A DNA stretch of 64,000 bases from Minisyncoccota bacterium. GTDB lineage: Bacteria > Patescibacteriota > Minisyncoccia > Phycocordibacterales > UBA9973. This document shows, one piece after another, positions 1 to 64,000 of this stretch; the stretch's first letter is position 1, and every line of letters starts with the position of its first letter. The stretch lies in NCBI GenBank assembly GCA_021734995.1, contig JAIPHX010000003.1, forward strand, positions 75,969 to 139,968, in the 5' to 3' direction. The translations under genes were made by a program, and so were the position numbers. The notes under the pieces were generated by a model. The model was given only the letters and a program-made list of their open reading frames with translations, ran no database searches and was not told the DNA's origin.

Positions 1-257
1 CCGTGTGTTTTTTCATATGTAGGCATTATATCACAAAATTATCTTTGTATTAGATATTGATAATATTATTTTGTGTTTAAAAACTTGCTTTTATTTAAAT
101 AGTATGATATACTTGTGATGTGAGTGTGAGGTTGATCCTCACTCTTAATCGAAAAACATATGTGCCGTAAAAGCCCCCTGATGTAAGTCGGTGGGTTTTT
201 ACGTTTTATGTTGCAAATATTATGAATATATGTAGTATTAATTTTAATTAAAGTTTT

Positions 258-1049
258 TTGAAATTATTGAAACTGGAGGCAGAAATGCTTATATTCTCAG
301 ATTTTGACGGGACTATAGCAGAAACTTTTCTGCCTAGTCCTAATAATATTGGGGTAAATCAGGCTTATGAAATAGCCTGTGAAAAAATATGGGGTAATGT
401 AGGGGTAAAAAGATTCCATGCTGTTGGGGGATTACTAAACAGAGCACCTGTCCAATTAATTGAACATATGATGATGGATGATTGTAATTGGTGGCTAGAG
501 AACAGTAAATCTTTTTGGGATTTTAATAAAAATAAAGCAGAACTAAATCTCATACCTGAAGGTATGGGCGTGTCTCTAGAAAGAGATACACCTCCATTAT
601 TATTTATGTCTGAAGTTTTGGTGCGGGTAAAACTTCAGATTATGATGAAGGAAATCTCTCCAGAATGGCCCCTTCCATGCAAGGGGTTTTTGGGATTCTA
701 TAAAAAATTTCAAGGGGATTTGGCAATAATATCTTCGGGACATGATCTGTTTATTCAAAAAGTTTTTAATTCATGGGGAGTTAGAATGCCTTTTTGTTTG
801 ATTACAGATGATGTGATGCGAAGTGACCAGGCCTCCATACCTCTGGAAAAAAGATTTAAGCCCCAAATTGGTGCATTTATTTTTTTTGAAAAAAAATATG
901 GCCCCATAAAAAAGGACCAAACTGTTTATGTGGGGGATAGTTTGGTACACGATGGGGGCCTCGCCGAAAACTTTGGGATACCATTTATTTGGTTTTCTAA
1001 AGAAAAAGGTGGGGTAGATAATTGGGAATTAATAAAAGGCTGGCAATGA
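258..1049 (+). CDS. HAD-superfamily hydrolase
   Basis: Motif I FSDFDGTIA (DxDGT) near N-terminus and motif IV YVGDSLVHDG. The true start may be the internal ATG at 286 (MLIFSDFDG). Confidence 0.6.
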   Translation: MKLLKLEAEMLIFSDFDGTIAETFLPSPNNIGVNQAYEIACEKIWGNVGVKRFHAVGGLLNRAPVQLIEHMMMDDCNWWLENSKSFWDFNKNKAELNLIPEGMGVSLERDTPPLLFMSEVLVRVKLQIMMKEISPEWPLPCKGFLGFYKKFQGDLAIISSGHDLFIQKVFNSWGVRMPFCLITDDVMRSDQASIPLEKRFKPQIGAFIFFEKKYGPIKKDQTVYVGDSLVHDGGLAENFGIPFIWFSKEKGGVDNWELIKGWQ

Positions 1050-1070
1050 TTTGCTGGCCTTATTTATTCT
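1037..1070 (+). terminator. rho-independent terminator-like hairpin
   Basis: aggctggcaa-tgat-ttgctggcct forms a 10-bp stem (2 G-U pairs) followed by tatttattct. It overlaps the stop of the HAD gene. Confidence 0.45.
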
Positions 1071-1175
1071 GTATAAGCTCAGATATGTATGGCAGTCTTG
1101 ATTGATAAAAACTAGTATGCAGATACATTTAAATTGTTTACTTTTATCTATATTATGATATATTAACTTCTGTAA

Positions 1176-1251
1176 GGGCCCTTAGCTTAGTTGGTAGAGC
1201 GCCTCATTTGCAATGAGGAGGTCAGGAGTTCGAATCTCCTAGGGTCCACCA
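1176..1251 (+). tRNA. tRNA-Ala(UGC)
   Basis: Cloverleaf readable: acceptor gggccct/agggtcc with the G3:U70 Ala identity pair, anticodon loop cuUGCaa, T-loop gttcgaatc, encoded CCA. Confidence 0.9.
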
Positions 1252-1253
1252 GT

Positions 1254-1514
1254 ATGCCAGCAAAAGAACAATTAATTGACTTTGCGTATTCTCTAAAAAA
1301 TGTATTGGAGTCTGTTCCAAATGGGTTGATTTGGATACTTTTTGCTGTAGGTATTTTGATTGCAGGTACTTTTACTGCTATTTTGATTTATCATTGGAAA
1401 CATTTTGGGGTAGAAAGTAAATTGATTGTGAAAGGGGAGAGAATGTATTATATCGGTATAGCAATCCTGATTATTGTAATGCTTGTTACCGCTTTTATGT
1501 TTACTAATAAATAA
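1254..1514 (+). CDS. small membrane protein (2 TM)
   Basis: In-frame ATG just after the tRNA. The track ORF 1191..1514 would overlap the tRNA, so the start was moved to M22. Two hydrophobic helices. Confidence 0.45.
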   Translation: MPAKEQLIDFAYSLKNVLESVPNGLIWILFAVGILIAGTFTAILIYHWKHFGVESKLIVKGERMYYIGIAILIIVMLVTAFMFTNK

Positions 1515-1517
1515 CTT

Positions 1518-2024
1518 ATGTCACTTTTTTTAGAAAATGAAAAATTAATATTTGAAGCTAGAAAACATTCTTTCTATTTTTATGCGCATGTGACAGGTGT
1601 AAGTATTATTGCAATTCTTCCTTTACTTATCCATAGAATAACAATTATTTTTGTACCAATAGAGCATTCTGTCGCGTTGATTTCTTTCTTGCTATTTTTC
1701 TATGCACTTTATCTTTTAATTCCTTGGATTTACGCATTTGTTACATGGACTGATTATAGTATGGATGCATGGTTTGTAACTGATAGCAGAGTTGTTGATT
1801 TTGAATTGAAAGGACTTTTCAAAAGTGAAGTAGCAAGTGTAAATTTAAGTGAGATTCAAGATATTAAAGTAGAGGTAAATGGAATAATTGAAAATATGCT
1901 CAAGATTGGGGATGTCCATATTCAGACAGCAGGGGCTAGTAAAGAGTTTGTGATCAATGGGATAGCTAATCCAGCAGAGTTGAAAAACAAAATACTGGAG
2001 GCAAAGAATGTCTATAAAAGATAG
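1518..2024 (+). CDS. membrane protein with bacterial PH-like (YdbS/YdbT-type) domain
   Basis: Two N-terminal TM helices followed by a soluble domain. Architecture resembles the bPH_2 family. Identification is weak. Confidence 0.4.
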   Translation: MSLFLENEKLIFEARKHSFYFYAHVTGVSIIAILPLLIHRITIIFVPIEHSVALISFLLFFYALYLLIPWIYAFVTWTDYSMDAWFVTDSRVVDFELKGLFKSEVASVNLSEIQDIKVEVNGIIENMLKIGDVHIQTAGASKEFVINGIANPAELKNKILEAKNVYKR

Positions 2025-2128
2025 GGGAATATGGATAAAGTGAAAGGAAAGAGGTCTTTAAGATTTTATGCTTGTTTTTTGTGATATTTTTGGTAATATA
2101 ATTAAAGTTCTTTCAACAATTAAAACAT

Positions 2129-2448
2129 TCGGGAGTAGCTCAGCGGTAGAGCGGTCGCCTGTGGAAATGTATTACGCAGCTTTCTATCTAAAGATAGATC
2201 GAAAACGAGGTGAATTCGGGGAAGCCCAATCTTATAACAAGAGGGTAATCCCGAGCCAAGCCCTTTAATAGGGAAGGTGTAGAGACTATCCTTTATGGAG
2301 TAGCTTCATAATTTATTTATGTTGCGAAGCGCCTCGCTTCTAAGTCTTGAGAGTAATCAAAAGATATGAAGATGATATAGTCCATACTTCTAGTAATAGA
2401 AGATAAAATGTAAGCGATTGGTCGTAGGTTCGATCCCTACCTCCCGAG
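2129..2448 (+). tRNA. tRNA-Asn(GUU) interrupted by a group I intron (exons 2129..2162 and 2411..2448)
   Basis: Exon 1 is tcgggag-ta-gctcagcggtagagc-g-gtcgc-cugu. Exon 2 is uaa-gcgat-tggtc-gtaggttcgatccctac-ctcccga-g. Acceptor stems are exactly complementary. The spliced anticodon loop is CUGUUAA, identical to the E. coli tRNA-Asn loop. Confidence 0.8.
2163..2410 (+). ncRNA. group I intron (IC3-like) in tRNA anticodon loop
   Basis: The intron follows an exon U that pairs in P1 (ctgt/gcag, U.G at the splice site) and ends with omega-G. Conserved core elements are present: gaattcggggaagcccaa (P/P3-P4), aatcccgagccaagcc (Q), gaaggtgtagagactatcc (R), gaagatgatatagtcc (S). These resemble the Azoarcus/Anabaena tRNA introns. 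Confidence 0.8.
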
Positions 2449-3993
2449 CAATGTTTTGTATTTAGTGCTATTTTTACTTTTTACCTTACTGGTATTAGGT
2501 TTTTTGAGTTCGAAGATTTGTTGAGCGTCAATTCGCTCTTGAATCCTCTTTGAAATCTTTTTTACCGAACTTTTCAATACTGTATTGGCTTTTTTGTCTT
2601 TTAATATCAAGTTCGAAAAAATATGAGATAAAAGCAGTCGGCGCTCCTCCGGACTTCTCTTTTCGTAAATTTCTCTGGCCCGGCGTGCTAGATCAAGGAT
2701 GTTGATGTAAAGCTCAAAGTATTTCGTCTCTTCATTTTTGAGCTTGGTTATTTTATTCTGAATTTCTGCTTGCTCGGCATTTATTTCTTTCTGTTTGCTT
2801 TCCCACTTTTCTGGAGTTATCTTTTCTGACAGTCGGTCGTTGTAGAGTATATCCAACTGCCTCTGTAATGAGTTATAGCGTTGATCCAGAGCTTTAAGAG
2901 TGTTTTCCTTGTATTCAGCTTCTAGCTTGTGATCAGCTTTAATTCTGTCTCGTATAATGTCCGCTTCTTTTTCAGTTATATTTTCAAAGAAACTAAATAC
3001 TCCCATTAAGGAAGTATCCAAATCCGTTTCCTTTGTCATCCCTTTTTGGGTGCATGGTCGGTTGTGCTTGCAGGAGTAGTAAATAGTTCCTTTCTGTATC
3101 TCGCCACTGATTGAGCCACCACACTCTCCGCACTCTATCATTTTACTGAATTGGAATGTATGTCTTTTGTAATGTGGAGATTTTCCGCGTGTTAGCGTAA
3201 ATTGAACCTTTTCAAATAATTCTTTGGATACTAGAGGGGCGTGAAGGCCATTCGTGTAGGTAATGTCATTCCACCTTATACTGCCCATATAGAATGGGTC
3301 GCGTAATATGTCCTCCAACCTGCTCTTTGAGAGCTTGCTACCATTCCGGGTCCTTAATCCATCTTCATACAGCTTTTCTCGCAGAGATATCAATGAATAG
3401 TTCCCGGTTGAGTAATACTCAAACGCTTTTCTCATAAACGGAGCTTTTGTCTCGTCAAACACATGGGTCTTGTGGCCCTTCTCGCCAACTGTTTTGTATC
3501 CAAGTGGTGGTTTGGCTGGAAGCCAACCCTGCGCAATTTTTTCCTTCTGACCTTTTTTCACTTCTTCAGAAAGATTTGAGATGTATTTTTTAGCAAGAAC
3601 TATTTCAATATCCCAACGAAATTTTTCATCTGATTTAGCATTTCTATGAATTACAAGATTTTGCTTCACAAAATGAATTTGTCTTTTTTCATCTGCTTCA
3701 ATCCAGTCATTAGCAACAACTGCTTCTTTTAGATTTCTAGTAAGACGATCAACTTTTTCACAAAGAAGAATTGGTATATTCTTCTTACTAATAAACTCAA
3801 TCATTTCTCCGAATATTTTTCTTTGCTTTGATCCACTAGCTGATTCAGCTATTGAAAAAACTTTTACAACATCAAACCCCTTACGAGTAGCATATTCTAC
3901 AAGTAATTTTTCTTGTGCCGGAAGAGAATAACCAGTTTCTTCTTGTTCTCTCGATGATACTCTGCAATAGATTACACATTTATTTTTTTCCAT
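2437..3993 (-). CDS. large serine recombinase (resolvase/invertase N-domain, recombinase domain, zinc ribbon)
   Basis: N-terminal VIYCRVSSREQ catalytic serine motif and VDRLTRN. Central recombinase domain. CGECGG...YYSC zinc ribbon. Coiled-coil C-terminus. The stop codon overlaps the 3' end of tRNA-Asn. Confidence 0.85.
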   Translation of the reverse strand: MEKNKCVIYCRVSSREQEETGYSLPAQEKLLVEYATRKGFDVVKVFSIAESASGSKQRKIFGEMIEFISKKNIPILLCEKVDRLTRNLKEAVVANDWIEADEKRQIHFVKQNLVIHRNAKSDEKFRWDIEIVLAKKYISNLSEEVKKGQKEKIAQGWLPAKPPLGYKTVGEKGHKTHVFDETKAPFMRKAFEYYSTGNYSLISLREKLYEDGLRTRNGSKLSKSRLEDILRDPFYMGSIRWNDITYTNGLHAPLVSKELFEKVQFTLTRGKSPHYKRHTFQFSKMIECGECGGSISGEIQKGTIYYSCKHNRPCTQKGMTKETDLDTSLMGVFSFFENITEKEADIIRDRIKADHKLEAEYKENTLKALDQRYNSLQRQLDILYNDRLSEKITPEKWESKQKEINAEQAEIQNKITKLKNEETKYFELYINILDLARRAREIYEKRSPEERRLLLSHIFSNLILKDKKANTVLKSSVKKISKRIQERIDAQQIFELKKPNTSKVKSKNSTKYKTLLGR

Positions 3994-4131
3994 GTTTTTA
4001 TATTATATCTTAAAACTAATAATTTCTTAAATTGAGAGAATGTTCTCTCTTGGTTTTATCTATGATGTATTCTCTGTATATAGTATTTATGCAAGAACCA
4101 GCAATCAGTTTGCTGAAATCAACAAACTAGT

Positions 4132-4509
4132 TTACCCATATAAACTTCTACCAGAAGCTTTTTCTAATAAAGGGAAAAGTTTTTCTTTATCAATGTGAAA
4201 ATGTCTTTTTCTTGGCATTCCTCTTGATTCTACTAATAAAATTCCTAATTCTTTCCATATTTTTATAGCCCTGTCTTGCTCACTCCTAGTCATGCCAGTT
4301 TCTTTTTTTATTTCATCTATAGTCTTATAAATCCAATCTCGATCATATCCCTTATGCCACCAAAATAATAATTGCGAAAGAAATAGTCCAGCAAGTGAAC
4401 TATTGGAAATACGAGCTAAAATGGGATTAAACGCTATTGGTTTTTCTCCTAATTTTTCAATAATTAAAGAATTAAAATTCTTATTTAGTTTTTTGTTCAG
4501 CTCATTCAT
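4132..4509 (-). CDS. putative phage-type DNA-binding/replication-associated protein
   Basis: Small basic protein with a winged-helix-like segment (GMTRSEQDRAIKIWKELGIL). It sits next to the recombinase. Family assignment is uncertain. Confidence 0.35.
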   Translation of the reverse strand: MNELNKKLNKNFNSLIIEKLGEKPIAFNPILARISNSSLAGLFLSQLLFWWHKGYDRDWIYKTIDEIKKETGMTRSEQDRAIKIWKELGILLVESRGMPRKRHFHIDKEKLFPLLEKASGRSLYG

Positions 4510-4517
4510 AAATTTTC

Positions 4518-4739
4518 TTAAATGTTAGAACCTAAAACTGGCCCTCTAGGAGCTGATACTAGGGGGTCAGTTTTAAGTGCCGACATTTCTTTTTGTTTAT
4601 CTTCATAATCAAATTTTGCTAGCAAATCAAAAAAGGAAGAGATGTCATCCAACTCAAAAATATCAAACTCTTCATTTGTTTGATTATTTAAGTTCATTGT
4701 TGAAATACCAAAGACATATTTTTTCAACTGTCTTTGCAA
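4518..4739 (-). CDS. hypothetical acidic small protein
   Basis: ORF only. It overlaps the 3' end of the RHH-like ORF 4684..4851 in another frame. The start may be the internal Met (MNLNNQ). Confidence 0.3.
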   Translation of the reverse strand: MQRQLKKYVFGISTMNLNNQTNEEFDIFELDDISSFFDLLAKFDYEDKQKEMSALKTDPLVSAPRGPVLGSNI

Positions 4740-4851
4740 TAGTGCGATTATCTTCTACGGCCTTTTTCAAAAGCTTTTGGTGAATATAAGAATCAACACG
4801 AATCTGTTTCGTTATTCTTTTTCTTTTTGCACGATAAATTATCTTTACCAT
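4684..4851 (-). CDS. ribbon-helix-helix (CopG/Arc-like) DNA-binding protein, 55 aa
   Basis: Not in the ORF track (below size cutoff). Reads MVKIIYRAKRKRITKQIRVDSYIHQKLLKKAVEDNRTIAKTVEKI. This fits the RHH pattern of a basic beta-strand (KQIRVD) followed by two helices. Confidence 0.5.
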   Translation of the reverse strand: MVKIIYRAKRKRITKQIRVDSYIHQKLLKKAVEDNRTIAKTVEKICLWYFNNELK

Positions 4852-4983
4852 GCTTTAAGGATAGCTTTTTGAAAGTCATGTATGTAGATACGATAGAAAA
4901 ATTAGTAAATTAAAAATACCTAACGATTTATTGGATATTCTAGTTAGTTTGAAAAGCTCTCCACCGTATTTTTAGCGTATATC

Positions 4984-5607
4984 TTATTTTACTTTATATA
5001 CATCAGTATTTATCTCATATCCACCGTGTTTATTTATTATTAGAGGTTCTTTCTTTAACAGTTCAAGTTTATTATAAGTTCTTTCATTTACTTCTTTTAC
5101 AGTTCTAGCCCAGTTGTTTTTACCGTCTCCCAGCTCTGATCTTTTTAATGGTTTAGGACTATTTTTTAATTTATCTATTAAATCAATAGGATATTTTTCA
5201 AATTTAAAATCACATATAAAGACTTTACCATCTTTGTTTCTTTTTAGAGTATTGTCTTCAAAATATAAAATTATCAAACTATCTTCTTCTAATTCATTTT
5301 TAAGAGTTTTTATTTTTTCTCTTGTAGACCATGTATCTAATCTCCTTAAAAAAATACTGTTTTTAGACAATTCATCATCAAAACCAACTCTATTTTTTAT
5401 AACTAAATTAGTTTTTTCAATTACTTCAGATAATTTTTTTATATCTGCAACACTCACACCATACGCCCCCATGGAAGAGAAAGGTATTTCTATATGTTCC
5501 GAAGGACTAGTTTCATTCTGATATTTTTCAATCATATCTATTGATTCTAATAATTTATCACAGTCAGTTTTTGTTAGTTTATTTTTATTAACAATTTTTG
5601 GTTCCAT
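4984..5607 (-). CDS. hypothetical protein (element cargo)
   Basis: 207-aa ORF with no recognisable motif. Lies inside the putative integrated element. Confidence 0.4.
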   Translation of the reverse strand: MEPKIVNKNKLTKTDCDKLLESIDMIEKYQNETSPSEHIEIPFSSMGAYGVSVADIKKLSEVIEKTNLVIKNRVGFDDELSKNSIFLRRLDTWSTREKIKTLKNELEEDSLIILYFEDNTLKRNKDGKVFICDFKFEKYPIDLIDKLKNSPKPLKRSELGDGKNNWARTVKEVNERTYNKLELLKKEPLIINKHGGYEINTDVYKVK

Positions 5608-5995
5608 AATAAATATAATCTCATTTTTTTACGCTTTTGTCGACAATTTATTCTCCTATAACACCCCTTAAAATGCGACCATTTGCTCCACATATTTTCT
5701 TACGATTTCCTATGTGAAGAAAATACTTATTTTTTATTAAAAAATCATAATATGATATCAAACAAATAACTCGATAAATAAAGAATTTTTTGATCACACA
5801 ATCCCTCTTTATGCGACCTTTTGCGACCATATCAGACCCCACGTTTTCCCCCTATTTCCACCCATCATTATCAGACATTTTCAGATATCATGTTTCCGAC
5901 CATTTCCGCCGATATACTTTATTGTATTTGTCGACAAAAAGAGCTATTATAAAAATACAACGCCTAAACCAGAAATGGCATGGCTACATAAGAAT

Positions 5996-6041
5996 CCCAC
6001 GCAAATAGTAATGGCCTCATAGTCATCACCATTTGCGTGGG
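5996..6041. promoter_or_regulatory. 11-bp perfect inverted repeat cccacgcaaat / atttgcgtggg (24-bp spacer)
   Basis: Seen directly. A third copy of cccacgcaaa sits at 6137..6146, abutting the ATG of the 6147 gene. A second hairpin gtatcctc-gaaa-gaggatac is at 6064..6083. Confidence 0.5.
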
Positions 6042-6146
6042 TCCATATTCGAAAGAGTATGGGGTATCCTCGAAAGAGGATACCAGATGGTCTGTGAGGC
6101 CTTTACTGTTTTCACAACCATATTATAAATTAAAAACCCACGCAAA

Positions 6147-7100
6147 ATGAAAAAAATACAAATAGTTTTTTTGTTTATTTTTTGCCTTTTTTCTTTTAAT
6201 GCAGTTCATGCAGAAACTTTAATTATCAAATCGGTAGAAAAAAGAATTGAAGATATTGAAAAAATGAGAGAAAAATTAGATAAAGACAATGAGACAAATT
6301 ACAAACAACTCCAAGCCGAACTTAAAAGTTTAAGTGCTCAAATAGATAGTAATATAAAAAGTAATTTTACTTGTGTTCAGCCGGTTGCTATGTGTGATGA
6401 ATCTACTTACCAAAGAATAAGAGGAATCGCTATATCAAATGGTCTTACCCCAGACGCCATCGAACTTGCTCAATGCAGAGCCAAGATCGATGAGTATAAT
6501 CAAAAACTTCAAGAATATAATATATGTTTTCTAAATTGGCAAAATAAAAAGATTGAGGATTCAGCACAAATAGAATATAAAAATCAATTACAAATTTATG
6601 AATTAAAAGCAGAACTTTGGTGTATTGATAAAGAGGGATATTATTCTTCTTACAACAAAAACACTAAAGAATGTGAATGTGTAGAGGGTTCAACTTTTAT
6701 CAATGGAAAATGTAAAAGCAATCTAGAGAATCTTCTTTTTTGTGCCAAAAACTTTGGCTCATTATCTTACAGTGATGAAAAAGGAGCATGTGCATGTGAA
6801 GATGGAAGTCAGTTTGATTGGAATAATAATGGTCTTTGCACTAAAAAAGAAAGATCAGTAACTGAAAACAAGTATATCCCTATTAAAGAGCGTCAAGATA
6901 TCAAAACAGCAATTATCCCATCTTCAGAAGTAAAAGCCCCGGAAATCGCAAAAACAAGGGAGGAATTACCTTCTAAAAGTGAAGTAATCCCAGAGACACC
7001 CTTACCTGTGTCTATTTCTAATACACCAGACAACAAAATACCTCAAACTACCTTTTGGAAGAAATTAAAAATTAGCATATCCAAACTTAAGTTTTGGTAG
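6147..7100 (+). CDS. secreted Cys-rich protein with N-terminal coiled coil and Pro/Thr-rich tail
   Basis: Signal peptide MKKIQIVFLFIFCLFSFNAVHA, more than 14 Cys in the central region, PETPLPVSISNTPDN tail. Confidence 0.5.
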   Translation: MKKIQIVFLFIFCLFSFNAVHAETLIIKSVEKRIEDIEKMREKLDKDNETNYKQLQAELKSLSAQIDSNIKSNFTCVQPVAMCDESTYQRIRGIAISNGLTPDAIELAQCRAKIDEYNQKLQEYNICFLNWQNKKIEDSAQIEYKNQLQIYELKAELWCIDKEGYYSSYNKNTKECECVEGSTFINGKCKSNLENLLFCAKNFGSLSYSDEKGACACEDGSQFDWNNNGLCTKKERSVTENKYIPIKERQDIKTAIIPSSEVKAPEIAKTREELPSKSEVIPETPLPVSISNTPDNKIPQTTFWKKLKISISKLKFW

Positions 7101-7107
7101 AATTTTT

Positions 7108-7371
7108 ATGCAAATAAATTTATTATTTTGGGTATTTATATTGATTACTTTCACTGGAACATCTCTATATTATTTAGGTAAGACAAAAAGAGGTAATCAA
7201 AGTGAAGTTATTAAATTTTCTGGTGGAATTATTACATTTGGCATTTTGATTACTTCTTTCTTTTTCTTGGGGTGGAAAATTGCTATTTTGTTAATCATTA
7301 TAGAATTTACAATTATTAGTTTTGTTTCTGCTTTTTTGATTGAATCTATTATGAAAAAGCGTATTAAATAA
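7108..7371 (+). CDS. small membrane protein
   Basis: Three predicted TM segments. No homology recognised. Confidence 0.4.
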   Translation: MQINLLFWVFILITFTGTSLYYLGKTKRGNQSEVIKFSGGIITFGILITSFFFLGWKIAILLIIIEFTIISFVSAFLIESIMKKRIK

Positions 7372-7389
7372 TTTATTTATAAAAGTTTT

Positions 7390-7818
7390 ATGGATAAAGA
7401 TATAGAAAAATTAAAATTATTAACAATAAACATGCTTCAAGAAACACAAAATAATGACATGGAACACAAACAACAATTAAAAAATTTAGTAATAAGTATT
7501 TTATTAACCCTTTTGCCGATTCTGATATTTATGCTAATTCCCAGTATGGGAAATAAATACTTTGATATGTTTTCCGGTAGAATAATGTATATTAGCTCTG
7601 ATCATTTCTTTTCTTTTTCACCAATCTTTGTTTTGAATTTACTGTATTTTCTACCACCAATAATCTGGATCTTTTCAATATGGTTTTGTCTTAAAATTAG
7701 AAGAGGAATACAAGACCGAAAATCATTTTTTAACTATTTCAATTTAATTTTAATTGTTTTAGGTAGTGTTGAACTCTTATATTCTTTATGGTTTTTATAT
7801 AGGTATTATTTACTGTAA
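7390..7818 (+). CDS. membrane protein
   Basis: Multiple hydrophobic helices. No homology recognised. Confidence 0.4.
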   Translation: MDKDIEKLKLLTINMLQETQNNDMEHKQQLKNLVISILLTLLPILIFMLIPSMGNKYFDMFSGRIMYISSDHFFSFSPIFVLNLLYFLPPIIWIFSIWFCLKIRRGIQDRKSFFNYFNLILIVLGSVELLYSLWFLYRYYLL

Positions 7819-7902
7819 ATGTGCTAGAATAAACTTATATCAGAAAATATTAGGTATCTATTTTGAGATTGGATATCTTTTTGGTTTTATTTTGAAAATG
7901 AG

Positions 7903-9468
7903 ATGAAAATAAAGAAAATACAACTTATAAATTTTAAGAGATTTGATGATTTGACAATTGATTTAGGGAATATGCCTAAAAAGATTATTGCTTTAGTCGG
8001 CCCCAATGGATCAGGAAAAAGTTCGGTTTTTGATGCATTTGAAGAAAAACTTAAAAACTATAAGGGGACACATCAACAAGAACACGCTTCTTTTTTTGCT
8101 AAACTTTATTTTTCGATTTTTCCTGAAAAGAAAAGTGAATCTTATAATAAAGAAAATTCTATAAAAATAGAAAATGACAATAATAATGAATTTAATAAAA
8201 AAAGTTTTTACATAAGAACAGCCTATCGATTTACTTCAAGATTACAGGTAGATAATTTGAGAAAATTACCTGATGTGATTGATGATGTTAATAGGCCTTA
8301 TAGCTCAAATGCTATGGATAATAGATTGCAGGAAAATTATGAACGGATGTTAAGTAAAGCCTTTCAAGAATTTTTTAATGACACTTCTGGCAAGACGGGT
8401 TTAGTAACAAGAAAGGAACTTATTGATAAAATCAATAATATTTTAGGTAATATTTTAGATATTAAAATATCAAACATTGGTGATGTAACTCAAGGAAAAG
8501 GGCAATTGTTCTTTGAAAAAGAAAGTTCAAAAGATTTTCCTTTTGAAAATCTATCTTCTGGTGAAAAAGAGGTGGTAGATATTATTATAGATTTAATTAT
8601 AAAAACCCCAGAATATGATAACACTGTTTATGCTATAGATGAGCCTGAATTACATCTTAATACTAGCATTCAAAGAAAATTATTGATTGAAATTGAAAAA
8701 CTTATTCCTGATAATTGTCAGATATGGGTAGCGACACACAGTGTGGGATTTTTAAGATCCTTACAAGAAGAACTAAAAGAAAAATCCCAAATAATTGATT
8801 TTTCAGAAAAAGATTGTTTTAATGGAACTCAAACTGCTTACCCAATCAAAACAACTAGACAAAACTGGCAAAGAATTTTTCAAACTGCCCTAGAAGACCT
8901 CACTGGATTAGTAGCTCCAGAAGTAATAATTTATTGTGAGGGTAGACCGGACCCAACAAATTCAGGAGGAGAACAAGGGTTAGACGCAAGTATTTATAAC
9001 TTAATTTTTGGAGAAACTAACCATAATACATTATTTGTCTCGAGTGGAGGAAATGATGTAATTGCTAATTCTACCCTAGCATTAAAAATAATAACTAAAG
9101 CATTTACTAAAGTAAAATTATTTCTACTTAAGGATCGTGACGATCTAACTGAGCAGGAAAGAATCGATTTTCTTGGTGCTTCAAGTAGTAATAAGATGTT
9201 GGAAAGAAGAGAAATAGAAAATTATGTTTTTGACTATGAGATACTAAATGCCTACGCAGTTTCAATAAGTAATAATATAAATAAAACGGATTATGATAAA
9301 ATTGTAACTGATATAGAAAATCAAGATCTTAAATTAGGAACTACTATGGTGGATTTACAAAAATTAGTAAATGGTAAAGGTTCTTTGGAGAGTTTCAAAA
9401 TAGAGTTGTCAAAATTCATAATTCCTACCACAGAAGTATATAAAAGACTTTACACAGTAATTTTTTAA
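7903..9468 (+). CDS. OLD/PARIS-like ABC ATPase fused to Toprim/DUF4435-like domain
   Basis: N-terminal IKKIQLINFKRF. Walker A GPNGSGKSS, signature-like LSSGEKE, Walker B VYAIDEPELHLN (the DEPExHLHP hallmark of AAA_21/OLD), H-loop ATHS. The C-terminus carries a Toprim-like Glu (IIYCEG), DxD (LKDRDDL) and a terminal EIENYV. Confidence 0.65.
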   Translation: MKIKKIQLINFKRFDDLTIDLGNMPKKIIALVGPNGSGKSSVFDAFEEKLKNYKGTHQQEHASFFAKLYFSIFPEKKSESYNKENSIKIENDNNNEFNKKSFYIRTAYRFTSRLQVDNLRKLPDVIDDVNRPYSSNAMDNRLQENYERMLSKAFQEFFNDTSGKTGLVTRKELIDKINNILGNILDIKISNIGDVTQGKGQLFFEKESSKDFPFENLSSGEKEVVDIIIDLIIKTPEYDNTVYAIDEPELHLNTSIQRKLLIEIEKLIPDNCQIWVATHSVGFLRSLQEELKEKSQIIDFSEKDCFNGTQTAYPIKTTRQNWQRIFQTALEDLTGLVAPEVIIYCEGRPDPTNSGGEQGLDASIYNLIFGETNHNTLFVSSGGNDVIANSTLALKIITKAFTKVKLFLLKDRDDLTEQERIDFLGASSSNKMLERREIENYVFDYEILNAYAVSISNNINKTDYDKIVTDIENQDLKLGTTMVDLQKLVNGKGSLESFKIELSKFIIPTTEVYKRLYTVIF

Positions 9469-9470
9469 TT

Positions 9471-10499
9471 ATGGCATATCCACTTATAATTTTTGGAGCA
9501 GGAGCATCTCATGATTTTTCACCCTTAGGGAAAATGGCCCCTCTTACTAATGATCTCGCAGAAGATCAATTTATTCATTCTGGATTTCTTGAAAAATACA
9601 AAGGGGCAGGAAATTTATTAGTAGAAATAATCAATCAAGTAAAAAGTCGCAAAAGAAATTTTGAAGAAGTTTTGACTGAAATACAGAATGATTCCATAAA
9701 ATCTGAGGCTATGCGAAGACGATTCGTAGATTTTGAATTTTATTTAAGAGATTTGTTTTCTTATATTTCAAAACCACATGACTTAAATCGTAAAATACAT
9801 CAAGCTAATAATTATCATGCAATAATAAATCGCATTGATACTTATACAAACGGGAAAGCGTTAATAGCAACATTTAATTATGATTCTTTATTTGAAAATA
9901 GTCTTAGCTCCTTAAAACCAAAAAACATGAGAGATTATATTTCAAGTGATATTAAAATTATTAAATTGCATGGTTCTCATGATTGGGGTTATATTAGAAG
10001 AACATCAGAAATGGAAAGAAAGCATCTTGGTATAAAAGATGGCTATGAACTTTCCATAAAAGAACCTGACATTCTTAAGGAAATTAAAGAGGGTAAATAT
10101 GACCCATATCATATTCAAGAAATAGAAGAAAATGCTGAAAAAAATGATTTTAACTCATTTCCTGCTATAGCTATTCCTTTGATAGGGAAAGATAAATATG
10201 TATGTCCGACTCAACATATTAAAGTTTTTGAACAACATTTACCACAGATAGATAGAGTTTTAATTGTTGGTTGGAGAGCAGAAGATCCATTACTACTTGA
10301 AACACTGAAAAATAATTTACCAAAAGAAGGAGGATATAAAGTTCTTGTTGTTTCTTGGACACTTGAAGGGGCTCAAAAAATAGCCAAGAAAGTTAAAGAA
10401 GGTCTTGGTATTCTTAATGATTTTTATGTTCAAGCCAGAGGAAATGGTTTTTCAACATTTATGGCGGATGAAGCTTCAAAGATTTTTTTCTCTCAATAA
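9471..10499 (+). CDS. SIR2-like (SIR2_2/DHS-like NAD-binding) domain protein
   Basis: LIIFGAGASHDF at the N-terminus. ATFNYDSLFE and IIKLHGSHDW match the TTNYD...KLHGS hallmarks of defence-associated SIR2_2 domains. Starts 3 nt after the ATPase gene. Confidence 0.6.
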   Translation: MAYPLIIFGAGASHDFSPLGKMAPLTNDLAEDQFIHSGFLEKYKGAGNLLVEIINQVKSRKRNFEEVLTEIQNDSIKSEAMRRRFVDFEFYLRDLFSYISKPHDLNRKIHQANNYHAIINRIDTYTNGKALIATFNYDSLFENSLSSLKPKNMRDYISSDIKIIKLHGSHDWGYIRRTSEMERKHLGIKDGYELSIKEPDILKEIKEGKYDPYHIQEIEENAEKNDFNSFPAIAIPLIGKDKYVCPTQHIKVFEQHLPQIDRVLIVGWRAEDPLLLETLKNNLPKEGGYKVLVVSWTLEGAQKIAKKVKEGLGILNDFYVQARGNGFSTFMADEASKIFFSQ

Positions 10500-10504
10500 T
10501 TATT

Positions 10505-10942
10505 ATGAAAACAATTATACAAATTTTAATAATTTCATTTTTAATTATTCCTAATTTTTCATTTGCTCATCCGGGCCGAACAGATTCTTCTGGTTGTCAT
10601 ACTTGTCGGACAAATTGTTCTAATTGGGGATTATCTACGGGTGAGTATCATTGTCATAATGCTAAAGCATTGCCACAACCAGAAGAGCCAATTAAAAGCA
10701 CTTATGGAGAAAACGGGACCGGATACACAACACTAGCACCGGAGTATAAGATTCCAGCAACACCTAAAAAAGTAATTCCAAAAGTTGTTGAACAAAAACC
10801 TGTTTCTACTACGCCCATAAACAAAATTGAAACATCACAAAATACAAAAATAGAAACTCCCGCTCCTTATCCAGTTCCAATACAAACCCCAGAACCTGTT
10901 AAGAAAAAAAGTTTCTGGTCAAAGATATTTTGGTTTTGGTAA
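10505..10942 (+). CDS. secreted protein with YHYH-like Cys/His motif
   Basis: Signal peptide. HPGRTDSSGCHTCRTNC...GEYHCHN resembles the HPGxxDxxGGH...YHYH domain. Pro-rich C-terminus. Confidence 0.4.
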   Translation: MKTIIQILIISFLIIPNFSFAHPGRTDSSGCHTCRTNCSNWGLSTGEYHCHNAKALPQPEEPIKSTYGENGTGYTTLAPEYKIPATPKKVIPKVVEQKPVSTTPINKIETSQNTKIETPAPYPVPIQTPEPVKKKSFWSKIFWFW

Positions 10943-10951
10943 ATAATTTTT

Positions 10952-11581
10952 ATGACAGCTAAAGATCATGTAAAAGAATGGTTAGATAGTATCTCTAAAC
11001 GAGGTGGCTATATAGAAAAACAAGAAATTATTTTTCTAATGGTTCAAGCACGACACTTAATCGAAAACCACCCCAATATCTCTAAATATAGAACAATTGA
11101 ATTTTATAGTAATTGGGTAGTTCATACTCAACTGGATAGACCATCAGAAGTGAGTTTATCTATATTTCGAGACATCACAAAAATACTTTCAGCTAATTGG
11201 AATCCTACTGACCCAGAAATGGGAAATCAAATATCAAAAGTAATTGGCCTTTCCACTTTAAGAACTGAACTTGTCTCTTTATTTCAAGAGAATAATCTTA
11301 ATGTTGAACTTTTTAGTATTTATGAAAATTGGAAAAATATCGCAGTATTTTTGATTTACTTTTTGCAAAATAAACCATTGGTATTTCCTAAAACTACAAA
11401 AAATAAGTTTAAGCTCCTTATTGAAGAAATAATGAATCTTAAGAAACCGGCTGACTTTTGGATAAAAAACTTATCTATAATCGGGATAGATAATCGTCCC
11501 CATTGGTGCTTTGAATTAGGGGGTGAAAAAAATACTACGAAAATTATTGGAGAACTATTTATTGAAAAAGACCCTGCTTAA
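10952..11581 (+). CDS. hypothetical protein
   Basis: 209-aa ORF with no motif. It is the last gene before the first cassette-boundary repeat. Confidence 0.4.
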   Translation: MTAKDHVKEWLDSISKRGGYIEKQEIIFLMVQARHLIENHPNISKYRTIEFYSNWVVHTQLDRPSEVSLSIFRDITKILSANWNPTDPEMGNQISKVIGLSTLRTELVSLFQENNLNVELFSIYENWKNIAVFLIYFLQNKPLVFPKTTKNKFKLLIEEIMNLKKPADFWIKNLSIIGIDNRPHWCFELGGEKNTTKIIGELFIEKDPA

Positions 11582-11649
11582 TTAAACAAAAGAGATTTAA
11601 TTTCTGCTAGTGCAATACTAGGGAAAGGATATTCATTTAGCCAATCTAT

Positions 11650-11738
11650 CGTTCGAAAGTCATCCACCAAAGCGAGCCATCAAAAAACAGCTCAAATACT
11701 GGGCTGTTTTTTTGTTACCCCAATAGGGTTCAGAACTC
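11650..11738 (+). repeat. cassette-boundary repeat copy R0 (degenerate, contains terminator hairpin)
   Basis: cgttcgaaagtcatccaccaaagcgagcca ... agggttcagaactc. The embedded hairpin aacagc-tcaaatactgg-gctgtt plus T7 (11686..11713) is followed by tttgttataat and the ATG at 11751. Confidence 0.6.
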
Positions 11739-11750
11739 AAATTTGTTATA

Positions 11751-12461
11751 ATGGTAGTAATGAAAAAGATTATTATCTATTTTTTATCGGCAATACTCAT
11801 TCTCGTAGTTTGTGGATATGGACTGCTTCAAATCAGTAAATCACGCACTTTTCAATTTTTCGGCAGTATCGTAAACCGAGTTGATACTGAAGAAAAAGTT
11901 ATTGCCCTCACATTTGATGACGGACCAGAGACACACACGAATGAGATACTGGATGTACTGCAGGAAAAGCAAATAAAAGCCACATTTTATGTGATTGGTG
12001 AAAGATTGCAGGAAAACTTAGAGATTGGACAGCGTATTACTGATGAGGGACACGAACTTGGCAACCATTCGTACACGCATCAGAGATTTTTATTCAAACC
12101 TCTATCTTTTATAGATAGTGAAATTCAAAATACAAATCAACTTATCCGAGAAGCAGGATATGAAGGAGCTATAACATTCCGCCCTCCTTATGGAAAAAAG
12201 CTTCTGGGACTTCCTTGGTATCTAAATAAACACAACATTGAAACTATTATGGTTGATGTTGAACCTGATACTTATGGCACAACGTCGGACTTCTTTGTTG
12301 AATATACGATTGCAAATACAAAAGCTGGCTCTATTATACTTCTTCACCCATTTTGTGAGACCTGTAGTGAACAAAGAAAAGCTGTTCCGCTAATAATAGA
12401 TGCACTGAAGGAAAAGGGTTATACATTTGTTACGGTTTCTGAATTGCTTTCCAGAAGATAA
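11751..12461 (+). CDS. polysaccharide deacetylase (NodB homology domain)
   Basis: TFDDGPETHT...GNHSYTHQ motifs of carbohydrate esterase family 4. N-terminal TM anchor. Confidence 0.75.
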   Translation: MVVMKKIIIYFLSAILILVVCGYGLLQISKSRTFQFFGSIVNRVDTEEKVIALTFDDGPETHTNEILDVLQEKQIKATFYVIGERLQENLEIGQRITDEGHELGNHSYTHQRFLFKPLSFIDSEIQNTNQLIREAGYEGAITFRPPYGKKLLGLPWYLNKHNIETIMVDVEPDTYGTTSDFFVEYTIANTKAGSIILLHPFCETCSEQRKAVPLIIDALKEKGYTFVTVSELLSRR

Positions 12462-12538
12462 ATCACTTAGCTAAAGCTATAAGATTATTGATTGTATTCA
12501 AATGATATTCAGGATCGGGATATAAAGTAGCCCAGTCA

Positions 12539-12648
12539 AAAGTTCGAAATGCACACCTCCATTCGAGCAAAATAAAACGTAGAGAATACGCTGATACATA
12601 TAGAGTTAAAAGTGTGAAATATCCTACCTGTGAACAGGGTTCGAACTT
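12539..12648 (+). repeat. cassette-boundary repeat copy R1 (variant 5' half)
   Basis: aagttcgaaatgcacacctccattcgagcaaaat ... cagggttcgaactttt. It shares a ~70-bp upstream extension (gatattcaggatc...) with copy 13201..13275. Confidence 0.65.
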
Positions 12649-13143
12649 TTACAATAACTTCCTAACTCTTTCAGTAAATGTATTCATATGGTAATGAAGT
12701 GGAAAAGGTACAAGCACTCCATTGTTTACAACGTTGAACCCGTCCTCGAGGAGAGGTTTTTCTAATAATCTACAAATGTTAGATTTGACTAAAATGATAG
12801 GTATCTGTTTGTCGCCTATAATAGATCGCAAATCATTCTTGAAGTTTTCGTAATTAGACAAAATAAGTTTGTCCGCTTCTTTATCTGAGAGTTTATTAAC
12901 CGGGGTGTAAATTGGATTAACTAACAAATATCCCTTACTAGCCAATTTCTTCAAACCCTCATCTTTGTTGGTGGGAGAGAAATCTATAACGGCTTTCATA
13001 AAGGCACGAAACAATACTTCCGAAACACGTCCACTTGGATCGTAAAAATAACCGTGACCTGCTGGCGGGGACTCTAATACAAAAATAGCCTTAATCTTTT
13101 TAGGTAGATATTTATTCCGTAGAGAAACATAGTCCGTGTCCAT
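12649..13143 (-). CDS. hypothetical protein (inverted cassette)
   Basis: 164-aa ORF on the opposite strand to most cassettes. No motif recognised. Confidence 0.45.
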   Translation of the reverse strand: MDTDYVSLRNKYLPKKIKAIFVLESPPAGHGYFYDPSGRVSEVLFRAFMKAVIDFSPTNKDEGLKKLASKGYLLVNPIYTPVNKLSDKEADKLILSNYENFKNDLRSIIGDKQIPIILVKSNICRLLEKPLLEDGFNVVNNGVLVPFPLHYHMNTFTERVRKLL

Positions 13144-13200
13144 ATAAGTATTATATAAAAATTAGCGTGCCAAAGCGATTAGTCTGTCGATTTGCCCTAA

Positions 13201-13275
13201 GTGATATTCAGGATCTGTGTATACACCAACCCAATCAAAAGTTCGAAATGCGTCCCTCCACTCGAGCCAACAAAT
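13201..13275 (+). repeat. cassette-boundary repeat, 5' half-copy
   Basis: gtgatattcaggatctgtgtatacaccaacccaatcaaaagttcgaaatgcgtccctccactcgagcc. No 3' GTTCGAACC partner. Confidence 0.55.
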
Positions 13276-13278
13276 TTT

Positions 13279-14163
13279 TTAAAAATTAATAAAATAGTTT
13301 TTCTTATTAAACCATTTATCATACCAAGGGCTCGGGTCTTTATTTTCTTTTCCATAATAATGCCAAAGGTCATTCAGGGCACAATGAGCAAAAAGAAGTT
13401 TTCTGTCTATTTTTTCTCCTTTCAATTTTTCGTACTCAAGAACCATAGCTATTCCTAGATCAATATCATAACGACCCATTAATTGACGAAAATCAACTTC
13501 TGGATGGTCTAAACAAACATTTCCAAAATCTATTAATCCATTAAATTTATAAGAAGTAGTATCTATTATAATATTCTTCCAATGAAAATCACTATGAGTT
13601 AAAACTAGATTACTCTCAGAAAGAGAAAGCTCAATAATCTGACTAATTTCTGTAATTAGTTTTCCTATATTTTCCGACTTATCTTTATAACTATTTATAA
13701 TACTTGCCTGATGTTGTCTTTTTGTATGATAGTTTTTATTGGGACAAGACTGAAGATCTATATTAATTTTTTGACTATGAAATTCATACAAAAAAGAACC
13801 TAGTTGTTTACCTAGCTCTTTTTTCTTCTCTTCGTCCATTTTGAATAAAAATGGTTTAAGTATCTCTCCTTTAATTAGATTTGATAAATAACAATTGAAA
13901 TTCGAGTTACGATAAATCAATTCAGGCATGTGATGCATTTTCCCATTTAAAGATTCAAGAATAGCACTCTCTGTATTAATATCATTTACCTCTATTCCTT
14001 TTGGGTTTTTCTTAGCTACCTTAAGTACATACTGATTATCGATTAAAAATATTTCATTTGCGTTTCCTTCAGCAAAAGATTCTATTTTCCCAACAGGATT
14101 AATTAAATTCAATTCATCTATTTTTTGAACTATTTTTTTAATTTGATCCATTTCTAATGCCAT
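13279..14163 (-). CDS. aminoglycoside/antibiotic phosphotransferase-like kinase (APH/choline-kinase fold)
   Basis: Brenner motif LTHSDFHWKNIII and IDFGN (the HxDxxxxN...DFG pattern of the APH family). Confidence 0.65.
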   Translation of the reverse strand: MALEMDQIKKIVQKIDELNLINPVGKIESFAEGNANEIFLIDNQYVLKVAKKNPKGIEVNDINTESAILESLNGKMHHMPELIYRNSNFNCYLSNLIKGEILKPFLFKMDEEKKKELGKQLGSFLYEFHSQKINIDLQSCPNKNYHTKRQHQASIINSYKDKSENIGKLITEISQIIELSLSESNLVLTHSDFHWKNIIIDTTSYKFNGLIDFGNVCLDHPEVDFRQLMGRYDIDLGIAMVLEYEKLKGEKIDRKLLFAHCALNDLWHYYGKENKDPSPWYDKWFNKKNYFINF

Positions 14164-14440
14164 ATATTATTAATATACCTTATTTTTCCTTATTCAGACA
14201 GTTTCAAACATCATCCCAAACTCGGATCCATTTTAAAAAATTATATTTTATAATAATCATTTTGATACTAGATAGGGAAACTAAGTCATACATAAGTATC
14301 TCATATAAAAGGTAGGGGTCGTTTCCAGGGTCCAGAGACCCCCCTGCTTGCGTTTCTATAATAATTCTATATTAAAGATAATAAATGAGTAATCTCCTTG
14401 TTTGTTGTTTCTATGTCTCCCACAGCTTTAGGCCAATCAT

Positions 14441-14528
14441 AAGTTCGGAAAGCAGACTCCCACGCGAGCAGAGTTTAACCCATATTTTATAAAGGTTATT
14501 TTTCGGAGGTTAGTATAAGTTCGAACCT
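14441..14528 (+). repeat. cassette-boundary repeat copy R2
   Basis: aagttcggaaagcagactcccacgcgagcagag ... cccatattttataaaggttatttttcggaggttagtataagttcgaacct. A degenerate 5' half also sits at 14203..14230. Confidence 0.7.
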
Positions 14529-14576
14529 AAGTATATAGTGCTACTTACAGTGGGATAAATATGATAAGATAAAAAA

Positions 14577-15062
14577 ATGACAGAAGAATTTTCAAAACCT
14601 AATTTTAATTTAGAAAATATAATTGATCAAAAAATATTTGATAAAAATAGGAATTTTCATGGAGTAAAAGGTCTTGTTTTTATCGGTGATAAAATTCTTA
14701 CATACAGAAGAGATACTAAAACAAAAAGTTTTCCACTATATATAGATTTACCTGGTGGTGGTAAAGAAGAAGGTGAATCGCCATTTGATACTTTTAAAAG
14801 AGAGACTAAAGAAGAATTTGGAATTGAAATAAATCCTGATGATGTAAAATATGCAAAACAATATATGAGTGCAATGGATACAACCAAGGAATCATATTTT
14901 ATTGTTGTTAATCCATTAAATATGAAAGAAAGCGATGTAGTTTTTGGAGATGAAGGATTAGAGCCTGTGTTAATTACCCCTGATGAATATTTGAAGTTAA
15001 ATGATGCAATCAAAAGACAACAGGATAAAGTAGTAGATTACCTAGCTACATTTAAAGAGTAG
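14577..15062 (+). CDS. NUDIX hydrolase
   Basis: Nudix box GGGKEEGESPFDTFKRETKEEFGI (Gx5Ex7REUxEExGU). Confidence 0.75.
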   Translation: MTEEFSKPNFNLENIIDQKIFDKNRNFHGVKGLVFIGDKILTYRRDTKTKSFPLYIDLPGGGKEEGESPFDTFKRETKEEFGIEINPDDVKYAKQYMSAMDTTKESYFIVVNPLNMKESDVVFGDEGLEPVLITPDEYLKLNDAIKRQQDKVVDYLATFKE

Positions 15063-15086
15063 ATTATTCTTTCTCTAATATACTCC

Positions 15087-15172
15087 CTCGAACTTCATCC
15101 CAAGTTCGGAGCCATTTTTTGAACCTTAATTTGCAATGGTTATTTTTCGAAGGTTAGTAGAAGTTCGAACCT
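15087..15172 (+). repeat. cassette-boundary repeat copy R3
   Basis: cctcgaacttcatcccaagttcggagcc ... ggttatttttcgaaggttagtagaagttcgaacct. Confidence 0.7.
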
Positions 15173-15196
15173 ACTCTTTATGTTATAATTCCCTTT

Positions 15197-15967
15197 ATGA
15201 AAGAATTTCAGAAACCTATTGGTAGGTTAGATGGCCATACTTTTGTTTTAGGTACTGCTGTCAAAAAAGAAATAATCGGGATTTTGTCAAAAAAATCCTC
15301 TCAAAAAGCAACTCAAGAAACTCTAGCTGCTTTTGTTCCTGAAAGAGTTCGAAGTGTTGCTGTAAATCCAAAAAACATAGAACTCTATCAACTTTCCGAT
15401 GAACAAGGTGAAATTTCAGTACTAGTACTTGAAAAAGATTATCCTACTAAACTAACTGATAAAGAAGAGTATAGTAAGTGGAAACACAATATTGAATTAG
15501 CAAAACAAGTACAAGAAAGAGTAAGATTCAAAATCTTACCTAATGCTCCTACCTCTGTAAACAAACTACATGCAAAATTTAGTTCACTAATTGACTCAGG
15601 ATATTTATCTCTCTCTACTAGAGTCCTTATGTTTACCAAAGTATTATTATACCCAAGCAATCCAGAGGCTTTATTTGTGAAAGATTTTGATGGTGAGACT
15701 CAGCAAGGGATTGGGCAAGATTTTTATAAAAACCAACTCCCAGTATTGGCTAAGAATTTAGGACTAAGGTTTGTTGTAGGACAAAATAATGGCGGAAATT
15801 TTACTTTCTTCAAGGATACACTAGGAAGATATACTCAGGAAGACTTGAAACCAGAATTCAGAGTTGTGCTCTTTCCTGATCATATAAATGATAGATTTTT
15901 TACTATTCAGTTTTTATATCCTGAAGATATTGAGAAATATGTCCAGAAAGAAGCAATTAAGTCTTAA
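15197..15967 (+). CDS. hypothetical protein (cassette)
   Basis: 256-aa ORF between two repeat copies. No motif recognised. Confidence 0.45.
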   Translation: MKEFQKPIGRLDGHTFVLGTAVKKEIIGILSKKSSQKATQETLAAFVPERVRSVAVNPKNIELYQLSDEQGEISVLVLEKDYPTKLTDKEEYSKWKHNIELAKQVQERVRFKILPNAPTSVNKLHAKFSSLIDSGYLSLSTRVLMFTKVLLYPSNPEALFVKDFDGETQQGIGQDFYKNQLPVLAKNLGLRFVVGQNNGGNFTFFKDTLGRYTQEDLKPEFRVVLFPDHINDRFFTIQFLYPEDIEKYVQKEAIKS

Positions 15968-15976
15968 GTAATACCA

Positions 15977-16062
15977 TTCGAACATCACCCCAAGTTCGGA
16001 GCAGAATTTCAAACCATATTTTATAAAGGTTATTTTTTGGAGGTTAGTAGAAGTTCGAACCT
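15977..16062 (+). repeat. cassette-boundary repeat copy R4 (near-consensus)
   Basis: ttcgaacatcaccccaagttcggagcagaatttcaaaccatattttataaaggttattttttggaggttagtagaagttcgaacct. The -10 tgatataat (16065..16073) follows, with a GTG start at 16080. Confidence 0.75.
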
Positions 16063-16079
16063 AATGATATAATTCCTTT

Positions 16080-16532
16080 GTGAATAATTTTCTCCAGCAA
16101 GCAATAGAATTATCAAAAAAATCTATCGAACAAGGAGGTTTTCCTGTTGGTGCTCTAGTGGTAAAAGATGAGGTCATAATCTCTGAAGGACTTAGTGACG
16201 GAAAAAATAGAAAGGACGCTACTAGCCACGCGGAGATCGAAGCAATAAGAAACGCCTCAATTAAATTAGATACTCGTGACTTAAAAGGTTGTGAAGTATA
16301 CTCTTCGATGGAACCTTGTCTTATGTGTTTTTCTGCTTGTTATTGGGCAAAAATAACAAAGATAGTATATGCCGTCGGAAAGGATAAACTTTCCAAGCAA
16401 CATTATGAAGGATTACATTCAATTGAAAATATCAATACAGAAAATAACAGGCAAATTGAAATTATTCATATCAAAGAATTAGAAAACGAAGCTCTTTCCC
16501 TTATCCAAGATTGGGAAAAGAATCTAAGATAG
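16080..16532 (+). CDS. CMP/dCMP-type zinc deaminase (TadA/guanine deaminase-like)
   Basis: HAEIEAI ... SSMEPCLMCFSAC zinc-binding motifs (H-A-E, PCxxC). GTG start. Confidence 0.7.
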   Translation: MNNFLQQAIELSKKSIEQGGFPVGALVVKDEVIISEGLSDGKNRKDATSHAEIEAIRNASIKLDTRDLKGCEVYSSMEPCLMCFSACYWAKITKIVYAVGKDKLSKQHYEGLHSIENINTENNRQIEIIHIKELENEALSLIQDWEKNLR

Positions 16533-16535
16533 CCA

Positions 16536-16621
16536 TTCGAATATCATTCCAAGTCTAGAGTCAACAAAATCACCTTATTTTACACGGTGATTTTTTCCTA
16601 CCTTGATATAAGTTCGAACCT
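16536..16621 (+). repeat. cassette-boundary repeat copy R5 (central terminator hairpin)
   Basis: ttcgaatatcattccaagtctagagtc-aacaaaatcacc-ttattttacac-ggtgatttttt-cctaccttgatataagttcgaacct. A 9-bp stem plus T-run sits in the variable core. Confidence 0.7.
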
Positions 16622-16649
16622 AAATGTTTTTTGTGTATAATATAAATAT

Positions 16650-17534
16650 ATGAAAAAACAGAAATTGGGATTTATTGGGCTTGGCCTGATGGGAAAATAT
16701 ATGACTCTTAATTTACTCAAAAACAAGTATCAAGTCGTCGGGTATAATCGTTCAAAGAAGGTATTAAATGAATTAAAAAAATCAGGTTTAATTATTGCTC
16801 AAAATCCTAAAGAGATAGCTCTTAGAAGTGAAATTATAATTTTAATGTTGCCGAGCTCAAAAGAAACAGGTGAGGTTATTTTCGGCAAGAGTGGATTAAT
16901 TGAGGGTTTAAGAAAGGGGCAGGTTGTTATTGATATGAGCACTTCTAACCCCGCAGAAACTAAAAAGATAATGGAAGTTTTGAAAAAGAAAGGTGTGTTT
17001 ATGATGGATGCTCCAGTGTCTAGGGGGCAAAAAGCAGCAGTCGCAGGAGTTCTGTCTATAATGGTTGGTGGTGATAAAAAGATTTTTAATAAATGTTTAC
17101 CAATTTTTAAAGCAATGGGGGAGTATGTAGTATATTTAGGATCTTTTGGTTCCGGGTTGTATGTGAAAGCATTAAATAACTTTCTTTTTGCAATGAACTT
17201 ATTGGCAAGTAGTCAGGGATTGATGATGATAAAGAAAAATAAGATAGATTTAAAAAAGGCAATAGAAGTTATTGAAGAGAGTTCAGGAAATAATACAGCT
17301 CTATCTCCATCTATTAAAAATCGTCTTGGTGAAAAACATCCTTCTATTGGTTTTTATCTTAAACATATGGCTAAGGATATGAAGATATTTAACGATGTTG
17401 TAAAAGATCAAAAGATCTACAATACTCTTGCAAAACCCGTTTCTGACTTTTTCGCAAAAATGGCAAAGTTGCACACTGGTAAAGATTCAATGTATTTGTT
17501 TGAGCATTATGTGGTAAAAAGCAATAAAAAATAG
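16650..17534 (+). CDS. NAD-binding 3-hydroxyisobutyrate/6-phosphogluconate dehydrogenase-family oxidoreductase
   Basis: N-terminal Rossmann motif LGFIGLGLMGKYM. Overall length and layout fit the HIBADH family. Confidence 0.6.
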   Translation: MKKQKLGFIGLGLMGKYMTLNLLKNKYQVVGYNRSKKVLNELKKSGLIIAQNPKEIALRSEIIILMLPSSKETGEVIFGKSGLIEGLRKGQVVIDMSTSNPAETKKIMEVLKKKGVFMMDAPVSRGQKAAVAGVLSIMVGGDKKIFNKCLPIFKAMGEYVVYLGSFGSGLYVKALNNFLFAMNLLASSQGLMMIKKNKIDLKKAIEVIEESSGNNTALSPSIKNRLGEKHPSIGFYLKHMAKDMKIFNDVVKDQKIYNTLAKPVSDFFAKMAKLHTGKDSMYLFEHYVVKSNKK

Positions 17535-17566
17535 TATTTACCACTTATTTTTTTCCATTAAACTTA

Positions 17567-17652
17567 TTCGAACATCACCCCAAGTTCGGAGCAAAATTTT
17601 CGCCCATATTTTATAAAGGTTATTTTTCGGAGGTTAGTAGAAGTTCGAACCT
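17567..17652 (+). repeat. cassette-boundary repeat copy R6 (consensus)
   Basis: ttcgaacatcaccccaagttcggagcaaaattttcgcccatattttataaaggttatttttcggaggttagtagaagttcgaacct. Confidence 0.75.
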
Positions 17653-17738
17653 AAATATATATATTGATACCCACTGTGGGGGAAATATGATAAATTTTGC
17701 ACATATTCTACATAGGCGTGAGATGATATAATGAGACC

Positions 17739-18299
17739 ATGAAACAAGTACTTGGTCTTAGAAAGGGATTTGTTAAGATAGAAAAATATAATCCCTTGTG
17801 GCAAAAAGAGTTTGACAAAGAAAAGAAAAACTTGAAAAAAATTTTTGGTGATGTTTCTCTATCAATAGAACATGTAGGATCTACTTCAGTTGTAGGCTTG
17901 TCTGCAAAACCAATAATTGATATTGCTATTGGAGTTGATTCACTAAAAGACATAGCACAAGTTAAAGAGAAAATATTAAAGTTCTCGCATTATTCGATCA
18001 AGGAAAATAACGCAGATGGTGAAATCCTTATGAGAAGAGGTGTGCCAATAAAGTTGGGTGAAGATAAACCAAATTTTATAACTCATTTTATTCACATTAT
18101 GGAAATAGATAGCAGGAAATATAAGGAAACACTAATATACCGTGATTATCTAAGAAAAAATAAAGAAGTCCTAAAAGAATATGATAATCTAAAGAAAAAG
18201 TTGGCTATAAAATACCAGAAAGAAAGAAAATCTTATACTAAAGCAAAGGATGAGTACATCAAAAGTATTTTAAGTAAGTGTAATAGCTCGAATTTATAG
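17739..18299 (+). CDS. GrpB-family (nucleotidyltransferase-fold) protein
   Basis: HVGSTSVVGLSAKPIIDIAIGV matches the GrpB/UPF0157 signature. Confidence 0.6.
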   Translation: MKQVLGLRKGFVKIEKYNPLWQKEFDKEKKNLKKIFGDVSLSIEHVGSTSVVGLSAKPIIDIAIGVDSLKDIAQVKEKILKFSHYSIKENNADGEILMRRGVPIKLGEDKPNFITHFIHIMEIDSRKYKETLIYRDYLRKNKEVLKEYDNLKKKLAIKYQKERKSYTKAKDEYIKSILSKCNSSNL

Positions 18300-18411
18300 T
18301 ACTGATTTGTAGCTAGACCCTTCTTACTACAACTTATTCGTAAAACTTATTACAGTATTACGATACTTACGATATATTTATATATCTTTTATTTATCATT
18401 CAATATCTCTT

Positions 18412-18497
18412 GTCGAACATCATCCCAAGTTCGGAGCAAAGTTTTAAGCAATATATCCCAATGGTTAGTCTTCTTACCTTAGTAAAAGTTCGAACCC
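18412..18497 (+). repeat. cassette-boundary repeat copy R7
   Basis: gtcgaacatcatcccaagttcggagcaaagttttaagcaatatatcccaatggttagtcttcttaccttagtaaaagttcgaacc. Confidence 0.7.
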
Positions 18498-18556
18498 CAT
18501 TGATACTTGCACGGTTTTACTAATGTGATATAATAGGCGTATCACTATGAAGAAGA

Positions 18557-18595
18557 CCCTTATGTAGATTCGTCTACATTGGGGGCTTTTTCTTT
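18557..18595 (+). terminator. rho-independent terminator hairpin (bidirectional context)
   Basis: cccttatgtaga-ttcg-tctacattgggg is a ~11-bp stem followed by ctttttcttttt. It is preceded by promoter-like tgtgatataat (18522..18532) and a tiny ORF (MKKTLM). Confidence 0.5.
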
Positions 18596-19078
18596 TTAGG
18601 CTTTATTTGAGAATTTGTGGTAGTGGTCGTTTAAGAAGGTTATTTCTGTATTTTTATTTCTCAATAAAATAGAGCACTTCTTCTCATCTGGAGCAATAAT
18701 GCAATCCATCGATTTATTTTCTTTTAGAAATTCTACTAAACACCCAAAGTCACCATCTCCTGTTATTAAGATACAAGAATTAAATGATTTAGTATAAAAA
18801 TCAGATGTGGCTTTTAGCACAAGCTCAGCGTCGCAATTTCCTTTTATTTTCTCTCCGATAGATACAGTTTGCTTAAAAATTAAAATATAACCGCACTTTT
18901 GAAGATGTTCATAGAACTTTGTCCTCTCTGGTACTAGCCCAATGAATAGATATACAATCCCTGGATTATATTTTTGACGGAGCCAGCCACGAAATTTTTT
19001 ATAATCAATCTCGAATCCCAGTTCCTTGGCTGATCTGTATAAGTTATTTCCATCAATGTAAATGTTTGCCTTGTTCAT
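18596..19078 (-). CDS. NYN/LabA-like PIN-fold domain protein (inverted cassette)
   Basis: IYIDGNNLY at the N-terminus and ILITGDGDF match the conserved acidic motifs of the NYN domain. Confidence 0.6.
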   Translation of the reverse strand: MNKANIYIDGNNLYRSAKELGFEIDYKKFRGWLRQKYNPGIVYLFIGLVPERTKFYEHLQKCGYILIFKQTVSIGEKIKGNCDAELVLKATSDFYTKSFNSCILITGDGDFGCLVEFLKENKSMDCIIAPDEKKCSILLRNKNTEITFLNDHYHKFSNKA

Positions 19079-19120
19079 TACGTAATTATATCACCCCTTA
19101 ATCCTTTAACAATATACTTA

Positions 19121-19206
19121 TTCGAACATCACCCCAAGTTCGAAGTCAACAAAATCACTTTATTTTACAATGTGATTTTTTATTACTTTAATAGGAATTC
19201 AAATCT
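19121..19206 (+). repeat. cassette-boundary repeat copy R8 (central terminator hairpin, degenerate 3' end)
   Basis: ttcgaacatcaccccaagttcgaagtc-aacaaaatcac-tttattttacaa-tgtgattttttatt...ggaattcaaatct. The -10 atgatataat and an ATG at 19223 follow. Confidence 0.7.
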
Positions 19207-19222
19207 ATGATATAATTTTTGC

Positions 19223-20086
19223 ATGAATGTTGATTTAAAAAAGTTAGGGGAGTCATTGAAAGAAGTTTTTCTTAATCAGGAAAAGTTTGAGATGGATTTA
19301 GTGATCAAAGAATTTAATGGTGCAGATTTTCTTTTCTTTTATATTTATGAGTCACAAGATGATGCATCTCCAATATTTTATTTTATTCTAAGTCCATGGG
19401 ATGCTAAATCAAAGGTTGCACCGCAAGGGGCACAAGTATTCAAAGGTGGCAAGTTAATTTTTCAAACTGATTATACTGAGTATGTAAAAATACGTACTGG
19501 ACTAATGGACGCTTTTGCCCTTCAAGCTATTGGGAAAGATCCATCAAATGCACGTATACTTTATATAGGAGCTGGTGGAGTGGCTGGTTGGTCATTACGT
19601 GCTCTTAAAACATATTTTCCAAAAATCACTAACATAGATTACAAAAATGAAACAAATGGTCAACTAATCTTTGAGGAAATAGGGAAAGAAATTGGTGTTA
19701 AAACAAAATTTATAGATAAGCCAGATTTTGGTGAATATGATTATATTTTTATGCACACTAATTCACGTGAACCAGTACTTTTAGAAGATGATGTACAGAA
19801 ATTAAAAGATGGTGCATTTATTTCAATTTTCAGTGATAAAAATGAAGCAGTCCTTGATGTATACAAAGATGCAACTATATTAGTAAACTGGCTTGATAGT
19901 TTTGAGAAAGAATCAGATCTAATAGAAGGGAAGTCAAAAGGGATTATTGACCCAACACAAGCAATAACAATACGTCATCTTTTAGAAGGCGGAACATTAC
20001 CCACTAAACATCATATTGTTTTCCGTTCTGGTGGTACGCCTATGCAAAACGTTGCAATGCTTAAGTATTTAATGATGAAGGAGTAG
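19223..20086 (+). CDS. hypothetical protein with Rossmann-like GxGGxxG motif
   Basis: ILYIGAGGVAGWSL suggests dinucleotide binding. Otherwise unassigned. Confidence 0.4.
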   Translation: MNVDLKKLGESLKEVFLNQEKFEMDLVIKEFNGADFLFFYIYESQDDASPIFYFILSPWDAKSKVAPQGAQVFKGGKLIFQTDYTEYVKIRTGLMDAFALQAIGKDPSNARILYIGAGGVAGWSLRALKTYFPKITNIDYKNETNGQLIFEEIGKEIGVKTKFIDKPDFGEYDYIFMHTNSREPVLLEDDVQKLKDGAFISIFSDKNEAVLDVYKDATILVNWLDSFEKESDLIEGKSKGIIDPTQAITIRHLLEGGTLPTKHHIVFRSGGTPMQNVAMLKYLMMKE

Positions 20087-20095
20087 ATAAATATA

Positions 20096-20192
20096 TTCTA
20101 ACGTTCTCCCAAGTCCGAAGCAAAATCTCTAACTTTATTTCATAAGGAATTTTTTTCCTACAATTTTAGGAACTATTGCGAAGTTTGAACCT
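20096..20192 (+). repeat. cassette-boundary repeat copy R9 (degenerate)
   Basis: ttctaacgttctcccaagtccgaagcaaaatctc ... ggaactattgcgaagtttgaacct. The -10 tgataaaat and an ATG at 20213 follow. Confidence 0.6.
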
Positions 20193-20212
20193 GTGATAAA
20201 ATTATTGACAAT

Positions 20213-20608
20213 ATGAAACAATCAATTGCTCTTACATCGTTAGTTGTTGCAGATTACGATGAGGCTATTAATTTTTATACAAAAAAACTTCATTTTTCTT
20301 TAATTGAAGATACATATCAACCAGAAGAAAATAAGAGATGGGTAGTTGTTGCTCCACCAGGTTCTTCTAGTTCTCAGCTTCTATTAGCAAAAGCATCTAC
20401 ACCTGAACAAAAATTATTTATCGGTAATCAAACTGGGGGAAGAGTATTTCTTTTTCTAAATACTGATGATTTTTGGAGAGATTATAAAGAAATGATTTCT
20501 GTGGGAATTGAATTTGTGAGAGAACCCAAGACTGCTTCTTTTGGGACATTTGCTGTCTTTAAGGACTTGTATGGAAATTTATGGGACTTAATTGAGGTAA
20601 AAAAATAG
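20213..20608 (+). CDS. VOC-family (glyoxalase/bleomycin-resistance fold) protein
   Basis: 131 aa. Paired beta-alpha-beta-beta-beta modules. The C-terminal FGTFAVFKDLYGNLWDL is typical of VOC proteins. Confidence 0.6.
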   Translation: MKQSIALTSLVVADYDEAINFYTKKLHFSLIEDTYQPEENKRWVVVAPPGSSSSQLLLAKASTPEQKLFIGNQTGGRVFLFLNTDDFWRDYKEMISVGIEFVREPKTASFGTFAVFKDLYGNLWDLIEVKK

Positions 20609-20634
20609 GATTTTTTATTTTCCTACAATACTCA

Positions 20635-20667
20635 TTAGAACATCGTCTCAAGTGCGGGTCAAAATTT
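20635..20667 (+). repeat. cassette-boundary repeat, degenerate 5' half
   Basis: ttagaacatcgtctcaagtgcgggtcaaaattt. Confidence 0.45.
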
Positions 20668-20755
20668 AAAGATAGCTATTAATACATATAAAGTATATGC
20701 TTAATATATTATCTTGTTTTGTCGGGAACATGGACTTATTCTAGATTTTTATTTT

Positions 20756-20893
20756 ATGATTACAACAATTGCAATTATCTTATTGATCTTATGGGTTTTA
20801 GGTTTTATTGGTTTTCCTATTTTAGGAGGATTTATTCACATACTTTTAGTGATAGCTGTAATCCTTGTTTTGCTTCGTATCATTCGCGGGTAA
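20756..20893 (+). CDS. lmo0937-family small membrane protein (45 aa)
   Basis: MITTIAIILLILWVLGFIGFPILGGFIHILLVIAVILVLLRIIRG. The track ORF 20719..20904 is in a different frame. This frame gives the conserved ...LRIIRG C-terminus typical of the lmo0937/DUF5670 family. Confidence 0.55.
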   Translation: MITTIAIILLILWVLGFIGFPILGGFIHILLVIAVILVLLRIIRG

Positions 20894-20924
20894 AACTCAT
20901 TTAATTTTATCCAAAAAGGTTCTC

Positions 20925-21010
20925 ACTTCGTCTAGTAGAGGGAGCAAAATTTTAAGCCATATTTTATAATGGTTACTTTTTGCTATTTTTTTTTGCAAAA
21001 GTTCCTGCCT
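20925..21010 (+). repeat. cassette-boundary repeat copy R11 (degenerate)
   Basis: cttcgtctagtagagggagcaaaattttaagccatattttataatggttactttttgc ... gcaaaagttcctgcct. Confidence 0.55.
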
Positions 21011-21036
21011 GAATTATTTTGGTGTATAATTTAAAA

Positions 21037-21573
21037 ATGGAAACAATAATAGAAAAAGCAAAAAGATTTGCAAAAGAAGCTCATAAAAATCATTCAGAGA
21101 ATGATTCACTTAAAACACCTTATTTCTTCCATCTACAGAGAGTTGCTAGATTGGTTCAATTATCTGGTGGAACAGATGAAGAAATCGCTTCTGCGTGGCT
21201 TCATGATACGGTAGAAGATACTGATGTAACAATTGAAGATATACAAAAAGAGTTTGGTGACAATATAGCAAGTATTGTTAACGGACTAACAGACCTACTT
21301 GAATGGAGTAAACTTTCTATTTCAGAAAAAAAATTAGCCCAAGCAGAAAGGATTTCCAACGAAAATGATTCTGTAAAACGAGTTAAGATTGCTGACCAAA
21401 TCTCTGGTAGTGAATTAGATGCTAGAAATCTTCTTATAAGCAAGCAAGATAGATTGGAAAGTTTTGAAGGTGTTAAAAAGGTTGCTAGTGCTTGTAATGG
21501 AGTTAGTCAAGGTCTTGATGATTTATTTTCTGAAATAAGCGAAGAGATAGACTGGTATTTAGCGAATAGCTAG
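21037..21573 (+). CDS. HD-domain metal-dependent phosphohydrolase
   Basis: HLQRVARL ... WLHDTVEDT gives the H...HD...D motifs. Start moved to the ATG at 21037 (METIIEKAKRF), because the track start at 21019 would include the tgtataat promoter. Confidence 0.65.
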   Translation: METIIEKAKRFAKEAHKNHSENDSLKTPYFFHLQRVARLVQLSGGTDEEIASAWLHDTVEDTDVTIEDIQKEFGDNIASIVNGLTDLLEWSKLSISEKKLAQAERISNENDSVKRVKIADQISGSELDARNLLISKQDRLESFEGVKKVASACNGVSQGLDDLFSEISEEIDWYLANS

Positions 21574-21581
21574 AATAGCTA

Positions 21582-21666
21582 TTCGAACATCCTCTAAAGT
21601 TCGGAGCATTGCAAATATTCTCATTTTTCAGGGGTATTTTTTCTACTTTATAACAAGTGCTAACCT
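21582..21666 (+). repeat. cassette-boundary repeat copy R12
   Basis: ttcgaacatcctctaaagttcggagcattgcaaatattctcatttttcaggggtattttttctactttataacaagtgctaacct. Confidence 0.65.
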
Positions 21667-21683
21667 GTGGTAGAATTAAAATT

Positions 21684-22247
21684 ATGCAAAATAATGTATT
21701 TATATTCCACGGAACTGAAGGATACCCAGAAGAAAACTGGTTTCCTTGGCTAAAAGAAAAACTTGAAGCAAAAGGTTGTAATGTTATTGTGCCACAATTT
21801 CCAACTTCTCCAGTAGTGCCTGCTAAAATAGCAGAATGGTTTGAGGTCCTAAAAGGTTATGAGCAGTATATAAATGAAGATACAATTTTAATTGGTCATA
21901 GTTTAGGTGGCGTATTTGCTCTAAGAGTATTAGAACAATTAAAACATCCAGTCAAAGCAGTTTTTCTAACAGGAACACCAATAGGAGTAAAACCAATTCT
22001 TAGTTATGATAGGGATAATAGTTTTGGTGGTTTTAATTTTGATTGGCAAAAGATTAAAACTAACGCTAAACATTTTGATGTTTTTCAATCAGACAATGAC
22101 CCTTATGTTTCTTTAGGGAATGGAGAACAATTAGCTAAAAAATTAGGTGTTGAGCTTACTTTTATACCAAATGCTGGGCACTTTAATAAAAAAGCAGGAT
22201 ACTTAAGTTTTCCTGATTTATTAACTAAGATTGAAACAATTTTATGA
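21684..22247 (+). CDS. alpha/beta hydrolase (YdeN/RBBP9-like serine hydrolase)
   Basis: Nucleophile elbow GHSLGG, catalytic-region Asp and a C-terminal His (NAGHFN). Start moved to the ATG at 21684 (MQNNVFIFHG), downstream of the tggtagaat -10. Confidence 0.6.
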   Translation: MQNNVFIFHGTEGYPEENWFPWLKEKLEAKGCNVIVPQFPTSPVVPAKIAEWFEVLKGYEQYINEDTILIGHSLGGVFALRVLEQLKHPVKAVFLTGTPIGVKPILSYDRDNSFGGFNFDWQKIKTNAKHFDVFQSDNDPYVSLGNGEQLAKKLGVELTFIPNAGHFNKKAGYLSFPDLLTKIETIL

Positions 22248-22253
22248 GAATAT

Positions 22254-22649
22254 ATGGAAAATTATAGAGGTGTAATAATTGAAGAAAGCTTAGAAAACAA
22301 AGAAGTGCTTAAAAAAGTTCAGATTTTGGAAACCAAGATTAGTATTGTTTCAGAAAAACATAAAACTCCTTGGATTAAACAATGGACCTTGCATACTGTT
22401 TTAATTCCAGAAAATGAAGCTGAGAACATTGCTAAAGAGCTGAGCGTCTCTTTGGATACAGAGCATAACTGGTATGCTGATTATAGAAGCAAAACTCATC
22501 ATTATATTATTTTCAGAGATAAGGTTTTTTACATAAACAGAAAAAGCATAGAAGAATATAATAAAGCAAAAGAGTATGGTCTTTCTTTGGGTATTCCAGA
22601 ATACCAAGTAGATTTTCACCCAGATGTGAAAGAGTGGGAAAAAGAATAA
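22254..22649 (+). CDS. hypothetical protein
   Basis: 131-aa ORF directly after the hydrolase with no intervening repeat. Same cassette. Confidence 0.4.
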   Translation: MENYRGVIIEESLENKEVLKKVQILETKISIVSEKHKTPWIKQWTLHTVLIPENEAENIAKELSVSLDTEHNWYADYRSKTHHYIIFRDKVFYINRKSIEEYNKAKEYGLSLGIPEYQVDFHPDVKEWEKE

Positions 22650-23251
22650 AATTAGTTCTGAGCATTGGTGTTGCTTTTGTAATACATCTATTATTTGGTA
22701 TAATTAATGTTATGAAAAATAACAAAGGTTCAGTGTTAGTTATTGTATTAACAATGGCGTTATTGGTTGCTGTTGGGGGTGTTATATATTATGCAGGTAA
22801 GAGTTCAAAAACTATTCCTTTTGTAGAGGAAAATAATCTACTACAAGAGAATCAAGGTAATGTTGTAAATAATCCAGTAAACAATAATACAACAACAGTA
22901 ACAACTACAACAACTACAGTTGCAACTCCTTCTATTACAGTTCTTTCTCCAAATGGTGGAGAATCATATACTACTAGTACTACCATTAAACAGATTCCAG
23001 TAACATGGAAAAGTTCTGGTATTGTAAGTCGTAATGTTGCCATATATGTTAAAAATGTTTCTACTGGGAATGAAGCACCTATTTTAGTAGCTCCTGATAA
23101 CGGCTCAACAGAAATTTACGGTATTCCTTCTGGAAATTATAAAATAAGAATTTGTAATACTAATGCCCAATCAGGAAATTTTGAGGTTGTATATAACCCA
23201 GATTGTTCCTCTGCTTCTGATTATTCTGATAATTCATTTACAGTTCAATAG
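22634..23251 (+). CDS. membrane-anchored protein with Thr-rich linker
   Basis: Two N-terminal TM helices, a TTTVTTTTTTVATP linker and a beta-rich extracellular domain. Overlaps the previous ORF by 16 nt. Confidence 0.45.
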   Translation: MGKRIKLVLSIGVAFVIHLLFGIINVMKNNKGSVLVIVLTMALLVAVGGVIYYAGKSSKTIPFVEENNLLQENQGNVVNNPVNNNTTTVTTTTTTVATPSITVLSPNGGESYTTSTTIKQIPVTWKSSGIVSRNVAIYVKNVSTGNEAPILVAPDNGSTEIYGIPSGNYKIRICNTNAQSGNFEVVYNPDCSSASDYSDNSFTVQ

Positions 23252-23339
23252 GTATAAGTAATTTAACAAAAAGACCCATTGTAAGGTACCCCATTTTTAA
23301 TACTAAAAGTTAACCTTTAATCCATGTTATAATTAAATT

Positions 23340-23627
23340 ATGGTTAAACATATTTTACTTTTTAAATTCAAGCAAGGAGTAAGCGAAGAGGAAAAGAATA
23401 AAGGAATAGAAATGCTTAGATCATTAAAAGAAAAAGTTCCTGAAATTAAGGAATGGGAGATAGGAATACAGAGAGAGAAATCAGAAAAATTCTATGATTT
23501 TGCCCAAGTATCTTCTTTTGAAAATATTGAAGATATAAAAAGGTTTGGTGAAAATCCAGAACATGAAAAAGTTAAGGCATATCTAAAAGAAAGAGCAGAT
23601 TGGGTAAAGGTTGATTATGATTTTTAA
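23340..23627 (+). CDS. Dabb (stress-responsive dimeric alpha+beta barrel) protein
   Basis: 95 aa. MVKHILLFKFKQGVSEEEK ... fits the Dabb domain. Confidence 0.55.
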   Translation: MVKHILLFKFKQGVSEEEKNKGIEMLRSLKEKVPEIKEWEIGIQREKSEKFYDFAQVSSFENIEDIKRFGENPEHEKVKAYLKERADWVKVDYDF

Positions 23628-23657
23628 ATCATAACTACTAATTTCCACCAATATACT

Positions 23658-23713
23658 TATTTGAACATCATACGAAGTTTAAATTTGCATTAAGGTTTAT
23701 TTATGGGAATAAG
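23658..23713 (+). repeat. cassette-boundary repeat, degenerate copy
   Basis: tatttgaacatcatacgaagtttaaatttgca ... aaggtttatttatgggaataag. Confidence 0.45.
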
Positions 23714-23834
23714 AATCAAAAAACTTAAATACTGTTGTTTAATTACAGAAGAAAATGTTTGATACATTAAGATTCGTCTCCAAATAAAACTATCCAAATA
23801 CTTCCATAGTATGAAATATTTTTTAGAACTGTAT

Positions 23835-24284
23835 TTATGAATTAATTTTTATAAATGCTTCTTTCACTGACTTGTTAAATATAAAATAATAACCAATAAT
23901 AAGGTTAATCACCAAAATAATGAAATTATCATAATTGCCATTTAATATTGATCCAATACTTACCAAAATTCCAAGAATAGAAATAATGATAACAAGAATT
24001 CTTGTCCAGTTTTTACCAGACCATAAACCCCTAGCTACAAAAAAATATACAAAACCAATTAGGATTACAATAAAACCAATAACAACAAAAACAGCAGTGC
24101 CTATTGTAGTTATTGGTGGGAAAAATTGACCCATAACTCGAGACAATATATTGCCTGCAAATATTGCCCAAATTCCTGAAATCCAAACACCTACCGCAAT
24201 AATATAATTTATAACAGCTAGTATTTTTACTGGCAAAGGTACAATTTTTAATAAACTTTTATCCTCTATAATTTTATTATCCAT
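23835..24284 (-). CDS. membrane protein (inverted cassette)
   Basis: 149 aa, 4 predicted TM helices. Confidence 0.45.
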   Translation of the reverse strand: MDNKIIEDKSLLKIVPLPVKILAVINYIIAVGVWISGIWAIFAGNILSRVMGQFFPPITTIGTAVFVVIGFIVILIGFVYFFVARGLWSGKNWTRILVIIISILGILVSIGSILNGNYDNFIILVINLIIGYYFIFNKSVKEAFIKINS

Positions 24285-24430
24285 AAATTTTATTAATATT
24301 AATTACTTTTCTAATACATATATATTAACCTAAATACTAAAAAATTCATAAAAATTAAACATCTTCTTTTTTCGCTAAATAACTTGGAATATTCGCTTTA
24401 GTTTCATCTTTGGTGAGATGGGACTGTCTC

Positions 24431-24501
24431 ATGTTTGGATCCTAATTTAAAGTCATATATTTTAATGGTTATTTTGCCTACCTAAGTAGCAGTTCAAACC
24501 C
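24431..24501 (+). repeat. cassette-boundary repeat copy R14 (3' half conserved)
   Basis: catgtttggatcctaatttaaagtcatatattttaatggttattttgcctacctaagtagcagttcaaaccc. The -10 tgatataat and an ATG at 24518 follow. Confidence 0.6.
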
Positions 24502-24517
24502 ATGATATAATACTAAA

Positions 24518-24865
24518 ATGTTTAATAAAAAAAATATACAAAATATACCAACAGAGCAAACCTCACATAACTCTGGTTCTAGAAAGATGTTGACTACCAA
24601 AGAAGAAGTTGACTCTAGGTGCTTTGAAGCTTTTACTTACGGGTTTTTACCACCAAAAGAAAAATGGGTAATGCACAAACATGAAAATATTGTTGAAATA
24701 TGTTTGGTAGTAAAAGGGTCTGGTGTTATCAGAAACTTAAAAGGGGAAACAGAAAAATTTGAATCTGGAGACAGATTTATTTTCCCCTCTGACATAGAAC
24801 ATGAAATAGAAAATCTTTCGGAGGAGACAGCAGAATTTTATTTTTTTAGGATTCAATGTATTTAA
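24518..24865 (+). CDS. cupin-domain protein
   Basis: HKHENIVEICLVVKGSG ... GDRFIFPSDIEHEIEN gives the two cupin motifs. Confidence 0.6.
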   Translation: MFNKKNIQNIPTEQTSHNSGSRKMLTTKEEVDSRCFEAFTYGFLPPKEKWVMHKHENIVEICLVVKGSGVIRNLKGETEKFESGDRFIFPSDIEHEIENLSEETAEFYFFRIQCI

Positions 24866-24871
24866 GACTTA

Positions 24872-24956
24872 TTCGAACATTGTCCAAAGTATAGAGCCTG
24901 TGAATCACTTTTATCTTCAAGGCAACTTTTACCTACCTTTGTAGAAGTTCGAACCT
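24872..24956 (+). repeat. cassette-boundary repeat copy R15
   Basis: ttcgaacattgtccaaagtatagagcctgtgaatcacttttatcttcaaggcaacttttacctacctttgtagaagttcgaacct. Confidence 0.7.
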
Positions 24957-24972
24957 ATGATAAAATCATCAT

Positions 24973-25668
24973 ATGAAAAAAACACCAGAACAAGCATTAG
25001 AAGAAATATTTGATGAGTATAAAGATCAAGGCCTCATCTCCCTATATTTATATGGTTCAATTTTAACAAAAGATTATATTGAAGGTGCGAGTGATATTGA
25101 TTCAATTGGTTTTGCCACTGAAGAAATGTCAATTACTCTTGAAAATGAAATAAAAAATAAATTGTGTGAAAAAACTGGTTTTGAACAATTTGGTTTTAGA
25201 CTTTTATATAAATCTGAATTAGATACAGGGGTCATAAAAGGCAATTTAGCAAGTTTCATTCATCCACAGTTATTGCTTCTTGATTTTCCACATTGGAAAT
25301 ATGTAATTGGTAAAAACTTTCTGAGGTCAGATTTTTTACTAGTAGATATTGATGCAATTGGGGCTGTAAAAATTAGGTTAGATCACTTAGTAAGAATTGA
25401 AAATGAGTCATTTAAAACACATCCAGGGGGTAAACACATTTTGTTTTTAAAAGTTTTAGCTCGGATAATGTTTCATTTACAAAAAGAACGAGGTTGTAAT
25501 GACCCTTTTTCATATAGTTCAGTATTTTCTAATTCAAACGAGGAAGAAAAACCAGTTGCCGAAGCAATCCTTAACTGTAAAAAAAGTAAATGGGATGAAT
25601 CTATGTTCAAGGAAAATGTGACTATTTATAAAAACTATATTGATACTCTGAGGAGTCGTTATTTATAG
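24973..25668 (+). CDS. ANT-like nucleotidyltransferase (putative aminoglycoside/lincosamide adenylyltransferase family)
   Basis: LYLYGSILTKDYIEGASDIDSIGF matches the GS-x9-DxD polymerase-beta-like NTase motif seen in ANT(9)/AadA/Lnu enzymes. Confidence 0.55.
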   Translation: MKKTPEQALEEIFDEYKDQGLISLYLYGSILTKDYIEGASDIDSIGFATEEMSITLENEIKNKLCEKTGFEQFGFRLLYKSELDTGVIKGNLASFIHPQLLLLDFPHWKYVIGKNFLRSDFLLVDIDAIGAVKIRLDHLVRIENESFKTHPGGKHILFLKVLARIMFHLQKERGCNDPFSYSSVFSNSNEEEKPVAEAILNCKKSKWDESMFKENVTIYKNYIDTLRSRYL

Positions 25669-25683
25669 AACCTATCATATTCA

Positions 25684-25769
25684 GTCGAACATTGTTCCAA
25701 GTTTGGAGTAGAATTTAAAGCCATATTTTACAATGGATATTTTGGGTACCTTTTTATGCTTTGAAACCT
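25684..25769 (+). repeat. cassette-boundary repeat copy R16
   Basis: gtcgaacattgttccaagtttggagtagaatttaaagccatattttacaatggatattttgggtacctttttatgctttgaaacc. The -10 tggtataat and a leaderless ATG at 25786 follow. Confidence 0.7.
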
Positions 25770-25785
25770 TTGGTATAATAAAATT

Positions 25786-26379
25786 ATGAAAACTGAAATT
25801 GAAGCTAAATTTTTAAATATTGATGTTGAAAAAATAAGAACTAAATTAAAAGAAATTGGTGCTGTTTTAAAATATCCAGAAAGATTCATGAAAAGAAAGG
25901 TTTTTGATTACCCAGATGAAAGATTAAAAAAAGAAGGGGCATGGATTCGTGTTAGAGATGAGGGAGATGAAAAGATAACTTTGAGTTATAAGAAACTTAT
26001 AGATAGAACTCTTAATGGAACAAAAGAAATAACCTTAGATGTAAGCAATTTTGAAACTATGTGTGATTTTCTTCAGGCATGTGGTTTTGATAGTAAATCG
26101 TATCAAGAAACTAAAAGAGAAAAATGGATGATCGGAAATTCAGAAATTACGATTGATACATGGCCTTGGATTCCAACATTCGTAGAAATAGAATCTGAAA
26201 CAGAAGAAGAAATACATAGAACTTCGGACCTGCTTGGTTTTGATTGGAATAAAGCTTTTCATGGAAGCGTAGAAACAGCTTACCAAGATGTATTTGATGT
26301 TACAGAAGATGAGGTTGATGGATGGGAAGAGATTACTTTTATTCCTGTCCCAGATTGGTTAGAAATTAAGAGAAAATAG
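25786..26379 (+). CDS. CYTH-domain protein (class IV adenylate cyclase / triphosphatase family)
   Basis: N-terminal EIEAKF (ExExK) signature. Acidic residues recur through the tunnel fold. Confidence 0.65.
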   Translation: MKTEIEAKFLNIDVEKIRTKLKEIGAVLKYPERFMKRKVFDYPDERLKKEGAWIRVRDEGDEKITLSYKKLIDRTLNGTKEITLDVSNFETMCDFLQACGFDSKSYQETKREKWMIGNSEITIDTWPWIPTFVEIESETEEEIHRTSDLLGFDWNKAFHGSVETAYQDVFDVTEDEVDGWEEITFIPVPDWLEIKRK

Positions 26380-26606
26380 TATTTATTCACATTTCTTTCC
26401 AAGCGCAGAACAAACAGTGAATCCTAATTTAGATGGGTGCATTTCTTGTTGCGGTAATCTCCCATATATTTCTTGGACGTCGTTTTTCCTCCATAAATAG
26501 TTTAATCAAGAAATAATCTTAGTGATTTTTATAGATTATGCTAAAGATAATAATTAATTAAACAATACACTCGGGTTAGGGAACACTTCATTCCACTCTA
26601 TAGCCC

Positions 26607-26692
26607 CTAAGTTATCCTTCCAACAATCGAGCCCTTTTTCTATACATATCTCCACATACTTGTTTGATCTACCTAAGTAGAAGGGTGAACCT
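26607..26692 (+). repeat. cassette-boundary repeat, last (degenerate) copy
   Basis: ctaagttatccttccaacaatcgagcc ... acctaagtagaagggtgaacct. The -10 tggtatagt and an ATG at 26709 follow. A further degenerate 5' half sits at about 26395..26430. Confidence 0.5.
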
Positions 26693-26708
26693 ATGGTATA
26701 GTGTTTAT

Positions 26709-27743
26709 ATGCAAAATAAATTTAATAGTAAGATTTTATTGGTTATTGTAATAATTTTACTGGTTATCGGGTTAGTTTATGTTTTCTTTAATAATTCAAA
26801 ACAAAATCAAAATGAATTGATTAATCAGAACCAAACAGCATTACCAGCTGATTGTATAGATCAACAAGAAGGTGTTCCAGTGATAACATCAATATCAAGT
26901 TATTCAGGTTCTGTTGGAGATAAAATTGAAATCAAAGGATGTAACTTTTCTGGATTTGAGGGAGACAAAAATGTTTGGATGGAAAGTGATAATGGTATAA
27001 GAGGAATTATTTATGGAGAAAAAGAATCTACTGATAAATCAGTAATTTTTGTTTTAAAATCTACACTTTGCCAAACTGACAATAGTTATAGTGGTAATGA
27101 ATGTGAAAAATCGTTAAATATTATACCAGGAGTATATAAAATATATACAACCCCTTGGGGAAAGAAAAGTAATGAAGTTACTTTTACTGTAGAAAATAAA
27201 GGAAATCTAAATTCTGAGCTGGAACGTAAACCTAGCCGTTATTTTTGTGTGGGAGAATTTTGTGATGGTAGCGGTAGTGGTAATCAAGATTCTTTAACTG
27301 TTTTAAAAATTCCCTTGGTAACTTCTGGGGGGAATGTGGGTTGTGGTTCAAAAATATTTTTTGCCCCACATACAGTTGCAAAAACTACTGCAGTTCTTGA
27401 TGCAACCTATAAAATGCTATTTGATATAAAAACAGAATCAGAAATTCAAACTGTTGAGGCAAGAAATCCAATTGGAAGTTATACAAAATTATTTTATCAA
27501 TCAGTCAGTATAAAAGATGGGACAGCAAAGGTTATGCTTACAGGTAATATGTATGGTCCGGGGGAATGCTCTTTTCCAGAAATTCGTGAGCAAATAAATC
27601 AATCAGCGTTTCAATTTGATACAGTAAGTAAAATAGAAGTTTATCTTAATGGGGAAATATTTGATTGGTGTTCAGTAAGTGATGCGGATATTTCAGAAAG
27701 TAAGTGCGACAAAATACCCAGATATTGGATTGATAAAAAATAA
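26709..27743 (+). CDS. secreted/membrane-anchored hypothetical protein
   Basis: Start moved to the ATG at 26709 (MQNKFNSKILLVIVIILLVIGLVYVF signal anchor). Cys-containing extracellular domain. Confidence 0.45.
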   Translation: MQNKFNSKILLVIVIILLVIGLVYVFFNNSKQNQNELINQNQTALPADCIDQQEGVPVITSISSYSGSVGDKIEIKGCNFSGFEGDKNVWMESDNGIRGIIYGEKESTDKSVIFVLKSTLCQTDNSYSGNECEKSLNIIPGVYKIYTTPWGKKSNEVTFTVENKGNLNSELERKPSRYFCVGEFCDGSGSGNQDSLTVLKIPLVTSGGNVGCGSKIFFAPHTVAKTTAVLDATYKMLFDIKTESEIQTVEARNPIGSYTKLFYQSVSIKDGTAKVMLTGNMYGPGECSFPEIREQINQSAFQFDTVSKIEVYLNGEIFDWCSVSDADISESKCDKIPRYWIDKK

Positions 27744-27818
27744 AAGCCTTAAGTATGCTTGTCTGAAAATTTCTACACACACAGAGCCTTTTGAGAGTTT
27801 CGTGATATACTTTTTGAT

Positions 27819-28214
27819 ATGAATAGTTACAATTGGTATTCGCAATTAATTAAACCATATTGGTCACCACCGTCTTATCTTTTTGGCCCAGTTTGGACAG
27901 TTTTGTATGTATTAATTTTTATTTATTTTGCTAAAGTATTTTCAATGGCTTGGCAAAAACAAATTCCACTTATTGTTGTTTTGCCATTTGTTTTAAATCT
28001 TATTTTTAATTTTTCTTTTACTTATATTCAATTTGGTTTGAAAAATAATCTATTAGCATCAATTGATATTTTGTTAATTTTAATAACTCTAATATGGGCA
28101 ATGATTGCGATATCCCCATATGTAAAATGGGTTACTTATATTCAAATTCCATATTTACTTTGGGTTTCTTTTGCAACTGTGTTACAACTCACTATTACTT
28201 ATTTGAATAGATAA
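27819..28214 (+). CDS. TspO/MBR (tryptophan-rich sensory protein) family membrane protein
   Basis: WYSQLIKPYWSPPSYLFGPVWTVLY is the typical TspO N-terminal motif. The protein is short, so it may be truncated. Confidence 0.6.
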   Translation: MNSYNWYSQLIKPYWSPPSYLFGPVWTVLYVLIFIYFAKVFSMAWQKQIPLIVVLPFVLNLIFNFSFTYIQFGLKNNLLASIDILLILITLIWAMIAISPYVKWVTYIQIPYLLWVSFATVLQLTITYLNR

Positions 28215-28247
28215 ATGGGTTTGTTTAAGGTATTCATTTAAAGCATT

Positions 28248-28277
28248 TTGACATCTAAATATATTTAGATGTATAAT
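28248..28277 (+). promoter_or_regulatory. sigma70 promoter TTGACA-N18-TATAAT with embedded 22-bp perfect palindrome (operator)
   Basis: The -35 ttgaca is at 28248..28253. The palindrome acatctaaatat|atttagatgt is at 28251..28272. The -10 tataat is at 28272..28277. The ATG at 28285 gives a leaderless transcript. Confidence 0.6.
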
Positions 28278-28284
28278 ATAGAAT

Positions 28285-28593
28285 ATGAAAAACATAAACG
28301 TAGAAATAGTAAAAGATTTAATATTATTAATTGAGAATTCAAGTTTTTATAATAAAATTCAGATTACTGAAAATATGGATTTAGGGATTTCCACTGAGAC
28401 TTTTTATTTTGCCGAAGAGGGTATTGGGCATGCTGTTTTGGTGGAGAAAACAAATGGAGAGATAGAAACTGTTCAAGAATCTCACATGGTTGATAAAGAT
28501 TTTGTGTATAACAAATTATCTTCTGTAAGTGAAAAAGCAGTACTCAGTATCGCTGGAAATTCTGGTGAATATATACTTTCTCTAAAAGTATAG
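28285..28593 (+). CDS. hypothetical protein
   Basis: 102-aa ORF downstream of the operator-containing promoter. Confidence 0.45.
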   Translation: MKNINVEIVKDLILLIENSSFYNKIQITENMDLGISTETFYFAEEGIGHAVLVEKTNGEIETVQESHMVDKDFVYNKLSSVSEKAVLSIAGNSGEYILSLKV

Positions 28594-28739
28594 TTTTTGA
28601 TATAATAAATATAAGCTTGTAATATTTTTACTTTTTTTACTATGTAATTTAGTATTGACTTTTATTAAAAAGTATGTTACTATATTTGAAATAATTATTT
28701 AGTTTTTTACAATAAAAAAGTAAAGGTAAGGGTTCTGTT

Positions 28740-29438
28740 ATGAAAAATTTAAAAAATAGTCTTAAAGACTATGTATATTTTTTCGTTTGTGTTGTATTTT
28801 TTTCATTAATTTTTCCATCATCATCCTCTTCTTATGCAAAGAAAAGTGTTGCTGAGGTGGAGGCAGTAACAATCATAGAACGAGCAATTGATTTGTGTGA
28901 TTTTATTCCTGATCCAAATTATAAACAATTAATTATTTCTGGTTTACAGAAAATGGTTATAATTGAAACAGAGGGGGAATATATTGAATTTTCAGATTCA
29001 AAAAAATTTGTTCTTTGGATAAGAGACTCAGAATTGCCTAAACTTGTAGGTAATATAAAAGTATTTGAGTTCTTTCTAGAACCTTTCGAAAAAAATGCAT
29101 GTGTGCTTGTATCAATGAATAAATATATACATCTATTGTCCAAAGATCTAGATGCAAAAGCATGTATTTTGATACATGAATTTGTTCATGCAATACAAGC
29201 AAACAATCGCCTTGCCAATAATATTAAGGCGAACGAAGTTTCTTCATTTTTGGACGAAAGACAGGCATGGGATTACTCTGTTTTTGTTTACGAAAGTAAA
29301 AATGGTTTCTTTCGTAAAGATTCAGATTGTACCAACTTTTTGACAATAAATGGAGTTGATCCGTTTGTGCAGAATTTCCAATTCTTTCGTAACTGTGGGG
29401 ATGAATTTTTGAAAACAATGTACAAAGACGACAGGTAA
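28740..29438 (+). CDS. secreted protein with HExxH motif (putative metallopeptidase-like)
   Basis: Signal peptide, then ILIHEFVHAIQ (HExxH). Assignment is tentative. Confidence 0.4.
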   Translation: MKNLKNSLKDYVYFFVCVVFFSLIFPSSSSSYAKKSVAEVEAVTIIERAIDLCDFIPDPNYKQLIISGLQKMVIIETEGEYIEFSDSKKFVLWIRDSELPKLVGNIKVFEFFLEPFEKNACVLVSMNKYIHLLSKDLDAKACILIHEFVHAIQANNRLANNIKANEVSSFLDERQAWDYSVFVYESKNGFFRKDSDCTNFLTINGVDPFVQNFQFFRNCGDEFLKTMYKDDR

Positions 29439-29446
29439 TTAATTTA

Positions 29447-29498
29447 CACACTACAAGTGCAATACGCATAAGTAGTGTGTTTTTTTTGTTTAAAATAC
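29447..29498 (+). terminator. rho-independent terminator
   Basis: acacactac-[17-nt loop]-gtagtgtgt is a 9-bp stem followed by T8. Confidence 0.6.
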
Positions 29499-29724
29499 AT
29501 GCCTACAATATATATTGTATAGATTTATATTTTGTTTGAGTACTATTGGTTTCTACATAAATTTAGGATTTTTTTAGTTATATCATTTTTGCACCTTACA
29601 AAATTACTGGGGGGGGGTGATTCCAAGGTATTGAACCATAAGAAATTATTGACTTTTATTAATCTTTGTGTTAAAATATAAAGAGTTCTTTTTTAATTAA
29701 ACAAATAAAGTAAAGGAGTTAAAA

Positions 29725-30360
29725 GTGGAAAGTTCAGGACAAATTTTATCTGGAACGTTATGTTCTGTGTCACCTAATAATAATAAAATGTCTGCGATAA
29801 AGTTAGGCATTTATCTTGGGGAAAAAATTCAAAAGATTTTCCCTGAAATTGGGGATTTGTACAGAGAGGGTCTCACCCTTTCAAAATTAGTACAGAGATT
29901 TAATATCATGGATCACTTCTCTGTAAATTTTAAAGTGGCTGAAAGTGCTGTTCATCGGGCCCTTAAGGGGTATCAAGGGGATCTTAGAAACATTGAGACA
30001 CCTCAGTATCCAGGCTTATTGTCAAAAGAAGAGTTAATCTTTTATGGCAAAGAGCATAACAGACTTTCTGGTATTGAGACTGCCACAAAAATGGTAAAAG
30101 AAAAGAAGGGTATTTTCTCTTTTACTAAAGAGCAACAAGAGGAAGTACGAAGGAAATCTGTTTTCGCTTGTGGGGATGTGCCATATTCTCAAGAGGAAAT
30201 AGATTTTATTCAGGAATTAATTTCACAAAAAAAATACCAGAAAGGAAGTTTGATAAAAGTTGATGAAATCGCGTCACAGGTAAATAAAATTTTTCATGAT
30301 GGTAAAAACATCAGGAAACCCAGATCTATTTCAAAGATCGTTATACGCAGTAACTTATAA
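29725..30360 (+). CDS. hypothetical protein
   Basis: GTG start, 211 aa, no motif. Preceded by a G9 tract and a ttgact-N17-tgttaaaat promoter. Confidence 0.4.
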   Translation: MESSGQILSGTLCSVSPNNNKMSAIKLGIYLGEKIQKIFPEIGDLYREGLTLSKLVQRFNIMDHFSVNFKVAESAVHRALKGYQGDLRNIETPQYPGLLSKEELIFYGKEHNRLSGIETATKMVKEKKGIFSFTKEQQEEVRRKSVFACGDVPYSQEEIDFIQELISQKKYQKGSLIKVDEIASQVNKIFHDGKNIRKPRSISKIVIRSNL

Positions 30361-30406
30361 AAGTTGCGGCGTTTTCTATATTTAGTTTTTTTGATATAAT
30401 AAATAG

Positions 30407-30718
30407 ATGTTAAAAGAATATATTGCATACTTGAAAGACAACCCAAATGGCTATTGGTTTAAAAGAAAGCTCTATGGCTGGGGATGGACTCCTGTTAAGT
30501 GGCAGGGATGGGGTGTTCTTTTTGTATATGTCGCAATTATCTCTGCTTTATTAATTTCAAGAGAAGAGGACATACCAGGTAATCCTGATTCGGGAAGTAA
30601 TTTTTTGGTATTCGCTTTGCCAGTCATCATACTGACCATTCTTTTTGTAATTATAGCTTACAAAAAAGGAGAAAAGCCACGCTGGCAATGGGGGATTAAA
30701 AAAGAAATTAAAGAGTAA
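30407..30718 (+). CDS. small membrane protein
   Basis: Two TM helices, Trp-rich ends. Confidence 0.4.
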   Translation: MLKEYIAYLKDNPNGYWFKRKLYGWGWTPVKWQGWGVLFVYVAIISALLISREEDIPGNPDSGSNFLVFALPVIILTILFVIIAYKKGEKPRWQWGIKKEIKE

Positions 30719-30766
30719 GTATGACACCCTGTTTTAATTTAAATTGTTCTGTAAACAAATAATTAA

Positions 30767-31381
30767 ATGGAAGAACTTTTAAATAAAAAAATACAAGAAG
30801 TGTCTTTAGAAAACCAAATATTCAATCAATATTTGGTTGATTTAAAACTTACCACTCAAGATTTAGATAAAGTAATTTTGGATGTAGGAGCAGGTGATGC
30901 TCGTTTTGCAAAATATGCTAAAGATAAAGGTGTCAGCTCTTCAATCTACAGCTTAGAACCAAATCAAAAAATGGTTGTTGTGGAAAAAGCTTTAATAGGT
31001 CACGCAGAAGAGATCCCCATGCAAGATAATTTTTTTGACTTAATTATTTCAAATAGTGCTATCCCTAATATATATATAGGAGATAAAAATGTTTATGAAA
31101 AAGTATATAAAAGTTTTTCTGAAATGTTGCGTGTTTTAAAAAACGGAGGTGAAATTAGATTGGCTAGAGTTTTGGTTGGAGATAAGTATGAAAACCAAAA
31201 GATATTGGCGAATAGTGTAAATAAAGTTCTAAATGAACTAAAAGAAAGGTATAACATTGAAGTTAAAAAGATGCATATATCAATTAATGATGTTTATGAA
31301 AATGAAAATAACAAAAAGAAAGCTTTATTAGCAGAGAGTTTTTTAATTATTTTAAAAAAGCCAAACAAAAAGAGTATTTAG
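30767..31381 (+). CDS. class I SAM-dependent methyltransferase
   Basis: Motif I VILDVGAGDARFA and motif post-I. Confidence 0.6.
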   Translation: MEELLNKKIQEVSLENQIFNQYLVDLKLTTQDLDKVILDVGAGDARFAKYAKDKGVSSSIYSLEPNQKMVVVEKALIGHAEEIPMQDNFFDLIISNSAIPNIYIGDKNVYEKVYKSFSEMLRVLKNGGEIRLARVLVGDKYENQKILANSVNKVLNELKERYNIEVKKMHISINDVYENENNKKKALLAESFLIILKKPNKKSI

Positions 31382-31387
31382 TATTTG

Positions 31388-32716
31388 TTACTCACTCTCA
31401 AAAACCTTTGGTTTAAGTTTTTCAAAATCATAGTTTGGTGGAAAATGCTCTTCAAAAATCTGCATTGCAGGTTCTCCTGTGTATTCTTTACGTATAGATG
31501 CGTAATGCATAGCTAGAATCATTTCTTCTGGTTCTCCAACACAATCAAGAGGCTTGAAACCTTCTATTCCAAGAATTTGTTTAAAAAGTGGTAAGAGATT
31601 TTTGTGGGTATATAGGTTGGCGCCAAATATGTCAATTAATTCTTTTTTAGACAAAAAAGCTGAAAAAGAAGCAAAAAGAAAAACACATTTTGGGCAATGT
31701 TTGCACCAATAAGATTTACGTGATAATACTTGAGCAAATCGTGGAAGCCAAAAATAATTATTGCAACTTGTTACATAATGAAGATATTTTGGATATTGAA
31801 CAAATCTTTTTACAATTTCAAGTTCACTAAATTCTCGTAATAGGGATTTTGTAGAAATATCCGGAGTGATATATTTTTGAATGTAATCGTTCGTTATTTT
31901 CTCTGCTTCAGATGATTTGCACCATTGGTGGTTTACACACAATCCTAAATAAGTAAGATTACCAAAATCAGCACTTCGTTCGTTGGAGAAAATAATTGAA
32001 TTATAACCAAGAAGTTCTGCTAACAATGTGGCAATAAATGTAAAAGTTGAAACAGAAGGATATGCATTGGATACTCCGTACCATGATCTTGTATTTTCAA
32101 TACTTGAATCTCGGCGGCGACTGACTTCTATTGTTTTTGCACCGACTAAGGTAGCAATTTTTTTATGAGCAGGAGTTGGAGCAAAAGCAAAAAAGTCAAA
32201 AGGAATATTTGAAGCTTTTAATATTTCAGATGAAAGAATAGAATCTTTGCCTGCGCCATTTAATAAAAGAGTACGAAAAGGGCGTTCAAATCGTGTTGGG
32301 GTAGGGGTAGACATAGTGTCTTTATATGGAAAAGCAATAAGATCATGGAAATCCATTTTCATATCGTAAAAGAATTCACCAAGTCCATTTAGATAGAGTG
32401 TGTTCCAAAAATCTGCTTGTTCTCGTGTTAGAGAAAATCCTTCTATGTGAATATTTTTTGTTGGGAAGACACACCAATAGTTGATACCTAGCATTAAAAG
32501 AAGAGCTTGTAGTGTGGGCTCGAGTACTGTCTTTGGTATTTTCTCCCATAACTCTGGCTTTATATTTTTTAAAAAGAGTTTGTCTGTATAAGTTTTTATT
32601 TTTCCTTTTTTGAATTCTACATGATAGGTAAAACTTATGGTTGAGCTAGAAGTATTCACTTTGTATTTACCAAATGTAAAAGAGGAAGCTTTGGCTATTT
32701 TCATGTCGTACCACAT
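31388..32716 (-). CDS. hypothetical protein with PP-loop-like motif
   Basis: LLNGAGKDS resembles the SGGxDS PP-loop. C-terminal CKHCPKC. Family unassigned. Confidence 0.4.
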   Translation of the reverse strand: MWYDMKIAKASSFTFGKYKVNTSSSTISFTYHVEFKKGKIKTYTDKLFLKNIKPELWEKIPKTVLEPTLQALLLMLGINYWCVFPTKNIHIEGFSLTREQADFWNTLYLNGLGEFFYDMKMDFHDLIAFPYKDTMSTPTPTRFERPFRTLLLNGAGKDSILSSEILKASNIPFDFFAFAPTPAHKKIATLVGAKTIEVSRRRDSSIENTRSWYGVSNAYPSVSTFTFIATLLAELLGYNSIIFSNERSADFGNLTYLGLCVNHQWCKSSEAEKITNDYIQKYITPDISTKSLLREFSELEIVKRFVQYPKYLHYVTSCNNYFWLPRFAQVLSRKSYWCKHCPKCVFLFASFSAFLSKKELIDIFGANLYTHKNLLPLFKQILGIEGFKPLDCVGEPEEMILAMHYASIRKEYTGEPAMQIFEEHFPPNYDFEKLKPKVFESE

Positions 32717-32817
32717 TGCTGTATTGTAGCATGTATTAGTGTCTTTTAAATAGAGTCTTTCAAAAGATAGTATAAATAATTTAACTCACCAAGCATTCAT
32801 GTTAGAATATACAAAGC

Positions 32818-33753
32818 ATGGAACAACAATTTTTTAGCATTTTGGTTTCTCTTGTAGCAGTCGTCTTTGTTTTTCTTTTTGCTGTTAAAAAATTTAGCAA
32901 TCAAGTACAGCATCTTTTTGGTGATAAATTTAAGAATTTGCTTGAAAGATTTACAAATACTCCACTAAAAGGTGTCTTGGTTGGAGCAGGATTAACTTCA
33001 ATAATACAATCTAGTACAGCTGTGACAGTTTTGCTTGTATCTCTTGTGGATGCAGGTGTCTTGTCTTTTACAAATAGTATTGGCGTGATTATAGGGTCCA
33101 ACATAGGCACAACACTGACCACTCAACTCATTGCTTTTAAAGTTTTAAATATTGCACCTTATATACTGATATTAGGTTTTCTTTTGATGAATATTAATCA
33201 TAGATACAATAAATTTCAGTATTTAGGTAAACCTATTTTTTATTTTGGGCTTATTTTTTCTTGTCTGTTTATTATTTCTGTTTTTGCTGATATTTTCCGT
33301 GATAGTACAATGTTGTTATCTTTAATCAGCAAAACTTCAAATCTTTTTGTAGCTATAGGGGTGGGAATTGTAGTAACTACGGTTTTACAATCAAGTTCTA
33401 TTGCGACAAGTTTGATTGTTATTTTTGCTGGAGGTGGCTTGCTTACATTCGCTCAGGCATTTGGAATTATTTTGGGGACAAATATTGGTACCACCACTAC
33501 AGCACTTCTTGCTTCTACTGTAACTGGTAAGCAGGGTAAGCGTGTTGCGATGATGCACTTTATTTTTAATTTTGCAGGAGTTATTATATTCCTACCTTTT
33601 GTTGGTTTGTTTTCAGATATAATAAGTCGCATAAATACTGGGTTGGTAGGACAGATAGCTATTTCACATTTAGTTTTCAATATTATTATTGCAACTCTTT
33701 TCCTTTTTATTATTAAGCCTGTTTCAAAGTTGATACACAAGATTATTCCTTGA
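32818..33753 (+). CDS. Na+/phosphate cotransporter family (NptA/YjbB-like) membrane protein
   Basis: Two internal repeats each with an IQSSTAVT / LQSSSIATS motif, characteristic of Na/Pi cotransporter domains. Confidence 0.65.
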   Translation: MEQQFFSILVSLVAVVFVFLFAVKKFSNQVQHLFGDKFKNLLERFTNTPLKGVLVGAGLTSIIQSSTAVTVLLVSLVDAGVLSFTNSIGVIIGSNIGTTLTTQLIAFKVLNIAPYILILGFLLMNINHRYNKFQYLGKPIFYFGLIFSCLFIISVFADIFRDSTMLLSLISKTSNLFVAIGVGIVVTTVLQSSSIATSLIVIFAGGGLLTFAQAFGIILGTNIGTTTTALLASTVTGKQGKRVAMMHFIFNFAGVIIFLPFVGLFSDIISRINTGLVGQIAISHLVFNIIIATLFLFIIKPVSKLIHKIIP

Positions 33754-33789
33754 TTTTATTTAAAGGGAATGATATTTTAAATAAAGAGT

Positions 33790-34593
33790 ATGAAATTCGA
33801 ACTTCCAAAGATTTTTCAATCAAAAAAACCAAAAGTACAAAACGAGCCAGTTTCTATTAAAGAAATTATAAACGGTAAAGAAGTTTATCGGCCTATTATG
33901 ACTTGCCTTATTGATTCTAGTAAAAAAGTTACAGAGCAGGAAATTGAAATAATAAAAACAAGAGGGTTTAATGTTAATTGGAAATATAGCAATAGAGAGT
34001 TAGAAATGTATCAACTTAAAAATAGTGGGGAAAGGACATATGTAATTTCTCGCATAGATAGTGAAGATAAATACTCAGAAGCATTTGTTAATTGTGTTGG
34101 TCTTGTAGCTGTGGGAGAAAATATCATTACGGGCAAACAGATATCTTTCATGTCTCATCAAAACCCTATCAGTATTTTAGGCGTAAATTATAGAGAATTT
34201 GAAAAAGATTTAGCAGATTCATTGAAAGAGTTAAAAATGAATTCTAAAGAAGGTAGTATTGATTTAATTTTGTTTGGTGGAAATAATTATATTATTCCAA
34301 TGATTTCAAAAGACATACAATCTGAGGAAAATCGCGTAGATTATACAATGGTTATAAAGAGATTAGGAGACATAATTGAAAAAAATTTAGGTATTGATCC
34401 TCTTGTCATTACTGGTCCACATATTATTGGTGCAATAAGTTTTAATGATGGTAGTGCGAGAGATACAAATGTTTATTTTGATAACAATCAACGTCGTTTG
34501 TTTTTATTACGACCCTTTATTTCATCAGGAGCAAATGAACCCTATAGAGCAAGTAAATTAGATGAGATGGTGAGTAAGTATGAATTATTTTAG
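33790..34593 (+). CDS. hypothetical protein
   Basis: 267-aa ORF, no motif. Confidence 0.4.
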   Translation: MKFELPKIFQSKKPKVQNEPVSIKEIINGKEVYRPIMTCLIDSSKKVTEQEIEIIKTRGFNVNWKYSNRELEMYQLKNSGERTYVISRIDSEDKYSEAFVNCVGLVAVGENIITGKQISFMSHQNPISILGVNYREFEKDLADSLKELKMNSKEGSIDLILFGGNNYIIPMISKDIQSEENRVDYTMVIKRLGDIIEKNLGIDPLVITGPHIIGAISFNDGSARDTNVYFDNNQRRLFLLRPFISSGANEPYRASKLDEMVSKYELF

Positions 34594-35008
34594 TAATGAA
34601 TTTTCAACAATGAAAAAACTTTTTTTAATCTTTGGTCTTTCTTTTATAATAAATTGGATATGGGAAAACGCACACGCAGTCTTGTATTTTTTGCCTAACG
34701 GAGAATCAATATCGCAATATATGTTACTTAGGTCAACTTTCTTTGATGCAATATTTACTTTGTTGGTAGCATTTATTTTTATCAAGTTTCCATATTTTAA
34801 TCAAAGAAAATGGTATGCATTAGTCTTTGGTATTGTTGTGGCTGTATTGTTAGAAAAAATAGCACTTGGTATGGGCTTTTGGGCATATACTGAATTTATG
34901 CCTATTATTCCTTTTATAAATACAGGACTTACTCCGACTATTCAGCTTGGTGTAATATCTTATACTGTCTTATCTTTTTTTGATCTTAAAATTAAAATAT
35001 TTAAATAA
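34580..35008 (+). CDS. membrane protein
   Basis: Four TM helices. The start may be the internal Met at 34610. Confidence 0.4.
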   Translation: MNYFSNEFSTMKKLFLIFGLSFIINWIWENAHAVLYFLPNGESISQYMLLRSTFFDAIFTLLVAFIFIKFPYFNQRKWYALVFGIVVAVLLEKIALGMGFWAYTEFMPIIPFINTGLTPTIQLGVISYTVLSFFDLKIKIFK

Positions 35009-35093
35009 GTCTCTTGAAAACTATCTTCGTTTCAAAATTATGTTATAACATTTGCTTGCGTTATGTTTTTTTAAATAATATAATTTTCATTAT

Positions 35094-35543
35094 ATGAATA
35101 ATAATGAAAAAATAGATTTGAGGCCAGACTGGATGAAATCAAATGAAGTGGGGAAAGGAATTTTGGCTTATAAAGGTACAAATTATGAGTTTACTATTCT
35201 AAAGAAGACAGTAGCTCCCAAACTGCCGGGATTTTTGGGTTATTTAGATAAGAAATTTCTTTTTATTTCAGAGGAGGTACCAGAAAAGTTTAGATTGCCT
35301 CAATTAATGCATGAAATAATTGAATTTATTGAATTGTCAGGATTAAAAGATAGGTGCTTAGGTGCTTTAGAACGCGAGCTTTCTGATTTTGTTCCTGAAG
35401 ATATTAAGCCAGAGTATATAGAGTATAGAAGAAATTTTTTCAAAAATCTTGTTTCTTACTATGATACAATTGAGAATTTTGAAGATAAAGAATTTCTGGC
35501 AGAAATTAAAGCTAGTTTAGATTTTTTGGAAGGTATAAAATAA
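35094..35543 (+). CDS. hypothetical protein
   Basis: 149-aa ORF, no motif. Confidence 0.4.
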   Translation: MNNNEKIDLRPDWMKSNEVGKGILAYKGTNYEFTILKKTVAPKLPGFLGYLDKKFLFISEEVPEKFRLPQLMHEIIEFIELSGLKDRCLGALERELSDFVPEDIKPEYIEYRRNFFKNLVSYYDTIENFEDKEFLAEIKASLDFLEGIK

Positions 35544-35546
35544 TTT

Positions 35547-36032
35547 ATGACAAAAAAAGCAGTATTAGCAGGGGGTTGTTTTTGGGGATTAGAAGAATTA
35601 ATCCGAAAACAGCTCGGAGTGGTAGATACAAGAGTAGGTTATGCTGGTGGCAAGAACACAAATCCCACATATCAGGATCATGAAGGTCATGCAGAAGCGG
35701 TAGAAATTACTTATGATGATACTCTGACCTCTTACAGACAAATTTTAAATTTCTTTTTTCAAATACACAATCCTACAACTTTAAATCAGCAGGGAAATGA
35801 TAAGGGTACATCTTATCGTTCTGCTATTTTTTATACTAATGAAGAAGAAAAAAAAGAAGCAATTGATTTTATTGATATCGTAAACAAATCAGGCCGTTGG
35901 CAGAATCCTGTAGTGACCACTCTTGAACCATTCTCTAAATTTTATTTAGCAGAAGAATATCATCAAGATTATCTTCAAAAGAATCCAAATGGCTATACTT
36001 GCCATGCTATTTATTTTGATAGTTATTTGTAG
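35547..36032 (+). CDS. msrA: peptide methionine sulfoxide reductase A
   Basis: Active-site GGCFWGLEE (GCFWG) and conserved YHQDYL. Confidence 0.85.
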
Positions 36033-36105
36033 GGGTAATTTAGTAAAATATTTTTATATTTTCTTTTTCTTGTTTCTTTATTTGTAATTTTATATAATAA
36101 TATGT

Positions 36106-36795
36106 ATGAAAATTACAATAAGAGAGATTCCTAACCCCAAAAAAGAGCCTGACCTAAAAGAGTCTATTACTACATATTTTAAAATAAATGGGCATAAAAT
36201 TCCTTTTACTCATCAAGAGACTACCGCTAATTGTGGACCACTTGCTCTGGTAAATGGTGCAAAAACATTACAATCTGTCTCAAAAGAATTTTTTATGCCT
36301 AAAGATTTTCCTATAACCGCTAAAGGAATAAGAGAACTCTTTATTTTAAAGCCAAGTTTAAAAAAACAAATCTGGGGGACACACTCAGATGAGACTATTG
36401 TTAGTGACTCTTTTCCTTTACTTACTACTCATGTAGATAATTTATTAAGAATGCTTTGTCAAGGTTCAAATTTAAAAATCATTGGAGACAGATTCCATGT
36501 GAATAATACTAGTGAGGTTATGAAAATGGGGCAAACCGATAAATCCATTGATCAAGCAGACTGGTTATTTTGCCATAAAAGCATGGGTAAAATTGGTCAT
36601 TATGTCAGTTTCGTACGGATCAATAAAAATGAATGGGTTTTACTAGATTCTCTGATGAAAGAACCGCTAGTTGTTAATCAAAATCATATAAAAAATGAAT
36701 ATAGAGATACAAAACAAAGCTTCCCTCTTTTTGTTGCTTTAAAGGTTTCTTTAAAGGTTGAGGCTTCTCCTATTATAATTACAAGAACGAAATAG
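36106..36795 (+). CDS. hypothetical protein, possible C39-like cysteine peptidase fold
   Basis: TTANCGPLAL (Cys) ... GHYVSFV (His) suggests a papain-like Cys/His pair. Tentative. Lies between msrA and a duplicated msrA 3' end. Confidence 0.35.
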   Translation: MKITIREIPNPKKEPDLKESITTYFKINGHKIPFTHQETTANCGPLALVNGAKTLQSVSKEFFMPKDFPITAKGIRELFILKPSLKKQIWGTHSDETIVSDSFPLLTTHVDNLLRMLCQGSNLKIIGDRFHVNNTSEVMKMGQTDKSIDQADWLFCHKSMGKIGHYVSFVRINKNEWVLLDSLMKEPLVVNQNHIKNEYRDTKQSFPLFVALKVSLKVEASPIIITRTK

Positions 36796-36809
36796 TTTTG
36801 ATTCTTTAT

Positions 36810-36898
36810 GCTACGCAGAAGAATATCATCAAGATTATTTACAGAAAAACCCAAATGGCTATACTTGCCACGCTATTTATTTTGATAGTTATTTATAG
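36810..36898 (+). pseudogene. duplicated 3'-terminal fragment of msrA
   Basis: cgcagaagaatatcatcaagattatttacagaaaaacccaaatggctatacttgccacgctatttattttgatagttatttatag is ~90% identical to 35945..36032. It encodes ...[26 protein letters not shown]. Confidence 0.7.
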
Positions 36899-36971
36899 AT
36901 AGAGCTTTCTATAAAAAAATAGAAAAATAGTTTGGTGCCCAGTCAAGTCTACTTTGTGCTATAATGTATAT

Positions 36972-37700
36972 ATGAATAATATAAACAAATGGTACTTATA
37001 TGTTGTTGTGCTTTTAGTAGTGGCTACTGCTGTATATTTTTTTGTTTTTAACAAAAAGGACAGTATTGATGATACTTCTATGTCTAAAACTATCCAGATG
37101 TGTTATCGTTACGAAGAAAAAACTTCTTCTGGGTTCTACGATAAGGCATGGCTTAAAATGGATATAACAGAAGAAAAGGTTGTAGGAGAATACAGAAATC
37201 TTCCTGCTCAAAAAGATAGTAAGATTGGTAAATTTGAAGGGACTGTTGGAGCAATGAACCCAAACACAAGTAGCAGAACAGCAGATGTGATGTGGGAAGC
37301 TTTAGCTGAAGGAATTCTCAATAAAGAGCAATTAAAAATAAATTTTGGAGAAGGAAGTGCTGTAGCAATGTTTGGTGTAATGTCTGATAAAGGAGACGGT
37401 ACATATGTATATAAAGATCCAACAAATCTTTCTGCTAGCTTTCAAATGTCTCAAATTGATTGTGTTTATCTAGATGATTATATATTTGTAGAAAAGTATA
37501 TTAGAGAAAATATTAATTCTATTGTGGAAGAAGCACCTGTCCTTGGAGGAAGCTGGTATCCTACTAGAATATATATAAATCCTTTTGCTCAATCTGGGAC
37601 TATTTCTTATGAGGATGGCCATATTCAAGGAGAAATGGATTTTTATTATATTAGAGATGGTGAAAATGTAGAAATCAACAAATTGGATTTGTCTAAATAA
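36972..37700 (+). CDS. membrane-anchored hypothetical protein
   Basis: Start moved to MNNINKW. Single N-terminal TM, then a soluble domain. Confidence 0.45.
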   Translation: MNNINKWYLYVVVLLVVATAVYFFVFNKKDSIDDTSMSKTIQMCYRYEEKTSSGFYDKAWLKMDITEEKVVGEYRNLPAQKDSKIGKFEGTVGAMNPNTSSRTADVMWEALAEGILNKEQLKINFGEGSAVAMFGVMSDKGDGTYVYKDPTNLSASFQMSQIDCVYLDDYIFVEKYIRENINSIVEEAPVLGGSWYPTRIYINPFAQSGTISYEDGHIQGEMDFYYIRDGENVEINKLDLSK

Positions 37701-37738
37701 TTTTCTATATATAAATATTTTATTAATTCATTTTTTAA

Positions 37739-38059
37739 ATGATTAAAAATAATTATAAAATAAAATCACAGGTCTGGGTTTATCCAGGAGAGACAGCTAA
37801 TTGGCATTTTGTAAATGTCCCCAAAAAAGAATCTGATGAAATAAAAAAGAATTTTGGTCCACAAAAAGGTGTAAGACAAAGAGGTTGGGGTTCTGTTTCT
37901 GTCAGTGTCTCTATTGGTAAGACAAGTTGGAAAACTTCTATTTTTCCTGATAAAAGATCGGGGACTTATCTATTACCTCTAAAAGCAGAGGTAAGAAAAA
38001 AAGAGGGGATTTATGATAAAGATAAAATTAATTTTACAATAAAAATTTTACCTAAATAG
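37739..38059 (+). CDS. DUF1905-family protein
   Basis: WVYPGETANWHFVNVP ... GWGSVSVSVSIGKTSWKTSIFPDKRSGTYLLPLKAEVRKKEGI matches the DUF1905 pattern. Confidence 0.5.
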   Translation: MIKNNYKIKSQVWVYPGETANWHFVNVPKKESDEIKKNFGPQKGVRQRGWGSVSVSVSIGKTSWKTSIFPDKRSGTYLLPLKAEVRKKEGIYDKDKINFTIKILPK

Positions 38060-38151
38060 TATTTAGGGTCTTGGTGTGTTACACTTAAAAAGTACACTAG
38101 AAAAGAATTGAAATGAAGATGGTAGTATAAAAAAGTATTTAAATAAAAATT

Positions 38152-38718
38152 ATGAAACTTTCTGATGAAAATTTGATAGCGAGTTATTTGGAGGGAAACG
38201 ATAAATCCTTGTCTGTGTTGATCGATAGATATCTTGATGATTCTTTTAGGTTTGCTATGAGTATTGTGAAAGATGAACAAGTAGCAGAGGATATTGTGCA
38301 AGAGTCTTTTATAAAAGCATGGAAAAATGTGCGGAGGTTTATTCCTACCAATAATTTCCGTAAATGGCTTTTTAGTATTATTCACAACACTGCTATAGAT
38401 TATTTAAGAGCAAAAAAAGAAATTGTTTTTTCTCAATTTGAAAATATAAATGGAGAAAATCCATATATAAATCAAATTAAAGATGATGCAATGTTGCCTG
38501 ATGAGCTTTTAAACAAAGCTCAAAATATGTTTTACATGCAAAGTGTTTTGGAAGAAATTAATCCAAAATATCGTGAAGTTATTCTTTTGAAGCAAGATAA
38601 TGATATGACTTTTGAGAATATTGGCAAAATCTTAAAAAGACCTCTACACACTGTCAAAAGTCAGTATCGTAGAGGAATTGTTTTAGTAGCTAGATTACTG
38701 AAAGCTCAAAATATATAA
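38152..38718 (+). CDS. ECF-type RNA polymerase sigma-70 factor
   Basis: Region 2 (FRFAMSIVKDEQVAEDIVQESFIKAWKN) and region 4 HTH (MTFENIGKILKRPLHTVKSQYRRG). Confidence 0.8.
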   Translation: MKLSDENLIASYLEGNDKSLSVLIDRYLDDSFRFAMSIVKDEQVAEDIVQESFIKAWKNVRRFIPTNNFRKWLFSIIHNTAIDYLRAKKEIVFSQFENINGENPYINQIKDDAMLPDELLNKAQNMFYMQSVLEEINPKYREVILLKQDNDMTFENIGKILKRPLHTVKSQYRRGIVLVARLLKAQNI

Positions 38719-38734
38719 CAATATTTGTTTTTAA

Positions 38735-39154
38735 ATGAAAATGCACCAAAAGAGGTGTTTTTTGCGTATATATAATATGGGGGGAAAAATATTAAAAAAT
38801 GATTTAAAAAATAGAGTGATCCTTTCTATCCAAAAGGAAGAAGTTCGTCAAGCTAAAATCTGGGTATCAATCTCATTAGTTACTTCTTTGTTGTCATTTG
38901 TTGGTATTTTTTATTATATAAAAAATCTGATTAATGTTTTTTATAATTCAGGTTTGTATAATTATTTTTCCATTATAATGTCTGATACTGATATAGCATT
39001 AGAGCATTGGCAGTATTTATCATTGTCTATCTTAGAATCATTGCCGGTATTTCAAATTGCCACTTCTTTTGTCATTGTTATTATTTTTATGGTATCTATT
39101 CGTGTATTGGCGAGCAATATGCGAAAAGATATAAGTTTTTCTTTTATTAATTAA
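38735..39154 (+). CDS. candidate anti-sigma factor (membrane protein)
   Basis: Lies immediately downstream of the ECF sigma. TM helices. The start may be the internal Met at 38777. Confidence 0.4.
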   Translation: MKMHQKRCFLRIYNMGGKILKNDLKNRVILSIQKEEVRQAKIWVSISLVTSLLSFVGIFYYIKNLINVFYNSGLYNYFSIIMSDTDIALEHWQYLSLSILESLPVFQIATSFVIVIIFMVSIRVLASNMRKDISFSFIN

Positions 39155-39165
39155 TTTAATTTATT

Positions 39166-39663
39166 ATGGATATTAAAGAATATTTAAAATCAAGTTCATT
39201 TAAAGGTGTGATAATTGGATTATCAATCGGGGTGTTTTTGCTGGTAATATTTCAATCAGGAGTTTTGGTTGGTTACAAGAGAGCAATGTTCTCAAATAGA
39301 ATGGGGAATAATTTTAATAAAAATTTTGTAGATCCTCGTGGTCGTGGTATGGGAATGATGGGAGAAAAATTTGGTAAAGGAAACATGTCTGTGGGTCATG
39401 GTGCAGCTGGAAAGATTATCAGTATTGGTGATATGAGTTTAGTAGTTGCTGATGCTGAAAATCTTGAAAAGATGGTGCTAATAAATGAAGATACTGTAGT
39501 GAGAAAGTTTAGAGATGATATTAAATTTGCAGATTTAAAAGTAGGAGATTTTGTTGTGGTGTTTGGAGCACCAAATGAAAATGGTGGGATAGATGCAAAA
39601 CTTATCAGAAATACTCCAGAAATATCAAATAATATGAAAAATGGTGTAGCACCTAAGAAATAA
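39166..39663 (+). CDS. membrane-anchored hypothetical protein
   Basis: N-terminal TM and a Gly-rich region. Directly upstream of the efflux adaptor. Confidence 0.4.
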   Translation: MDIKEYLKSSSFKGVIIGLSIGVFLLVIFQSGVLVGYKRAMFSNRMGNNFNKNFVDPRGRGMGMMGEKFGKGNMSVGHGAAGKIISIGDMSLVVADAENLEKMVLINEDTVVRKFRDDIKFADLKVGDFVVVFGAPNENGGIDAKLIRNTPEISNNMKNGVAPKK

Positions 39664-39664
39664 T

Positions 39665-41341
39665 ATGAAAAAAAAGTTTTTTACATTAAAAAATTGGGTT
39701 CTTGCTCATAAAAAAATAGCTATTTTAATATTAGTTGTTTTTATTGGATTGATTTTTGGTGGCTTTAAAATTTTTGGGAATAATGCCGAAGATCCTCGTT
39801 ATGTCTTAGCTATCGCTAAAAAAAGTGATTTAGTCACTACCATAAATGGGACAGGGCAAGTTTCAGCGTCCAATCAAGTTGACGTGGTCAGTAAGGTATC
39901 TGGGGAAGTGTTATATCTAAATGCAAAATCTGGACAAGAGGTAAAGAATGGTCAGTTGTTGGCACAAGTTGATTCAGGTGATGCAAAGTATGATCTAGAA
40001 ACAGCTAGATTGTCTTATGATGATTTGGTCACTGTTGATGCTGATGAACTTCGTGATACTGAAAACGCTTTAGAACAAGCAGTGCTTGATCTTGAATCTT
40101 CTTATTTAGATGCTAGGTCCAAATTATCTTCTGCTGTGACAGATATCAATGATGTAATGTCTGGAGTAGATGATTTATTTAGTGGTTATTTAAGTACTTC
40201 TAATAATTTTAATTTAAGTAGAGCAGAAAAAGATTATATTGATAGGGCAGAGCAATTTTGGTATAGCGCTGATCGTCTATTGAATACTTTCTCTAAAAAA
40301 TATAGAACACTTTCTATTACCGCTAAAGATGAAGATATTGAATCAAATCTTGTAGAATTAAATAGTATTGTAAATTCTATTGTAGAAGCTACTAAATATG
40401 CAAAAGATGCAGTGGTATATAGAAGAGATACAGCAGACAATACTTCTACTTCTGCAGATACAGCATATCTTGATGTAAATGATTTATTGACCAAAATAAA
40501 TACTACAGCTTCTAATGTTTTATCTGCTCGTAATTCAATCTTGAATAATAAAAAAAATGTTGATAATAAAAAGTATGATTTAAAAAAATTAAAAGATGGG
40601 CCTGATACTTTGAGTCTTAGAGAAAAAGAGCTTTCTGTAAGACAAAAACAAAATACTTATGCTGATTATTTTATCCGAGCTTCTTTTGATGGAATTATTG
40701 CTTCAGTGAATGCTACTAAGGGACAAAATGTAAGCAATGGTACAAATATTGTTACATTGATTACAAAACAAAAAATTGCTGAAATTTCTTTAAATGAAAT
40801 AGATGTTGCAAAAGTTGAGGTTGGTCAAAAAGCGACTCTTTCTTTTGATGCTTTAGAAGAATTAAAATTGGACGGAGAAGTAATAGAAGTAGATTTGGTT
40901 GGTACTACTACTCAAGGAGTGGTAAATTATAAAGTAAAAATTGGTTTTAATTCAGATAATGAAAAAATTAAAACAGGAATGACTGTCAGTGCAGACATTG
41001 TTACTTCTAAAAAAGAAAGTGTGATAAATGTACCTATTAGTGCAGTAAAAACTCAAAATAATAGAAGTTTTATTGAAATTGTAGATCCGGCAATAGAGAT
41101 TACTAGAGAAAATCAAGTTGTTGGCAGTGTTTTGAGCACACTTCCTAAAAGAACACCTGTTACTGTTGGAAGTCAAAATGAAGATTCAATAGAGATAGTT
41201 TCTGGATTAGATGAGGGGCAAATGTATGTTGTACGAATGATCGTCTCTTCTTTGACCACTACCACAAATCAAAATTCAAGTTTGTTTGGCGGTAACATAA
41301 GGACAGGTACAGGTGGGGCAACAAGAAATTTTCAGAGATAA
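39665..41341 (+). CDS. periplasmic adaptor (membrane fusion protein, HlyD/MacA-like)
   Basis: N-terminal TM, long coiled-coil hairpin, C-terminal beta-barrel. Followed by MacB-type ABC genes. Confidence 0.65.
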   Translation: MKKKFFTLKNWVLAHKKIAILILVVFIGLIFGGFKIFGNNAEDPRYVLAIAKKSDLVTTINGTGQVSASNQVDVVSKVSGEVLYLNAKSGQEVKNGQLLAQVDSGDAKYDLETARLSYDDLVTVDADELRDTENALEQAVLDLESSYLDARSKLSSAVTDINDVMSGVDDLFSGYLSTSNNFNLSRAEKDYIDRAEQFWYSADRLLNTFSKKYRTLSITAKDEDIESNLVELNSIVNSIVEATKYAKDAVVYRRDTADNTSTSADTAYLDVNDLLTKINTTASNVLSARNSILNNKKNVDNKKYDLKKLKDGPDTLSLREKELSVRQKQNTYADYFIRASFDGIIASVNATKGQNVSNGTNIVTLITKQKIAEISLNEIDVAKVEVGQKATLSFDALEELKLDGEVIEVDLVGTTTQGVVNYKVKIGFNSDNEKIKTGMTVSADIVTSKKESVINVPISAVKTQNNRSFIEIVDPAIEITRENQVVGSVLSTLPKRTPVTVGSQNEDSIEIVSGLDEGQMYVVRMIVSSLTTTTNQNSSLFGGNIRTGTGGATRNFQR

Positions 41342-41343
41342 TT

Positions 41344-42054
41344 ATGATTGAAATTAAAAACATAACAAAAACATATAAGACTGGAGATTTTGAATTTCAG
41401 GCATTGAAAGGAGTTTCTTTTGATATAAATGATGGAGAGTTTGTAGCCATTATGGGTCCTTCTGGATCAGGTAAATCTACATTGATGCATATATTGGGAT
41501 GCCTTGATACCCCTACTTCGGGGAATTATCAATTAGATACAAAAGATGTGTCTGTGTTGTCAGATGATGAATTGGCTGATATTCGGAGAGAAAAAATTGG
41601 CTTTGTTTTTCAATCTTTCAATTTGTTGCCTCGGGCATCTGTAGTGCGTAATACAATTTTGCCTTTAGTGTATGCTGGAATTACAAAAGAAGAAAGGCTT
41701 GAAAAGGCAAAAATAGCCTTAGCTTCTGCTGGTTTAGATGAAATTTATTTTGAACATCTTTCCAATCAGTTATCAGGGGGGCAGATTCAAAGAGTTGCTA
41801 TTGCTAGGGCTTTGGTAAATAATCCAAGTTTAATTTTGGCTGATGAACCTACAGGAAATCTAGATACAAAAACAGGAAATATTGTATTGGGAACATTTCA
41901 AAAATTAAATGAAGATTTTGGTAGAACTATTATTTTAATTACTCATGAAAAAGAAGTAGCAGAGCATGCAGATAGGATAATCTTTATTAGAGATGGCCTG
42001 ATTGTGGAAGACACAAAAACACATCAGAAAAAAAGTGTAAGACATTTACTATGA
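41344..42054 (+). CDS. ABC transporter ATP-binding protein (MacB/LolD-like)
   Basis: Walker A GPSGSGKST, signature LSGGQIQRVAIARAL, Walker B ILADEPTGNLD. Confidence 0.85.
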   Translation: MIEIKNITKTYKTGDFEFQALKGVSFDINDGEFVAIMGPSGSGKSTLMHILGCLDTPTSGNYQLDTKDVSVLSDDELADIRREKIGFVFQSFNLLPRASVVRNTILPLVYAGITKEERLEKAKIALASAGLDEIYFEHLSNQLSGGQIQRVAIARALVNNPSLILADEPTGNLDTKTGNIVLGTFQKLNEDFGRTIILITHEKEVAEHADRIIFIRDGLIVEDTKTHQKKSVRHLL

Positions 42055-43274
42055 AAACAATAGATATTTTACAAGAAACATATTCAGCTTTACTTTCAAA
42101 TAAAGTACGAACAGGACTTACAATGCTTGGTATTGTGATTGGTATTTCTTCGGTTATAGCAATGGTATCTATTGGTAAAGGAGCACAAAGTACTATAGAG
42201 ACAAATATTCAATCTATTGGCTCAAACTTGATTCAAGTTATCCCTGGGGTACAAGGAGGCGCTGGTTCACAGGTAAGTCAAGGAAGGGGAACTGCTAAAA
42301 CACTTACTTATGATGATGCTTTAAACATTAAAGAAAAAATTTCTTCTATAAAAGCAGTTGCTCCTGAATTATCTGGGAGATATCAAATTACAGGAAAGGG
42401 GACAAATACAAATACTTCTGTGGTAGGAGTAACAGCGGATTATTCAGATGTTCGTAATATCAGTATTGCAGAGGGGTCTTTTATTTCTGAGCAACATTTT
42501 CGGGGTATGTCTAAAGTTGCAGTGCTAGGTCCAACCACAAGAGATGATCTTTTTGGTGAGGGTGTATATGTGATAGGACAAAATATTAGAATCAATAATA
42601 TTCAGTTTAAAATTATTGGAGTCACCACCTCAAAAGGAGGAAGTGGATTTTTAAATCAAGATGATAGAGTGTTTATTCCTCTTACAAGCGCTCAAAAATT
42701 TTTAGCTGGGGATCCTTATCTTTCTAATATAAGTGTCCAAGTATTAGATAATTCTTTGATGGCAGAATCTCAGATACAGATCACCAATTTACTTTTAGAA
42801 CTTCATAATATTTCAGATAAAGCTCAGCCAGATTTTAGTATTTTAAATCAAAATGATATTGTAGCCACAGCTTCTAGTATCACACAAACCTTCACAATTT
42901 TACTTGGAGCAGTAGCAGGTATCTCTTTGTTGGTGGGAGGGATCGGTATCATGAATATGATGCTTACGACTGTAACAGAACGTACAAGAGAAATCGGACT
43001 TAGAAAAGCCATTGGAGCAAAAAGAAAAGATATAAATTTACAATTTTTAATTGAAGCAGTGGTTATTACATTATTGGGAGGAATAATTGGTGTATTGCTT
43101 GGGAGTATCGCTTCTTTTTTTATAAATCTTTCAGGTTTAATCCAAACTAAAATTTCATTAAACTCTATTTTGCTTGCGTTTAGTGTTTCTGCGGTTATTG
43201 GTGTTGCTTTTGGTTATTATCCTGCACGCAGAGCTTCCAATCTAAATCCTATTGATGCATTGCGTTATGAATGA
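42051..43274 (+). CDS. ABC transporter permease (MacB_PCD + FtsX domains)
   Basis: N-terminal TM, large periplasmic domain, three C-terminal TM helices (FtsX-like). Confidence 0.75.
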   Translation: MKTIDILQETYSALLSNKVRTGLTMLGIVIGISSVIAMVSIGKGAQSTIETNIQSIGSNLIQVIPGVQGGAGSQVSQGRGTAKTLTYDDALNIKEKISSIKAVAPELSGRYQITGKGTNTNTSVVGVTADYSDVRNISIAEGSFISEQHFRGMSKVAVLGPTTRDDLFGEGVYVIGQNIRINNIQFKIIGVTTSKGGSGFLNQDDRVFIPLTSAQKFLAGDPYLSNISVQVLDNSLMAESQIQITNLLLELHNISDKAQPDFSILNQNDIVATASSITQTFTILLGAVAGISLLVGGIGIMNMMLTTVTERTREIGLRKAIGAKRKDINLQFLIEAVVITLLGGIIGVLLGSIASFFINLSGLIQTKISLNSILLAFSVSAVIGVAFGYYPARRASNLNPIDALRYE

Positions 43275-43286
43275 TAATATTAAGAG

Positions 43287-43841
43287 GTGAATAACTTTTC
43301 CGAAGATGAGAATGTAATCACTGAGAGGATTGACCATATGATAGAGCATAGAGCTTTTTGGTTGATGCTCGGGTTGATTGCTGGATTATTTTCTACTCTA
43401 CTTATTGCAAAATACGAAGCAATTCTTTATGCAGATATCCGTCTAGCTTTCTTTATTCCGATTGTGGTATATGTAAGTGCCGCAGCGGGAGTGCAGACCA
43501 CTACTATTTACATAAGGGCATTAGCTAGTAAAAGAAAGATAGATTTTCATAAGTACTTATTAAAAGAGACTATCAATGGAGTAGGATTGGGGATAATAGC
43601 TGGTATAGTCCTTGGTGCTTTTGCTTATTTTTGGCTTCACTCAACACAGATTGCTTGGACTTTAGCATTCACAATGCTTATAAACCTTACTATCGCTCCA
43701 GCTCTTGGTGTTTTTGTGCCAAGATTGCTTTACAAAGAAAGAGCAGATCCTGCTTTGGGTTCTGGTCCTGTGGACGCTATTGTTCAAGATATTATTAGTC
43801 TTTTAATTTATTTATTTATGGCTAGTATATTTATTTTGTAG
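43287..43841 (+). CDS. MgtE-like divalent cation transporter membrane domain protein
   Basis: Five TM helices. PALGSGPVDAIVQD resembles the conserved MgtE TM-domain motif. Lacks the cytoplasmic CBS part. Confidence 0.45.
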   Translation: MNNFSEDENVITERIDHMIEHRAFWLMLGLIAGLFSTLLIAKYEAILYADIRLAFFIPIVVYVSAAAGVQTTTIYIRALASKRKIDFHKYLLKETINGVGLGIIAGIVLGAFAYFWLHSTQIAWTLAFTMLINLTIAPALGVFVPRLLYKERADPALGSGPVDAIVQDIISLLIYLFMASIFIL

Positions 43842-43947
43842 AAAATGTAGAAAGTAAATATAAATTGTTTATTTTTAAATTGTAGATGCCACAACAATCT
43901 ATTCTGAAGCCTAGATTTTAGTTTTATTTTAGTATATTATTGCAAGT

Positions 43948-44349
43948 ATGTATAAAAAGATTATTCATTATTTTGATAAGCTTGAAGATAGAATCCGAGC
44001 CAAATTATCTCGCAAGCCATTACTCTATGCTTTTGTTGGCAGTATTGGAGTTGTGCTGATATGGAGAGGAGTTTGGATGCTTGCTGATGAGATATATATG
44101 CCAAGTTGGATTTCTCTAGCTTTGGGAATTGGTATTACTATGGCTACAGGTCTTTTTGTTTCTTTCTTTATAGGAGACAAGATTATTATTTCAGGTATTA
44201 AAGAAGAAAAAAGAATTGACCAAAAAACAGCTGAAGAAATTATGAAAGAAGAAGAAGTATTGGAAGAAGCTGAAAAAGATTTGAAGGAAATTAAAGAAGA
44301 ATTGGTGGAAATACGTAAAGATACTGAAAAACACCATTCTAAAAATTAA
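43948..44349 (+). CDS. membrane protein with K/E-rich coiled-coil tail
   Basis: Two TM helices, then EEEVLEEAEKDLKEIKEEL. Confidence 0.4.
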   Translation: MYKKIIHYFDKLEDRIRAKLSRKPLLYAFVGSIGVVLIWRGVWMLADEIYMPSWISLALGIGITMATGLFVSFFIGDKIIISGIKEEKRIDQKTAEEIMKEEEVLEEAEKDLKEIKEELVEIRKDTEKHHSKN

Positions 44350-44373
44350 TTAGAAATATGTTATAATACATAT

Positions 44374-44922
44374 ATGATGATGGATTCCAAAATAATAAAA
44401 GTTGTTCTTACCTGTGTGGCTGTTGCAGTGCTTGCTTTTGGTGTTTGGTATCTAGTGACTACCAAATCTACCATTAATGACTCAGTAGAAGTTGTGTCCA
44501 TTGAAGATTTAAAAGACTCCACAGATGATATTCAAAAAGTGAATTTTCAATACCCAGAAAAGCTCTCTGCTCAAAATATATTTTTAGTAGATTGGCCACC
44601 AAAGATTGTAGTAATGAATGTGCCTTTTGTATGTAAGCCTAGTGAAGATTCTGGAGTTTTTTCTAAAAATATAAATGGGAAAGAATATTGCGTTAGGGTA
44701 TCAGCCGAAGAGACAGCTCTTAGTCTATATACTTATTATTCTTATGCTTTTGAAAAAGAAGGCAGATCTCTCAATATGACATTTAGTGTTAGAGAAAACA
44801 AATGTGAAGCTGTTGAGACAAAAGAAGATAAAAATCTTTGTGAGGTAGAAAAGAATAGTTTTGATTTAGAAAAGATGATACAAGATATTGTTGCTACGAT
44901 TTCTTTTGTTGCCAATCAGTAA
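44374..44922 (+). CDS. membrane-anchored hypothetical protein
   Basis: N-terminal TM, Cys-containing soluble domain. Confidence 0.4.
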   Translation: MMMDSKIIKVVLTCVAVAVLAFGVWYLVTTKSTINDSVEVVSIEDLKDSTDDIQKVNFQYPEKLSAQNIFLVDWPPKIVVMNVPFVCKPSEDSGVFSKNINGKEYCVRVSAEETALSLYTYYSYAFEKEGRSLNMTFSVRENKCEAVETKEDKNLCEVEKNSFDLEKMIQDIVATISFVANQ

Positions 44923-44965
44923 CATTAGTTTGTTTTATTAATGGGCTTTTAACTAAAAAATATAT

Positions 44966-45376
44966 ATGAAAATAAATTTACAAGGAAAGAATATAGAACT
45001 TACTGATCAAATTAAAGATTATGTATTAAAAAGGGTGACTAATCTTGAAAAACTACTTCAAGGATCTGAGGATGTGCAGAGTGAAGCTGTTGTTGTTTTT
45101 GAAGTTGGGAAAAATACTCAGCACCACAAAGCAGGGGATGTTTTCCATGCTGATTGCTATGTAGATATTAATGGAGATCGTTTTTATTCTAGTGCCGACG
45201 AAGAAGATTTGTACACAGCAGTGGACAAAGTAAGAGAAAGCCTGTTTAAAGAGATTAGTAGAAATAAGGGCCGTAAACAAACTTTATTTAAAAGGGGAGC
45301 AATGAGTGTAAAGAAAATGATGAAAGGACTTTCCAAAAGAAACCCTTTTACTAGTAAGTATGATAAAGAAGATTAA
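44966..45376 (+). CDS. hpf: ribosome hibernation promoting factor (HPF/RaiA family)
   Basis: MKINLQGKNIELTDQIKDYVLKRVTNLEKL is the typical HPF N-terminus. The beta-alpha-beta-beta-beta-alpha fold length fits. Confidence 0.75.
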   Translation: MKINLQGKNIELTDQIKDYVLKRVTNLEKLLQGSEDVQSEAVVVFEVGKNTQHHKAGDVFHADCYVDINGDRFYSSADEEDLYTAVDKVRESLFKEISRNKGRKQTLFKRGAMSVKKMMKGLSKRNPFTSKYDKED

Positions 45377-45410
45377 AAATCTTAGATTAAAGATAAATAA
45401 TTTGTGTTTC

Positions 45411-45442
45411 TAAAAAAGCTTGAGGGAATCAAGCTTTTTTAA
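45411..45442. terminator. bidirectional rho-independent terminator
   Basis: aaaaaa-aagcttga-ggga-atcaagctt-tttttt between convergent hpf (+) and fmt (-). Confidence 0.65.
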
Positions 45443-46288
45443 TTAGTCTTTTTGTGTATTTTTTAAAAATATTTCGTAAGGAATTTCTTTTTTCCCTTCG
45501 GGTAAAACTTTTTTAATCTTAAAAATGTTATTTTCTAGTGTTGCCTCAGTGATAATAATTCTTTTATTATTTTCAAAAAAGAATGTTCTAGGCCACTCTA
45601 TGTATGCTCTAAATTTATTGTAATTTTTTATTGCACTATCTTTCAGATCTATCAGTCCATCATCTTTTTGAATTTTGTGACAAAAAGTAGCATCATTTTC
45701 ATTTTGCACAATAGGAGAAATTTTCTGCGCATATATTTCTGGTAGTGTTTTTGCTAAAAGCTCTCCACCAAGTGTGATTAATTTTTCTCGTAAATTTTGG
45801 GTGTTTATATCATTAGCTATTTGTATTTTTTCTACAGCAAGTATTGGGCCACTATCCATCTTTGATTCCATTTGTTGAATAGTTATTCCAGTCTCAGTAT
45901 CTCCGTTTAAAATAGCACTTTCAAGAGGGGAAGCTCCCCGATATTTTGGTAGTAAGGAATAATGTATATTTATGGAGCCAAATTTTGGCATATCTAAAAT
46001 ACTTTTTGGTAATATTTTTCCAAAAGCGACTACAATAAATAAATCAAAATTATATGGGAGTAATTCATCTGTAAAGTTTTTGTCTATTTTTTCAGGAGCA
46101 AGAAATGGGATGTTGTTTTCTGTTGCCCATATTTTAGTAGGGGATGGAGTAAGTTTTAATTTCCTTCCTTTTGGTCTGTCTGGGGTAGTAACTACCAAAG
46201 AAGGCATTATTTGATGCTCTTTTAGGATCTCCAATGTTTTACTTGATACTTCTGGGCTTCCCCAAAATACAAAATTTAATTTATTCAT
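45443..46288 (-). CDS. fmt: methionyl-tRNA formyltransferase
   Basis: Formyl-transferase N-domain with HYSLLPKYRGASPLESAILNGDTETGITIQ (the SLLP...GD.ETG motif) and a C-terminal domain. Confidence 0.85.
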   Translation of the reverse strand: MNKLNFVFWGSPEVSSKTLEILKEHQIMPSLVVTTPDRPKGRKLKLTPSPTKIWATENNIPFLAPEKIDKNFTDELLPYNFDLFIVVAFGKILPKSILDMPKFGSINIHYSLLPKYRGASPLESAILNGDTETGITIQQMESKMDSGPILAVEKIQIANDINTQNLREKLITLGGELLAKTLPEIYAQKISPIVQNENDATFCHKIQKDDGLIDLKDSAIKNYNKFRAYIEWPRTFFFENNKRIIITEATLENNIFKIKKVLPEGKKEIPYEIFLKNTQKD

Positions 46289-46330
46289 TTTAGAATATGG
46301 ATTGTGTTATTTTTAAGTAAGTTTATAGTT

Positions 46331-46918
46331 TTATTCTATAGGTGGTTCGTCATGAATGTCTTTTGCCGTATCAATGAATAATTTTCCTTTTAAATGATCG
46401 GTCTCATGTTGGAATATTTGTGCCAAAAGTCCACTTGCTCCTCTGGTAAATTTCTTTCCATTCTCGTCATAAGCTGTAACTGTCGCCTTGATTGATCTTA
46501 ATACTTTTCCATAAAGCCATCGCACAGATAGACATCCTTCAGGAAGCCATTCTTTATCTCGTGATAGTTTTGAAATTTTTGGGTTTATAAAAATTAGATC
46601 AGGTATTTGAGGGGTTTCAATATTTTGATCTTGAATATTTTCGTCTGTAATTTTTTCTGTAGAGTTTTCTGGATCTACCTCTTTTGCAAAACGTACAAAA
46701 TCTTCATTGAAAATTTTTCCAGACACTACAAAGATACTCAAAGAATATCCAATCTGTGGAGCTGCAATAGCCACGCCATCATTTTGACTAGCGAGAGCTT
46801 CACGCATTTCTTTTAAAACGTTTTGTATTTTAAGAGAAGTGATTTCTTCAATCGGAACTTCTTCAGCGATTTTCCTTAGAACAACATCTCCTTCTCCTTT
46901 TTGAAGGATTGTTTTCAT
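46331..46918 (-). CDS. def: peptide deformylase
   Basis: Motif I GVAIAAPQIG, motif II EGCLS, motif III HETDHL. Confidence 0.9.
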   Translation of the reverse strand: MKTILQKGEGDVVLRKIAEEVPIEEITSLKIQNVLKEMREALASQNDGVAIAAPQIGYSLSIFVVSGKIFNEDFVRFAKEVDPENSTEKITDENIQDQNIETPQIPDLIFINPKISKLSRDKEWLPEGCLSVRWLYGKVLRSIKATVTAYDENGKKFTRGASGLLAQIFQHETDHLKGKLFIDTAKDIHDEPPIE

Positions 46919-48279
46919 TATTTTAATTCTTTTAGATATTCCAAAAGGTTTTCTATTTTCACTGTTTCTTGAGAACGTGTTTCCATGTTTCTAACGATTA
47001 CTGAATTTTCAATTGCTTCCTTTACTCCAAAAATGATTGCACAGGGAACTGATAATTTTTCAGCAATAGCCAACTGAGAACCAAGGCTATCTCTGGATAG
47101 GGATTGAGTAATAGGAATATGTGCTTTGCGTAATATGTCTATAACATTTAGACTTTTTAATTTTGCTTCTACTCCAAGCTGAATAAAACATATTTTTGGT
47201 TTTTTCATTATTCTTGGAGCAAGCTTTTTGTACCAAGAAGCTTCTATGATTCTATCTACTCCAATAGAAAATCCAACAGCAGGAACGTCTTTTTTGCCAC
47301 CTATTGTTTTCGCTAGGTAATCATATCTTCCTCCACCTGCCACAGACACAGAGCGAGTCTCTCCTCCTTCATTTGTTTCTTCTGTGACTACTTCAAAAAC
47401 AGTGCGAGTATAGTATGAAAGACCTCGCACCAAGTTTTTGTTTAAATTATATGGAATATCCATTTCTTCTAAATATTCTAAAACTTCTTTAAAGTGTTTT
47501 TTACAAGATGAACATAAAAAACTAACAGAGTCTGGAGCTCCTTGATTGATCTCTTGAGTTTTTGGATCTTTGGAATCCAAAATACGTAGAGGGTTTGTTT
47601 TTAGTCTTTCTCTATCAATAGCAGACAAGACAGAGATATTTTTTTTGTAATAGTTAGTTAATTCTTTTAGATATCCATTACGACATTCTTTGTCTCCAAT
47701 TGAATTTATATCAATAGAAAGGTTCTTTGCTCCTGCATCTTCTAGAATACTCATTCCTGCTTTTATAACCAAAGCGTCCATAATACTTTTTGGAGAACCA
47801 AGAGCGTCTAAGTCAAATTGACGAAACTCTCGATATCTTCCTTTTTGAGGATTGTCGTGCCTAAAAGATGGTCCAAATTTATACAGAAGAACTGGTTGGG
47901 GGAGTGTATGCATTCCATGCTCTATATAGGCACGCATTTGCCCTCCTGTTAGCTCTGGGCGCATTGCCAAATGATCACCACCTTTGGTTTTAAGGGTATA
48001 CATTTCTTTATCTACAATATCAGTACCTTCTCCCACTCCACGACTAAAAATTTCCTCAGATTCTAAAATGGGAGTTTGTAATGGTTTGAACCCATAATAG
48101 ACTGCCACTTCTTGAGCTTTTTCAAAAAATCCTTGAAAAGCATAATACTCATCATTCATGATATCTCTCATTCCTTTTGGAGAAGCCAATTCTTTCTTTT
48201 CTGTTTTTGTGGTAGTTTTTTTTGTTTGTTTCATTTTAATTTTGTATTGGTTTATAATTTCCAGGTAAAACACTAACAT
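46918..48279 (-). CDS. hisS: histidyl-tRNA synthetase
   Basis: Class II motif 2 FRHDNPQKGRYREFRQFDLD (HisRS-specific) and a C-terminal anticodon-binding domain. The start may be the Met at 48234. Confidence 0.85.
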   Translation of the reverse strand: MLVFYLEIINQYKIKMKQTKKTTTKTEKKELASPKGMRDIMNDEYYAFQGFFEKAQEVAVYYGFKPLQTPILESEEIFSRGVGEGTDIVDKEMYTLKTKGGDHLAMRPELTGGQMRAYIEHGMHTLPQPVLLYKFGPSFRHDNPQKGRYREFRQFDLDALGSPKSIMDALVIKAGMSILEDAGAKNLSIDINSIGDKECRNGYLKELTNYYKKNISVLSAIDRERLKTNPLRILDSKDPKTQEINQGAPDSVSFLCSSCKKHFKEVLEYLEEMDIPYNLNKNLVRGLSYYTRTVFEVVTEETNEGGETRSVSVAGGGRYDYLAKTIGGKKDVPAVGFSIGVDRIIEASWYKKLAPRIMKKPKICFIQLGVEAKLKSLNVIDILRKAHIPITQSLSRDSLGSQLAIAEKLSVPCAIIFGVKEAIENSVIVRNMETRSQETVKIENLLEYLKELK

Positions 48280-48859
48280 CTTGGATTGGTAAAAGTCTAA
48301 CTAAAGCTCTACCTTCCATTAGGTCTCTAGAAACTGCTCCCCAGTATCTAGAATCTGAACTTGCACTTCTGTTGTCTCCCATTACAAAGTATTCGTTATC
48401 TTTTAATTCAAAGTGTATGTTGTTGTTGCCTTCCCATTTTACATAAGGTTGTTCTATTTCAAAACCTTCAGGATTTTCTTTATTAAAAATAGTGACGGTA
48501 TTGCCTTTTATTTCTACTATTTCATTGGGCATACCTATAATGCGTTTTATAAAAAACTTCTCTATGTCATTTGGATATTTAAAAACTGCCACATCATATC
48601 TTTCTGGGTCAGATATACGATAAGAAATCTCATCTACGATAAGATAATCTCCTGTGCTAAAAGTAGGTGACATTGAAGAGCCAGATACTACAAATGGCTG
48701 AGCGACGTACATTCTAATAGGAGCTACTATGATAATGGCTAATGCTAAAAATCTTACTAATTCCCAAAAGGATTGTTTTTTGTCCTCTTCTTTTGGTATA
48801 GAATCTTGTTTCTCTGTATCCATTTGGAGAATTATATCACTAAAAATACTTTGACACAA
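48236..48859 (-). CDS. lepB: signal peptidase I
   Basis: Ser box SGSSMSPTF, Lys box KRIIGMPNE, GDNRSASSDSRYWG. Overlaps the hisS start. The true start may be the internal Met. Confidence 0.85.
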   Translation of the reverse strand: MCQSIFSDIILQMDTEKQDSIPKEEDKKQSFWELVRFLALAIIIVAPIRMYVAQPFVVSGSSMSPTFSTGDYLIVDEISYRISDPERYDVAVFKYPNDIEKFFIKRIIGMPNEIVEIKGNTVTIFNKENPEGFEIEQPYVKWEGNNNIHFELKDNEYFVMGDNRSASSDSRYWGAVSRDLMEGRALVRLLPIQDVSVLPGNYKPIQN

Positions 48860-48886
48860 TAGAGAATTTCAGTGTATTATAAATAT

Positions 48887-49471
48887 ATGAAAATAATTGT
48901 AGGGCTTGGAAATATTGGGGAAGAATATCTTGGGCATAGACATAATGCTGGCTTTATAGTTTTAGATTATATCCTTGGGAAAAAAGCAGAATGGAAAGAA
49001 ATTTCTGGCGGTAAATTGCTCTATGTAAAAGATTCTTTGGGAAGTAAACAAGTGCAGTATATAAAGCCTACTACTTTTATGAATAACTCTGGGACTGCGG
49101 TGGCTTTTATGAAAGAAAAAAATAAACTTACTCTAAAAGATATTGTTGTGATTTACGATGATATAGATCTACCATTGGGAAAAATAAAAATATCTTTTGA
49201 TAAATCTTCTGGTGGGCACAATGGGCTAGAATCTATAATCAAAAAGTTAAAGTCAAAAGAATTTGTACGCATAAGGGTAGGGGTGTGTCCGACTACTCCT
49301 TTAGGGAAAATGAAAAAACCACAGGGAGAAGAAAAACTCCTTAATTTTTTGCTTGGAGATTTCAAAAAAGAAGAATTGGACCAACTTAAAAAAGTTTCTA
49401 AAAAAATAGCCGAAGCCTTGGAAATGATTTTTAATGAAAGCAAAGAGAAGGCAATGAGCCTGTATAACTAG
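48887..49471 (+). CDS. pth: peptidyl-tRNA hydrolase
   Basis: MKIIVGLGNIGEEYLGHRHNAGF matches the Pth N-terminal signature. Start moved to M6 of the track ORF. Confidence 0.85.
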   Translation: MKIIVGLGNIGEEYLGHRHNAGFIVLDYILGKKAEWKEISGGKLLYVKDSLGSKQVQYIKPTTFMNNSGTAVAFMKEKNKLTLKDIVVIYDDIDLPLGKIKISFDKSSGGHNGLESIIKKLKSKEFVRIRVGVCPTTPLGKMKKPQGEEKLLNFLLGDFKKEELDQLKKVSKKIAEALEMIFNESKEKAMSLYN

Positions 49472-49481
49472 CTATCTGTGA

Positions 49482-52400
49482 CTAGATTTCTTTCATATCT
49501 TCTATAATGATGCTTTTTTCTCCATTACGTATAGATACTTTTCCAGATAGAGCAATACATTTTTCTTTTTGAATAATTTCTTTTTTATCTTTAAATAAAG
49601 AGGGGAAGACTACTGCTTCAATGTTACCAGTAAGATCTTCTATGTTTAAAAAAGCCATCTGATCATTTTTCTTTGTGATGACCTCTCGGATATTTGCAAT
49701 CATTCCACCAATAGTGATAGGGAAGCCATTGGTTACTTCTTCCTTAATTTTTTTGATGTTCATATTTTTGTTTTGAAGTTTTTCTTTTACTCTCTCTAGA
49801 GGGTGACCAGAAATATAAAGACCAAGCAATTCTTTTTCCCAAGAAAGTTTTTCATTTTTAGTAGCGGGCTCTGATTCTTTCAATTGAAATTCTGGCATTT
49901 TTATTTCAGCCATTCCTCCAAAGAGAGAATTTTGATTTGCAGGCGCTTTATCTATCTCTTTGTTGTAAGCAAGCATACTTTCTAAATTATTTAAAAGTGT
50001 TCCTCGTTCTCCAAACTCATCCATTGAACCGGATTTGATTAAAGCTTCCATGGATTTTTTGTTTAAGTTTTTATGTCTGACTCTTTCCAAAAAGTTTCCA
50101 ATAGATATAAATTTGCCTTTTGTTTTTCGTTCTTCAATTATTGCTTCTCCTATATCTGCACCAAAGTTTTTTATTGTATATAATCCAAAGCGAATAGTAT
50201 TTTGATCTATGTATGTAAAACCTTTAAAACTTTCATTTATGTTTGGGGGTAGTATTTTGATACTCATTACTTCGCACTCTTTTACTATTTCAGATATTTT
50301 ATCTACATCACCACTTTCTGCAGTAAGAATAGCAGTCATATATTCAGTAGGATAATTGGCTTTCATATATGCTGTTTGATAAGCGACTCTTCCATAGCTG
50401 GCTGAGTGCGCCTTGTTGAAACCATAAGCAGCAAAAGGTTCTATCCAGTTCCATAATTCTTGAGCTTTTTTTAATGGCCATTTACTCTTCTCTACACAGC
50501 CATTGATAAATTTTTCTTTCTGTTTCGCCATCTCTTCTGGAATTTTTTTTCCAACTGCTTTACGGAGTTTGTCTGCTTCTCCCCAAGAATATCCTGCTAT
50601 GTGGATAGCGATAAGAAGTAGGTCATCTTGATAGACAAGCACCCCATAAGTCTGTTTGAGGATTGGCTCTAAGCTAGGATCCATATATTTTACCAATCTT
50701 GGGTTGTGTTTTCTTTCTATATAGAGGGGGATAAATTGCATAGGTCCAGGACGATACAGAGCTACCATTGCATTTATATCATGAATAGAAGAAGGCTTTA
50801 GTTGTTTTAAATAATTAGTCATACCAGAACCGTTTAATTGGAAAAGCCCTTCAGTCTGTCCTTTTGCCAACAGTTCAAAAGTTTTCTTATCTTCAATATC
50901 TACGTTCTCAATATCTACAATTTTGTTGTGCACTTTCTGTACGATTTTTACAGCATCAGCAAGAATAGAAAGATTACGAATACCCAAAAAATCAAACTTC
51001 GGTAGTCCTACATCTTCTATTTGGTACATATCATATTGAGTGATTACGTCACCACCTTTGGGATCGTATTGAATAGGGGTAAATTCATATAAAGGTTTTG
51101 GAGAAATGACAATTCCTGCAGCGTGCACAGATACATGTCGGACACATCCCTCCATTTTCTTTGCTAAGTCTATTATTTTTTTGGTGTCAGTTTCTTTTTT
51201 GTATGCTTCTTTTAATTCTGGGACTAATTCCATTGCATGATCAATAGTCATGGGTGTTCCTTGAGAACCAAGAGGAATTAATCCTGCTATTCTATCTCCA
51301 ATAGCATATTCATAACCAAGAGCTCGAGCGACATCTCGCACAGAACCTTTTGCCATCATTGTGCCAAAGGTTCCAATCTGAGCCACTCTATCATGCCCAT
51401 ATTTGTCTCTAGCATAGGTAATCATTTCTGCTCGTCTATTGTCAGCAAAGTCCATATCAATATCAGGTAGAGATGGTCTTTCTGGATTTAGAAATCTTTC
51501 AAATGGGAGTTTATAAAAAAATGGATCTACATTGGTAATACCCAAGAGGTATGTAGTAAGGGATCCTGCTACAGATCCTCTAATATTTGTAAGAATATTT
51601 TTTTCTCTAGCAAAACGAAGCAAATCTCCTACCACTAAAAAATATGTAGCGTAACCTTTTTGTTTGATGATATCCAATTCATAAGTAAGTCTTTTTAAGT
51701 ATTCTTCGCTTTGAGGTAGTTTTCTAAATTCAAAACCATTGTATGCTAGTTTTTTTAAAACTTCATTTGCATCCTCATCATTTTCTGTTTTAAAATCAGG
51801 GAAGTAAGCTTTGCCGAGCTCTATTTCGTAATCTTCACAAAGATTTGCTACAAGCATAGTGTTTGGTACTGCTTCTGGGGTATCTTTAAAATATTCTAAA
51901 GCAGTCTTTTCATTAATAATAGAAAAGTCATCATCAGAAAATTCAAACTTGCCTTTGTCTTTACCTGTAGCTCCTGTGTTCACAGCAAGAAGAGTGTGGT
52001 GTGCCTCATGATCATCTTTGCAAGGATAGTGTGAGTCTTGTGTAGCTACTACAGGAATATTACATTTTTTTCCCAACATTTTTATTCCATCTCTTAGTTC
52101 TTTATCAAATTCTATGCCGGCATGAGCTTGTGTTTCTAAAAAATAATTTTCTTTACCAAAAATTTCTTGATGTTGAAGTATTATTTTTTCTGCTTTTTCA
52201 AAATCTTTTGCTCGCACAGCATGAGAGAGCTTGCTGTTTGGACAACCTGATAGACATACAAGACCATCACTGTATTTTGCTAAATGCTCTTCATCTATTC
52301 TTGGCTTGTAGTAATATCCTTCAAGATTGGCAATAGTAACTAAGCGCATTAAGTTTTTGTATCCTTGAAGATTTTTTGCCAAGATGGTCATATGGTATCT

Positions 52401-52670
52401 ACGATTGTCTATCCCAGGGTCTTTGTCTGTGAGTTTTCTTTCTGCAATATAGAATTCGCATCCAATAATGGGTTTAATTCCTGCTTTTTTGCATTCTTTG
52501 TAGAATTCTATTGCTCCATACATATTGCCATGGTCAGTAATAGCCACAGCAGGCATATTGTTTTCTTTGGCTATCTTTACGATTTGTTCTATTTTTGAAA
52601 GTCCATCAAGTAGGGAATAGTGAGAGTGGGTATGCAAATGGACAAATTGTGAATCTTTTTGGTTCATCAA
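49482..52670 (-). CDS. dnaE: DNA polymerase III alpha subunit
   Basis: N-terminal PHP domain (FVHLHTHSHYSLLDG), polymerase core, OB-fold C-terminus. 1062 aa. Confidence 0.9.
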   Translation of the reverse strand: MMNQKDSQFVHLHTHSHYSLLDGLSKIEQIVKIAKENNMPAVAITDHGNMYGAIEFYKECKKAGIKPIIGCEFYIAERKLTDKDPGIDNRRYHMTILAKNLQGYKNLMRLVTIANLEGYYYKPRIDEEHLAKYSDGLVCLSGCPNSKLSHAVRAKDFEKAEKIILQHQEIFGKENYFLETQAHAGIEFDKELRDGIKMLGKKCNIPVVATQDSHYPCKDDHEAHHTLLAVNTGATGKDKGKFEFSDDDFSIINEKTALEYFKDTPEAVPNTMLVANLCEDYEIELGKAYFPDFKTENDEDANEVLKKLAYNGFEFRKLPQSEEYLKRLTYELDIIKQKGYATYFLVVGDLLRFAREKNILTNIRGSVAGSLTTYLLGITNVDPFFYKLPFERFLNPERPSLPDIDMDFADNRRAEMITYARDKYGHDRVAQIGTFGTMMAKGSVRDVARALGYEYAIGDRIAGLIPLGSQGTPMTIDHAMELVPELKEAYKKETDTKKIIDLAKKMEGCVRHVSVHAAGIVISPKPLYEFTPIQYDPKGGDVITQYDMYQIEDVGLPKFDFLGIRNLSILADAVKIVQKVHNKIVDIENVDIEDKKTFELLAKGQTEGLFQLNGSGMTNYLKQLKPSSIHDINAMVALYRPGPMQFIPLYIERKHNPRLVKYMDPSLEPILKQTYGVLVYQDDLLLIAIHIAGYSWGEADKLRKAVGKKIPEEMAKQKEKFINGCVEKSKWPLKKAQELWNWIEPFAAYGFNKAHSASYGRVAYQTAYMKANYPTEYMTAILTAESGDVDKISEIVKECEVMSIKILPPNINESFKGFTYIDQNTIRFGLYTIKNFGADIGEAIIEERKTKGKFISIGNFLERVRHKNLNKKSMEALIKSGSMDEFGERGTLLNNLESMLAYNKEIDKAPANQNSLFGGMAEIKMPEFQLKESEPATKNEKLSWEKELLGLYISGHPLERVKEKLQNKNMNIKKIKEEVTNGFPITIGGMIANIREVITKKNDQMAFLNIEDLTGNIEAVVFPSLFKDKKEIIQKEKCIALSGKVSIRNGEKSIIIEDMKEI

Positions 52671-52814
52671 TTATATATTAACATATTTTTTAAGACTTGC
52701 CTTTTGCCTTTTTTTTAGCTCAGCAACCAATTGTAGGGCATGTATTGTCGTATTAGATATATCTAATTTTAAGTGTATTATGTAGTTTTTTAAAAAGTTT
52801 GATATAATAAATGC

Positions 52815-53840
52815 ATGAATAAAATAAAAGTAGGAATCAATGGTTTTGGCCGTATTGGCCGTGCTTTTTTTAAAATAGCTTTTGATCGTGAAGATTTAGA
52901 AGTAGTGGCAGTAAATGATCTTGGAGATGTTCACAATATGGCGTATTTATTAAAACACGATACCGTTTATAGAACATGGGCACACGATGTTCAGTCTGGT
53001 GAAGGTGAGATAGTAGTAGATGGTAGAAAAATAAAAGTATTAGCCGAAAAAGATCCAGTAAATTTACCTTGGAAAGATTTAGGAGTAGATGTAGTAGTAG
53101 AGTCCACAGGATTTTTTACTTCTTTTGATAAAGCTTCTGCCCATTTGCAAGCAGGCGCAAAAAAAGTAGTAATTTCAGCTCCAGCAAAAGGGGAAAATGA
53201 TTCAGTAAAAGGTGAGACTATATTACTGTCTGTAAATGAAGAAAAATTTGGTACTTGTGATGTGACTTCTAATGCTTCTTGTACTACAAACGCTGCTTCT
53301 CCTTTGATTGCGATTTTGCATGAAGCTCTTGGTATAGAGAAAGCAATTTTAAATACTGTACATGGGTACACAGCTTCTCAAGCATTAGTAGATGGAGCTA
53401 ATAAAAAAGATTTTAGAGAAGGAAGGGCAGGGGCGCAAAACATAGTGCCAAGCTCTACAGGGGCTGCGATTGCGGTAATAAAAGCATTTCCAGAGCTTAC
53501 AGGGCTTTTTGATGGTATATCTATCAGAGTACCCGTACCCGCTGGATCTATTGTAGACATTACTTTTATTTCTAAAAAAGAAACTTCTAAAGAAGAAGTA
53601 AATGAAATTTTACGCAAAGCTTCACAAGATCCAAAATGGAATAAAATTTTTGGAGTCACAGAGGAGGATTTAGTATCTAGTGATATTTTGGGAGAGTCTA
53701 GAGCATCTTTGGCTGATCTAAAAATGACTAGAGTGGTAGGTGGAAATCTAGTAAAAGTTCTTGGGTGGTATGATAATGAAATGGGGTATACTTATACTTT
53801 AGTAGATCATGTTATAAAAACTGGAAATACAATACGTTAA
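52815..53840 (+). CDS. gap: glyceraldehyde-3-phosphate dehydrogenase
   Basis: KVGINGFGRIGR NAD-binding motif, catalytic ASCTTN, C-terminal WYDNEMGY. Leaderless start after tgatataat. Confidence 0.9.
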   Translation: MNKIKVGINGFGRIGRAFFKIAFDREDLEVVAVNDLGDVHNMAYLLKHDTVYRTWAHDVQSGEGEIVVDGRKIKVLAEKDPVNLPWKDLGVDVVVESTGFFTSFDKASAHLQAGAKKVVISAPAKGENDSVKGETILLSVNEEKFGTCDVTSNASCTTNAASPLIAILHEALGIEKAILNTVHGYTASQALVDGANKKDFREGRAGAQNIVPSSTGAAIAVIKAFPELTGLFDGISIRVPVPAGSIVDITFISKKETSKEEVNEILRKASQDPKWNKIFGVTEEDLVSSDILGESRASLADLKMTRVVGGNLVKVLGWYDNEMGYTYTLVDHVIKTGNTIR

Positions 53841-53864
53841 AAGTTTGAAACTGAGAAATTTAAG

Positions 53865-54485
53865 ATGAGCTATTCGGAAGAAAGTAAAAATAAATTACTT
53901 CAATACTATAATAATTTAATTTCAGAGCATACAGATAATAATGCACAAGCTCAAGGTTGGGCGAGTGAAGATACAGAGAATGCTCGTTTTGAAATATTTT
54001 CTAAAGTTGGTGATTTAAATAATCATTCAGTTTTGGATGTTGGGTGTGGCTTTGGAGATTTCTACAGTTTTCTGAAAAGTAAGAGAATTGATTGCAAATA
54101 TACAGGTATAGATATAAATCCGGAAATGATAAAAACAGCAGAAACAAAATATCCAAGTGCGCAATTTCAAGTAATAGATTTTGGGGATAATGATTTTACA
54201 GAAAAGTTTGATTATATCTTTTGTTCTGGCGCCTTGTCCTTCATGGTGCCCGACTATAAAAACTTTTATTTTGCTAAAGTAAAAAAAATGTTTGAATTGT
54301 CCAAAAAGGGAGTGGCCTTTAATATGCTTACAGAAAAAAATAATATTAAAACTGAAGATGAAAAATTATATGCGACTTATTCTACCCAAGAAGTTCTTGA
54401 TTTTTGCAAAGAATTAACAGAAAAAGTATCTATACAAGAGGGTTATTTACCAAATGATTTCACGGTATTCTTGTATCACATTTAA
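53865..54485 (+). CDS. class I SAM-dependent methyltransferase
   Basis: Motif I VLDVGCGFGDF. Lies inside the segment bounded by the duplicated gap 3' ends. Confidence 0.55.
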   Translation: MSYSEESKNKLLQYYNNLISEHTDNNAQAQGWASEDTENARFEIFSKVGDLNNHSVLDVGCGFGDFYSFLKSKRIDCKYTGIDINPEMIKTAETKYPSAQFQVIDFGDNDFTEKFDYIFCSGALSFMVPDYKNFYFAKVKKMFELSKKGVAFNMLTEKNNIKTEDEKLYATYSTQEVLDFCKELTEKVSIQEGYLPNDFTVFLYHI

Positions 54486-54602
54486 TTCGTTTCTTGCTAT
54501 ATAAAAATGTTTTGGTATGGTGTTCGTTGGTGATTAATTCATTGTCTCGAAAGAGGTCAGTCGGGTATACGGCTTGATGCTAAAAATGAAAAATCACAGG
54601 GC

Positions 54603-54636
54603 AGACATCTGAGCAAGGTGTCTGTTTCGTTCTTTA
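54603..54636. terminator. terminator-like hairpin between convergent genes
   Basis: cagacatc-tgagcaag-gtgtctg followed by tttcgttcttt. Confidence 0.4.
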
Positions 54637-54649
54637 GAGTAAAATTTAA

Positions 54650-55081
54650 CTAGGCATCACTTAAATCAATAAGATATTTTTTCAGCGTTCTTTGAATTTG
54701 AATGACTATTTTCTCACGAGAAATTGGTTTACTTCTCGCTATGCCTTTTGCAAAATTGTACAAATCCTCGTTACTCATCCGTATCCACTTTCCATTTTTA
54801 TGACAAAGATAAAGCATACTCATAACTGCAATTCTTTTGTTCCCATTTTGGAATGGGTGATTTTTAATTATAAAATAGAATAAAACACTAGCTTTTCCAA
54901 TAAGCCCTCTGTATAAATCTTTCTTATTAAATTGCATAAACGGGGTTTCTATACAGCTCTCGAGTATATTAGGAAATCTAGTGCCGAATTCGGGGATAGG
55001 TTCATCGTAAGTCATTAACTTTTGTGCAAATAAGAATGCAACGTATTCTATTTCCTTTACCGTAATTTTCTTTGTTCTCAT
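54650..55081 (-). CDS. Fic/Doc-family toxin (Doc-type)
   Basis: HPFQNGNKRIA matches the Doc-type Fic motif HxFx(D/N)GNKR. 1-nt overlap with the upstream HTH gene. Confidence 0.75.
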   Translation of the reverse strand: MRTKKITVKEIEYVAFLFAQKLMTYDEPIPEFGTRFPNILESCIETPFMQFNKKDLYRGLIGKASVLFYFIIKNHPFQNGNKRIAVMSMLYLCHKNGKWIRMSNEDLYNFAKGIARSKPISREKIVIQIQRTLKKYLIDLSDA

Positions 55082-55335
55082 TACTCTTTACTTAATTTAT
55101 TAAATACTTCCCCGTATTCTTTTAATGCTTTATCAATTACTTTTTCTATTTCTGTTCTTTTGTGAGTACCAATAGTTTCTCCCAAAATTTCTTCGATAGA
55201 TTCATAGGGAATGACATAATTGCGACCAATTTTTTCAGCCTTAATTTTTCCGCTCTTTATTTTCCTAAAGATCTCTACTCTACTTAAGTGTAGTATGTTA
55301 GCGACCTCTTGAGTTGAATACATGTTTTTCTTCAT
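55081..55335 (-). CDS. helix-turn-helix DNA-binding protein (putative antitoxin)
   Basis: YSTQEVANILHLSRVEIFRKIKSGKI is an excisionase/MerR-like HTH. Upstream of, and overlapping, the Doc gene. A palindrome gtaacatatgttac (55345..55358) lies in its promoter. Confidence 0.6.
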   Translation of the reverse strand: MKKNMYSTQEVANILHLSRVEIFRKIKSGKIKAEKIGRNYVIPYESIEEILGETIGTHKRTEIEKVIDKALKEYGEVFNKLSKE

Positions 55336-55484
55336 GTTTGTATGGTAACATATGTTACATTACAAATCAACCCATATTTAAAAGGTCAAACAAGACATTG
55401 CTATTTAAAACCAAGCTTGGTAAACTTATATCTAGGTGAGCTCGACAGGGGCTTTTCTTAGAGACTTTTATGATAAAAATGATA

Positions 55485-55558
55485 TGGTATCGTAATGAAA
55501 TGGGGTATACTTATACTCTTGTAGATCATGTGGTAAAGACAGGTGGGAGTATAAAATA
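55485..55558 (+). pseudogene. duplicated 3'-terminal fragment of gap
   Basis: tggtatcgtaatgaaatggggtatacttatactcttgtagatcatgtggtaaagacaggtgggagtataaaataa is ~80% identical, in frame, to 53766..53840. It encodes WYRNEMGYTYTLVDHVVKTGGSIK*. Confidence 0.7.
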
Positions 55559-56506
55559 ATGGATAAAAATTTAGAAATATTAAGAGATGTCCCTCAATTA
55601 GATTTTAAAGATATCTATAGTGATATTCTTGATATAGAAAATTTAATTAAATATAAAGATTATACTAGCGATAAAATAGAAGAAGAAAAAAAGAAAAAGA
55701 TAAAAAACAAATTAGGAACTATAAATAACTACAGTCAAGTTACTTTAGGACTTAAATTCTCTTTTTTCCAAAAAAAGGAACCAGACTTAGAGGAATTATC
55801 ACACAAAGAAAGATTAACAATAGATATTGTTGATTATGATATGTTTGTTAATTTTTTAGAAAGTTTAAAGAAAGACATAGAAAATAAACCTCAAAATGAT
55901 TTTTTGGTTTTCATTTTATCTAAATTAGTTGGTCAGTTTAGGTATCATTATCACTTTGATACATTTAATAAAAGAAAAGTAGATGATAATTTTTTAGATT
56001 TTGTTTTTTGTATAGAAAAAATATTAAAAGAATATGATCGATTAGGTTTAGAAAGTTATACAACAAAACTAAAAGAATATAATGATTTATTAAAGAAAGG
56101 TTATATTAAAGAATATATTCTTGCAAAAGAAATGGGTTTCATTAAATCAAATGATGAAAAGATTTTTAATTATTTATCTACTTCAAATCCAAAAATGTAT
56201 TCAGAAAGTTGGAATGATTTCTTTGTGTTTGTTCAAAAATGTAAAGAAAATCCTAAATCCATCCCTTTATTGAAAGAAGTATTTGAAAATGCAAAAAATG
56301 CAATAAAACAGCACAGACAATATATAGATTATCGTTTAGAACAGTTTAAGAATGTAGATATAAAAATGATGAAAAGAAACGATAAGGAAATGTACTTATT
56401 TAAAAAAATTGTAGAAGATTATGATAGAGTTCACTCAGTTGATGATATAATTAAATCTGTAGAATATAAGTTTTCTTTTTTAGAAGAATATTTAAAAAAT
56501 AATTAA
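55559..56506 (+). CDS. hypothetical Lys-rich protein
   Basis: 315-aa ORF starting at the ATG overlapping the stop of the gap fragment. Confidence 0.4.
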   Translation: MDKNLEILRDVPQLDFKDIYSDILDIENLIKYKDYTSDKIEEEKKKKIKNKLGTINNYSQVTLGLKFSFFQKKEPDLEELSHKERLTIDIVDYDMFVNFLESLKKDIENKPQNDFLVFILSKLVGQFRYHYHFDTFNKRKVDDNFLDFVFCIEKILKEYDRLGLESYTTKLKEYNDLLKKGYIKEYILAKEMGFIKSNDEKIFNYLSTSNPKMYSESWNDFFVFVQKCKENPKSIPLLKEVFENAKNAIKQHRQYIDYRLEQFKNVDIKMMKRNDKEMYLFKKIVEDYDRVHSVDDIIKSVEYKFSFLEEYLKNN

Positions 56507-56509
56507 ATT

Positions 56510-57157
56510 ATGAAAAAACAAATAGGAGGAGTTGTGTTAAGTAAAATAAAAAAAGGTAAATTGATATTTTTTGTTGTTTTGTTTTTCTCTTTTGTTTTTG
56601 TTACACAAAATGTTTTTGCTTGTAGTCCTATACAAAGAACTGCACAAGAAAATATTGAATATGCAGATATAATTTTTACAGGGGAACTTGTGTCAAACAT
56701 AGAACCTAAATCTGAATATATAGAAAACTTGGGAGAATTTTTTGGTTTGCACACTATGACTTTTAAAGTTGAAAAATATTGGAAAGGTAAACCAGATGAA
56801 ATTTTAGAAGTAAAAGGTGTCACAGAATCTTGTATAGGATTTAGTCCAAAGATCGGTGCTAAATATCTTTTGTATGCTAAAAAAGATAATAATCTTAATG
56901 CATATACTGTTTCCTTTTTGAATATAATTGAAGTCTCAAGTTTATCTGATTATAAAGTATTAGAATCTCTTGGAGAAGCAAAAACTTTTATCAATCAAAA
57001 GTCAATTATAAAAGATGATATTAATAAAAAAAATATCAAAAAAGAATCTGATAAAAGTATAGAAACAAAAGATTTAAATAATGATATTAATATTGAAGAA
57101 TATAAACCTTCCATCCTACGAAGATTCCTTTTGTGGCTTTTGAGTTTTACTAAATAA
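56510..57157 (+). CDS. secreted hypothetical protein
   Basis: Signal peptide with VFAC (possible lipobox) and a K/D-rich tail. Confidence 0.4.
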   Translation: MKKQIGGVVLSKIKKGKLIFFVVLFFSFVFVTQNVFACSPIQRTAQENIEYADIIFTGELVSNIEPKSEYIENLGEFFGLHTMTFKVEKYWKGKPDEILEVKGVTESCIGFSPKIGAKYLLYAKKDNNLNAYTVSFLNIIEVSSLSDYKVLESLGEAKTFINQKSIIKDDINKKNIKKESDKSIETKDLNNDINIEEYKPSILRRFLLWLLSFTK

Positions 57158-57263
57158 TCTTGTTTTTTATATTAGATTTTATCTACTCAAGAATCATTAA
57201 AGACTCAAAAATTTATAACTTATCAGAGTAGAATTAAAATTAATTTTTTGCTATTATTAAGTT

Positions 57264-57770
57264 ATGAAAATATACATATCAAGCGATCATGCTGGATTTG
57301 AGCTAAAAAAGTTTTTAAAAGAAGCTTTGACTGGTCTAGATTATGAAGTCGTAGATAATGGCCCAGATACTTATTCATCAGATGATGATTACCCAGATTA
57401 TATATCTATTACAGCAGATTTAGTCTCTAAAGAAAAAGAAAGTTTTGGAATTGTAATTGGCGGTTCAGGACAAGGGGAAGCTATTTGTGCAAACAGATAC
57501 AAGGGGGTGCAGGCCATAGTTTGCTATGGTTTGGTCCATTCTTTAGGAGAGCTTGATGTTTCGGGTTCAAAATCTACAGGAGATGGTTTTGACATTATCC
57601 GTCTTGGAAGAATGCACAATAATGCTAATATTCTTTCTTTGGGGTCTCGTTTCGTATCAAAAGAAGATGCTTTAAATGCAGTTCAAATATTTTTGAATAC
57701 TAAGTTTTCTGAGGAAGAAAGGCATGTTCGTAGAATTTTAAAAATTGATAATCAAAACAAAAATGGCTGA
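57264..57770 (+). CDS. rpiB: ribose-5-phosphate isomerase B
   Basis: MKIYISSDHAGFELKKFLKE and GIVIGGSGQGEAICANRYKGVQA match the RpiB/LacAB signatures. Confidence 0.85.
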   Translation: MKIYISSDHAGFELKKFLKEALTGLDYEVVDNGPDTYSSDDDYPDYISITADLVSKEKESFGIVIGGSGQGEAICANRYKGVQAIVCYGLVHSLGELDVSGSKSTGDGFDIIRLGRMHNNANILSLGSRFVSKEDALNAVQIFLNTKFSEEERHVRRILKIDNQNKNG

Positions 57771-58479
57771 TATTATCCCCGCAATTTTATCAAACAACTA
57801 TGAAGATTTAAAAAATAATCTTTCTTTGGTGCGTCATATCGTGCCAATTGTGCAGATTGATATTTGCGATGGTATTTTTACCCCTCATATGACTTGGCCA
57901 TTTTTAAAAAAACCAAAAGGGGATGTAAATGAATTTGAATTGGATTATCATTTTCAAAAAATATTAAACGAGCAGGAAGGTATGCCTTTTTGGGAAGATT
58001 TAGAGTTTGAATTGGATTTAATGGTGCAAGATGCAATGGAAAATTTTGATATATATACAAAAATGGGACCAAGACGAATTGTTTTTCATTTGGAAGCTTT
58101 AAAATCTTTGGAAGACTTTAAAGAATTTTTGGAAGGTGTTGATCCTTTTATAAAAGAATCTGTAGATATTGGTATTGCCTTTGGAACAAATATTGATTTG
58201 GAAAAAGTATACACCTTCGGTAATGTTGTAGATTTTTTTCAAGTAATGGGAATTAAAAAAATAGGTTTTCAAGGAGAGCCTTTTAATGAAGAATGTTTGG
58301 ACTATGTAAAAGCATTAAAAGAAAAATTTCCCGATGTGCCTGTATCAGTAGATGGATCTGTAAATTTTGACACAGCCAACGATCTTTTGTCTGTGGGAGC
58401 AGATAGGTTGGTCATTGGTTCAGCAATTTTTAATACAAATGATATAATAAATACTATAGAAGAGTTTAAAAATTTATAA
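57763..58479 (+). CDS. rpe: ribulose-phosphate 3-epimerase
   Basis: IIPAILSNNYEDL ... VQIDICDGIFTPHMTW fits the RPE pattern (iaPSiLsad...hvDvMDGhFVPN.tf). Start moved to MADIIPAIL. Confidence 0.75.
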   Translation: MADIIPAILSNNYEDLKNNLSLVRHIVPIVQIDICDGIFTPHMTWPFLKKPKGDVNEFELDYHFQKILNEQEGMPFWEDLEFELDLMVQDAMENFDIYTKMGPRRIVFHLEALKSLEDFKEFLEGVDPFIKESVDIGIAFGTNIDLEKVYTFGNVVDFFQVMGIKKIGFQGEPFNEECLDYVKALKEKFPDVPVSVDGSVNFDTANDLLSVGADRLVIGSAIFNTNDIINTIEEFKNL

Positions 58480-58508
58480 GTATAATTTTTTTTAAACAAA
58501 AATACAAA

Positions 58509-59375
58509 ATGAGTTTTTTAAGTGATAAAAAAATAAAAGAATTAGAGCTTAAAGCAAATGAAATTCGTCAATCCTTGATTGAAATGTTGCTTGAAGCTGG
58601 AAGTGGGCATACTGCTGGACCTCTTGGTATGGCAGATATTTTTACTCTTTTCTATTTTCATATTTTAAAGCATAAACCAGAGGATCCATTTTGGGAAGAA
58701 AGAGATAGGGTAGTATTATCTAACGGCCATATATGCCCAATACTTTATACAGTGATGGCTTGCGCGGGATATTTTCCTGTAGAAGAATTAAAAACACTTC
58801 GCAAGTTTGGGTCTCGTTTGCAAGGACATCCTCATAGAGAGTTTTTACCATTTTTAGAAACATCTTCTGGTCCGCTTGGATCTGGATTGTCTCAAGCTGT
58901 CGGAATGGCTTTAGCTGATAAAATAGATCATAAAGAAAAAGACAGGTATATATATTGTTTTATGTCTGATGGTGAACACAATGAAGGAAATACATGGGAA
59001 GCGATAATGCTAGCTGGAAAAAATAGGTTGCACAACCTTATCGCTATTATAGATAGAAATAATATTCAGATTGATGGATTTACAGAAGATATAATGCCTT
59101 TAGAATCTTTGACTCAAAAATGGAAATCTTTCAATTGGCATGTAATGGAAGTTGGAGGACATGATTTGCGAGCAATCAATGAAGCAATAAATGAAGCGCA
59201 CTCTATATATTCAAAACCTATAGTAATTATTGCAAATGTAATTCCTGGAAAAGGAGTGAAAGAATTTGAAAGAGATTATACTTGGCATGGGAAACCACCT
59301 ACAAAAGAAGAAGCAAACATGGCACTTAGAGAATTGCGTACTTTAAAAGGAAAGATAAAAAGTGAACATCAATAA
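58509..59375 (+). CDS. transketolase, N-terminal (TPP-binding) subunit
   Basis: GSGHTAGPLGMADIF, the TPP-binding GDG...N region (MSDGEHNEGNTWEA). Split-gene form. Confidence 0.85.
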   Translation: MSFLSDKKIKELELKANEIRQSLIEMLLEAGSGHTAGPLGMADIFTLFYFHILKHKPEDPFWEERDRVVLSNGHICPILYTVMACAGYFPVEELKTLRKFGSRLQGHPHREFLPFLETSSGPLGSGLSQAVGMALADKIDHKEKDRYIYCFMSDGEHNEGNTWEAIMLAGKNRLHNLIAIIDRNNIQIDGFTEDIMPLESLTQKWKSFNWHVMEVGGHDLRAINEAINEAHSIYSKPIVIIANVIPGKGVKEFERDYTWHGKPPTKEEANMALRELRTLKGKIKSEHQ

Positions 59376-60372
59376 AATTATGCTTAACCCTAAATTAAAA
59401 CTTAATCCAAAATTTTTTAGCTCTGAAGTGGAGCAAGTACCTATCCGTAAAGGTTTTGGCAAAGGGCTTGTCTTAGCAGGAGAAGAAAATGAAAAAGTAG
59501 TAGCTTTGTGTGCAGATCTTACTGAGTCCACCCAAATGCATTTGTTTAAAGAAAAATTTCCTGAAAGATTTGTAGAAGTAGGAGTCGCAGAGCAAAATCT
59601 AGTAACAGTAGCTTCAGGAATGTCTGCAATGGGTAAAATTCCTTTCTGTTCTTCTTATGCAATGTTTTCTCCTGGAAGAAATTGGGAACAGATTCGCACC
59701 ACTATCGCATACAATGATAGAAAAGTGGTGGTAGTAGGATCACATGCTGGTATTTCTGTTGGTCCAGATGGGGGAACACATCAAGCTCTAGAAGATATTG
59801 CTTTAATGCGAGTAATTCCAAATCTTGATGTTATTTCTCCTTGTGATTCTATTGAAGCACAAAAAGCTACTCTTGCTTTGGCAAAAAGTAAAAGGCCTGC
59901 ATATTTGCGATTGGCTAGAGAAAAAACTCCTGTAATCACTACAGAAGAAACTCCTTTTGAAATAGGAAAGGCAGAGGTATATTGGATTCCAGAAGTTGGA
60001 TTAGCACAAGTTGGAATTATTGCTACAGGAGGTCTTTTGTACAAAGCATTGTTGTCCGCAAAAGAATTAGAAAAAAAAGGAATTAAAGTAAAGGTTATGA
60101 ATATGTCTTCAGTAAAGCCATTTGATAAAGAGGCAGTATTGGCTCTTGCAAAAGAAACTAAAAAAATCGTCACAGTAGAAGAGCATCAGACAGCAGGAGG
60201 ATTGGGGAGTGTGGTAGCTGAATTTTTGGCAGAAAATTATCCTGTGCCCATGAGATTTGTGGGAGTAAAAGATAGATTTGGGCAGTCAGGCACACCTGAA
60301 GAATTGATAAAAGAGTACAATTTAGATGTAAAAGACATTATAGCAAAGGTCGGGGAATTGTTATCAAATTAA
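59362..60372 (+). CDS. transketolase, C-terminal (pyrimidine-binding + C-terminal domain) subunit
   Basis: FGKGLV ... VGVAEQNLVTVASGMS ... ARLAREK motifs of the transketolase Pyr domain. Overlaps the N-subunit gene by 14 nt. Confidence 0.85.
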   Translation: MNINKIMLNPKLKLNPKFFSSEVEQVPIRKGFGKGLVLAGEENEKVVALCADLTESTQMHLFKEKFPERFVEVGVAEQNLVTVASGMSAMGKIPFCSSYAMFSPGRNWEQIRTTIAYNDRKVVVVGSHAGISVGPDGGTHQALEDIALMRVIPNLDVISPCDSIEAQKATLALAKSKRPAYLRLAREKTPVITTEETPFEIGKAEVYWIPEVGLAQVGIIATGGLLYKALLSAKELEKKGIKVKVMNMSSVKPFDKEAVLALAKETKKIVTVEEHQTAGGLGSVVAEFLAENYPVPMRFVGVKDRFGQSGTPEELIKEYNLDVKDIIAKVGELLSN

Positions 60373-60381
60373 TTATTTTAT

Positions 60382-60621
60382 GTGATGGTAATAAAAGTAG
60401 AGTATTTAGGAGCACAACCAGACAAAGAAGCTGTAAAAAATTTGATTAATAAGGTTAGATATGCAAAGGGATATATGTATCCACAAGGTGCAAATGATAT
60501 TGAATTTCCCTCCTTAGATTCATTTCTTGATATATTACAAAAAGAAAATTTAACCCTAGAAGAGTTTAATAAAGTGCAAAAAAATTTTGAAGCAATGATG
60601 AATAGTAAACAGGAAAGATGA
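60382..60621 (+). CDS. hypothetical small protein
   Basis: 79-aa ORF. Preferred over the overlapping low-complexity minus-strand ORF 60378..60707. Confidence 0.35.
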   Translation: MMVIKVEYLGAQPDKEAVKNLINKVRYAKGYMYPQGANDIEFPSLDSFLDILQKENLTLEEFNKVQKNFEAMMNSKQER

Positions 60622-60687
60622 CTAAAATTATATTTTAATATATTATTTTCTATTTTTCCCTTACCAATTTTTAATATAATTTTCTTA

Positions 60688-61011
60688 TTATTCTTCTGAT
60701 AACGCATTCGACAATGTTAAAAAAAGAGATATCTGTTCATTTTGAACATCTTTGTTTTTTATTGAGGGTATTTGTTTAAATATTTTTTCTATCCTTAACT
60801 TAATTGATGTTTTAAATTGTTCTTCTATCTCTTCCCCTAGTTTTATATCCCTCTTTTTAATTTCTTGTAAAATTTCTTTTAAACTTGATATTAATGTTTT
60901 AGGGTCTGCTGGTGTTCCTATCGTAAGTATTTGTGCTATATAGCTATTAGCTAGAATGATTTTTTTATTAAATGATTGCTCACTTTCTCCATGTATGTCA
61001 CCGCCTTCCAT
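60688..61011 (-). CDS. hypothetical protein
   Basis: 107-aa ORF upstream (on the minus strand) of the PfkB kinase. Confidence 0.35.
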   Translation of the reverse strand: MEGGDIHGESEQSFNKKIILANSYIAQILTIGTPADPKTLISSLKEILQEIKKRDIKLGEEIEEQFKTSIKLRIEKIFKQIPSIKNKDVQNEQISLFLTLSNALSEE

Positions 61012-61014
61012 ATT

Positions 61015-62016
61015 TTATATCTTAGTTACTTTATAATCTGCCGGAGCATTATTTAGATAATACTCTAATTTTTCTTTTTGCAAAAGTCCTTTTTGTGCAC
61101 CAATATATTGGACTACAGACATAGAATTTATCGGTCCCAAAGCAAATGCTTCTAAGGGTGTTTTACCTAAAGCTATTGCAGAAGTAAAAGTAGAAGCAAA
61201 AGCATCTCCTGCTCCTGTGCGATCTGTTGGTGGAGCAATATCAGGATATATTGGATTATGCCAAACTTCACTATCTACATAAAGATACGCTCCATTTGGA
61301 CCATCGCTGATCACTACAATTTTTGGTCCTAAGGCTTTGATTCCTTCTGATAATACTTTTATGTCTTTTGAATCATTATTTAATATTTTTTGAGCTTCTT
61401 CTAAATTGCAGAAGAATAATTCTGTTTTAGCATAGATGTCTTTTAATTTTTCTGTTCCAAGTTTTATTTGGAAAGTACCAGGTTGGAAAGCAAGCTTGGT
61501 AGATGGATTTTTTTCTAAATATGATGCAACTTCTGCGTGATAAGGGAGGGAATTTTCAGAAAGGGAGCTTAGATAAATCCAAGACACATTTTTTATATCA
61601 GGCATTTTGTATTCAAAAGCAGTGTGCTTGATAAGGATCGTACGATCTACATCATAAAGTAATACATAATGATAATTTGTTTTTTTACCAGCTTCAGTTG
61701 TAATATAATCAATCAATACATTGTCTTTCTTGAGCCATTCTAGACATTCTTTTCCTTCATCATCATCTCCAATATTTGCTACTAAAGCAGACCTCAAACC
61801 AAGTCTTGAAGCAGATACTGCTGCGTTGGCGCTATTGCCTACAGCAGGTATTACAGTGACTTCTTCATAAGGGACTTTGTCTCCAAAACGAACACACAGC
61901 TCACATTCTTTATTGTCCACTCTGCAGTGAACGTTTGCATCTTTTAATCTAATAAAAGCATCGGTTACAATATCACCGATTGCTAAAAAATCAATATTGC
62001 TTTCTTGTTTATCCAT
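61015..62016 (-). CDS. PfkB-family carbohydrate kinase (ribokinase-like)
   Basis: N-terminal LAIGDIVTDAF and C-terminal DRTGAGDAFASTF (the DTxGAGD PfkB signature). Confidence 0.75.
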   Translation of the reverse strand: MDKQESNIDFLAIGDIVTDAFIRLKDANVHCRVDNKECELCVRFGDKVPYEEVTVIPAVGNSANAAVSASRLGLRSALVANIGDDDEGKECLEWLKKDNVLIDYITTEAGKKTNYHYVLLYDVDRTILIKHTAFEYKMPDIKNVSWIYLSSLSENSLPYHAEVASYLEKNPSTKLAFQPGTFQIKLGTEKLKDIYAKTELFFCNLEEAQKILNNDSKDIKVLSEGIKALGPKIVVISDGPNGAYLYVDSEVWHNPIYPDIAPPTDRTGAGDAFASTFTSAIALGKTPLEAFALGPINSMSVVQYIGAQKGLLQKEKLEYYLNNAPADYKVTKI

Positions 62017-62180
62017 GCTAGTATTATAACATATCCTTTTTAGAGATTTAATTTTTGTTCAATTTACAAAATTTTAAATTCAAAAAAAGAAAAAATGTTT
62101 TTGCCATTATAAATATAATTTACAGACCGCTCCGAGTGGCAAAAATGTTTATGTCTATATATTATCGTGCGAGAGTCTTT

Positions 62181-63314
62181 ATGTTTTTTAAGTTTTTGGT
62201 TTTTGGTTTTTTGTTATTTATTAATTTCACCGTAGCTAATGCAATTTCAATTACTGAGATTATGTATGATTCGGAAGGATCAGATGTTGATTGGCTTGAA
62301 ATCTATAACAATGAGAGTGAAAGTATAGATGTATCAAGTCTAAAGCTTTTGGTTAGTAATTCTACAGCCAATCACTCAATAAAAAAATATGCGGGTGAGT
62401 CTTCCTTGGCTTCTGGAGAATATGGGGTGATAGTAGTAAATTCTCAAATTACTTCTTTTATTGAGAAGTGGGGAAGTATTGGCAATATTTTTACTGCGAG
62501 TTTTAGTTTGCCAAATGTTTCTGAAGATCAGATCGCTAAAGTTGAGCTTAATGCTGGAGATAAAAACACTCCTCTTGCTTCTGTTGTTTATGAAGCATTG
62601 TTTGGGGCAAAAGGAGACGGCTCTTCTTTGCAGTTGTTTGACGGAGAATGGAAGAGTTCTACCCCTACTCCTTTTGTGGAAAATATTTTCAATTCTATAG
62701 ATTCAGAAGAGGGTGAAAGTGAAGAAAGCTCAGACAATAAAGATTCAGATTCTAAGAAAAGTACACCCAAAAAACCAATTATAAGTGCCAAAATATCTTC
62801 CCCTAGCGTGGTTTTTGCGGGGGAACCGTTTCTTATAAAAGGGATGATTACTGAAAATAACAAAGATGCTCAGTATGATGGAAAATATTTTTGGAATACA
62901 GGGGATGGGGTGGCAGTGACTCAATATGGTCTTCCTAAAAAAATTAGTCATATATATCACTACTCTGGAGAGTATCCTCTTTTTTTAAAATATTTTCCAG
63001 ATGTTTTCGCGGAAGATCCTACTTTTGAAGCTCGTATGAATATAAAATCTGTACCGATAGAAATATCTATCAAAAAGTTTGAAAATAATCATAATGATTT
63101 TGCTATTGAAATAATAAACAATTCTTCTTATGAAATGGATATATCTTCTTGGTTTTTATGGTCTGAAAATAGAATGTTCATATTTCCCAAATATACTGCT
63201 ATCCTACCAAAGAAAAGCATGATTCTCTCAGGTAAAGTTAGTGGTTTTTCTTTTATAGATGAATTTTCTTTGAAATTGTATTCAAGTACTGGTGCATATG
63301 TAATAGGTTTTTAA
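62181..63314 (+). CDS. secreted lamin-tail-domain (LTD) protein
   Basis: Signal peptide MFFKFLVFGFLLFINFTVANA, then ISITEIMYDSEGSDVDWLEIYNN (LTD signature). Start moved from the track's 62055. Confidence 0.55.
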   Translation: MFFKFLVFGFLLFINFTVANAISITEIMYDSEGSDVDWLEIYNNESESIDVSSLKLLVSNSTANHSIKKYAGESSLASGEYGVIVVNSQITSFIEKWGSIGNIFTASFSLPNVSEDQIAKVELNAGDKNTPLASVVYEALFGAKGDGSSLQLFDGEWKSSTPTPFVENIFNSIDSEEGESEESSDNKDSDSKKSTPKKPIISAKISSPSVVFAGEPFLIKGMITENNKDAQYDGKYFWNTGDGVAVTQYGLPKKISHIYHYSGEYPLFLKYFPDVFAEDPTFEARMNIKSVPIEISIKKFENNHNDFAIEIINNSSYEMDISSWFLWSENRMFIFPKYTAILPKKSMILSGKVSGFSFIDEFSLKLYSSTGAYVIGF

Positions 63315-63370
63315 GATGATAAACAAAAAAATACAGCAAATGGTCGCTGTATTTTTTGAAAATATTTTGT

Positions 63371-64000
63371 TTAGATAGCGCTCGCAGAAGAAGTGTCGAT
63401 GTTTGTTTTTATGGGTAGGATGTCTTTTATAGTAGGTTCTATTTTTGTTTCTTCTTTTGAAATAGGAGTAGTATTTTGCTCTGTGGATTTTGTCTCTGTT
63501 TTTACTTCTTCTTTTTTGTCTATAGAAGAAATATTTTCATCAAGCTCTGTGTTGATATTGATATCTAGGCTTTCAAGTTCTTTTTGGATTAAATCAAACT
63601 CTATATTCTCTTCTATTTGGACATCTATTTTTTCTAATCTAGCACTAATGTTTGATTCTACTTTTTCTTTCACTTCTTTTGCTATCTCAGGATTATCTTT
63701 GTTGACTTCTTCTATGCTTGCAGATATTTTTTCTTTTTCTAGTTGGATTTCTGTTTCAGCAATAGATCTATTGGCTGGGGTGATTCTCTTCTCTTTAATC
63801 AATGTTTCAATTTCGGAAAATCTGTCCTCTATTCTTTTTTGTCTTAAAGCAACCTTTTTTTCTGGAGTAAATGTAATTTTTTCTTCAATGCTTTCTATCA
63901 GGTCTGTCTTTACTGAATATAGAAAATCACCGGGGAGAGAATCTGCGGATGCATAAGATAGGCCACCTAAAATCAAAATGATTGCAAAAGCAGAAGCAAA
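63371..64000 (-). CDS. DUF5667-like secreted/membrane protein (5'-partial, runs off window)
   Basis: GDFLYSVK motif and coiled-coil E/K repeats. The ORF continues upstream beyond position 64000 (FASAFAIILILGG TM). The overlapping plus-strand ORF is low-complexity. Confidence 0.5.
   Translation of the reverse strand, partial: FASAFAIILILGGLSYASADSLPGDFLYSVKTDLIESIEEKITFTPEKKVALRQKRIEDRFSEIETLIKEKRITPANRSIAETEIQLEKEKISASIEEVNKDNPEIAKEVKEKVESNISARLEKIDVQIEENIEFDLIQKELESLDININTELDENISSIDKKEEVKTETKSTEQNTTPISKEETKIEPTIKDILPIKTNIDTSSASAI

Follow-up and report, generated by a model that had tools for sequence, protein, structure and literature searches.

A probable tRNA-Asn island of single-gene cassettes with a large serine recombinase P arm at its junctions in a CPR bacterium

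Staphylococci carry SCC and SCCmec composite islands at rlmH (orfX), which use large serine recombinases (Ccr), and in streptococci CIMEs are found with ICEs in a process of accretion-mobilization. These systems use one attB, in which a housekeeping gene has its 3' end, and form tandem arrays that include recombinase-less elements bounded by direct repeats, and such elements can co-excise with an autonomous neighbor through alternative repeat pairs. The locus described here lies in a window of 64 kb (the whole stretch of DNA analyzed) and differs in that its target is tRNA-Asn, not a protein gene, and in that each of its cassettes has one gene behind a standard terminator/promoter head, with about 20 such units in 15 kb. 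With integrons, sedentary chromosomal integrons and CALINs it shares ordered cassettes of small, unrelated accessory genes with one repeat each and a single orientation, the frequent absence of a recombinase from the array, and occasional reversed cassettes (here a NYN nuclease). Unlike them, it has no IntI, its repeat reads as a duplex half-site of a large serine recombinase (LSR) without covariation and not as a folded attC, its capture point would be a tRNA gene instead of attI, and each cassette has its own promoter in place of Pc.

Genomic islands at tRNA genes include the Islander-type tDNA islands (PMC4383910) and the tycheposon islands of Prochlorococcus, which form by serial integration and of which a minority use an LSR (bioRxiv 10.1101/2020.12.28.424599). 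The likeness lies in integration at the 3' part of the tRNA, att direct repeats that mark the element ends, displacement of older insertions from the tRNA by newer ones, and the piling up of recombinase-less remnants and cargo. In contrast, the marker here is an element-derived P arm and LSR coding tail, not a partial tRNA, and its agreement with the tRNA end is limited to the last 5 to 9 nt (..CGGAGC(CA)); unit size is strikingly uniform (0.5 to 1.5 kb, one gene each), each is headed by a copy of the tRNA terminator region plus a promoter, and the host range is CPR/Paceibacteria. As in the Listeria A118/LI integrase system (PMC3783163), attP is about 52 bp long with symmetric distal motifs about 21 to 26 bp from the center, the attB motif lies 5 bp nearer the center, and the recombinase gene adjoins attP. 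Here, however, attP takes in the final ~25 codons of the LSR gene, so that integration swaps the C-terminal tail from the L type to a tRNA-antisense type, the B' side of attB has no recognizable motif, and many attR-type copies stand in tandem. As far as we found, this type of recombinase-linked cassette island, present in dozens of ultra-small CPR/Paceibacteria, is apparently undescribed in the literature.

The cassette array and its junction module

Between 11.6 and 26.7 kb, a module of about 90 nt recurs in about 20 copies between single genes, every copy on the plus strand, and a profile search found no significant copy in the remainder of the 64 kb. The repeat that an earlier note on this DNA had placed here is far above chance, the 26-mer TTCGAACATCACCCCAAGTTCGGAGC giving five matches with at most 3 mismatches against 0 expected (100 shuffles). 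The module has two parts, a left box of 26 nt (TTCGAAC...GGAGC) with about 25 nt upstream, and a right part in which a hairpin and T-run precede a GTTCGAAC box and TATAAT. A left-box profile built from 106 copies found 13 canonical left boxes (14182-25710, plus strand only); in addition, there are five longer, "extended" copies (11587-11679, 12463-12570, 13171-13269, 14370-14468 and ~26555-26632) and two degenerate copies recognized by reading the sequence (~20920-20945 and ~24416-24441). The right box AAGTTCGAACCTA has six exact matches, all on the plus strand, and is missing at several junctions; the unit is composite and not, as first described, a single imperfect inverted repeat.

The description of the locus as about 20 unrelated, mostly single-gene cassettes with a conserved junction element in one orientation was borne out, and cassette size is uniform (0.5 to 1.5 kb). 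Pfam confirmed most cargo kinds listed in the note (NodB, APH, NUDIX, deaminase, GrpB, NYN, VOC, HD, Ser_hydrolase, Dabb, cupin and CYTH), whereas the nucleotidyltransferase had a weak match (NTP_transf_2) and the "lmo0937-family" candidate (20719-20904) had no Pfam match. A further correction to the note is that genes 21657-23251 make up a single three-gene unit that is repeat-free inside. Genes 12649-14163, 18596-19078 and 23835-24284 are reversed, and box orientation is unchanged around them. The features of the locus are as follows.

2129..2449, plus strand: tRNA-Asn(GUU), interrupted by a group I intron; attB/attL side (Rfam and sequence reading)
2437..3993, minus strand: LSR, 518 aa (Pfam Resolvase, Recombinase, Zn_ribbon_recom)
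2450..11677, no strand: integrated LSR element, 9.2 kb (26-nt P arm vs 21-nt tRNA B arm)
11587..26700, plus strand: cassette array, ~20 cassettes, each with terminator-like hairpin and T-run, GTTCGAAC box, TGnTATAAT, gene(s), and left box (P arm ending GAGC)
11652..11677, plus strand: P arm 1, extended, the attR of the LSR element; antisense reads WLALVDDFRTIDW...
12543..12568, plus strand: P arm 2, extended; antisense ORF 12463-12570 reads MLEWRCAFRTFDWATLYPDPEYHL...
13242..13267, plus strand: P arm 3, extended; antisense reads LEWRDAFRTFDW...
14203..14228, plus strand: P arm 4, canonical type, degenerate (profile, 24.3 bits)
14444..14469, plus strand: P arm 5, extended; antisense LAWESAFRTYDWPKAVGDIETTNKEITHLLS, 73% identical to the tail of LSR fragment P0001
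15087..15112, plus strand: P arm 6, canonical (26-mer match and profile)
15977..16002, plus strand: P arm 7, canonical, exact consensus; then hairpin, GTTCGAAC box and TGATATAAT up to 16071
16536..16561, plus strand: P arm 8, canonical variant (profile)
17567..17592, plus strand: P arm 9, canonical (26-mer match and profile)
18412..18437, plus strand: P arm 10, canonical (26-mer match and profile)
19121..19146, plus strand: P arm 11, canonical (26-mer match and profile)
20096..20121, plus strand: P arm 12, degenerate (profile, 12.3 bits)
20635..20660, plus strand: P arm 13, canonical variant (profile)
20920..20945, plus strand: P arm 14, degenerate, then canonical hairpin (sequence reading; repeat family D5)
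21582..21607, plus strand: P arm 15, canonical (profile)
23660..23685, plus strand: P arm 16, degenerate (profile, 9.1 bits)
24416..24441, plus strand: P arm 17, degenerate; then hairpin, box and TGATATAAT (repeat family D2)
24872..24897, plus strand: P arm 18, canonical variant (profile)
25684..25709, plus strand: P arm 19, canonical variant (profile)
26555..26632, plus strand: P arm 20, degenerate extended; antisense ...IEWNEVFPNPSVL, compare tails WLAWRDNLRTIKWEEVFPNPSVS (sequence reading)

The last right box and promoter of the array lie at 26668-26700. The LSR-proximal modules are extended, like the P arm of the LSR element itself (the degenerate canonical copy at 14203 excepted); canonical ones follow, and the last is degenerate extended. 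This order fits successive insertion waves at the tRNA-proximal end. Box quality falls weakly with distance from the tRNA, a trend that is not significant (Spearman -0.44, p=0.13). Counted by reading, P arm 3 has nine synonymous codon differences from P arm 2. In the right part, hairpin stems vary compensatorily between copies (AACC with GGTT, TCACC with GGTGA, ACCC with GGGT, by sequence reading), and at most junctions the right box is followed by TGnTATAAT. The hairpins, with loops of 10 to 11 nt, went unflagged in simple consensus scans, which also found no enrichment of promoters.

The left box and the LSR attachment site

Read on the opposite strand, the left box with its ~25 upstream nt is the C-terminal tail of a Paceibacteria LSR family. 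The antisense reading of 106 left boxes from 42 loci gave ...LRTWDDVR[MI]x[IL][IL]xx followed by a stop codon, which in most of them came 11 to 19 codons after the Leu (LR of LRTWDDVR), and left-box entropy was 0.54 at position 3 vs 0.19 to 0.23 at positions 1 and 2, thus following codon periodicity. L009, P0001-P0120 and the full-length LSRs of L049, L073, L091 and L080 have this tail fused in frame to LSR C-terminal sequence. A conserved antisense peptide with a stop at a fixed distance is expected because the P-arm DNA is the 3' end of the LSR gene in autonomous elements.

We aligned ~65 LSR 3' ends at GGAGC/ (the slash marks the crossover here and below). On the right there was always a P' arm, C(C)AGTTAGGAC..AGCTArTTCnAG, whose TTCnAG spans +21 to +26. 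On the left there were two types: tRNA-Asn carrying TTCGA at -21 to -17 (attL), and an L-box or extended box in which TTCGA occupies -26 to -22 (attP). Relative to the T-loop TTCGA of tRNA-Asn (attB), the TTCGA of the box is displaced by 5 bp away from the crossover. Since a 5-bp motif shift between attP and attB is the published rule for LSRs (PMC3783163), we read the left box as the P arm of an LSR attP and, judging from these alignments, regard this identity as established; the box had been taken for the R'' box of an attC site. The crossover would lie at ...GAGC/, the end of the left box, and the point G/TTCGAAC proposed previously found no support.

tRNA-Asn and the integrated LSR element

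By sequence reading, the tRNA-Asn consists of exons 2129-2162 and 2411-2449 around an intron at ~2163-2410 and matches the tRNA-Asn of L014, L083 and others; Rfam Intron_gpI matched at 2094-2403, and ARAGORN did not detect the intron-split gene. The LSR (MCF7834115.1; at NCBI a recombinase family protein, Candidatus Paceibacterota) has its stop codon inside the tRNA-Asn 3' end (...KTLLGR, stop), its translation entering the antisense strand of the tRNA. It is the only recombinase among the window ORFs scanned with Pfam, and no tyrosine recombinase was found among at least 60 window ORFs of ~100 aa or more, in keeping with the reported lack of IntI. The attL of its element reads ...CCCGAGC/AATG at 2449/2450 and the attR TTCGAAAGTCATCCACCAAAGCGAGC/CATC at 11652-11677; among the cargo are an AriA/PtuA-like ATPase (7903-9468), a SIR2-like protein with a weak match (9471-10499) and a LOOT RNA (5961-6084). 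With tRNA-Asn at one end, the 9.2 kb stop exactly at the first repeat copy, which has the 26-nt P-arm geometry and where GAGC/CA is restored, the tRNA end now being GAGC/AATG. The serine recombinase that the earlier note placed 8 kb upstream is thus connected with the array, since its integrated element starts at tRNA-Asn and reaches the first repeat copy.

The same layout is found in L062, L083, L117, L055 and L080, the last with a tandem pair of LSR elements, and elements of ~4 to 10 kb with an extended box at one end and LSR and tRNA at the other occur in L062, L083, L117, L055, L061, L108 and L126. The window LSR is a distant relative, ~30% identical to the L062 family, and at +21 to +26 its P' side lacks TTCnAG. 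Extended boxes would be its cognate sites, so that an LSR matching the canonical boxes is absent from the window.

In L002, L004, L028, L018 and L001, the sequence after tRNA-Asn has the same hairpin, T-run and GTTCGAAC box as are found after left boxes. The right part, previously seen as part of an attC, therefore copies the natural downstream flank of tRNA-Asn, and with a P arm on the left and this copy on the right, every junction would be an attR-type site. As in the window, tRNA-Asn heads the array in 10 further CPR loci (L001, L002, L004, L014, L018, L026, L028, L030, L033 and L034), where it lies directly upstream and shares the strand of the boxes. A 24-nt left-box pattern was found in 41 stretches from ~35 CPR species, most with several same-strand copies 0.4 to 1.5 kb apart; many related junctions have no right box, the left half alone being common in related genomes.

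Formation of the array and competing explanations

The P-arm identity, the 5-bp offset, the tRNA-Asn at the array head and the intact LSR element between tRNA-Asn and the first repeat are points that we count as established on the sequences compared. We think it rather probable that the locus is a tRNA-Asn(GUU) 3'-end island of recombinase-less cassettes, built by LSRs through site-specific recombination and probably mobilized by LSR elements; single cassettes may be mobile. The earlier note suspected a non-canonical cassette-capture system in a CPR-like genome, and a system of this non-canonical kind, linked to a recombinase, is the best reading. With a directionality factor, an LSR element would excise by recombining attL with any of the attR-type junctions downstream, taking 0 to n cassettes along; after integration at the tRNA-Asn of another cell, it would at a later time leave cassettes there. 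In this way arrays of recombinase-less, self-expressing cassettes of one gene each would accrete, the newest beside the tRNA, the extended -10 promoter in each tRNA-flank copy driving the next cassette gene. Cassette junctions have no P' half-site, so cassettes would not integrate by themselves under standard LSR rules. To our knowledge, standard LSRs do not reuse attL as attB; accretion would need excision at alternative attR sites and a directionality factor, of which none was identified. The outcome would be integron-like, with a fixed capture site and an ordered accessory-gene array, while enzyme, site and expression logic all differ.

The same array could be a graveyard in which ~20 full-size (8 to 10 kb) LSR elements entered tRNA-Asn in series and decay left of each the last gene and attR, the boxes being inert, the cassettes immobile and the regularity a by-product. 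We consider this unlikely, since random decay would not give 20 repeats of a precise hairpin, box and promoter copy right after GAGC/, and since left-box conservation (~0.2 bit per position over ~35 species) exceeds that expected for neutral scars; LSR remnants are absent inside the window's array, and the uniform cassette size also argues against decay. In its favor are the tandem full elements in L080, the LSR fragments beside boxes in L009, L044 and L052, the degeneration of several distal boxes and the match to tycheposon islands as described, with newer elements displacing older ones, fragmented integrases and partial tRNAs. Also on this side, the order comparison suggested in the note returned the same cassette order in the only other assemblies carrying these genes, and no cassette polymorphism or mobility was seen in them. 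It is quite improbable that the module is purely regulatory, that is, an intergenic unit combining terminator and promoter, multiplied by duplication or gene conversion, which serves to insulate and express each gene and takes no part in recombination. The mid-module hairpin and T-run with compensatory stems, the TGnTATAAT and the palindrome GTTCGAAC, placed where an operator could sit, would all suit such a unit, but its most conserved part, the left box, is unneeded for termination and identical to the LSR P arm and tail, box orientation is fixed despite the reversed genes, the arrays are linked to tRNA-Asn, and the consensus scans showed no enrichment.

A MITE- or REP-like element, small, non-autonomous and repeatedly inserted between genes with TTCGAAC terminal inverted repeats, is hardly credible: the ~90 nt do have inverted 7-mers at both ends and many intergenic copies, yet these share one orientation and one 15-kb stretch with no others in 64 kb, no target-site duplications were seen at the junctions by reading, the two "ends" are of separate origin (LSR tail vs tRNA flank), and the left half often stands alone in related genomes. 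The reading favored in the earlier note, an integron without integrase (CALIN) whose repeats are attC sites folding as single strands for a tyrosine IntI elsewhere in the genome, is largely refuted and next to untenable. It had been suggested by the uniform orientation of unrelated single genes, by a cargo like that of chromosomal integrons and by reverse-complementary terminal 7-mers, and in one subtype the minimum-energy DNA fold pairs ACCCCAA with TTGG(A)GGT, with one bulged base. However, the 7-mers do not fit RYYYAAC and GTTRRRY, Pfam-scanned window ORFs lack a tyrosine recombinase, and among clustered ORFs of the 41 related loci such an enzyme was never a recurrent neighbor. Pairing of the outer TTCGAAC and GTTCGAA, present in 90% of cells, comes from motif conservation, and not one compensatory change occurs among 27 sequences; for the inner helix, 43% of cells can pair, which shuffles match, and single-strand DNA folding is weak (-7.6 to -10.5 kcal/mol, z -1.5 to -3.0). 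The many related junctions without a right box, the promoter on each cassette and the explanation of the left box as an LSR P arm also speak against attC sites.

Returning to an LSR-built cassette island, a point in its favor is that cassettes keep their orientation, the NYN cassette running against the boxes in the window, L012 and L014 alike. A point against it is a cassette shared by L012 and L038, in which homology runs from the ATG to a degenerate box, and the boundaries are not clean. A related autonomous element in L042 carries a primase-polymerase-like gene, a further likeness to tycheposon islands.

The repeat module and its cassettes

Between 11.6 and 26.7 kb of the window, repeat finding recovered a conserved module 3' of nearly every gene, in families of 8 to 12 copies. 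The consensus left 26-mer gave 5 matches at ≤3 mismatches, against 0 expected, and the right 13-mer gave 6 exact matches, on the + strand in 6/6. With a profile built from 106 related copies, we detected 13 left boxes (the 26-nt element that opens the module) at 14182-25710, all on the + strand, and no significant match in the other ~49 kb of the window; adding five longer variants, hereafter called extended boxes, and two degenerate copies brought the total to about 20. Repeat finding, the 26-mer and 13-mer matches and the profile all agree with the earlier note, which had described about 20 single-gene cassettes with a co-oriented repeat, and Pfam content matched its list of cassette cargo with minor exceptions. 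The cassette array comprises everything 3' of an element carrying a large serine recombinase (LSR), from the NodB gene to the CYTH gene, and the + orientation of the boxes is unchanged around four reversed genes. Along the + strand, from 5' to 3', a typical junction between two cassette genes is built as follows.

Start: stop codon of the upstream gene, then about 25 nt (tTTtATTTnTCTAAAATACTCA)
Left box: TTCGAACATCAyCCCAAGTTCGGAGC
Middle: short hairpin with a 10-11-nt loop, then a T-run
Right box: GGAGGTTAGTAGAAGTTCGAACCTA, or the variant form CCTACCTnnGTAGAAGTTCGAACCTA
End: TGnTATAAT, then the ATG of the next gene

Consensus scans of the modules for promoters and terminators were uninformative, and the peptides encoded by the boxes had no match in Pfam. 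At 21657-23251, a Ser_hydrolase gene and ORFs of 131 and 205 aa, overlapping or adjacent, form a single unit with no repeat inside it, so that cassettes with more than one gene exist. An unusually long non-coding spacer between two boxes (14230-14443) contains a GC-rich inverted repeat (GGTAGGGGTCGTTTCCAGGGTCCAGAGACCCCCCTGC) in a region of 30% GC and may represent a small RNA or a remnant.

The repeat had been read by eye as an attC-like site of an integron array devoid of an integrase. The latter point was borne out, as the Phage_integrase domain was absent from at least 60 window ORFs scanned with Pfam; after ORF clustering across 41 related loci, the only recurrent recombinases were LSRs. 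The resemblance to attC did not withstand analysis. The 7-mers TTCGAAC and GTTCGAA, proposed as R''/R' boxes, each differ from RYYYAAC/GTTRRRY at two positions. In an alignment of 27 modules from the window and ten other genomes, these outer 7-mers were complementary in 90% of cells, which reflects only the conservation of both sides, and compensatory changes, on both sides of a pair, numbered 0 among the 27 modules. The proposed inner helix paired in 43% of cells, and shuffled controls reached the observed values. Single-strand DNA folding was marginal (-7.6 to -10.5 kcal/mol, z -1.5 to -3.0), and an Rfam scan of the window at the gathering threshold returned only a group I intron, a tRNA and a LOOT RNA. 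For want of covariation, attC folding as the nature of the repeat was rejected. A MITE or REP element was also rejected: the copies lie in one orientation and in one cluster, and target-site duplications were not seen on reading the junctions.

The left box and the attachment sites of the recombinase

Read in the antisense frame, every left-box copy (106 copies) encodes (W)LRTWDDVR[MI]x[IL][IL]xx followed by a stop, the stop lying 11-19 codons past the Leu of this motif in most copies, and variation is highest at third codon positions. The extended boxes encode WLAWRDNLRTIKWEEVFPNPSVSLREIKQLLSLV and its relatives, likewise ending in a stop, and most differences between the window copies at 12.5 and 13.2 kb are synonymous. 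In the related CPR locus L009 and in database proteins, such tails continue in frame from the C-terminal ~100 residues of an LSR, and metagenome contigs encode full-length LSRs (500-560 aa) that end in tails of this kind. The identity of the repeat parts is established.

We then aligned ~65 LSR 3' ends, in window orientation, at GGAGC^ (carets mark junction points). To the right, the DNA is constant, C(C)AGTTAGGAC..AGCTArTTCnAG, with TTCnAG at +21 to +26, and encodes ...LELA.CP.WL. To the left, it falls into two classes. In one, it consists of the T-arm and acceptor end of tRNA-Asn, occasionally of tRNA-Trp or tRNA-Gln, and the T-loop TTCGA lies at -21 to -17; in the other, it is a canonical left box (L-box) or extended box, whose TTCGA lies at -26 to -22. 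Structural work describes the LSR attP as a ~52-bp pseudo-palindromic site in which the zinc-ribbon-domain motif stands 5 bp farther from the centre than it does in attB (PMC3783163). The positions in box and tRNA reproduce both features, namely, a pseudo-palindromic attP of ~50 bp and a 5-bp shift of the motif between attP and attB. This geometry therefore defines the site types: L-box, core and LSR end constitute attP; tRNA, core and LSR end constitute attL; and L-box, core and anything else constitute attR. By its sequence and spacing, the left box is the P arm of the LSR attP. A caution from this locus is that repeats that look "attC-like" by eye may in fact be LSR half-sites.

Other origins of the box were considered. 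A tRNA fragment or T-arm is an improbable source, as lengths and stems misfit on reading the sequence; only ..CGGAGC(CA), 5-9 nt, is identical between box and tRNA-Asn, and by eye 11/16 positions match between the last 16 nt of the box and the tRNA end, the rest of the box being element-derived. The junctions of orphan LSR pieces, described below, had first suggested crossover at the dyad centre of the box (TTCGAAC-N10-GTTCGGA), with an "SSV-like" LSR gene that is split or rebuilt by integration. We dropped this model for the array because tRNA-Asn would be destroyed and because the symmetry centre falls at GAGC^C in the ~65 aligned sites. Nor did we retain the idea that an 18-nt deletion in the extended box gave rise to the canonical one, as both have TTCGA at -26 from GAGC. 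With the left box as a P arm, the window contains the following parts of an integrated LSR element.

2129-2449: tRNA-Asn(GUU) with a ~248-nt group I intron in the anticodon loop (Rfam Intron_gpI, 85.9 bits; exons read from the sequence)
2437-3993, - strand: LSR, ending inside tRNA-Asn with ...KTLLGR and a stop
2449/2450: attL, CCCGAGC^AATG
5961-6084: LOOT RNA, inside the LSR element between divergent genes (Rfam RF03000, 67.6 bits)
7903-10499: cargo of the LSR element, an AriA/PtuA-type OLD/ABC ATPase (PADLOC E=2e-35), then a weak SIR2-like protein (E=4e-4)
11677/11678: attR, GCGAGC^CATC; the first repeat copy, 11652-11677, has the 26-nt P-arm geometry, with CA next

The P-arm geometry and the CA at the first repeat copy, together with the tRNA end GAGC^AATG, establish an integrated LSR element at 2450-11677; since the common core of attL and attR is only 4-5 nt, the exact crossover dinucleotide is not fixed. 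An LSR with Resolvase, Recombinase and zinc-ribbon domains adjoins the att junction in the window, and the same was found for ~40 related full-length LSRs; the window LSR has only ~30% identity to the family behind the consensus of P', the second half of attP. By its gene content, the cargo at 7903-10499 looks like an anti-phage module. The tRNA-Asn gene at 2129-2449 was missed by ARAGORN, and DNA like that at ~2170-2450 of the window (intron and 3' exon) adjoins arrays in the related loci L019, L033 and L034.

Related arrays, tRNA-Asn islands and orphan recombinase pieces

A 24-nt left-box pattern was found in 41 stretches from about 35 species-level CPR MAGs, labeled Paceibacteria, Nomurabacteria, Minisyncoccia or 'Saccharibacteria'. 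Most of these stretches carry several co-oriented copies at a spacing of 0.4-1.5 kb, and there is almost no variation in the ~50 nt around the left box (106 copies). The left box is followed by the hairpin and right box in about one-quarter of copies and otherwise by a TTGACA...TATAAT promoter or other sequence. The association of LSR and tRNA-Asn is established, and tRNA-Asn lies immediately upstream of the array and on the same strand in 11/42 loci (L001, L002, L004, L014, L018, L026, L028, L030, L033, L034 and the window). After the tRNA end ...CGGAGC(CA) in L002, L004, L028, L018 and L001, we found the same hairpin, T-run and GTTCGAAC box as 3' of left boxes (in L004, GGAGC^AAAATTTTTAGCCATATTTTGTAATGGTTATTTTTCCTACCTTAGTAGAAGTTCGAACCT). 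Since a copy of the tRNA flank thus follows each box, the unit between GAGC^ points consists of a tRNA-flank-like terminator, a box/promoter, a gene and a P arm, which is the structure that would be expected if units had inserted one after another at the tRNA end. The islands start from the tRNA 3' end and carry att repeats in direct orientation.

Integrated elements of ~4-10 kb, with an extended box on one side and LSR plus tRNA on the other, were found in L062, L083, L117, L055, L061, L108 and L126, and the attL/attR-bounded layout of the window recurs in L062, L083, L117 and L080. Two full LSR elements of ~10 kb each lie in tandem in L080 (108-20295), with identical 37-aa extended tails at 108 and 10259, which directly shows tandem accretion of autonomous elements. 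In L026, L028, L036 and L045, an HPF-fmt-def-hisS-lepB-pth block lies directly against tRNA-Asn and the array. Its position in the window, which suggests an inversion or rearrangement, and the region that follows the array are listed here.

26700-44900: ~18 kb past the last box; further genes without boxes, mostly on the + strand (including TspO, methyltransferase, Na/Pi transporter, MsrA, ECF sigma factor, MacB-type ABC system)
44966-49471: HPF-fmt-def-hisS-lepB-pth block, 18 kb from the array and in opposite relative orientation

A contig binned as 'Cytophagales' (L038, JBBRUH010000084.1) contains a complete array of the CPR type (6 left and 7 right boxes), representing either mis-binning or transfer outside CPR. 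In L044 (~1040-1110, reverse strand), a ~32-nt insertion interrupts a left box at the precise boundary of ..CCCACGTT and CGGAGC.

Orphan ORFs of 80-210 aa that correspond to the LSR C terminus occur in hundreds of CPR contigs (L042-L046 and L050-L124; proteins and fragments P0001-P0120) and have no Pfam match. All begin at one nucleotide of the LSR gene, ^ATTACTAAGGAC, at residue ~405, presumably the coiled-coil tip, judging by general LSR architecture, and are preceded by unrelated DNA. Their start site is the invariant DNA ..GACCAGAGT^ATTACTAAGGAC, the breakpoint being ATTACTAAGGA, and intact LSR genes have at this site an imperfect palindrome, GACCAGAGT-ATT-ACTAAGGAC, that is near-invariant. 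Immediately 5' of the breakpoint, the clearer orphans carry the inner ~16 nt of a P arm (e.g., SSWLRTWG^ITK), the others being unrecognisable there; the orphan junction does not coincide with the inferred LSR crossover. Between some orphans and the corresponding stretch of a full-length LSR in another contig, identity reaches 89-95% (L062 versus L076, L065, L056 and L060), and orphans lie at array ends in L045 and L046 and inside the array in L044. A viral origin of the LSR piece was rejected, as no relatives were found in IMG/VR. The pieces could be functional, and might act as split-recombinase partners, directionality-factor mimics or immunity factors governing site use.

Proposed cassette capture and exchange at tRNA-Asn

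In the mechanism that we propose, an LSR element that excises by way of an attR-type junction farther downstream would carry cassettes with it and could leave them in another host. Within each module, the hairpin would terminate transcription of tRNA-Asn or of the upstream cassette, and TGnTATAAT would drive cassette expression. Such carriage would amount to accretion-mobilisation, a process known for SCC and CIME/ICE systems. Tycheposon islands, to which the arrays may likewise be compared, are a further case for which it has been argued (bioRxiv 10.1101/2020.12.28.424599). In the window, boxes nearest the LSR are of the extended type, except for one degenerate canonical box at 14203; farther out, only canonical boxes are found until the last one, a degenerate extended copy. 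The extended type of the LSR-proximal modules is that of the P arm of the LSR element itself, which supports accretion-mobilisation. The proposed mechanism is also supported by a cassette common to L029 and L044, in which the same gene and right box are kept while the segment between box and P arm is either a 35-nt hairpin or a 300-nt LSR remnant. For the cassette common to L012 and L038, homology breakpoints were not clean, and other assemblies with the genes of the window showed only identical order. No directionality factor for the LSR was identified, cassette junctions lack a P' half-site, and the decay gradient of boxes away from the tRNA was not significant.

We did not find these arrays or the LSR/tRNA-Asn system described in the searchable literature on integrons and serine-recombinase islands in CPR. 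Conceptually, the arrays belong with tRNA-gene islands built by serial site-specific integration, among which they are unusual in the single-gene regularity of their units, in the standard terminator/promoter head of every unit, in having C-terminal coding DNA of the recombinase itself serve as an attP arm and in their host group, CPR. It is conceivable, though we consider it rather unlikely, that CPR/Paceibacteria hold a serine-recombinase counterpart of the integron, with the LSR orphan pieces perhaps forming a functional second layer. The tRNA-Asn would then be the fixed capture site, the short cassette would comprise a replacement tRNA terminator, its own promoter, one gene and an LSR half-site, and LSR elements would load, unload and exchange cassettes between cells.

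Few mobile elements are recognised in the tiny genomes of CPR bacteria, and little is understood of how these bacteria gain accessory genes. Loci of this type, which a single scan placed in at least 35 species, offer a concrete candidate mechanism that is open to experiment, with resistance-like, detoxification, nucleotide-metabolism and defence genes concentrated at one tRNA gene. They also indicate that integron-like arrays can rest on other chemistry, namely, a serine recombinase acting on duplex DNA and a tRNA attB, and a natural LSR family whose attP and attB can be read straight from genomes would be useful to genome-engineering toolkits.

One cassette, encoding an NYN nuclease, is always reversed relative to the boxes and was found at the following positions.

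Window: 18500-19078
L012: 2770-3378 and 4450-5027
L014: 1320-1888

Ahead of it lie a TTGCA..TGTGATATAAT promoter of its own and a short GC-rich hairpin plus T-run (AAGACCCTTATGTAGATTCGTCTACATTGGGGGCTTTTT), an arrangement that would yield a small convergent transcript. By analogy with the reversed toxin-antitoxin cassettes of chromosomal integrons, the NYN cassette may be a toxin/antisense-RNA pair.

Follow-up and report, generated by a model that had tools for sequence, protein, structure and literature searches.

This analysis revealed that the gene cassettes of a Patescibacteria array are probably complete, portable transcription units which give rise to leaderless mRNAs in a host that appears to do without Shine-Dalgarno (SD) initiation. 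The underlying observation, a -10-like box at a nearly fixed distance before the start codons, is real and lies far above chance in the window, i.e. the whole stretch of 64,000 nucleotides that was analysed. In the explanation that we favour, translation initiation in this Patescibacteria/CPR-type host would be independent of SD pairing, and a leaderless mRNA would serve for the first gene of each transcription unit. The -10 box (TGnTATAAT), of the sigma-70 type and in many cases extended, would act 6-7 nt before the start codon; at this spacing, RNA polymerase would be expected to begin with the first base of ATG or GTG, the ribosomes then presumably initiating on the 5'-terminal AUG or GUG. 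Each cassette of about 0.4-1 kb would begin with its own -10 box and start codon, at or shortly past GTTCGAACCTA, and would close with a site of about 90 nt, whose covarying hairpin and T-run probably terminate transcription. In such an SD-free host, a promoterless cassette placed behind a structured site of 85-135 nt would be untranslatable; a cassette would be of use only with a promoter of its own.

The arrangement can be followed at the repeat copy located at 15974-16063 on the plus strand (nhmmer E=1e-23, and alignments), which runs from TTCGAAC through GGAGCA and a hairpin with a T-run to GTAGAAGTTCGAACCTA, its final bases being GTTCGAACCTA. On its 3' side are found a TG at 16065-16066, TATAAT at 16068-16073, six further nucleotides and a GTG at 16080, which together make up TGATATAAT-N6-GTG (16065-16082, plus strand), an extended -10 box with the start of a gene of the dCMP/cytidine deaminase family (16080-16532). 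The protein opened by this GTG has 150 aa, and we take GTG 16080 as the true start because the Pfam deaminase domain is aligned from residue 3 and the next methionine lies past the catalytic motif.

An HMM built from the window copies detected 14 copies of this site, all on the plus strand and all within 14.4-26.7 kb. Besides the copy described above, they are located at 14441-14529, 15084-15173, 16533-16622, 17564-17653, 18409-18498, 19118-19207, 20093-20193 (with a small insertion), 20917-21011 (with a diverged R' end), 21579-21667, 24413-24502 (with a diverged 5' part), 24869-24957, 25681-25770 and 26604-26693 (the last site, its 5' part also diverged); remnants consisting of R'' only occur at 14204, 20624 and 23649. 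The site, about 90 nt long, comprises TTCGAAC...CCCAAGTTCGGAGCA, a hairpin of 6-7 bp followed by a T-run, and (GGAGG or CCTACC)TTAGTAGAAGTTCGAACCTA. The units between the copies mostly contain a single gene and measure about 0.4-1 kb, most cassette genes are co-oriented with the sites, and the products are accessory enzymes (NUDIX, deaminase, dehydrogenase, GrpB, NYN, glyoxalase, HD, hydrolase, Dabb, cupin, nucleotidyltransferase and CYTH proteins). A conserved element, TATAGTGATACCCACTGTGGGGGAAAT, lies directly 3' of some sites, before the -10 box of the gene itself (14535-14560 and 17660-17685 in the window, and in the related loci L003, L009 and L063). Two copies, 74% identical, of a 102-nt element (12470-12571 and 13169-13270) are located downstream of the minus-strand genes 12649-13143 and 13279-14163; they contain AAGTTCGAAATGC...CCTCCAYTCGAGC and resemble diverged site halves.

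The central hairpin of the site was paired in 85% of cells over 36 copies, and five of its six pairs showed changes on both sides, counts which were made on a hand-specified structure after RNAalifold had predicted no consensus structure from the same 36 copies. Its stems include GCCAT/ATGGT, CACCT/AGGTG and ACCCTT/AAGGGT; they are short and AT-rich (about -5 to -9 kcal/mol), ATTTTT stands 3' of the hairpin, and most copies have both hairpin and T-run. A generic terminator scan of the array did not call the site hairpins. On this pattern, the hairpin likely terminates transcription.

With regard to the promoters, the sequence-only reading had assigned to every cassette an extended -10 element immediately after the repeat, followed 5-15 nt later by a start codon. 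Its eight -10-like examples were all found exactly as given. A box matching at least five of six positions, 5-9 nt upstream of the start, was present in 17 of the 20 separately placed array genes, one of them on a reverse-oriented cassette, and TGN precedes most of the good boxes, as in extended -10 promoters. The general statement thus holds for most cassettes but not for every one. The position directly 3' of the repeat was correct at eight of the 14 sites, the box lying 10-75 nt further downstream elsewhere, and the real spacers are narrower than proposed: 6 or 7 nt nearly throughout, 8 nt in two cases and 10 nt in a single one.

Boxes that adjoin a site open the genes starting from TGATATAAT-N6-ATG at 19208-19225, TGATATAAT-N6-ATG at 24503-24520 (cupin), TGATAAAAT-N6-ATG at 24958-24975 and TGGTATAAT-N6-ATG at 25771-25788 (CYTH), all on the plus strand. 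Further plus-strand boxes of the array are TGTTATAAT-N7-ATG (15181-15199), GTGTATAAT-N8-ATG of the NAD_binding_2 dehydrogenase (16633-16652; Rossmann motif from residue 5), TGATATAAT-N6-ATG of the GrpB gene, about 70 nt past its site (17724-17741), TGATAAAAT-N10-ATG of the glyoxalase, with a leader of probably 2-3 nt (20194-20215), GTGTATAAT-N6-ATG of the HD_4 gene, whose true start is 21037 and not TTG 21019 (21022-21039), TGGTAGAAT-N7-ATG of the serine hydrolase, with the true start at 21684 (21668-21686), TGGTATAAT-N7-ATG with the start placed at 22712 (22696-22714), TGTTATAAT-N6-ATG of the Dabb gene (23325-23342) and TGGTATAGT-N6-ATG with the true start at 26709 (26694-26711). The reverse-oriented NYN cassette gene (18596-19078) has its own TGATATAAT-N6-ATG at 19076-19093 on the minus strand, which is kept in four other genomes. 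On the same strand, gene 12649-13143 is preceded by TATAAT-N6-ATG (13141-13158). Three of the 20 array genes are without a good box, namely the NUDIX gene starting at 14577, with its weak 4/6 box in TGATAAGAT-N6-ATG (14562-14579, plus strand), gene 24284 on the minus strand, with a poor box, and a small ORF. Gene 22254 is operon-internal, with a gap of 6 nt.

The start codons on which these distances depend are sound, as judged from protein profiles and a second gene caller. Pfam profile positions 1-6 align at residues 3-12 in nine of the ten proteins checked (GAPDH, Pth, RpiB, deaminase, NAD-binding dehydrogenase, glyoxalase, GrpB, NYN and HD_4), the NUDIX protein being uninformative, with an alignment only from residue 37. 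An independent gene caller, applied to another assembly of the same locus, gave the identical refined starts 21037, 21684 and 26709 and kept a longer ORF where we propose 22712. Close to the NYN gene, a conserved unit of the window contains no long ORF (18499-18595): it consists of TTGCA-N17-TGATATAAT, about 55 nt with a tiny ORF (MKKTLM*), and a strong GC-rich hairpin with a T-run, and it converges on the minus-strand NYN gene. This pair is kept in L046, L002 and L022 and partly in L048, similar sequence being found downstream of sites in L001 and L047, and the unit looks like a small RNA or an antitoxin-type partner of the NYN nuclease.

Since two-hexamer and generic terminator scans are uninformative in an AT-rich genome of 31% G+C, we relied on position-locked tests. 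The exact motif TGNTAWAAT-N6-ATG was counted 13 times in the window, where 0.47 occurrences were expected; none of 100 dinucleotide-preserving shuffles reached this count, and 12 of the 13 are gene starts. A looser motif (TGN, at least five of six TATAAT positions with A2 and T6 required, 5-8 nt, ATG) was present 26 times and led into an ORF of at least 60 codons in 21 cases, whereas 16% of the remaining ATGs do so (odds ratio 22, p about 1e-12). When the array was scanned for both hexamers together (-35/-10), there were fewer matches than in the shuffles and no -35 enrichment, so any -35 element must be weak. The motif is also found outside the array, where 16 of 33 first genes have the box, gap, pth and rpiB among them. 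The two leaderless examples proposed there could both be confirmed: TGATATAAT-N6-ATG of gap (GAPDH; 52800-52817, plus strand, start at 52815), where Gp_dh_N profile position 1 falls at residue 4, and ATGTATAAT-N7-ATG of the ORF at 28285 (28269-28287, plus strand), with TTGACA 18 nt upstream. Others are TGATATAAT-N6-ATG at 30392-30409 and TGTTATAAT-N6-ATG at 44359-44376, both on the plus strand, and TGTTATAAT-N6-ATG of gene 61015-62016 at 62014-62031 on the minus strand. At the level of sequence, the habit of leaderless starts suggested earlier for the whole genome is therefore borne out, and it extends into related CPR genomes.

A scan for the 3' end of the site in one genome per species matched 92 loci, of which about 8 kb each was covered. 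In 48 of these loci, the HMM detected a further 117 copies of the site; nearly all 48 carry the name Paceibacterota, Paceibacteria, Saccharibacteria, Parcubacteria, Peribacteria or Patescibacteria in their titles. Among the 90 site copies with an ORF of at least 60 codons within 200 nt downstream, 44 have a box 5-9 nt before the ATG, with a spacer of 6 nt in 26 of the 44. Of 34 composite motifs in the non-array flanks of these loci (132 kb), 28 lead into long ORFs, whereas 16% of the remaining ATGs do so (odds ratio 25, p about 2e-17). The distance between site end and ATG falls into classes of 15-17 nt, in which the box adjoins the site, of 25-29 nt, with AATNNTTTTGGTGTATAAT, and of 58-69 nt, in which a complete TTGACT-N17-TAATGT promoter is followed by a leader of about 35 nt. 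As roughly a quarter of the cassettes in the relatives belong to this last, leadered class, some cassettes of the family are not leaderless.

Cassettes starting with TTGACTTTACA...TAATGTGAAGAAAAA, with full -35 and -10 elements and a leader of about 35 nt, were seen in 11 related loci (e.g. L077 3267, L070 5004 and L011 6453). In an orthologous pair of this full-promoter class, from L067 and L002, the proteins share 65% amino-acid identity and the leader seems to be more strongly conserved than they are, suggesting a regulatory role for the 5' UTR. Some site copies (L002, L052, L063 and L067) contain a GC-rich insertion between the hairpin and the R' end that forms a strong extra hairpin, as exemplified by GGACCAGCCTGCTCCCGACTAYAGGAGGGCTGGCAGGGG in L002, L052 and L067; one L002 site also contains an insertion that resembles a tRNA fragment. 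In L074 (1541-1640), a tRNA-Cys gene lies directly 3' of a cassette site, in the manner of a cassette.

Comparison of cassettes between genomes shows, as far as sequence can, that the promoter belongs to the cassette. Two orthologous pairs from different genomes, whose proteins share 73% and 76% of their amino acids along the whole length, have a -10 box near the start in both members and differ in sequence upstream of it. In the pair from L083 and L029, the two DNA sequences agree completely from one base ahead of the hexamer up to and including the start codon (ATATAATATAAAAATGAAA); upstream, one cassette adjoins the site, whereas about 10 additional bases are present in the other. The NYN cassette (18499-19117) shows 68-76% DNA identity to cassettes between sites in four other genomes, with both promoter boxes conserved. 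In the abutting class, a TTAGTA or TTTGTA hexamer lies 17 nt before the -10 box and the site sequence just upstream is constant, and the site may thus supply a weak -35 element. Downstream sites were slightly more alike between orthologous cassettes in six of seven comparisons, a sample too small to rely on.

With regard to the genomic setting, the array lies downstream of a tRNA-Asn(GUU) gene (2129-2450, plus strand) that carries a group I intron in its anticodon loop (Rfam RF00028) and is missed by ARAGORN. The link to tRNA-Asn was found in 10 related loci besides the window: ARAGORN placed a tRNA-Asn(GUU) in eight loci, at the first detected site or at most about 2.3 kb from it, the intron-containing form is present in two further loci and in the window, and in five loci the tRNA-Asn 3' end (...CGGAGCA) replaces the 5' half of the first site. 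The idea that the site 5' half is a copy of the tRNA-Asn 3' end was dropped, local alignment giving 6-10 against 5-7 for other tRNAs; the similarity retained between the two consists of TTCGAA and the CGGAGCA junction. In a second assembly, L095, the break falls precisely on the 5' exon-intron junction of the tRNA-Asn, a hint that alleles with and without the intron coexist in the population.

Between the tRNA-Asn and the array lies an inserted element (2437 to about 12540) that carries a large serine recombinase (2437-3993, minus strand), a LOOT RNA (5961-6084) and a gene pair consisting of an AAA_15/AAA_21 ATPase and a SIR2_2-like gene (7903-10499). Its left junction falls exactly 3' of the tRNA ...GAGCA. 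A recombinase with 53% identity is located in L051 (6304-7920), exactly 3' of ...GGAGCA in a cassette site. The GAGCA^AAATTTT core of the sites thus seems to be the target of elements of this type, which concern the array, not its promoters.

The array is integron-like in layout and gene content, and we do not file it as an integron, owing to the failure to find a tyrosine recombinase in the regions searched, a weak L helix, an uninformative R box, the tRNA-Asn link and the fact that a literature search found no report of integrons or such arrays in CPR. The terminal inverted 7-mers TTCGAAC and GTTCGAA follow the AAC...GTT rule of attC R''/R' boxes. The R-box helix is paired in 88% of cells over 36 copies, which is uninformative because each box is itself palindromic and almost invariant. 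L''/L' pairing was found in 44% of cells, the GGAGG variants pairing and the CCTACC variants not, and single-copy DNA folds of the sites were weak, with z-scores of -0.2 to -3.1. A tblastn search with IntI1 (an approximate query sequence) gave no hit at E<=1 in the window and the 92 loci. Neither a scan of 20 window ORFs nor one of the adjoining 8.5 kb on the upstream side revealed an IntI-type recombinase, and the array units carry no integrase. In a Pfam search of 105 ORFs of at least 230 aa from the 48 related loci, no tyrosine recombinase family reached two members, the sole recurrent recombinase being the large serine recombinase. Neither attI nor Pc was found, and Rfam returned nothing relevant on the array, also at a permissive threshold. 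The boxes of 17 of the 20 array genes do not agree with the classical picture of promoterless cassettes. Of the contrast drawn earlier with integron cassettes that depend on Pc, the possession of putative own promoters stands; membership among integrons is not established, given the missing IntI, the tRNA-Asn link and the weak L-box pairing.

These results bear on the alternative that survives best, although we consider it unlikely: the promoters would be real and the units not site-specifically mobile, the element of about 90 nt being a conserved module of terminator and promoter context in a hypervariable tRNA-Asn island that is shuffled by homologous recombination. This would agree with the identical cassettes carried by the other assemblies with the locus, in which no gain or loss was seen, with the modest L-box pairing, and with the lack of a dedicated recombinase in the window, the 8.5 kb upstream and the 48 loci, barring the occasional large serine recombinase. 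It fits poorly with 14 copies that all point in one direction and are confined to the array, with the occurrence of the NYN cassette between such sites in several genomes, with the conserved pair of inverted 7-mers at the site ends and with the homology of orthologous cassettes, which breaks sharply between the site end and the -10 box. Beyond the portable units that we favour, a broader proposal can be made tentatively, and we hold it as possible rather than probable. It describes a widespread, tRNA-Asn-linked cassette system of Patescibacteria, integron-like in layout yet of a separate kind: without IntI, its sites would serve as transcription punctuation (a terminator plus the upstream promoter context of the next unit), each cassette would consist of a -10 box and a leaderless ORF moved by some recombinase, and the sites would be hit by large-serine-recombinase elements.

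A less probable alternative, to which we give little weight, concerns the box itself, which could be an AT-rich element that, like its counterpart in Bacteroidota-type genomes, binds ribosomes or enhances translation within leadered mRNAs independently of SD. The genome is indeed AT-rich, and SD-like 4-mers precede only seven of 79 starts against a background of 9.5%, also at background for internal genes, in agreement with the absence of SD sequences noted earlier; in the absence of SD, internal genes need some other initiation signal. Such a signal would be required by first and internal genes alike, whereas the box is present at 33 of 53 first genes overall and at only four of 25 operon-internal genes (those following a same-strand gene within 40 nt), and it therefore behaves as a promoter rather than as a ribosome-binding signal. 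The TG extension is typical of RNA polymerase contacts, and the fixed spacer of 6-7 nt puts a purine start 7-8 nt downstream. By the published criterion, leaderless transcription is predicted from a -10 box that lies 6-8 nt ahead of first genes and is missing ahead of internal ones, and this criterion separates leaderless genomes from the Bacteroidota-type class (PMC6028130). With the A of ATG placed 7-8 nt past the hexamer, at the usual sigma-70 start site, and with no SD word, the starts look leaderless, as the sequence-only reading had proposed. Internal genes have very short gaps, mostly of -14 to +38 nt, which suggests translational coupling; the site-containing gaps of 85-135 nt would be too long for such operon-like coupling, and a promoter per cassette would therefore be needed.

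That the whole array is read from one upstream promoter like the integron Pc, the boxes being chance products of AT-rich DNA, is scarcely credible: most cassette genes are oriented as the sites are, but the motif is enriched 28-fold with 0 of 100 shuffles reaching its count, the box is kept in orthologous cassettes and found on reverse-oriented ones, terminator-like hairpins with T-runs lie within the sites, and no SD word could restart translation across gaps of 85-135 nt. The cassettes thus look self-expressed, as had been claimed: the box is position-locked, present on the reverse cassette too and retained in orthologues, and the hairpin is terminator-like.

Should transcript mapping agree with leaderless cassette units, a major and mostly uncultivated bacterial radiation would initiate largely without SD, through leaderless mRNAs. 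Our literature search found no published statement on leaderless expression in CPR. If true, this would affect gene-start prediction in thousands of metagenome-assembled genomes and would bear on initiation by the reduced CPR ribosomes. Cassettes without a shared promoter would each bring a minimal promoter at their 5' edge, with a terminator in the site, and every stored gene would be expressible, unlike in the classical integron model. With the array linked to tRNA-Asn and no integron integrase found, it may also be asked by which enzyme the cassettes are moved.

Mobile elements that target integron attC sites exist, namely IS1111-attC elements and group IIC-attC introns. The insertions described here likewise appear to target the sites, but the enzyme is a serine recombinase. 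With regard to leaderless genomes, the closest counterpart is group C of GeneMarkS-2, in which a Pribnow box lies 6-8 nt before the first genes of operons, in about half of the transcription units, as is the case here (PMC6028130). In contrast, the internal genes of group C keep SD sites, whereas SD words are at background here even for internal genes. Group C genomes have a high G+C content, the signature having been reported mainly for Actinobacteria and Deinococcus-Thermus (PMC6028130), and the present genome belongs to a CPR lineage with 31% G+C.

Finally, the array shares several features with sedentary chromosomal integrons and CALINs (attC clusters without an integrase): co-oriented sites of about 90 nt with inverted terminal 7-mers (..AAC / GTT..), mostly single-gene units of 0.4-1 kb, accessory enzymes, and a cassette shared between arrays. 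It differs from integrons in that no IntI, attI or Pc was found, that it lies downstream of tRNA-Asn, with related arrays starting at or near tRNA-Asn, and that it shows leaderless starts, a conserved hairpin and T-run in its sites and poorly conserved L-box pairing. The reference points for expression are classical promoterless cassettes read from Pc and the cassette-borne promoters documented for a minority of cassettes in Vibrio arrays (PMC2945992; 10.1101/2023.11.21.568050). In comparison with the Vibrio arrays, nearly every cassette here, rather than a minority, carries a putative promoter of its own at its 5' edge.

Follow-up and report, generated by a model that had tools for sequence, protein, structure and literature searches.

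Duplicated gap tails around a methyltransferase and Doc islet as probable attachment-site scars of a gap-targeting element in Paceibacterota

Two copies of the gap 3′ end and the genes between them

The window studied here, a stretch of 64,000 nucleotides of contig JAIPHX010000003.1 (assembly GCA_021734995.1), contains an intact gap gene and, downstream of it, a second copy of the gene's 3′ end. The locus raises the question of how the tail of a gene came to lie behind a complete copy of that gene, and what brought in the genes that the two tails enclose. The gap gene itself (52815..53840, + strand) encodes a GAPDH of 341 aa with both Pfam domains (Gp_dh_N, 3.8e-38; Gp_dh_C, 3e-49), and its C-terminus agrees with the family consensus of 78 relatives.

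The C-terminal 25 codons of gap, stop codon included (WYDNEMGYTYTLVDHVIKTGNTIR, 53766-53840), are repeated in frame at 55485-55559 (WYRNEMGYTYTLVDHVVKTGGSIK). The first-pass annotation had reported this repeat, and the alignment that it called for leaves the likeness standing: the copies align without gaps at 58/75 identical bases, with a local alignment score of 89 where shuffled sequences average 24 (sd 3.6, z=18; none of 500 shuffles as high), and the downstream copy is recovered in a profile search with 50 bits (E 6e-13). Identity is uneven, at 31/33 in the first 11 codons and 27/42 in the remainder; a block of 25 nt is free of mismatches (53774-53798 = 55493-55517); and on the 5′ side the likeness breaks off sharply at a Trp codon. 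The downstream repeat had been placed at 55485..55558, one base short of its true end; its stop codon occupies 55557-55559, and the final A is shared with the ATG of the next open reading frame (TAATG), an overlap that had been read correctly.

Three genes lie between the copies, of the kinds first proposed. A class I SAM-dependent methyltransferase of 206 aa (53865..54485, +; Pfam Methyltransf_25, 1.8e-14, with Methyltransf_31, 12 and 11) begins 24 nt past the gap stop codon in the direction of gap; every NCBIfam match of this protein is well under the curated cutoff. On the opposite strand, convergent with it, are a Fic/Doc toxin (54650-55081, −; PF02661, 1.6e-9; TIGR01550 DOC_P1, 60 bits where the cutoff is 38.65) and an HTH_17/excisionase-type DNA-binding protein (55081-55335, −; TIGR01764, 35.2 against a cutoff of 28.8). 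The Doc translation contains HPFQNGNKR, a motif whose NKR ending we take to be diagnostic of Doc-type Fic proteins. The small partner gene precedes Doc in the operon, its stop overlapping the Doc start at 55081; it encodes a putative antitoxin, for which the Phd type is not supported by Pfam. Between the methyltransferase gene and Doc, a consensus scan finds a terminator-like hairpin with a T-run (54599..54627, +), which is predicted to end the gap–methyltransferase transcript ahead of the downstream genes. Rfam and ARAGORN report neither structured RNAs nor tRNAs within the islet.

The HTH_17–Doc pair is a portable unit of 735 nt (54643..55379, −) that includes ~44 nt of upstream control region: the span recurs at 80-84% nucleotide identity in three unrelated contexts (L083-L089 of our locus set), with the two genes kept together, and Doc homologues number >4000 in CPR bacteria. 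It is reasonable to suppose that the module stabilises the islet, as the first reading had it. Toxin–antitoxin modules that keep genomic islands in place are known, for example HipAB on CGI48 of Shewanella, likewise a type II pair within an att-flanked island (PMC8978831); the pair here consists instead of Doc and HTH_17, and the unit is also found outside bracketed islands. We rejected the Doc module as the mobile agent that made the duplication, as its close homologues in those other contexts have no bracketing repeats. A known defence system was also rejected as the identity of the islet, the PADLOC matches being at domain level: the methyltransferase matches mad2 in part (5e-11, over positions 250-405 of a 492-position profile), the HTH protein matches mad1 in part (1e-5), and PADLOC finds no further genes of the multi-gene mad1-mad8 (MADS) locus.

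Downstream of the displaced tail, two orphan open reading frames of 315 aa (55559-56506) and 215 aa (56510-57157), both on the + strand, precede rpiB and rpe (57264..58479, +; Pfam). Neither orphan has a Pfam, NCBIfam or PADLOC match or occurs among 80 gap loci; the 315-aa protein found only itself among 5.8 billion proteins and no homologue in metagenome contigs. A relative in which gap directly precedes the gene at 55559, the arrangement suggested as a check on the insertion, was accordingly not found, and exact sequence look-ups for an empty site returned only the same contig. The empty site (attB) is seen in relatives in another form: the order gap–rpiB–rpe is present in 68 loci, and in 23 of these gap abuts rpiB with a spacing of <=40 nt, so that rpiB, with rpe behind it, is the widespread and probably ancestral neighbour downstream of gap. 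The two orphan frames filled the slot between gap and rpiB prior to the insertion in the window.

Integrase-bearing relatives and the origin of the islet

Evidence on the origin of the second tail comes from viral contigs. The 40.5-kb contig IMGVR_UViG_3300014208_001117 has the order gap, phage-like DNA, integrase, gap fragment, rpiB: a full gap at 264-1289 of L094, a PF00589 integrase at 8831-10003 of L092 (4.3e-21) and a gap fragment at 10376-10447, with ~38 kb between gap and integrase as inferred from locus offsets. The two gap copies share 57 nt with one mismatch, from TGGTAT onward. The gene content of this element is phage-like (AAA_24 ATPase, PD-(D/E)XK nuclease, PG-binding proteins), and 20-nt inverted repeats surround its att sites; these repeats have no counterpart in the window, where inverted repeats at the islet ends, sought at the suggestion of the first-pass annotation, do not rise above chance.

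This arrangement is general in the integrase family, defined here as tyrosine integrases >=60% identical to the query integrase. All of its loci with enough downstream DNA have a gap fragment (14 distinct fragments in 17 loci, L095-L117), which lies 430-490 nt downstream of the integrase, runs in the same direction and opens with the Trp codon in 14/14 cases; in L107 the fragment adjoins rpiB directly, and an integrase adjoining one att site is seen in L092, L096 and L100-L117. The left, attL-side end of the family is known from one contig. The codon after the opening Trp–Tyr tells element from host in most cases. WYDNE is present in all 80 gap loci readable through the stop codon, and the element arms read WYS, WYR, WYG, WYH or WYN in 12/14. 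The displaced copy in the window reads WYR, with the CGT codon found in the arms of L100, L102 and L109.

A second trace of such an element lies immediately upstream. Positions 55434-55480 (+) of the window align with the segment 45-90 nt upstream of the fragments in L105 and L107 (z=4.1 and 5.1; 0/300 and 1/300 shuffles), which identifies a remnant, ~45 nt long, of the right arm of the element, the one nearest the integrase; a −10-like box, TATGATAAAAAT, lies inside it at 55469-55480. The window does not have the ~45-nt leader of the integrase-bearing arms, and the right-arm homology is therefore short, at 45 nt. The CTGAC(A/G) motif common ahead of the Trp codon in those arms is also absent from the window.

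We conclude that the two gap tails are probably attL and attR scars of site-specific integration, and that their source was a phage-like Paceibacterota element with an Xer-like tyrosine integrase. The first-pass proposal of an insertion at the gap 3′ end that displaced the old end gains support from the integrase-linked fragments, from the ~38-kb viral element and from recurrence across species. The proposed course of events is as follows: the attP of the element would mimic the gap tail, starting with the Trp codon of WYDNEMGY and running through the stop; a crossover inside the shared block (around AATGAAATGGGGTATAC) would link an element-derived tail to the chromosomal gap, so that the supplied tail keeps GAPDH intact; the native tail would be displaced to the far end of the element, prefixed by the element's imperfect arm (WYR for WYD); and the integrase with the rest of the element would later have been lost from the genome, leaving the 1.7-kb islet. 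The candidate crossover region is the identical 25-nt block (53774..53798, also 55493-55517, +). The attL-like copy (53766..53840, +), comprising the last 24 codons and stop of a gap gene regenerated after insertion, would be element-derived 3′ of this block, as the attP-type arms and comparisons with L044 and L048 suggest. The attR-like copy (55485..55559, +) would be element arm in its 5′ codons (CGT for R where gap has D) and native gap end in its 3′ part.

An integrase is missing from the islet, whose content is the methyltransferase gene, the HTH_17–Doc unit, ~45 nt of right arm and two att-like repeats. None turns up when the family integrase is searched by tblastn against the 64 kb and the 80 gap loci, and no resident integrase adjoins a 96-nt repeat array within the window; nor are integrase families among the 25 families listed of the 43 that match 89 hot-spot cargo open reading frames. 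Because no integrase lies inside it, the islet would be a remnant or mobilizable in trans or cis, not autonomous. We regard it as what deletions have left of the element or as a CIME-like passenger, which a related integrase might move or excise; mobilization in trans is conjecture.

How far this integrative origin is to be preferred depends on three other accounts. In the closest of them, the islet works as a miniature element in its own right, a CIME or satellite that has always lacked an integrase and is moved in trans or in cis by integrase-bearing relatives, the junction being an integron-like cassette array that ends in gap-tail att sites. Tandem CIMEs and microCIMEs at gene 3′ ends are known in streptococci (PMC7563491). 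Small integrase-less units do form arrays split by gap fragments, with four in L042 and three behind one integrase in L100 and L109; a cassette of a family-A open reading frame plus fragment is common to L042, where it is third, and L048, where it is first; and the window retains two att-like sites with their 25-nt identical core. Yet the right arm in the window is truncated relative to the integrase-bearing arms, which resembles decay, and the cargo differs nearly everywhere, with scant sign of one unit transferred repeatedly. We therefore hold this account to be possible but rather unlikely.

The other two accounts dispense with an integrase and fare worse. The cargo might have been gained by natural transformation, with gap as the anchor and an illegitimate or RecA-mediated join that duplicated the gap tail. 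CPR bacteria are regarded as naturally competent, the repeats start at the most conserved stretch of gap DNA, the duplicated tail of msrA elsewhere in the window also starts at a conserved motif (AEEYHQDY), and the window has no integrase, all of which speaks for such an event. A stretch of ~75 nt at 77% identity is, however, a poor substrate for RecA; the 5′ boundary is one and the same codon in >20 independent fragments; the arm in the window has the element-specific CGT codon; and ~45 nt upstream of the fragment are homologous to integrase-bearing elements, which together make this origin improbable. That the downstream piece is the last trace of a decayed gap paralogue, the possibility first named as fatal to the insertion reading, or of a tandem duplication in situ is very improbable indeed. 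In its favour, the piece keeps the reading frame, has no internal stops and closes with a stop codon, but neither DNA nor protein likeness extends upstream of the Trp codon. Moreover, half of the differences at codon level (5/10) are synonymous, the amino-acid differences, the arm codon excepted, are states present in functional GAPDH tails, and the identical boundary recurs beside integrases.

The gap–rpiB junction as a site of repeated insertion

A displaced fragment with the same Trp-codon start recurs in 7-8 other Paceibacterota species, and integrase-less fragments lie between gap and rpiB in L015, L018, L035, L042, L044, L048 and L074. The boundary falls within ~6 nt of the Trp codon in 7/9 integrase-less and 14/14 integrase-linked fragments; in L015, identity between the copies starts at ATGGGGTATAC. 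L042 carries four displaced fragments whose decay grows with distance from gap. On these comparisons the gap–rpiB junction has been a target of insertion again and again, a hot spot at which one genome may carry an array of up to four displaced fragments.

Some of these loci also bear on which half of each tail is native. The 3′ part of the L044 fragment agrees at 34/42 positions with its closest relative, L041, and at 31/42 with its own gap end, a comparison over 42 nt that has low statistical power and is ambiguous for the window itself. In the cassette common to L048 and L042, the fragment retains an arm change (NEL) and its 3′ part is host-like (LLQ).

Within the window, no further decayed gap fragments are significant in the spacer between the methyltransferase gene and Doc or upstream of rpiB. 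A segment at 54497-54521 (TATATAAAAATGTTTTGGTATGGT, +) agrees with 55468-55493 at 21/25 positions (z=2.5; 14/500 shuffles as high) and is possibly a truncated older junction between right arm and fragment, a marginal lead.

Islands and prophages that insert at gene 3′ ends regenerate their target, the principle used for tRNA and tmRNA genes by Islander (PMC4383910), and elements of the ICESt3 type target fda, rpsI and rpmG (PMC7563491). The integrase-bearing relatives have all the corresponding parts, namely an integrase, a copy of the target tail, a regenerated gene and a displaced fragment; the window has flanking repeats of the target tail and a full-length gap with both its domains, but differs in having no integrase, and the target here is gap in Paceibacterota (CPR). 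The kind of event is familiar, and gap as the target appears to be new: one full-text literature search returned no report of gap as an attB.

The islet also resembles CIMEs. These are att-flanked units with cargo and without integrase or transfer genes, often in tandem at the 3′ end of a housekeeping gene, of 1.2-13 kb or, in micro form, 130-220 bp (PMC7563491). The 1.7-kb islet and the arrays of L042, L100 and L109 look like these, and the islet is flanked by att-like sites and has no recombination or transfer genes. Its 45-nt right-arm homology with L105 and L107, like the arrays that L100 and L109 carry in tandem after an integrase, would be compatible with derivation from, or mobilization by, a related integrase-bearing element through accretion. 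CIMEs are, however, defined relative to ICEs and IMEs and to conjugative mobilization, whereas the partners here look like phages (IMG/VR contigs). With integron arrays the junction shares small, mostly promoterless units, a repeated recombination site, one chromosomal spot and the newest unit nearest the entry, and the gradient of decay in L042 matches such an age order. Unlike in integrons, the repeated site is a gene tail and not an attC hairpin, there is no attI–Pc arrangement, and the recombinase is an element-borne, phage-type enzyme rather than a resident IntI.

The mobile elements of CPR/Patescibacteria have been little mapped, and most variable genes in these bacteria have no known entry route. 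The gap locus is a concrete one, with a defined attB (the tail from the Trp of WYDNEMGY), an integrase family and a hot spot that gathers toxin–antitoxin and Abi-type genes over many species. A second gap tail downstream of gap can serve as a marker of insertion and of its boundaries, which aids the annotation of islands in MAGs, and the integrase–attB pair could seed genetic tools for CPR bacteria.

A predicted mini-ORF through the displaced tail, and the parallel at msrA

All 14 integrase-linked fragments have an in-frame ATG before the displaced tail, and in 10 of them, from 5 of ~7 sequence families, TAnAAT stands exactly 12 nt before that ATG, a position at which it is found before 0.5% of ATGs in the background. 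The integrase-bearing relatives thus have a −10 box, a leaderless ATG and a mini-ORF that runs in frame through the displaced gap tail, which probably limit polar effects on downstream genes. The window has a truncated version, a predicted mini-ORF of 29 aa (MIKMIWYRNE...SIK*; 55470..55559, +) whose stop overlaps the next ATG. The translational coupling at 55559 suggested by the first reading is plausible as a fossil, seen in the TAATG overlap, with the conserved promoter and mini-ORF of the relatives in its support; present-day coupling in the window is unproven because the device is truncated there.

We tentatively propose, with some reserve, that gap-targeting elements carry a polarity patch that restores transcription and coupling, and that, together with the cassette arrays, this would make gap–rpiB an integron-like landing pad for toxin–antitoxin and defence genes in CPR bacteria. 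The patch, just outside the integrase module, would combine a terminator hairpin with an extended −10 box that is followed at exactly 6 nt by an ATG, as in leaderless mRNAs. From this ATG a short leader rich in Lys and Arg would be translated in one frame with the displaced gap tail, so that ribosomes reach the native stop codon of gap, terminate there and start again on rpiB, the tightly coupled gene downstream. If the mini-ORF is functional, it would be a neat case of an element mending the operon that it splits.

The same pattern of insertion at a gene 3′ end had been suggested for msrA. A core motif shared by gap and msrA (GGNTATACTT) was dropped, being too short to tell from common Gly–Tyr–Thr codons; and in a search of viral contigs for an msrA tail beside an integrase, only one phage contig has an msrA fragment, at its end, and no integrase is visible there. 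The msrA tail repeat itself is real: 35949-36032 and 36815-36898 are identical at 77/84 positions, and all seven differences are synonymous.

The duplicated gap tail and the genes that it brackets

The gap ORF (52815-53840, plus strand; 341 aa, with both GAPDH Pfam domains) is followed by a second copy of its own 3′ end: its last 24 codons and stop (53766-53840) recur at 55485-55559 with orientation and frame kept. Ungapped, the copies agree at 58/75 positions, 31/33 in the first 11 codons and 27/42 in the remainder; the local alignment score is 89, where shuffled sequences average 24 (z=18; none of 500 shuffles reaches 89), and the similarity ends sharply on its 5′ side at a Trp codon. These values bear out the in-frame duplication proposed in the first-pass annotation, which also correctly placed methyltransferase, Doc-type Fic and HTH genes between the copies and noted the overlap of the fragment with the next ORF (TAATG, one base in common); its end coordinate for the fragment, 55558, is one base short because the stop occupies 55557-55559. 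The two ORFs 3′ of the fragment gave no family matches and are absent from other gap loci, and the 315-aa one has no homologue in a wider search of proteins and metagenome contigs.

The islet between the copies encodes a class I SAM methyltransferase (53865-54485, plus strand), a Doc-family Fic protein (54650-55081, minus strand; NCBIfam TIGR01550, 60 bits vs. a cutoff of 38.65) and an HTH_17/excisionase-type DNA-binding protein (55081-55335, minus strand), the stop of which overlaps the Doc start. A terminator-like hairpin (54599-54627) lies 3′ of the methyltransferase gene, and at 54497-54521 there is a marginal motif of junction type, possibly an older attR cut short. HTH_17 and Doc form a discrete 735-nt unit (54643-55379) found at 80-84% DNA identity in three unrelated contexts, none of them with bracketing repeats, and Doc has more than 4000 homologues in CPR; this marks the toxin-antitoxin unit as portable cargo rather than the cause of the insertion. 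Membership of the islet in MADS was rejected, as PADLOC matched MADS components only at the level of domains. The HTH_17-Doc unit often adjoins a NUDIX gene, divergent in L083-L085 and L087-L089 and convergent in L086. On the Nomurabacteria-like contig of L087-L089, a 72-nt direct repeat (92% identity; 6432-6503 and 9493-9561) surrounds three genes near the Doc module at a different locus.

The gap-rpiB junction in related genomes

The window belongs to a Paceibacterota ("Candidatus Pacebacteria") MAG, the source recorded for the 315-aa ORF. A GAPDH protein search with each GTDB species represented by one genome yielded 80 gap loci: Paceibacterota and related CPR MAGs account for 76 (L003-L078), and four (L079-L082) are more distant matches with 48-50% identity. 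rpiB lies 3′ of gap on the same strand in 68 Paceibacterota/CPR loci, the window counted, and in nearly all of these rpe follows rpiB. The two genes are at most 40 nt apart, some overlapping, in 23/68 loci, and are separated by 0.2-4 kb holding unrelated genes in 39/68, which makes the gap-rpiB junction a hot spot for insertion. Among the cargo found there in different species are Fic, two DUF6922-AbiEii pairs, Abi_2, HepT with a nucleotidyltransferase, GIY-YIG and DUF3800, as well as some housekeeping genes, for example dapF; the window has an interval of 3.4 kb.

When a GAPDH-tail profile was run against six-frame translations of all gap loci, extra tails were found on the gap strand only and between gap and rpiB only. 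The integrase-less fragments range from 60 nt 100% identical to the resident gap (L015) to decayed remnants (L018 and L035); those of L044 and L048 lie between gap and rpiB, and that of L074 abuts rpiB directly. L042 holds four, with 56, 51, 53 and 31 of 72 positions identical, the farthest being the most decayed; its tandem array (9033-12986) consists of four integrase-less cassettes, two with DUF6922-AbiEii toxin-antitoxin pairs. Similarity starts within ~6 nt of the Trp codon in 7/9 fragments. The tails resemble functional GAPDH tails apart from the first eight codons, where the otherwise invariant WYDNEMGY is replaced by WYR, WYH, WYE, WYN, NEI, NEL or NEV.

Putative gap-targeting integrase elements and the probable origin of the islet

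A degenerate DNA pattern for YDNEMGYT matched five stretches in IMG/VR. One 40.5-kb viral contig carries a full gap (L094 264-1289) and, ~38 kb away by locus offsets, a gap tail fragment (L092 10376-10447) with rpiB 3′ of it; from TGGTAT on, the two tails agree over 57 nt but for one mismatch. A tyrosine recombinase of 390 aa (PF00589, 4.3e-21), Xer-like yet under the NCBIfam Xer cutoffs, is encoded ~370 nt 5′ of the fragment. Genes for an AAA_24 ATPase and a PD-(D/E)XK nuclease are found in the left part of the 38-kb element, and genes for a PG-binding protein and a protein of 2069 aa in the right part. Just inside its attL and attR (the gap-tail copies at the left and right ends) are near-perfect 20-nt inverted repeats, AAAGTTTTTTAGAGACTCCGC and GCGGAGTCTCTAAAAACTTT (L094 1300-1322 and L092 10351-10372), which would flank a gap-like attP core in the circular form and may be integrase arm sites.

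This integrase and an alignment of related ones served as queries against viral and metagenome contigs. Wherever the integrase was at least 60% identical and the downstream sequence long enough, a gap tail lies 430-490 nt downstream, on the integrase's strand and starting at the Trp codon (14 distinct fragments in 17 loci, L095-L117; integrase domains verified in L096, L105, L107 and L114); in L107 it abuts rpiB. In L100 and L109 three tandem tails lie behind one integrase (2898-3780 and 4233-5110, respectively), directly behind it at ~400-nt intervals, a microCIME-like spacing. A 48%-identity integrase clade (L119) lacks the gap tail, and target specificity may therefore be clade-limited.

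In an attP, or an attR derived from it, the arm (the element-borne part of the site) 5′ of the crossover would be free of GAPDH coding, while the 3′ part would be bound to encode GAPDH. In the integrase-linked fragments the third codon is non-Asp (S, R, G, H or N) in 12/14 and the 3′ two-thirds are a normal GAPDH tail, which is how such sites should look in sequence; the CGT (Arg) codon of the window fragment also occurs in L100, L102 and L109. A crossover within the shared block around AATGAAATGGGGTATAC would fit two comparisons: the cassette common to L042 and L048 has the arm change NEL in both and a host-specific 3′ part (LLQ in L048), and in L044 the 3′ part of the fragment agrees at 34/42 positions with L041, the closest relative by upstream gap sequence, but at only 31/42 with L044's own regenerated tail.

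Window positions 55434-55478, including the box TATGATAAAA, align with the stretch 45-90 nt upstream of the L105 and L107 fragments (z=4.1 and 5.1), and the islet thus still holds the extreme right end of an element of the integrase-bearing type. A homology search of the 64-kb window found no integrase homologue. Insertion at the gap 3′ end, as first proposed, is supported in amended form: the islet likely derives, through decay or as a cis-mobilizable form, from a phage-like element that encodes a tyrosine integrase and targets gap.

Each integrase-linked fragment is preceded by an extended −10 box and then an ATG in the tail's frame, in many cases with a GC-rich hairpin and T-run 5′ of the box. 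The ATG lies 24-39 nt 5′ of the Trp codon in 13/14 fragments (in the other it is at −60 or −75), and TAnAAT starts exactly 12 nt 5′ of it in 10/14 loci, representing 5 of ~7 sequence families, against a 0.5% background among ATGs of the same loci; by its spacing, this predicted promoter is arranged as for a leaderless mRNA. The native gap stop closes the mini-ORF and, in integrase-bearing genomes, adjoins or overlaps the start of the following gene; we infer that the predicted device limits polarity on rpiB and rpe. The ATG is absent from 7/9 integrase-less fragments; the window fragment keeps a −10-like box and has lost the ~45-nt leader, its in-frame ATGs (55470 and 55479) falling inside the box.

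Restoration of a split target by the element, with the displaced fragment as the island end, is the textbook Islander principle (PMC4383910). The islet and the tandem fragment arrays resemble streptococcal CIMEs and microCIMEs, integrase-less att-flanked islets that occur in tandem at gene 3′ ends (PMC7563491). New with respect to these systems are gap as the target, for which a full-text literature search found no report as attB, the host phylum and the conserved leaderless mini-ORF.

Other bracketed inserts and features of the window

The similar duplication noticed earlier at msrA is also present: the last 27 codons and stop (35949-36032) recur 866 nt downstream (36815-36898), around an insert (36033-36814) with a single 229-aa ORF (36106-36795) that has no family match. 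Since all seven nucleotide differences between the copies are synonymous, each copy evolved as a functional end of the gene in a genome of its own, a pattern that duplication in situ would not give. An IMG/VR phage contig (L140) encoding capsid and ClpP protease terminates in an msrA C-terminal fragment, which hints at a phage attachment site in the msrA tail too.

A 102-nt direct repeat (74-81% identity; 12470-12571 and 13169-13270) surrounds a 164-aa minus-strand ORF without family match, just 3′ of a polysaccharide deacetylase gene. Between 14442 and 25778, a ~96-nt repeat family of 8-9 copies, with ends TTCGAAC...GTTCGAA and weak folding, is spaced at 560-1600 nt with one or two small genes between copies (NUDIX, cytidine deaminase, 6PGDH-like dehydrogenase, GrpB and NYN); the arrangement resembles a cassette array or CALIN (attC-type sites without integrase), and no integrase was found beside it. 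Intron-bearing rRNA operons are typical of CPR bacteria, and tRNA-Ala(TGC) (1176-1251), a group I intron (2094-2403, 86 bits) and a LOOT RNA (5961-6084, 68 bits) are consistent with such an operon at the window start.
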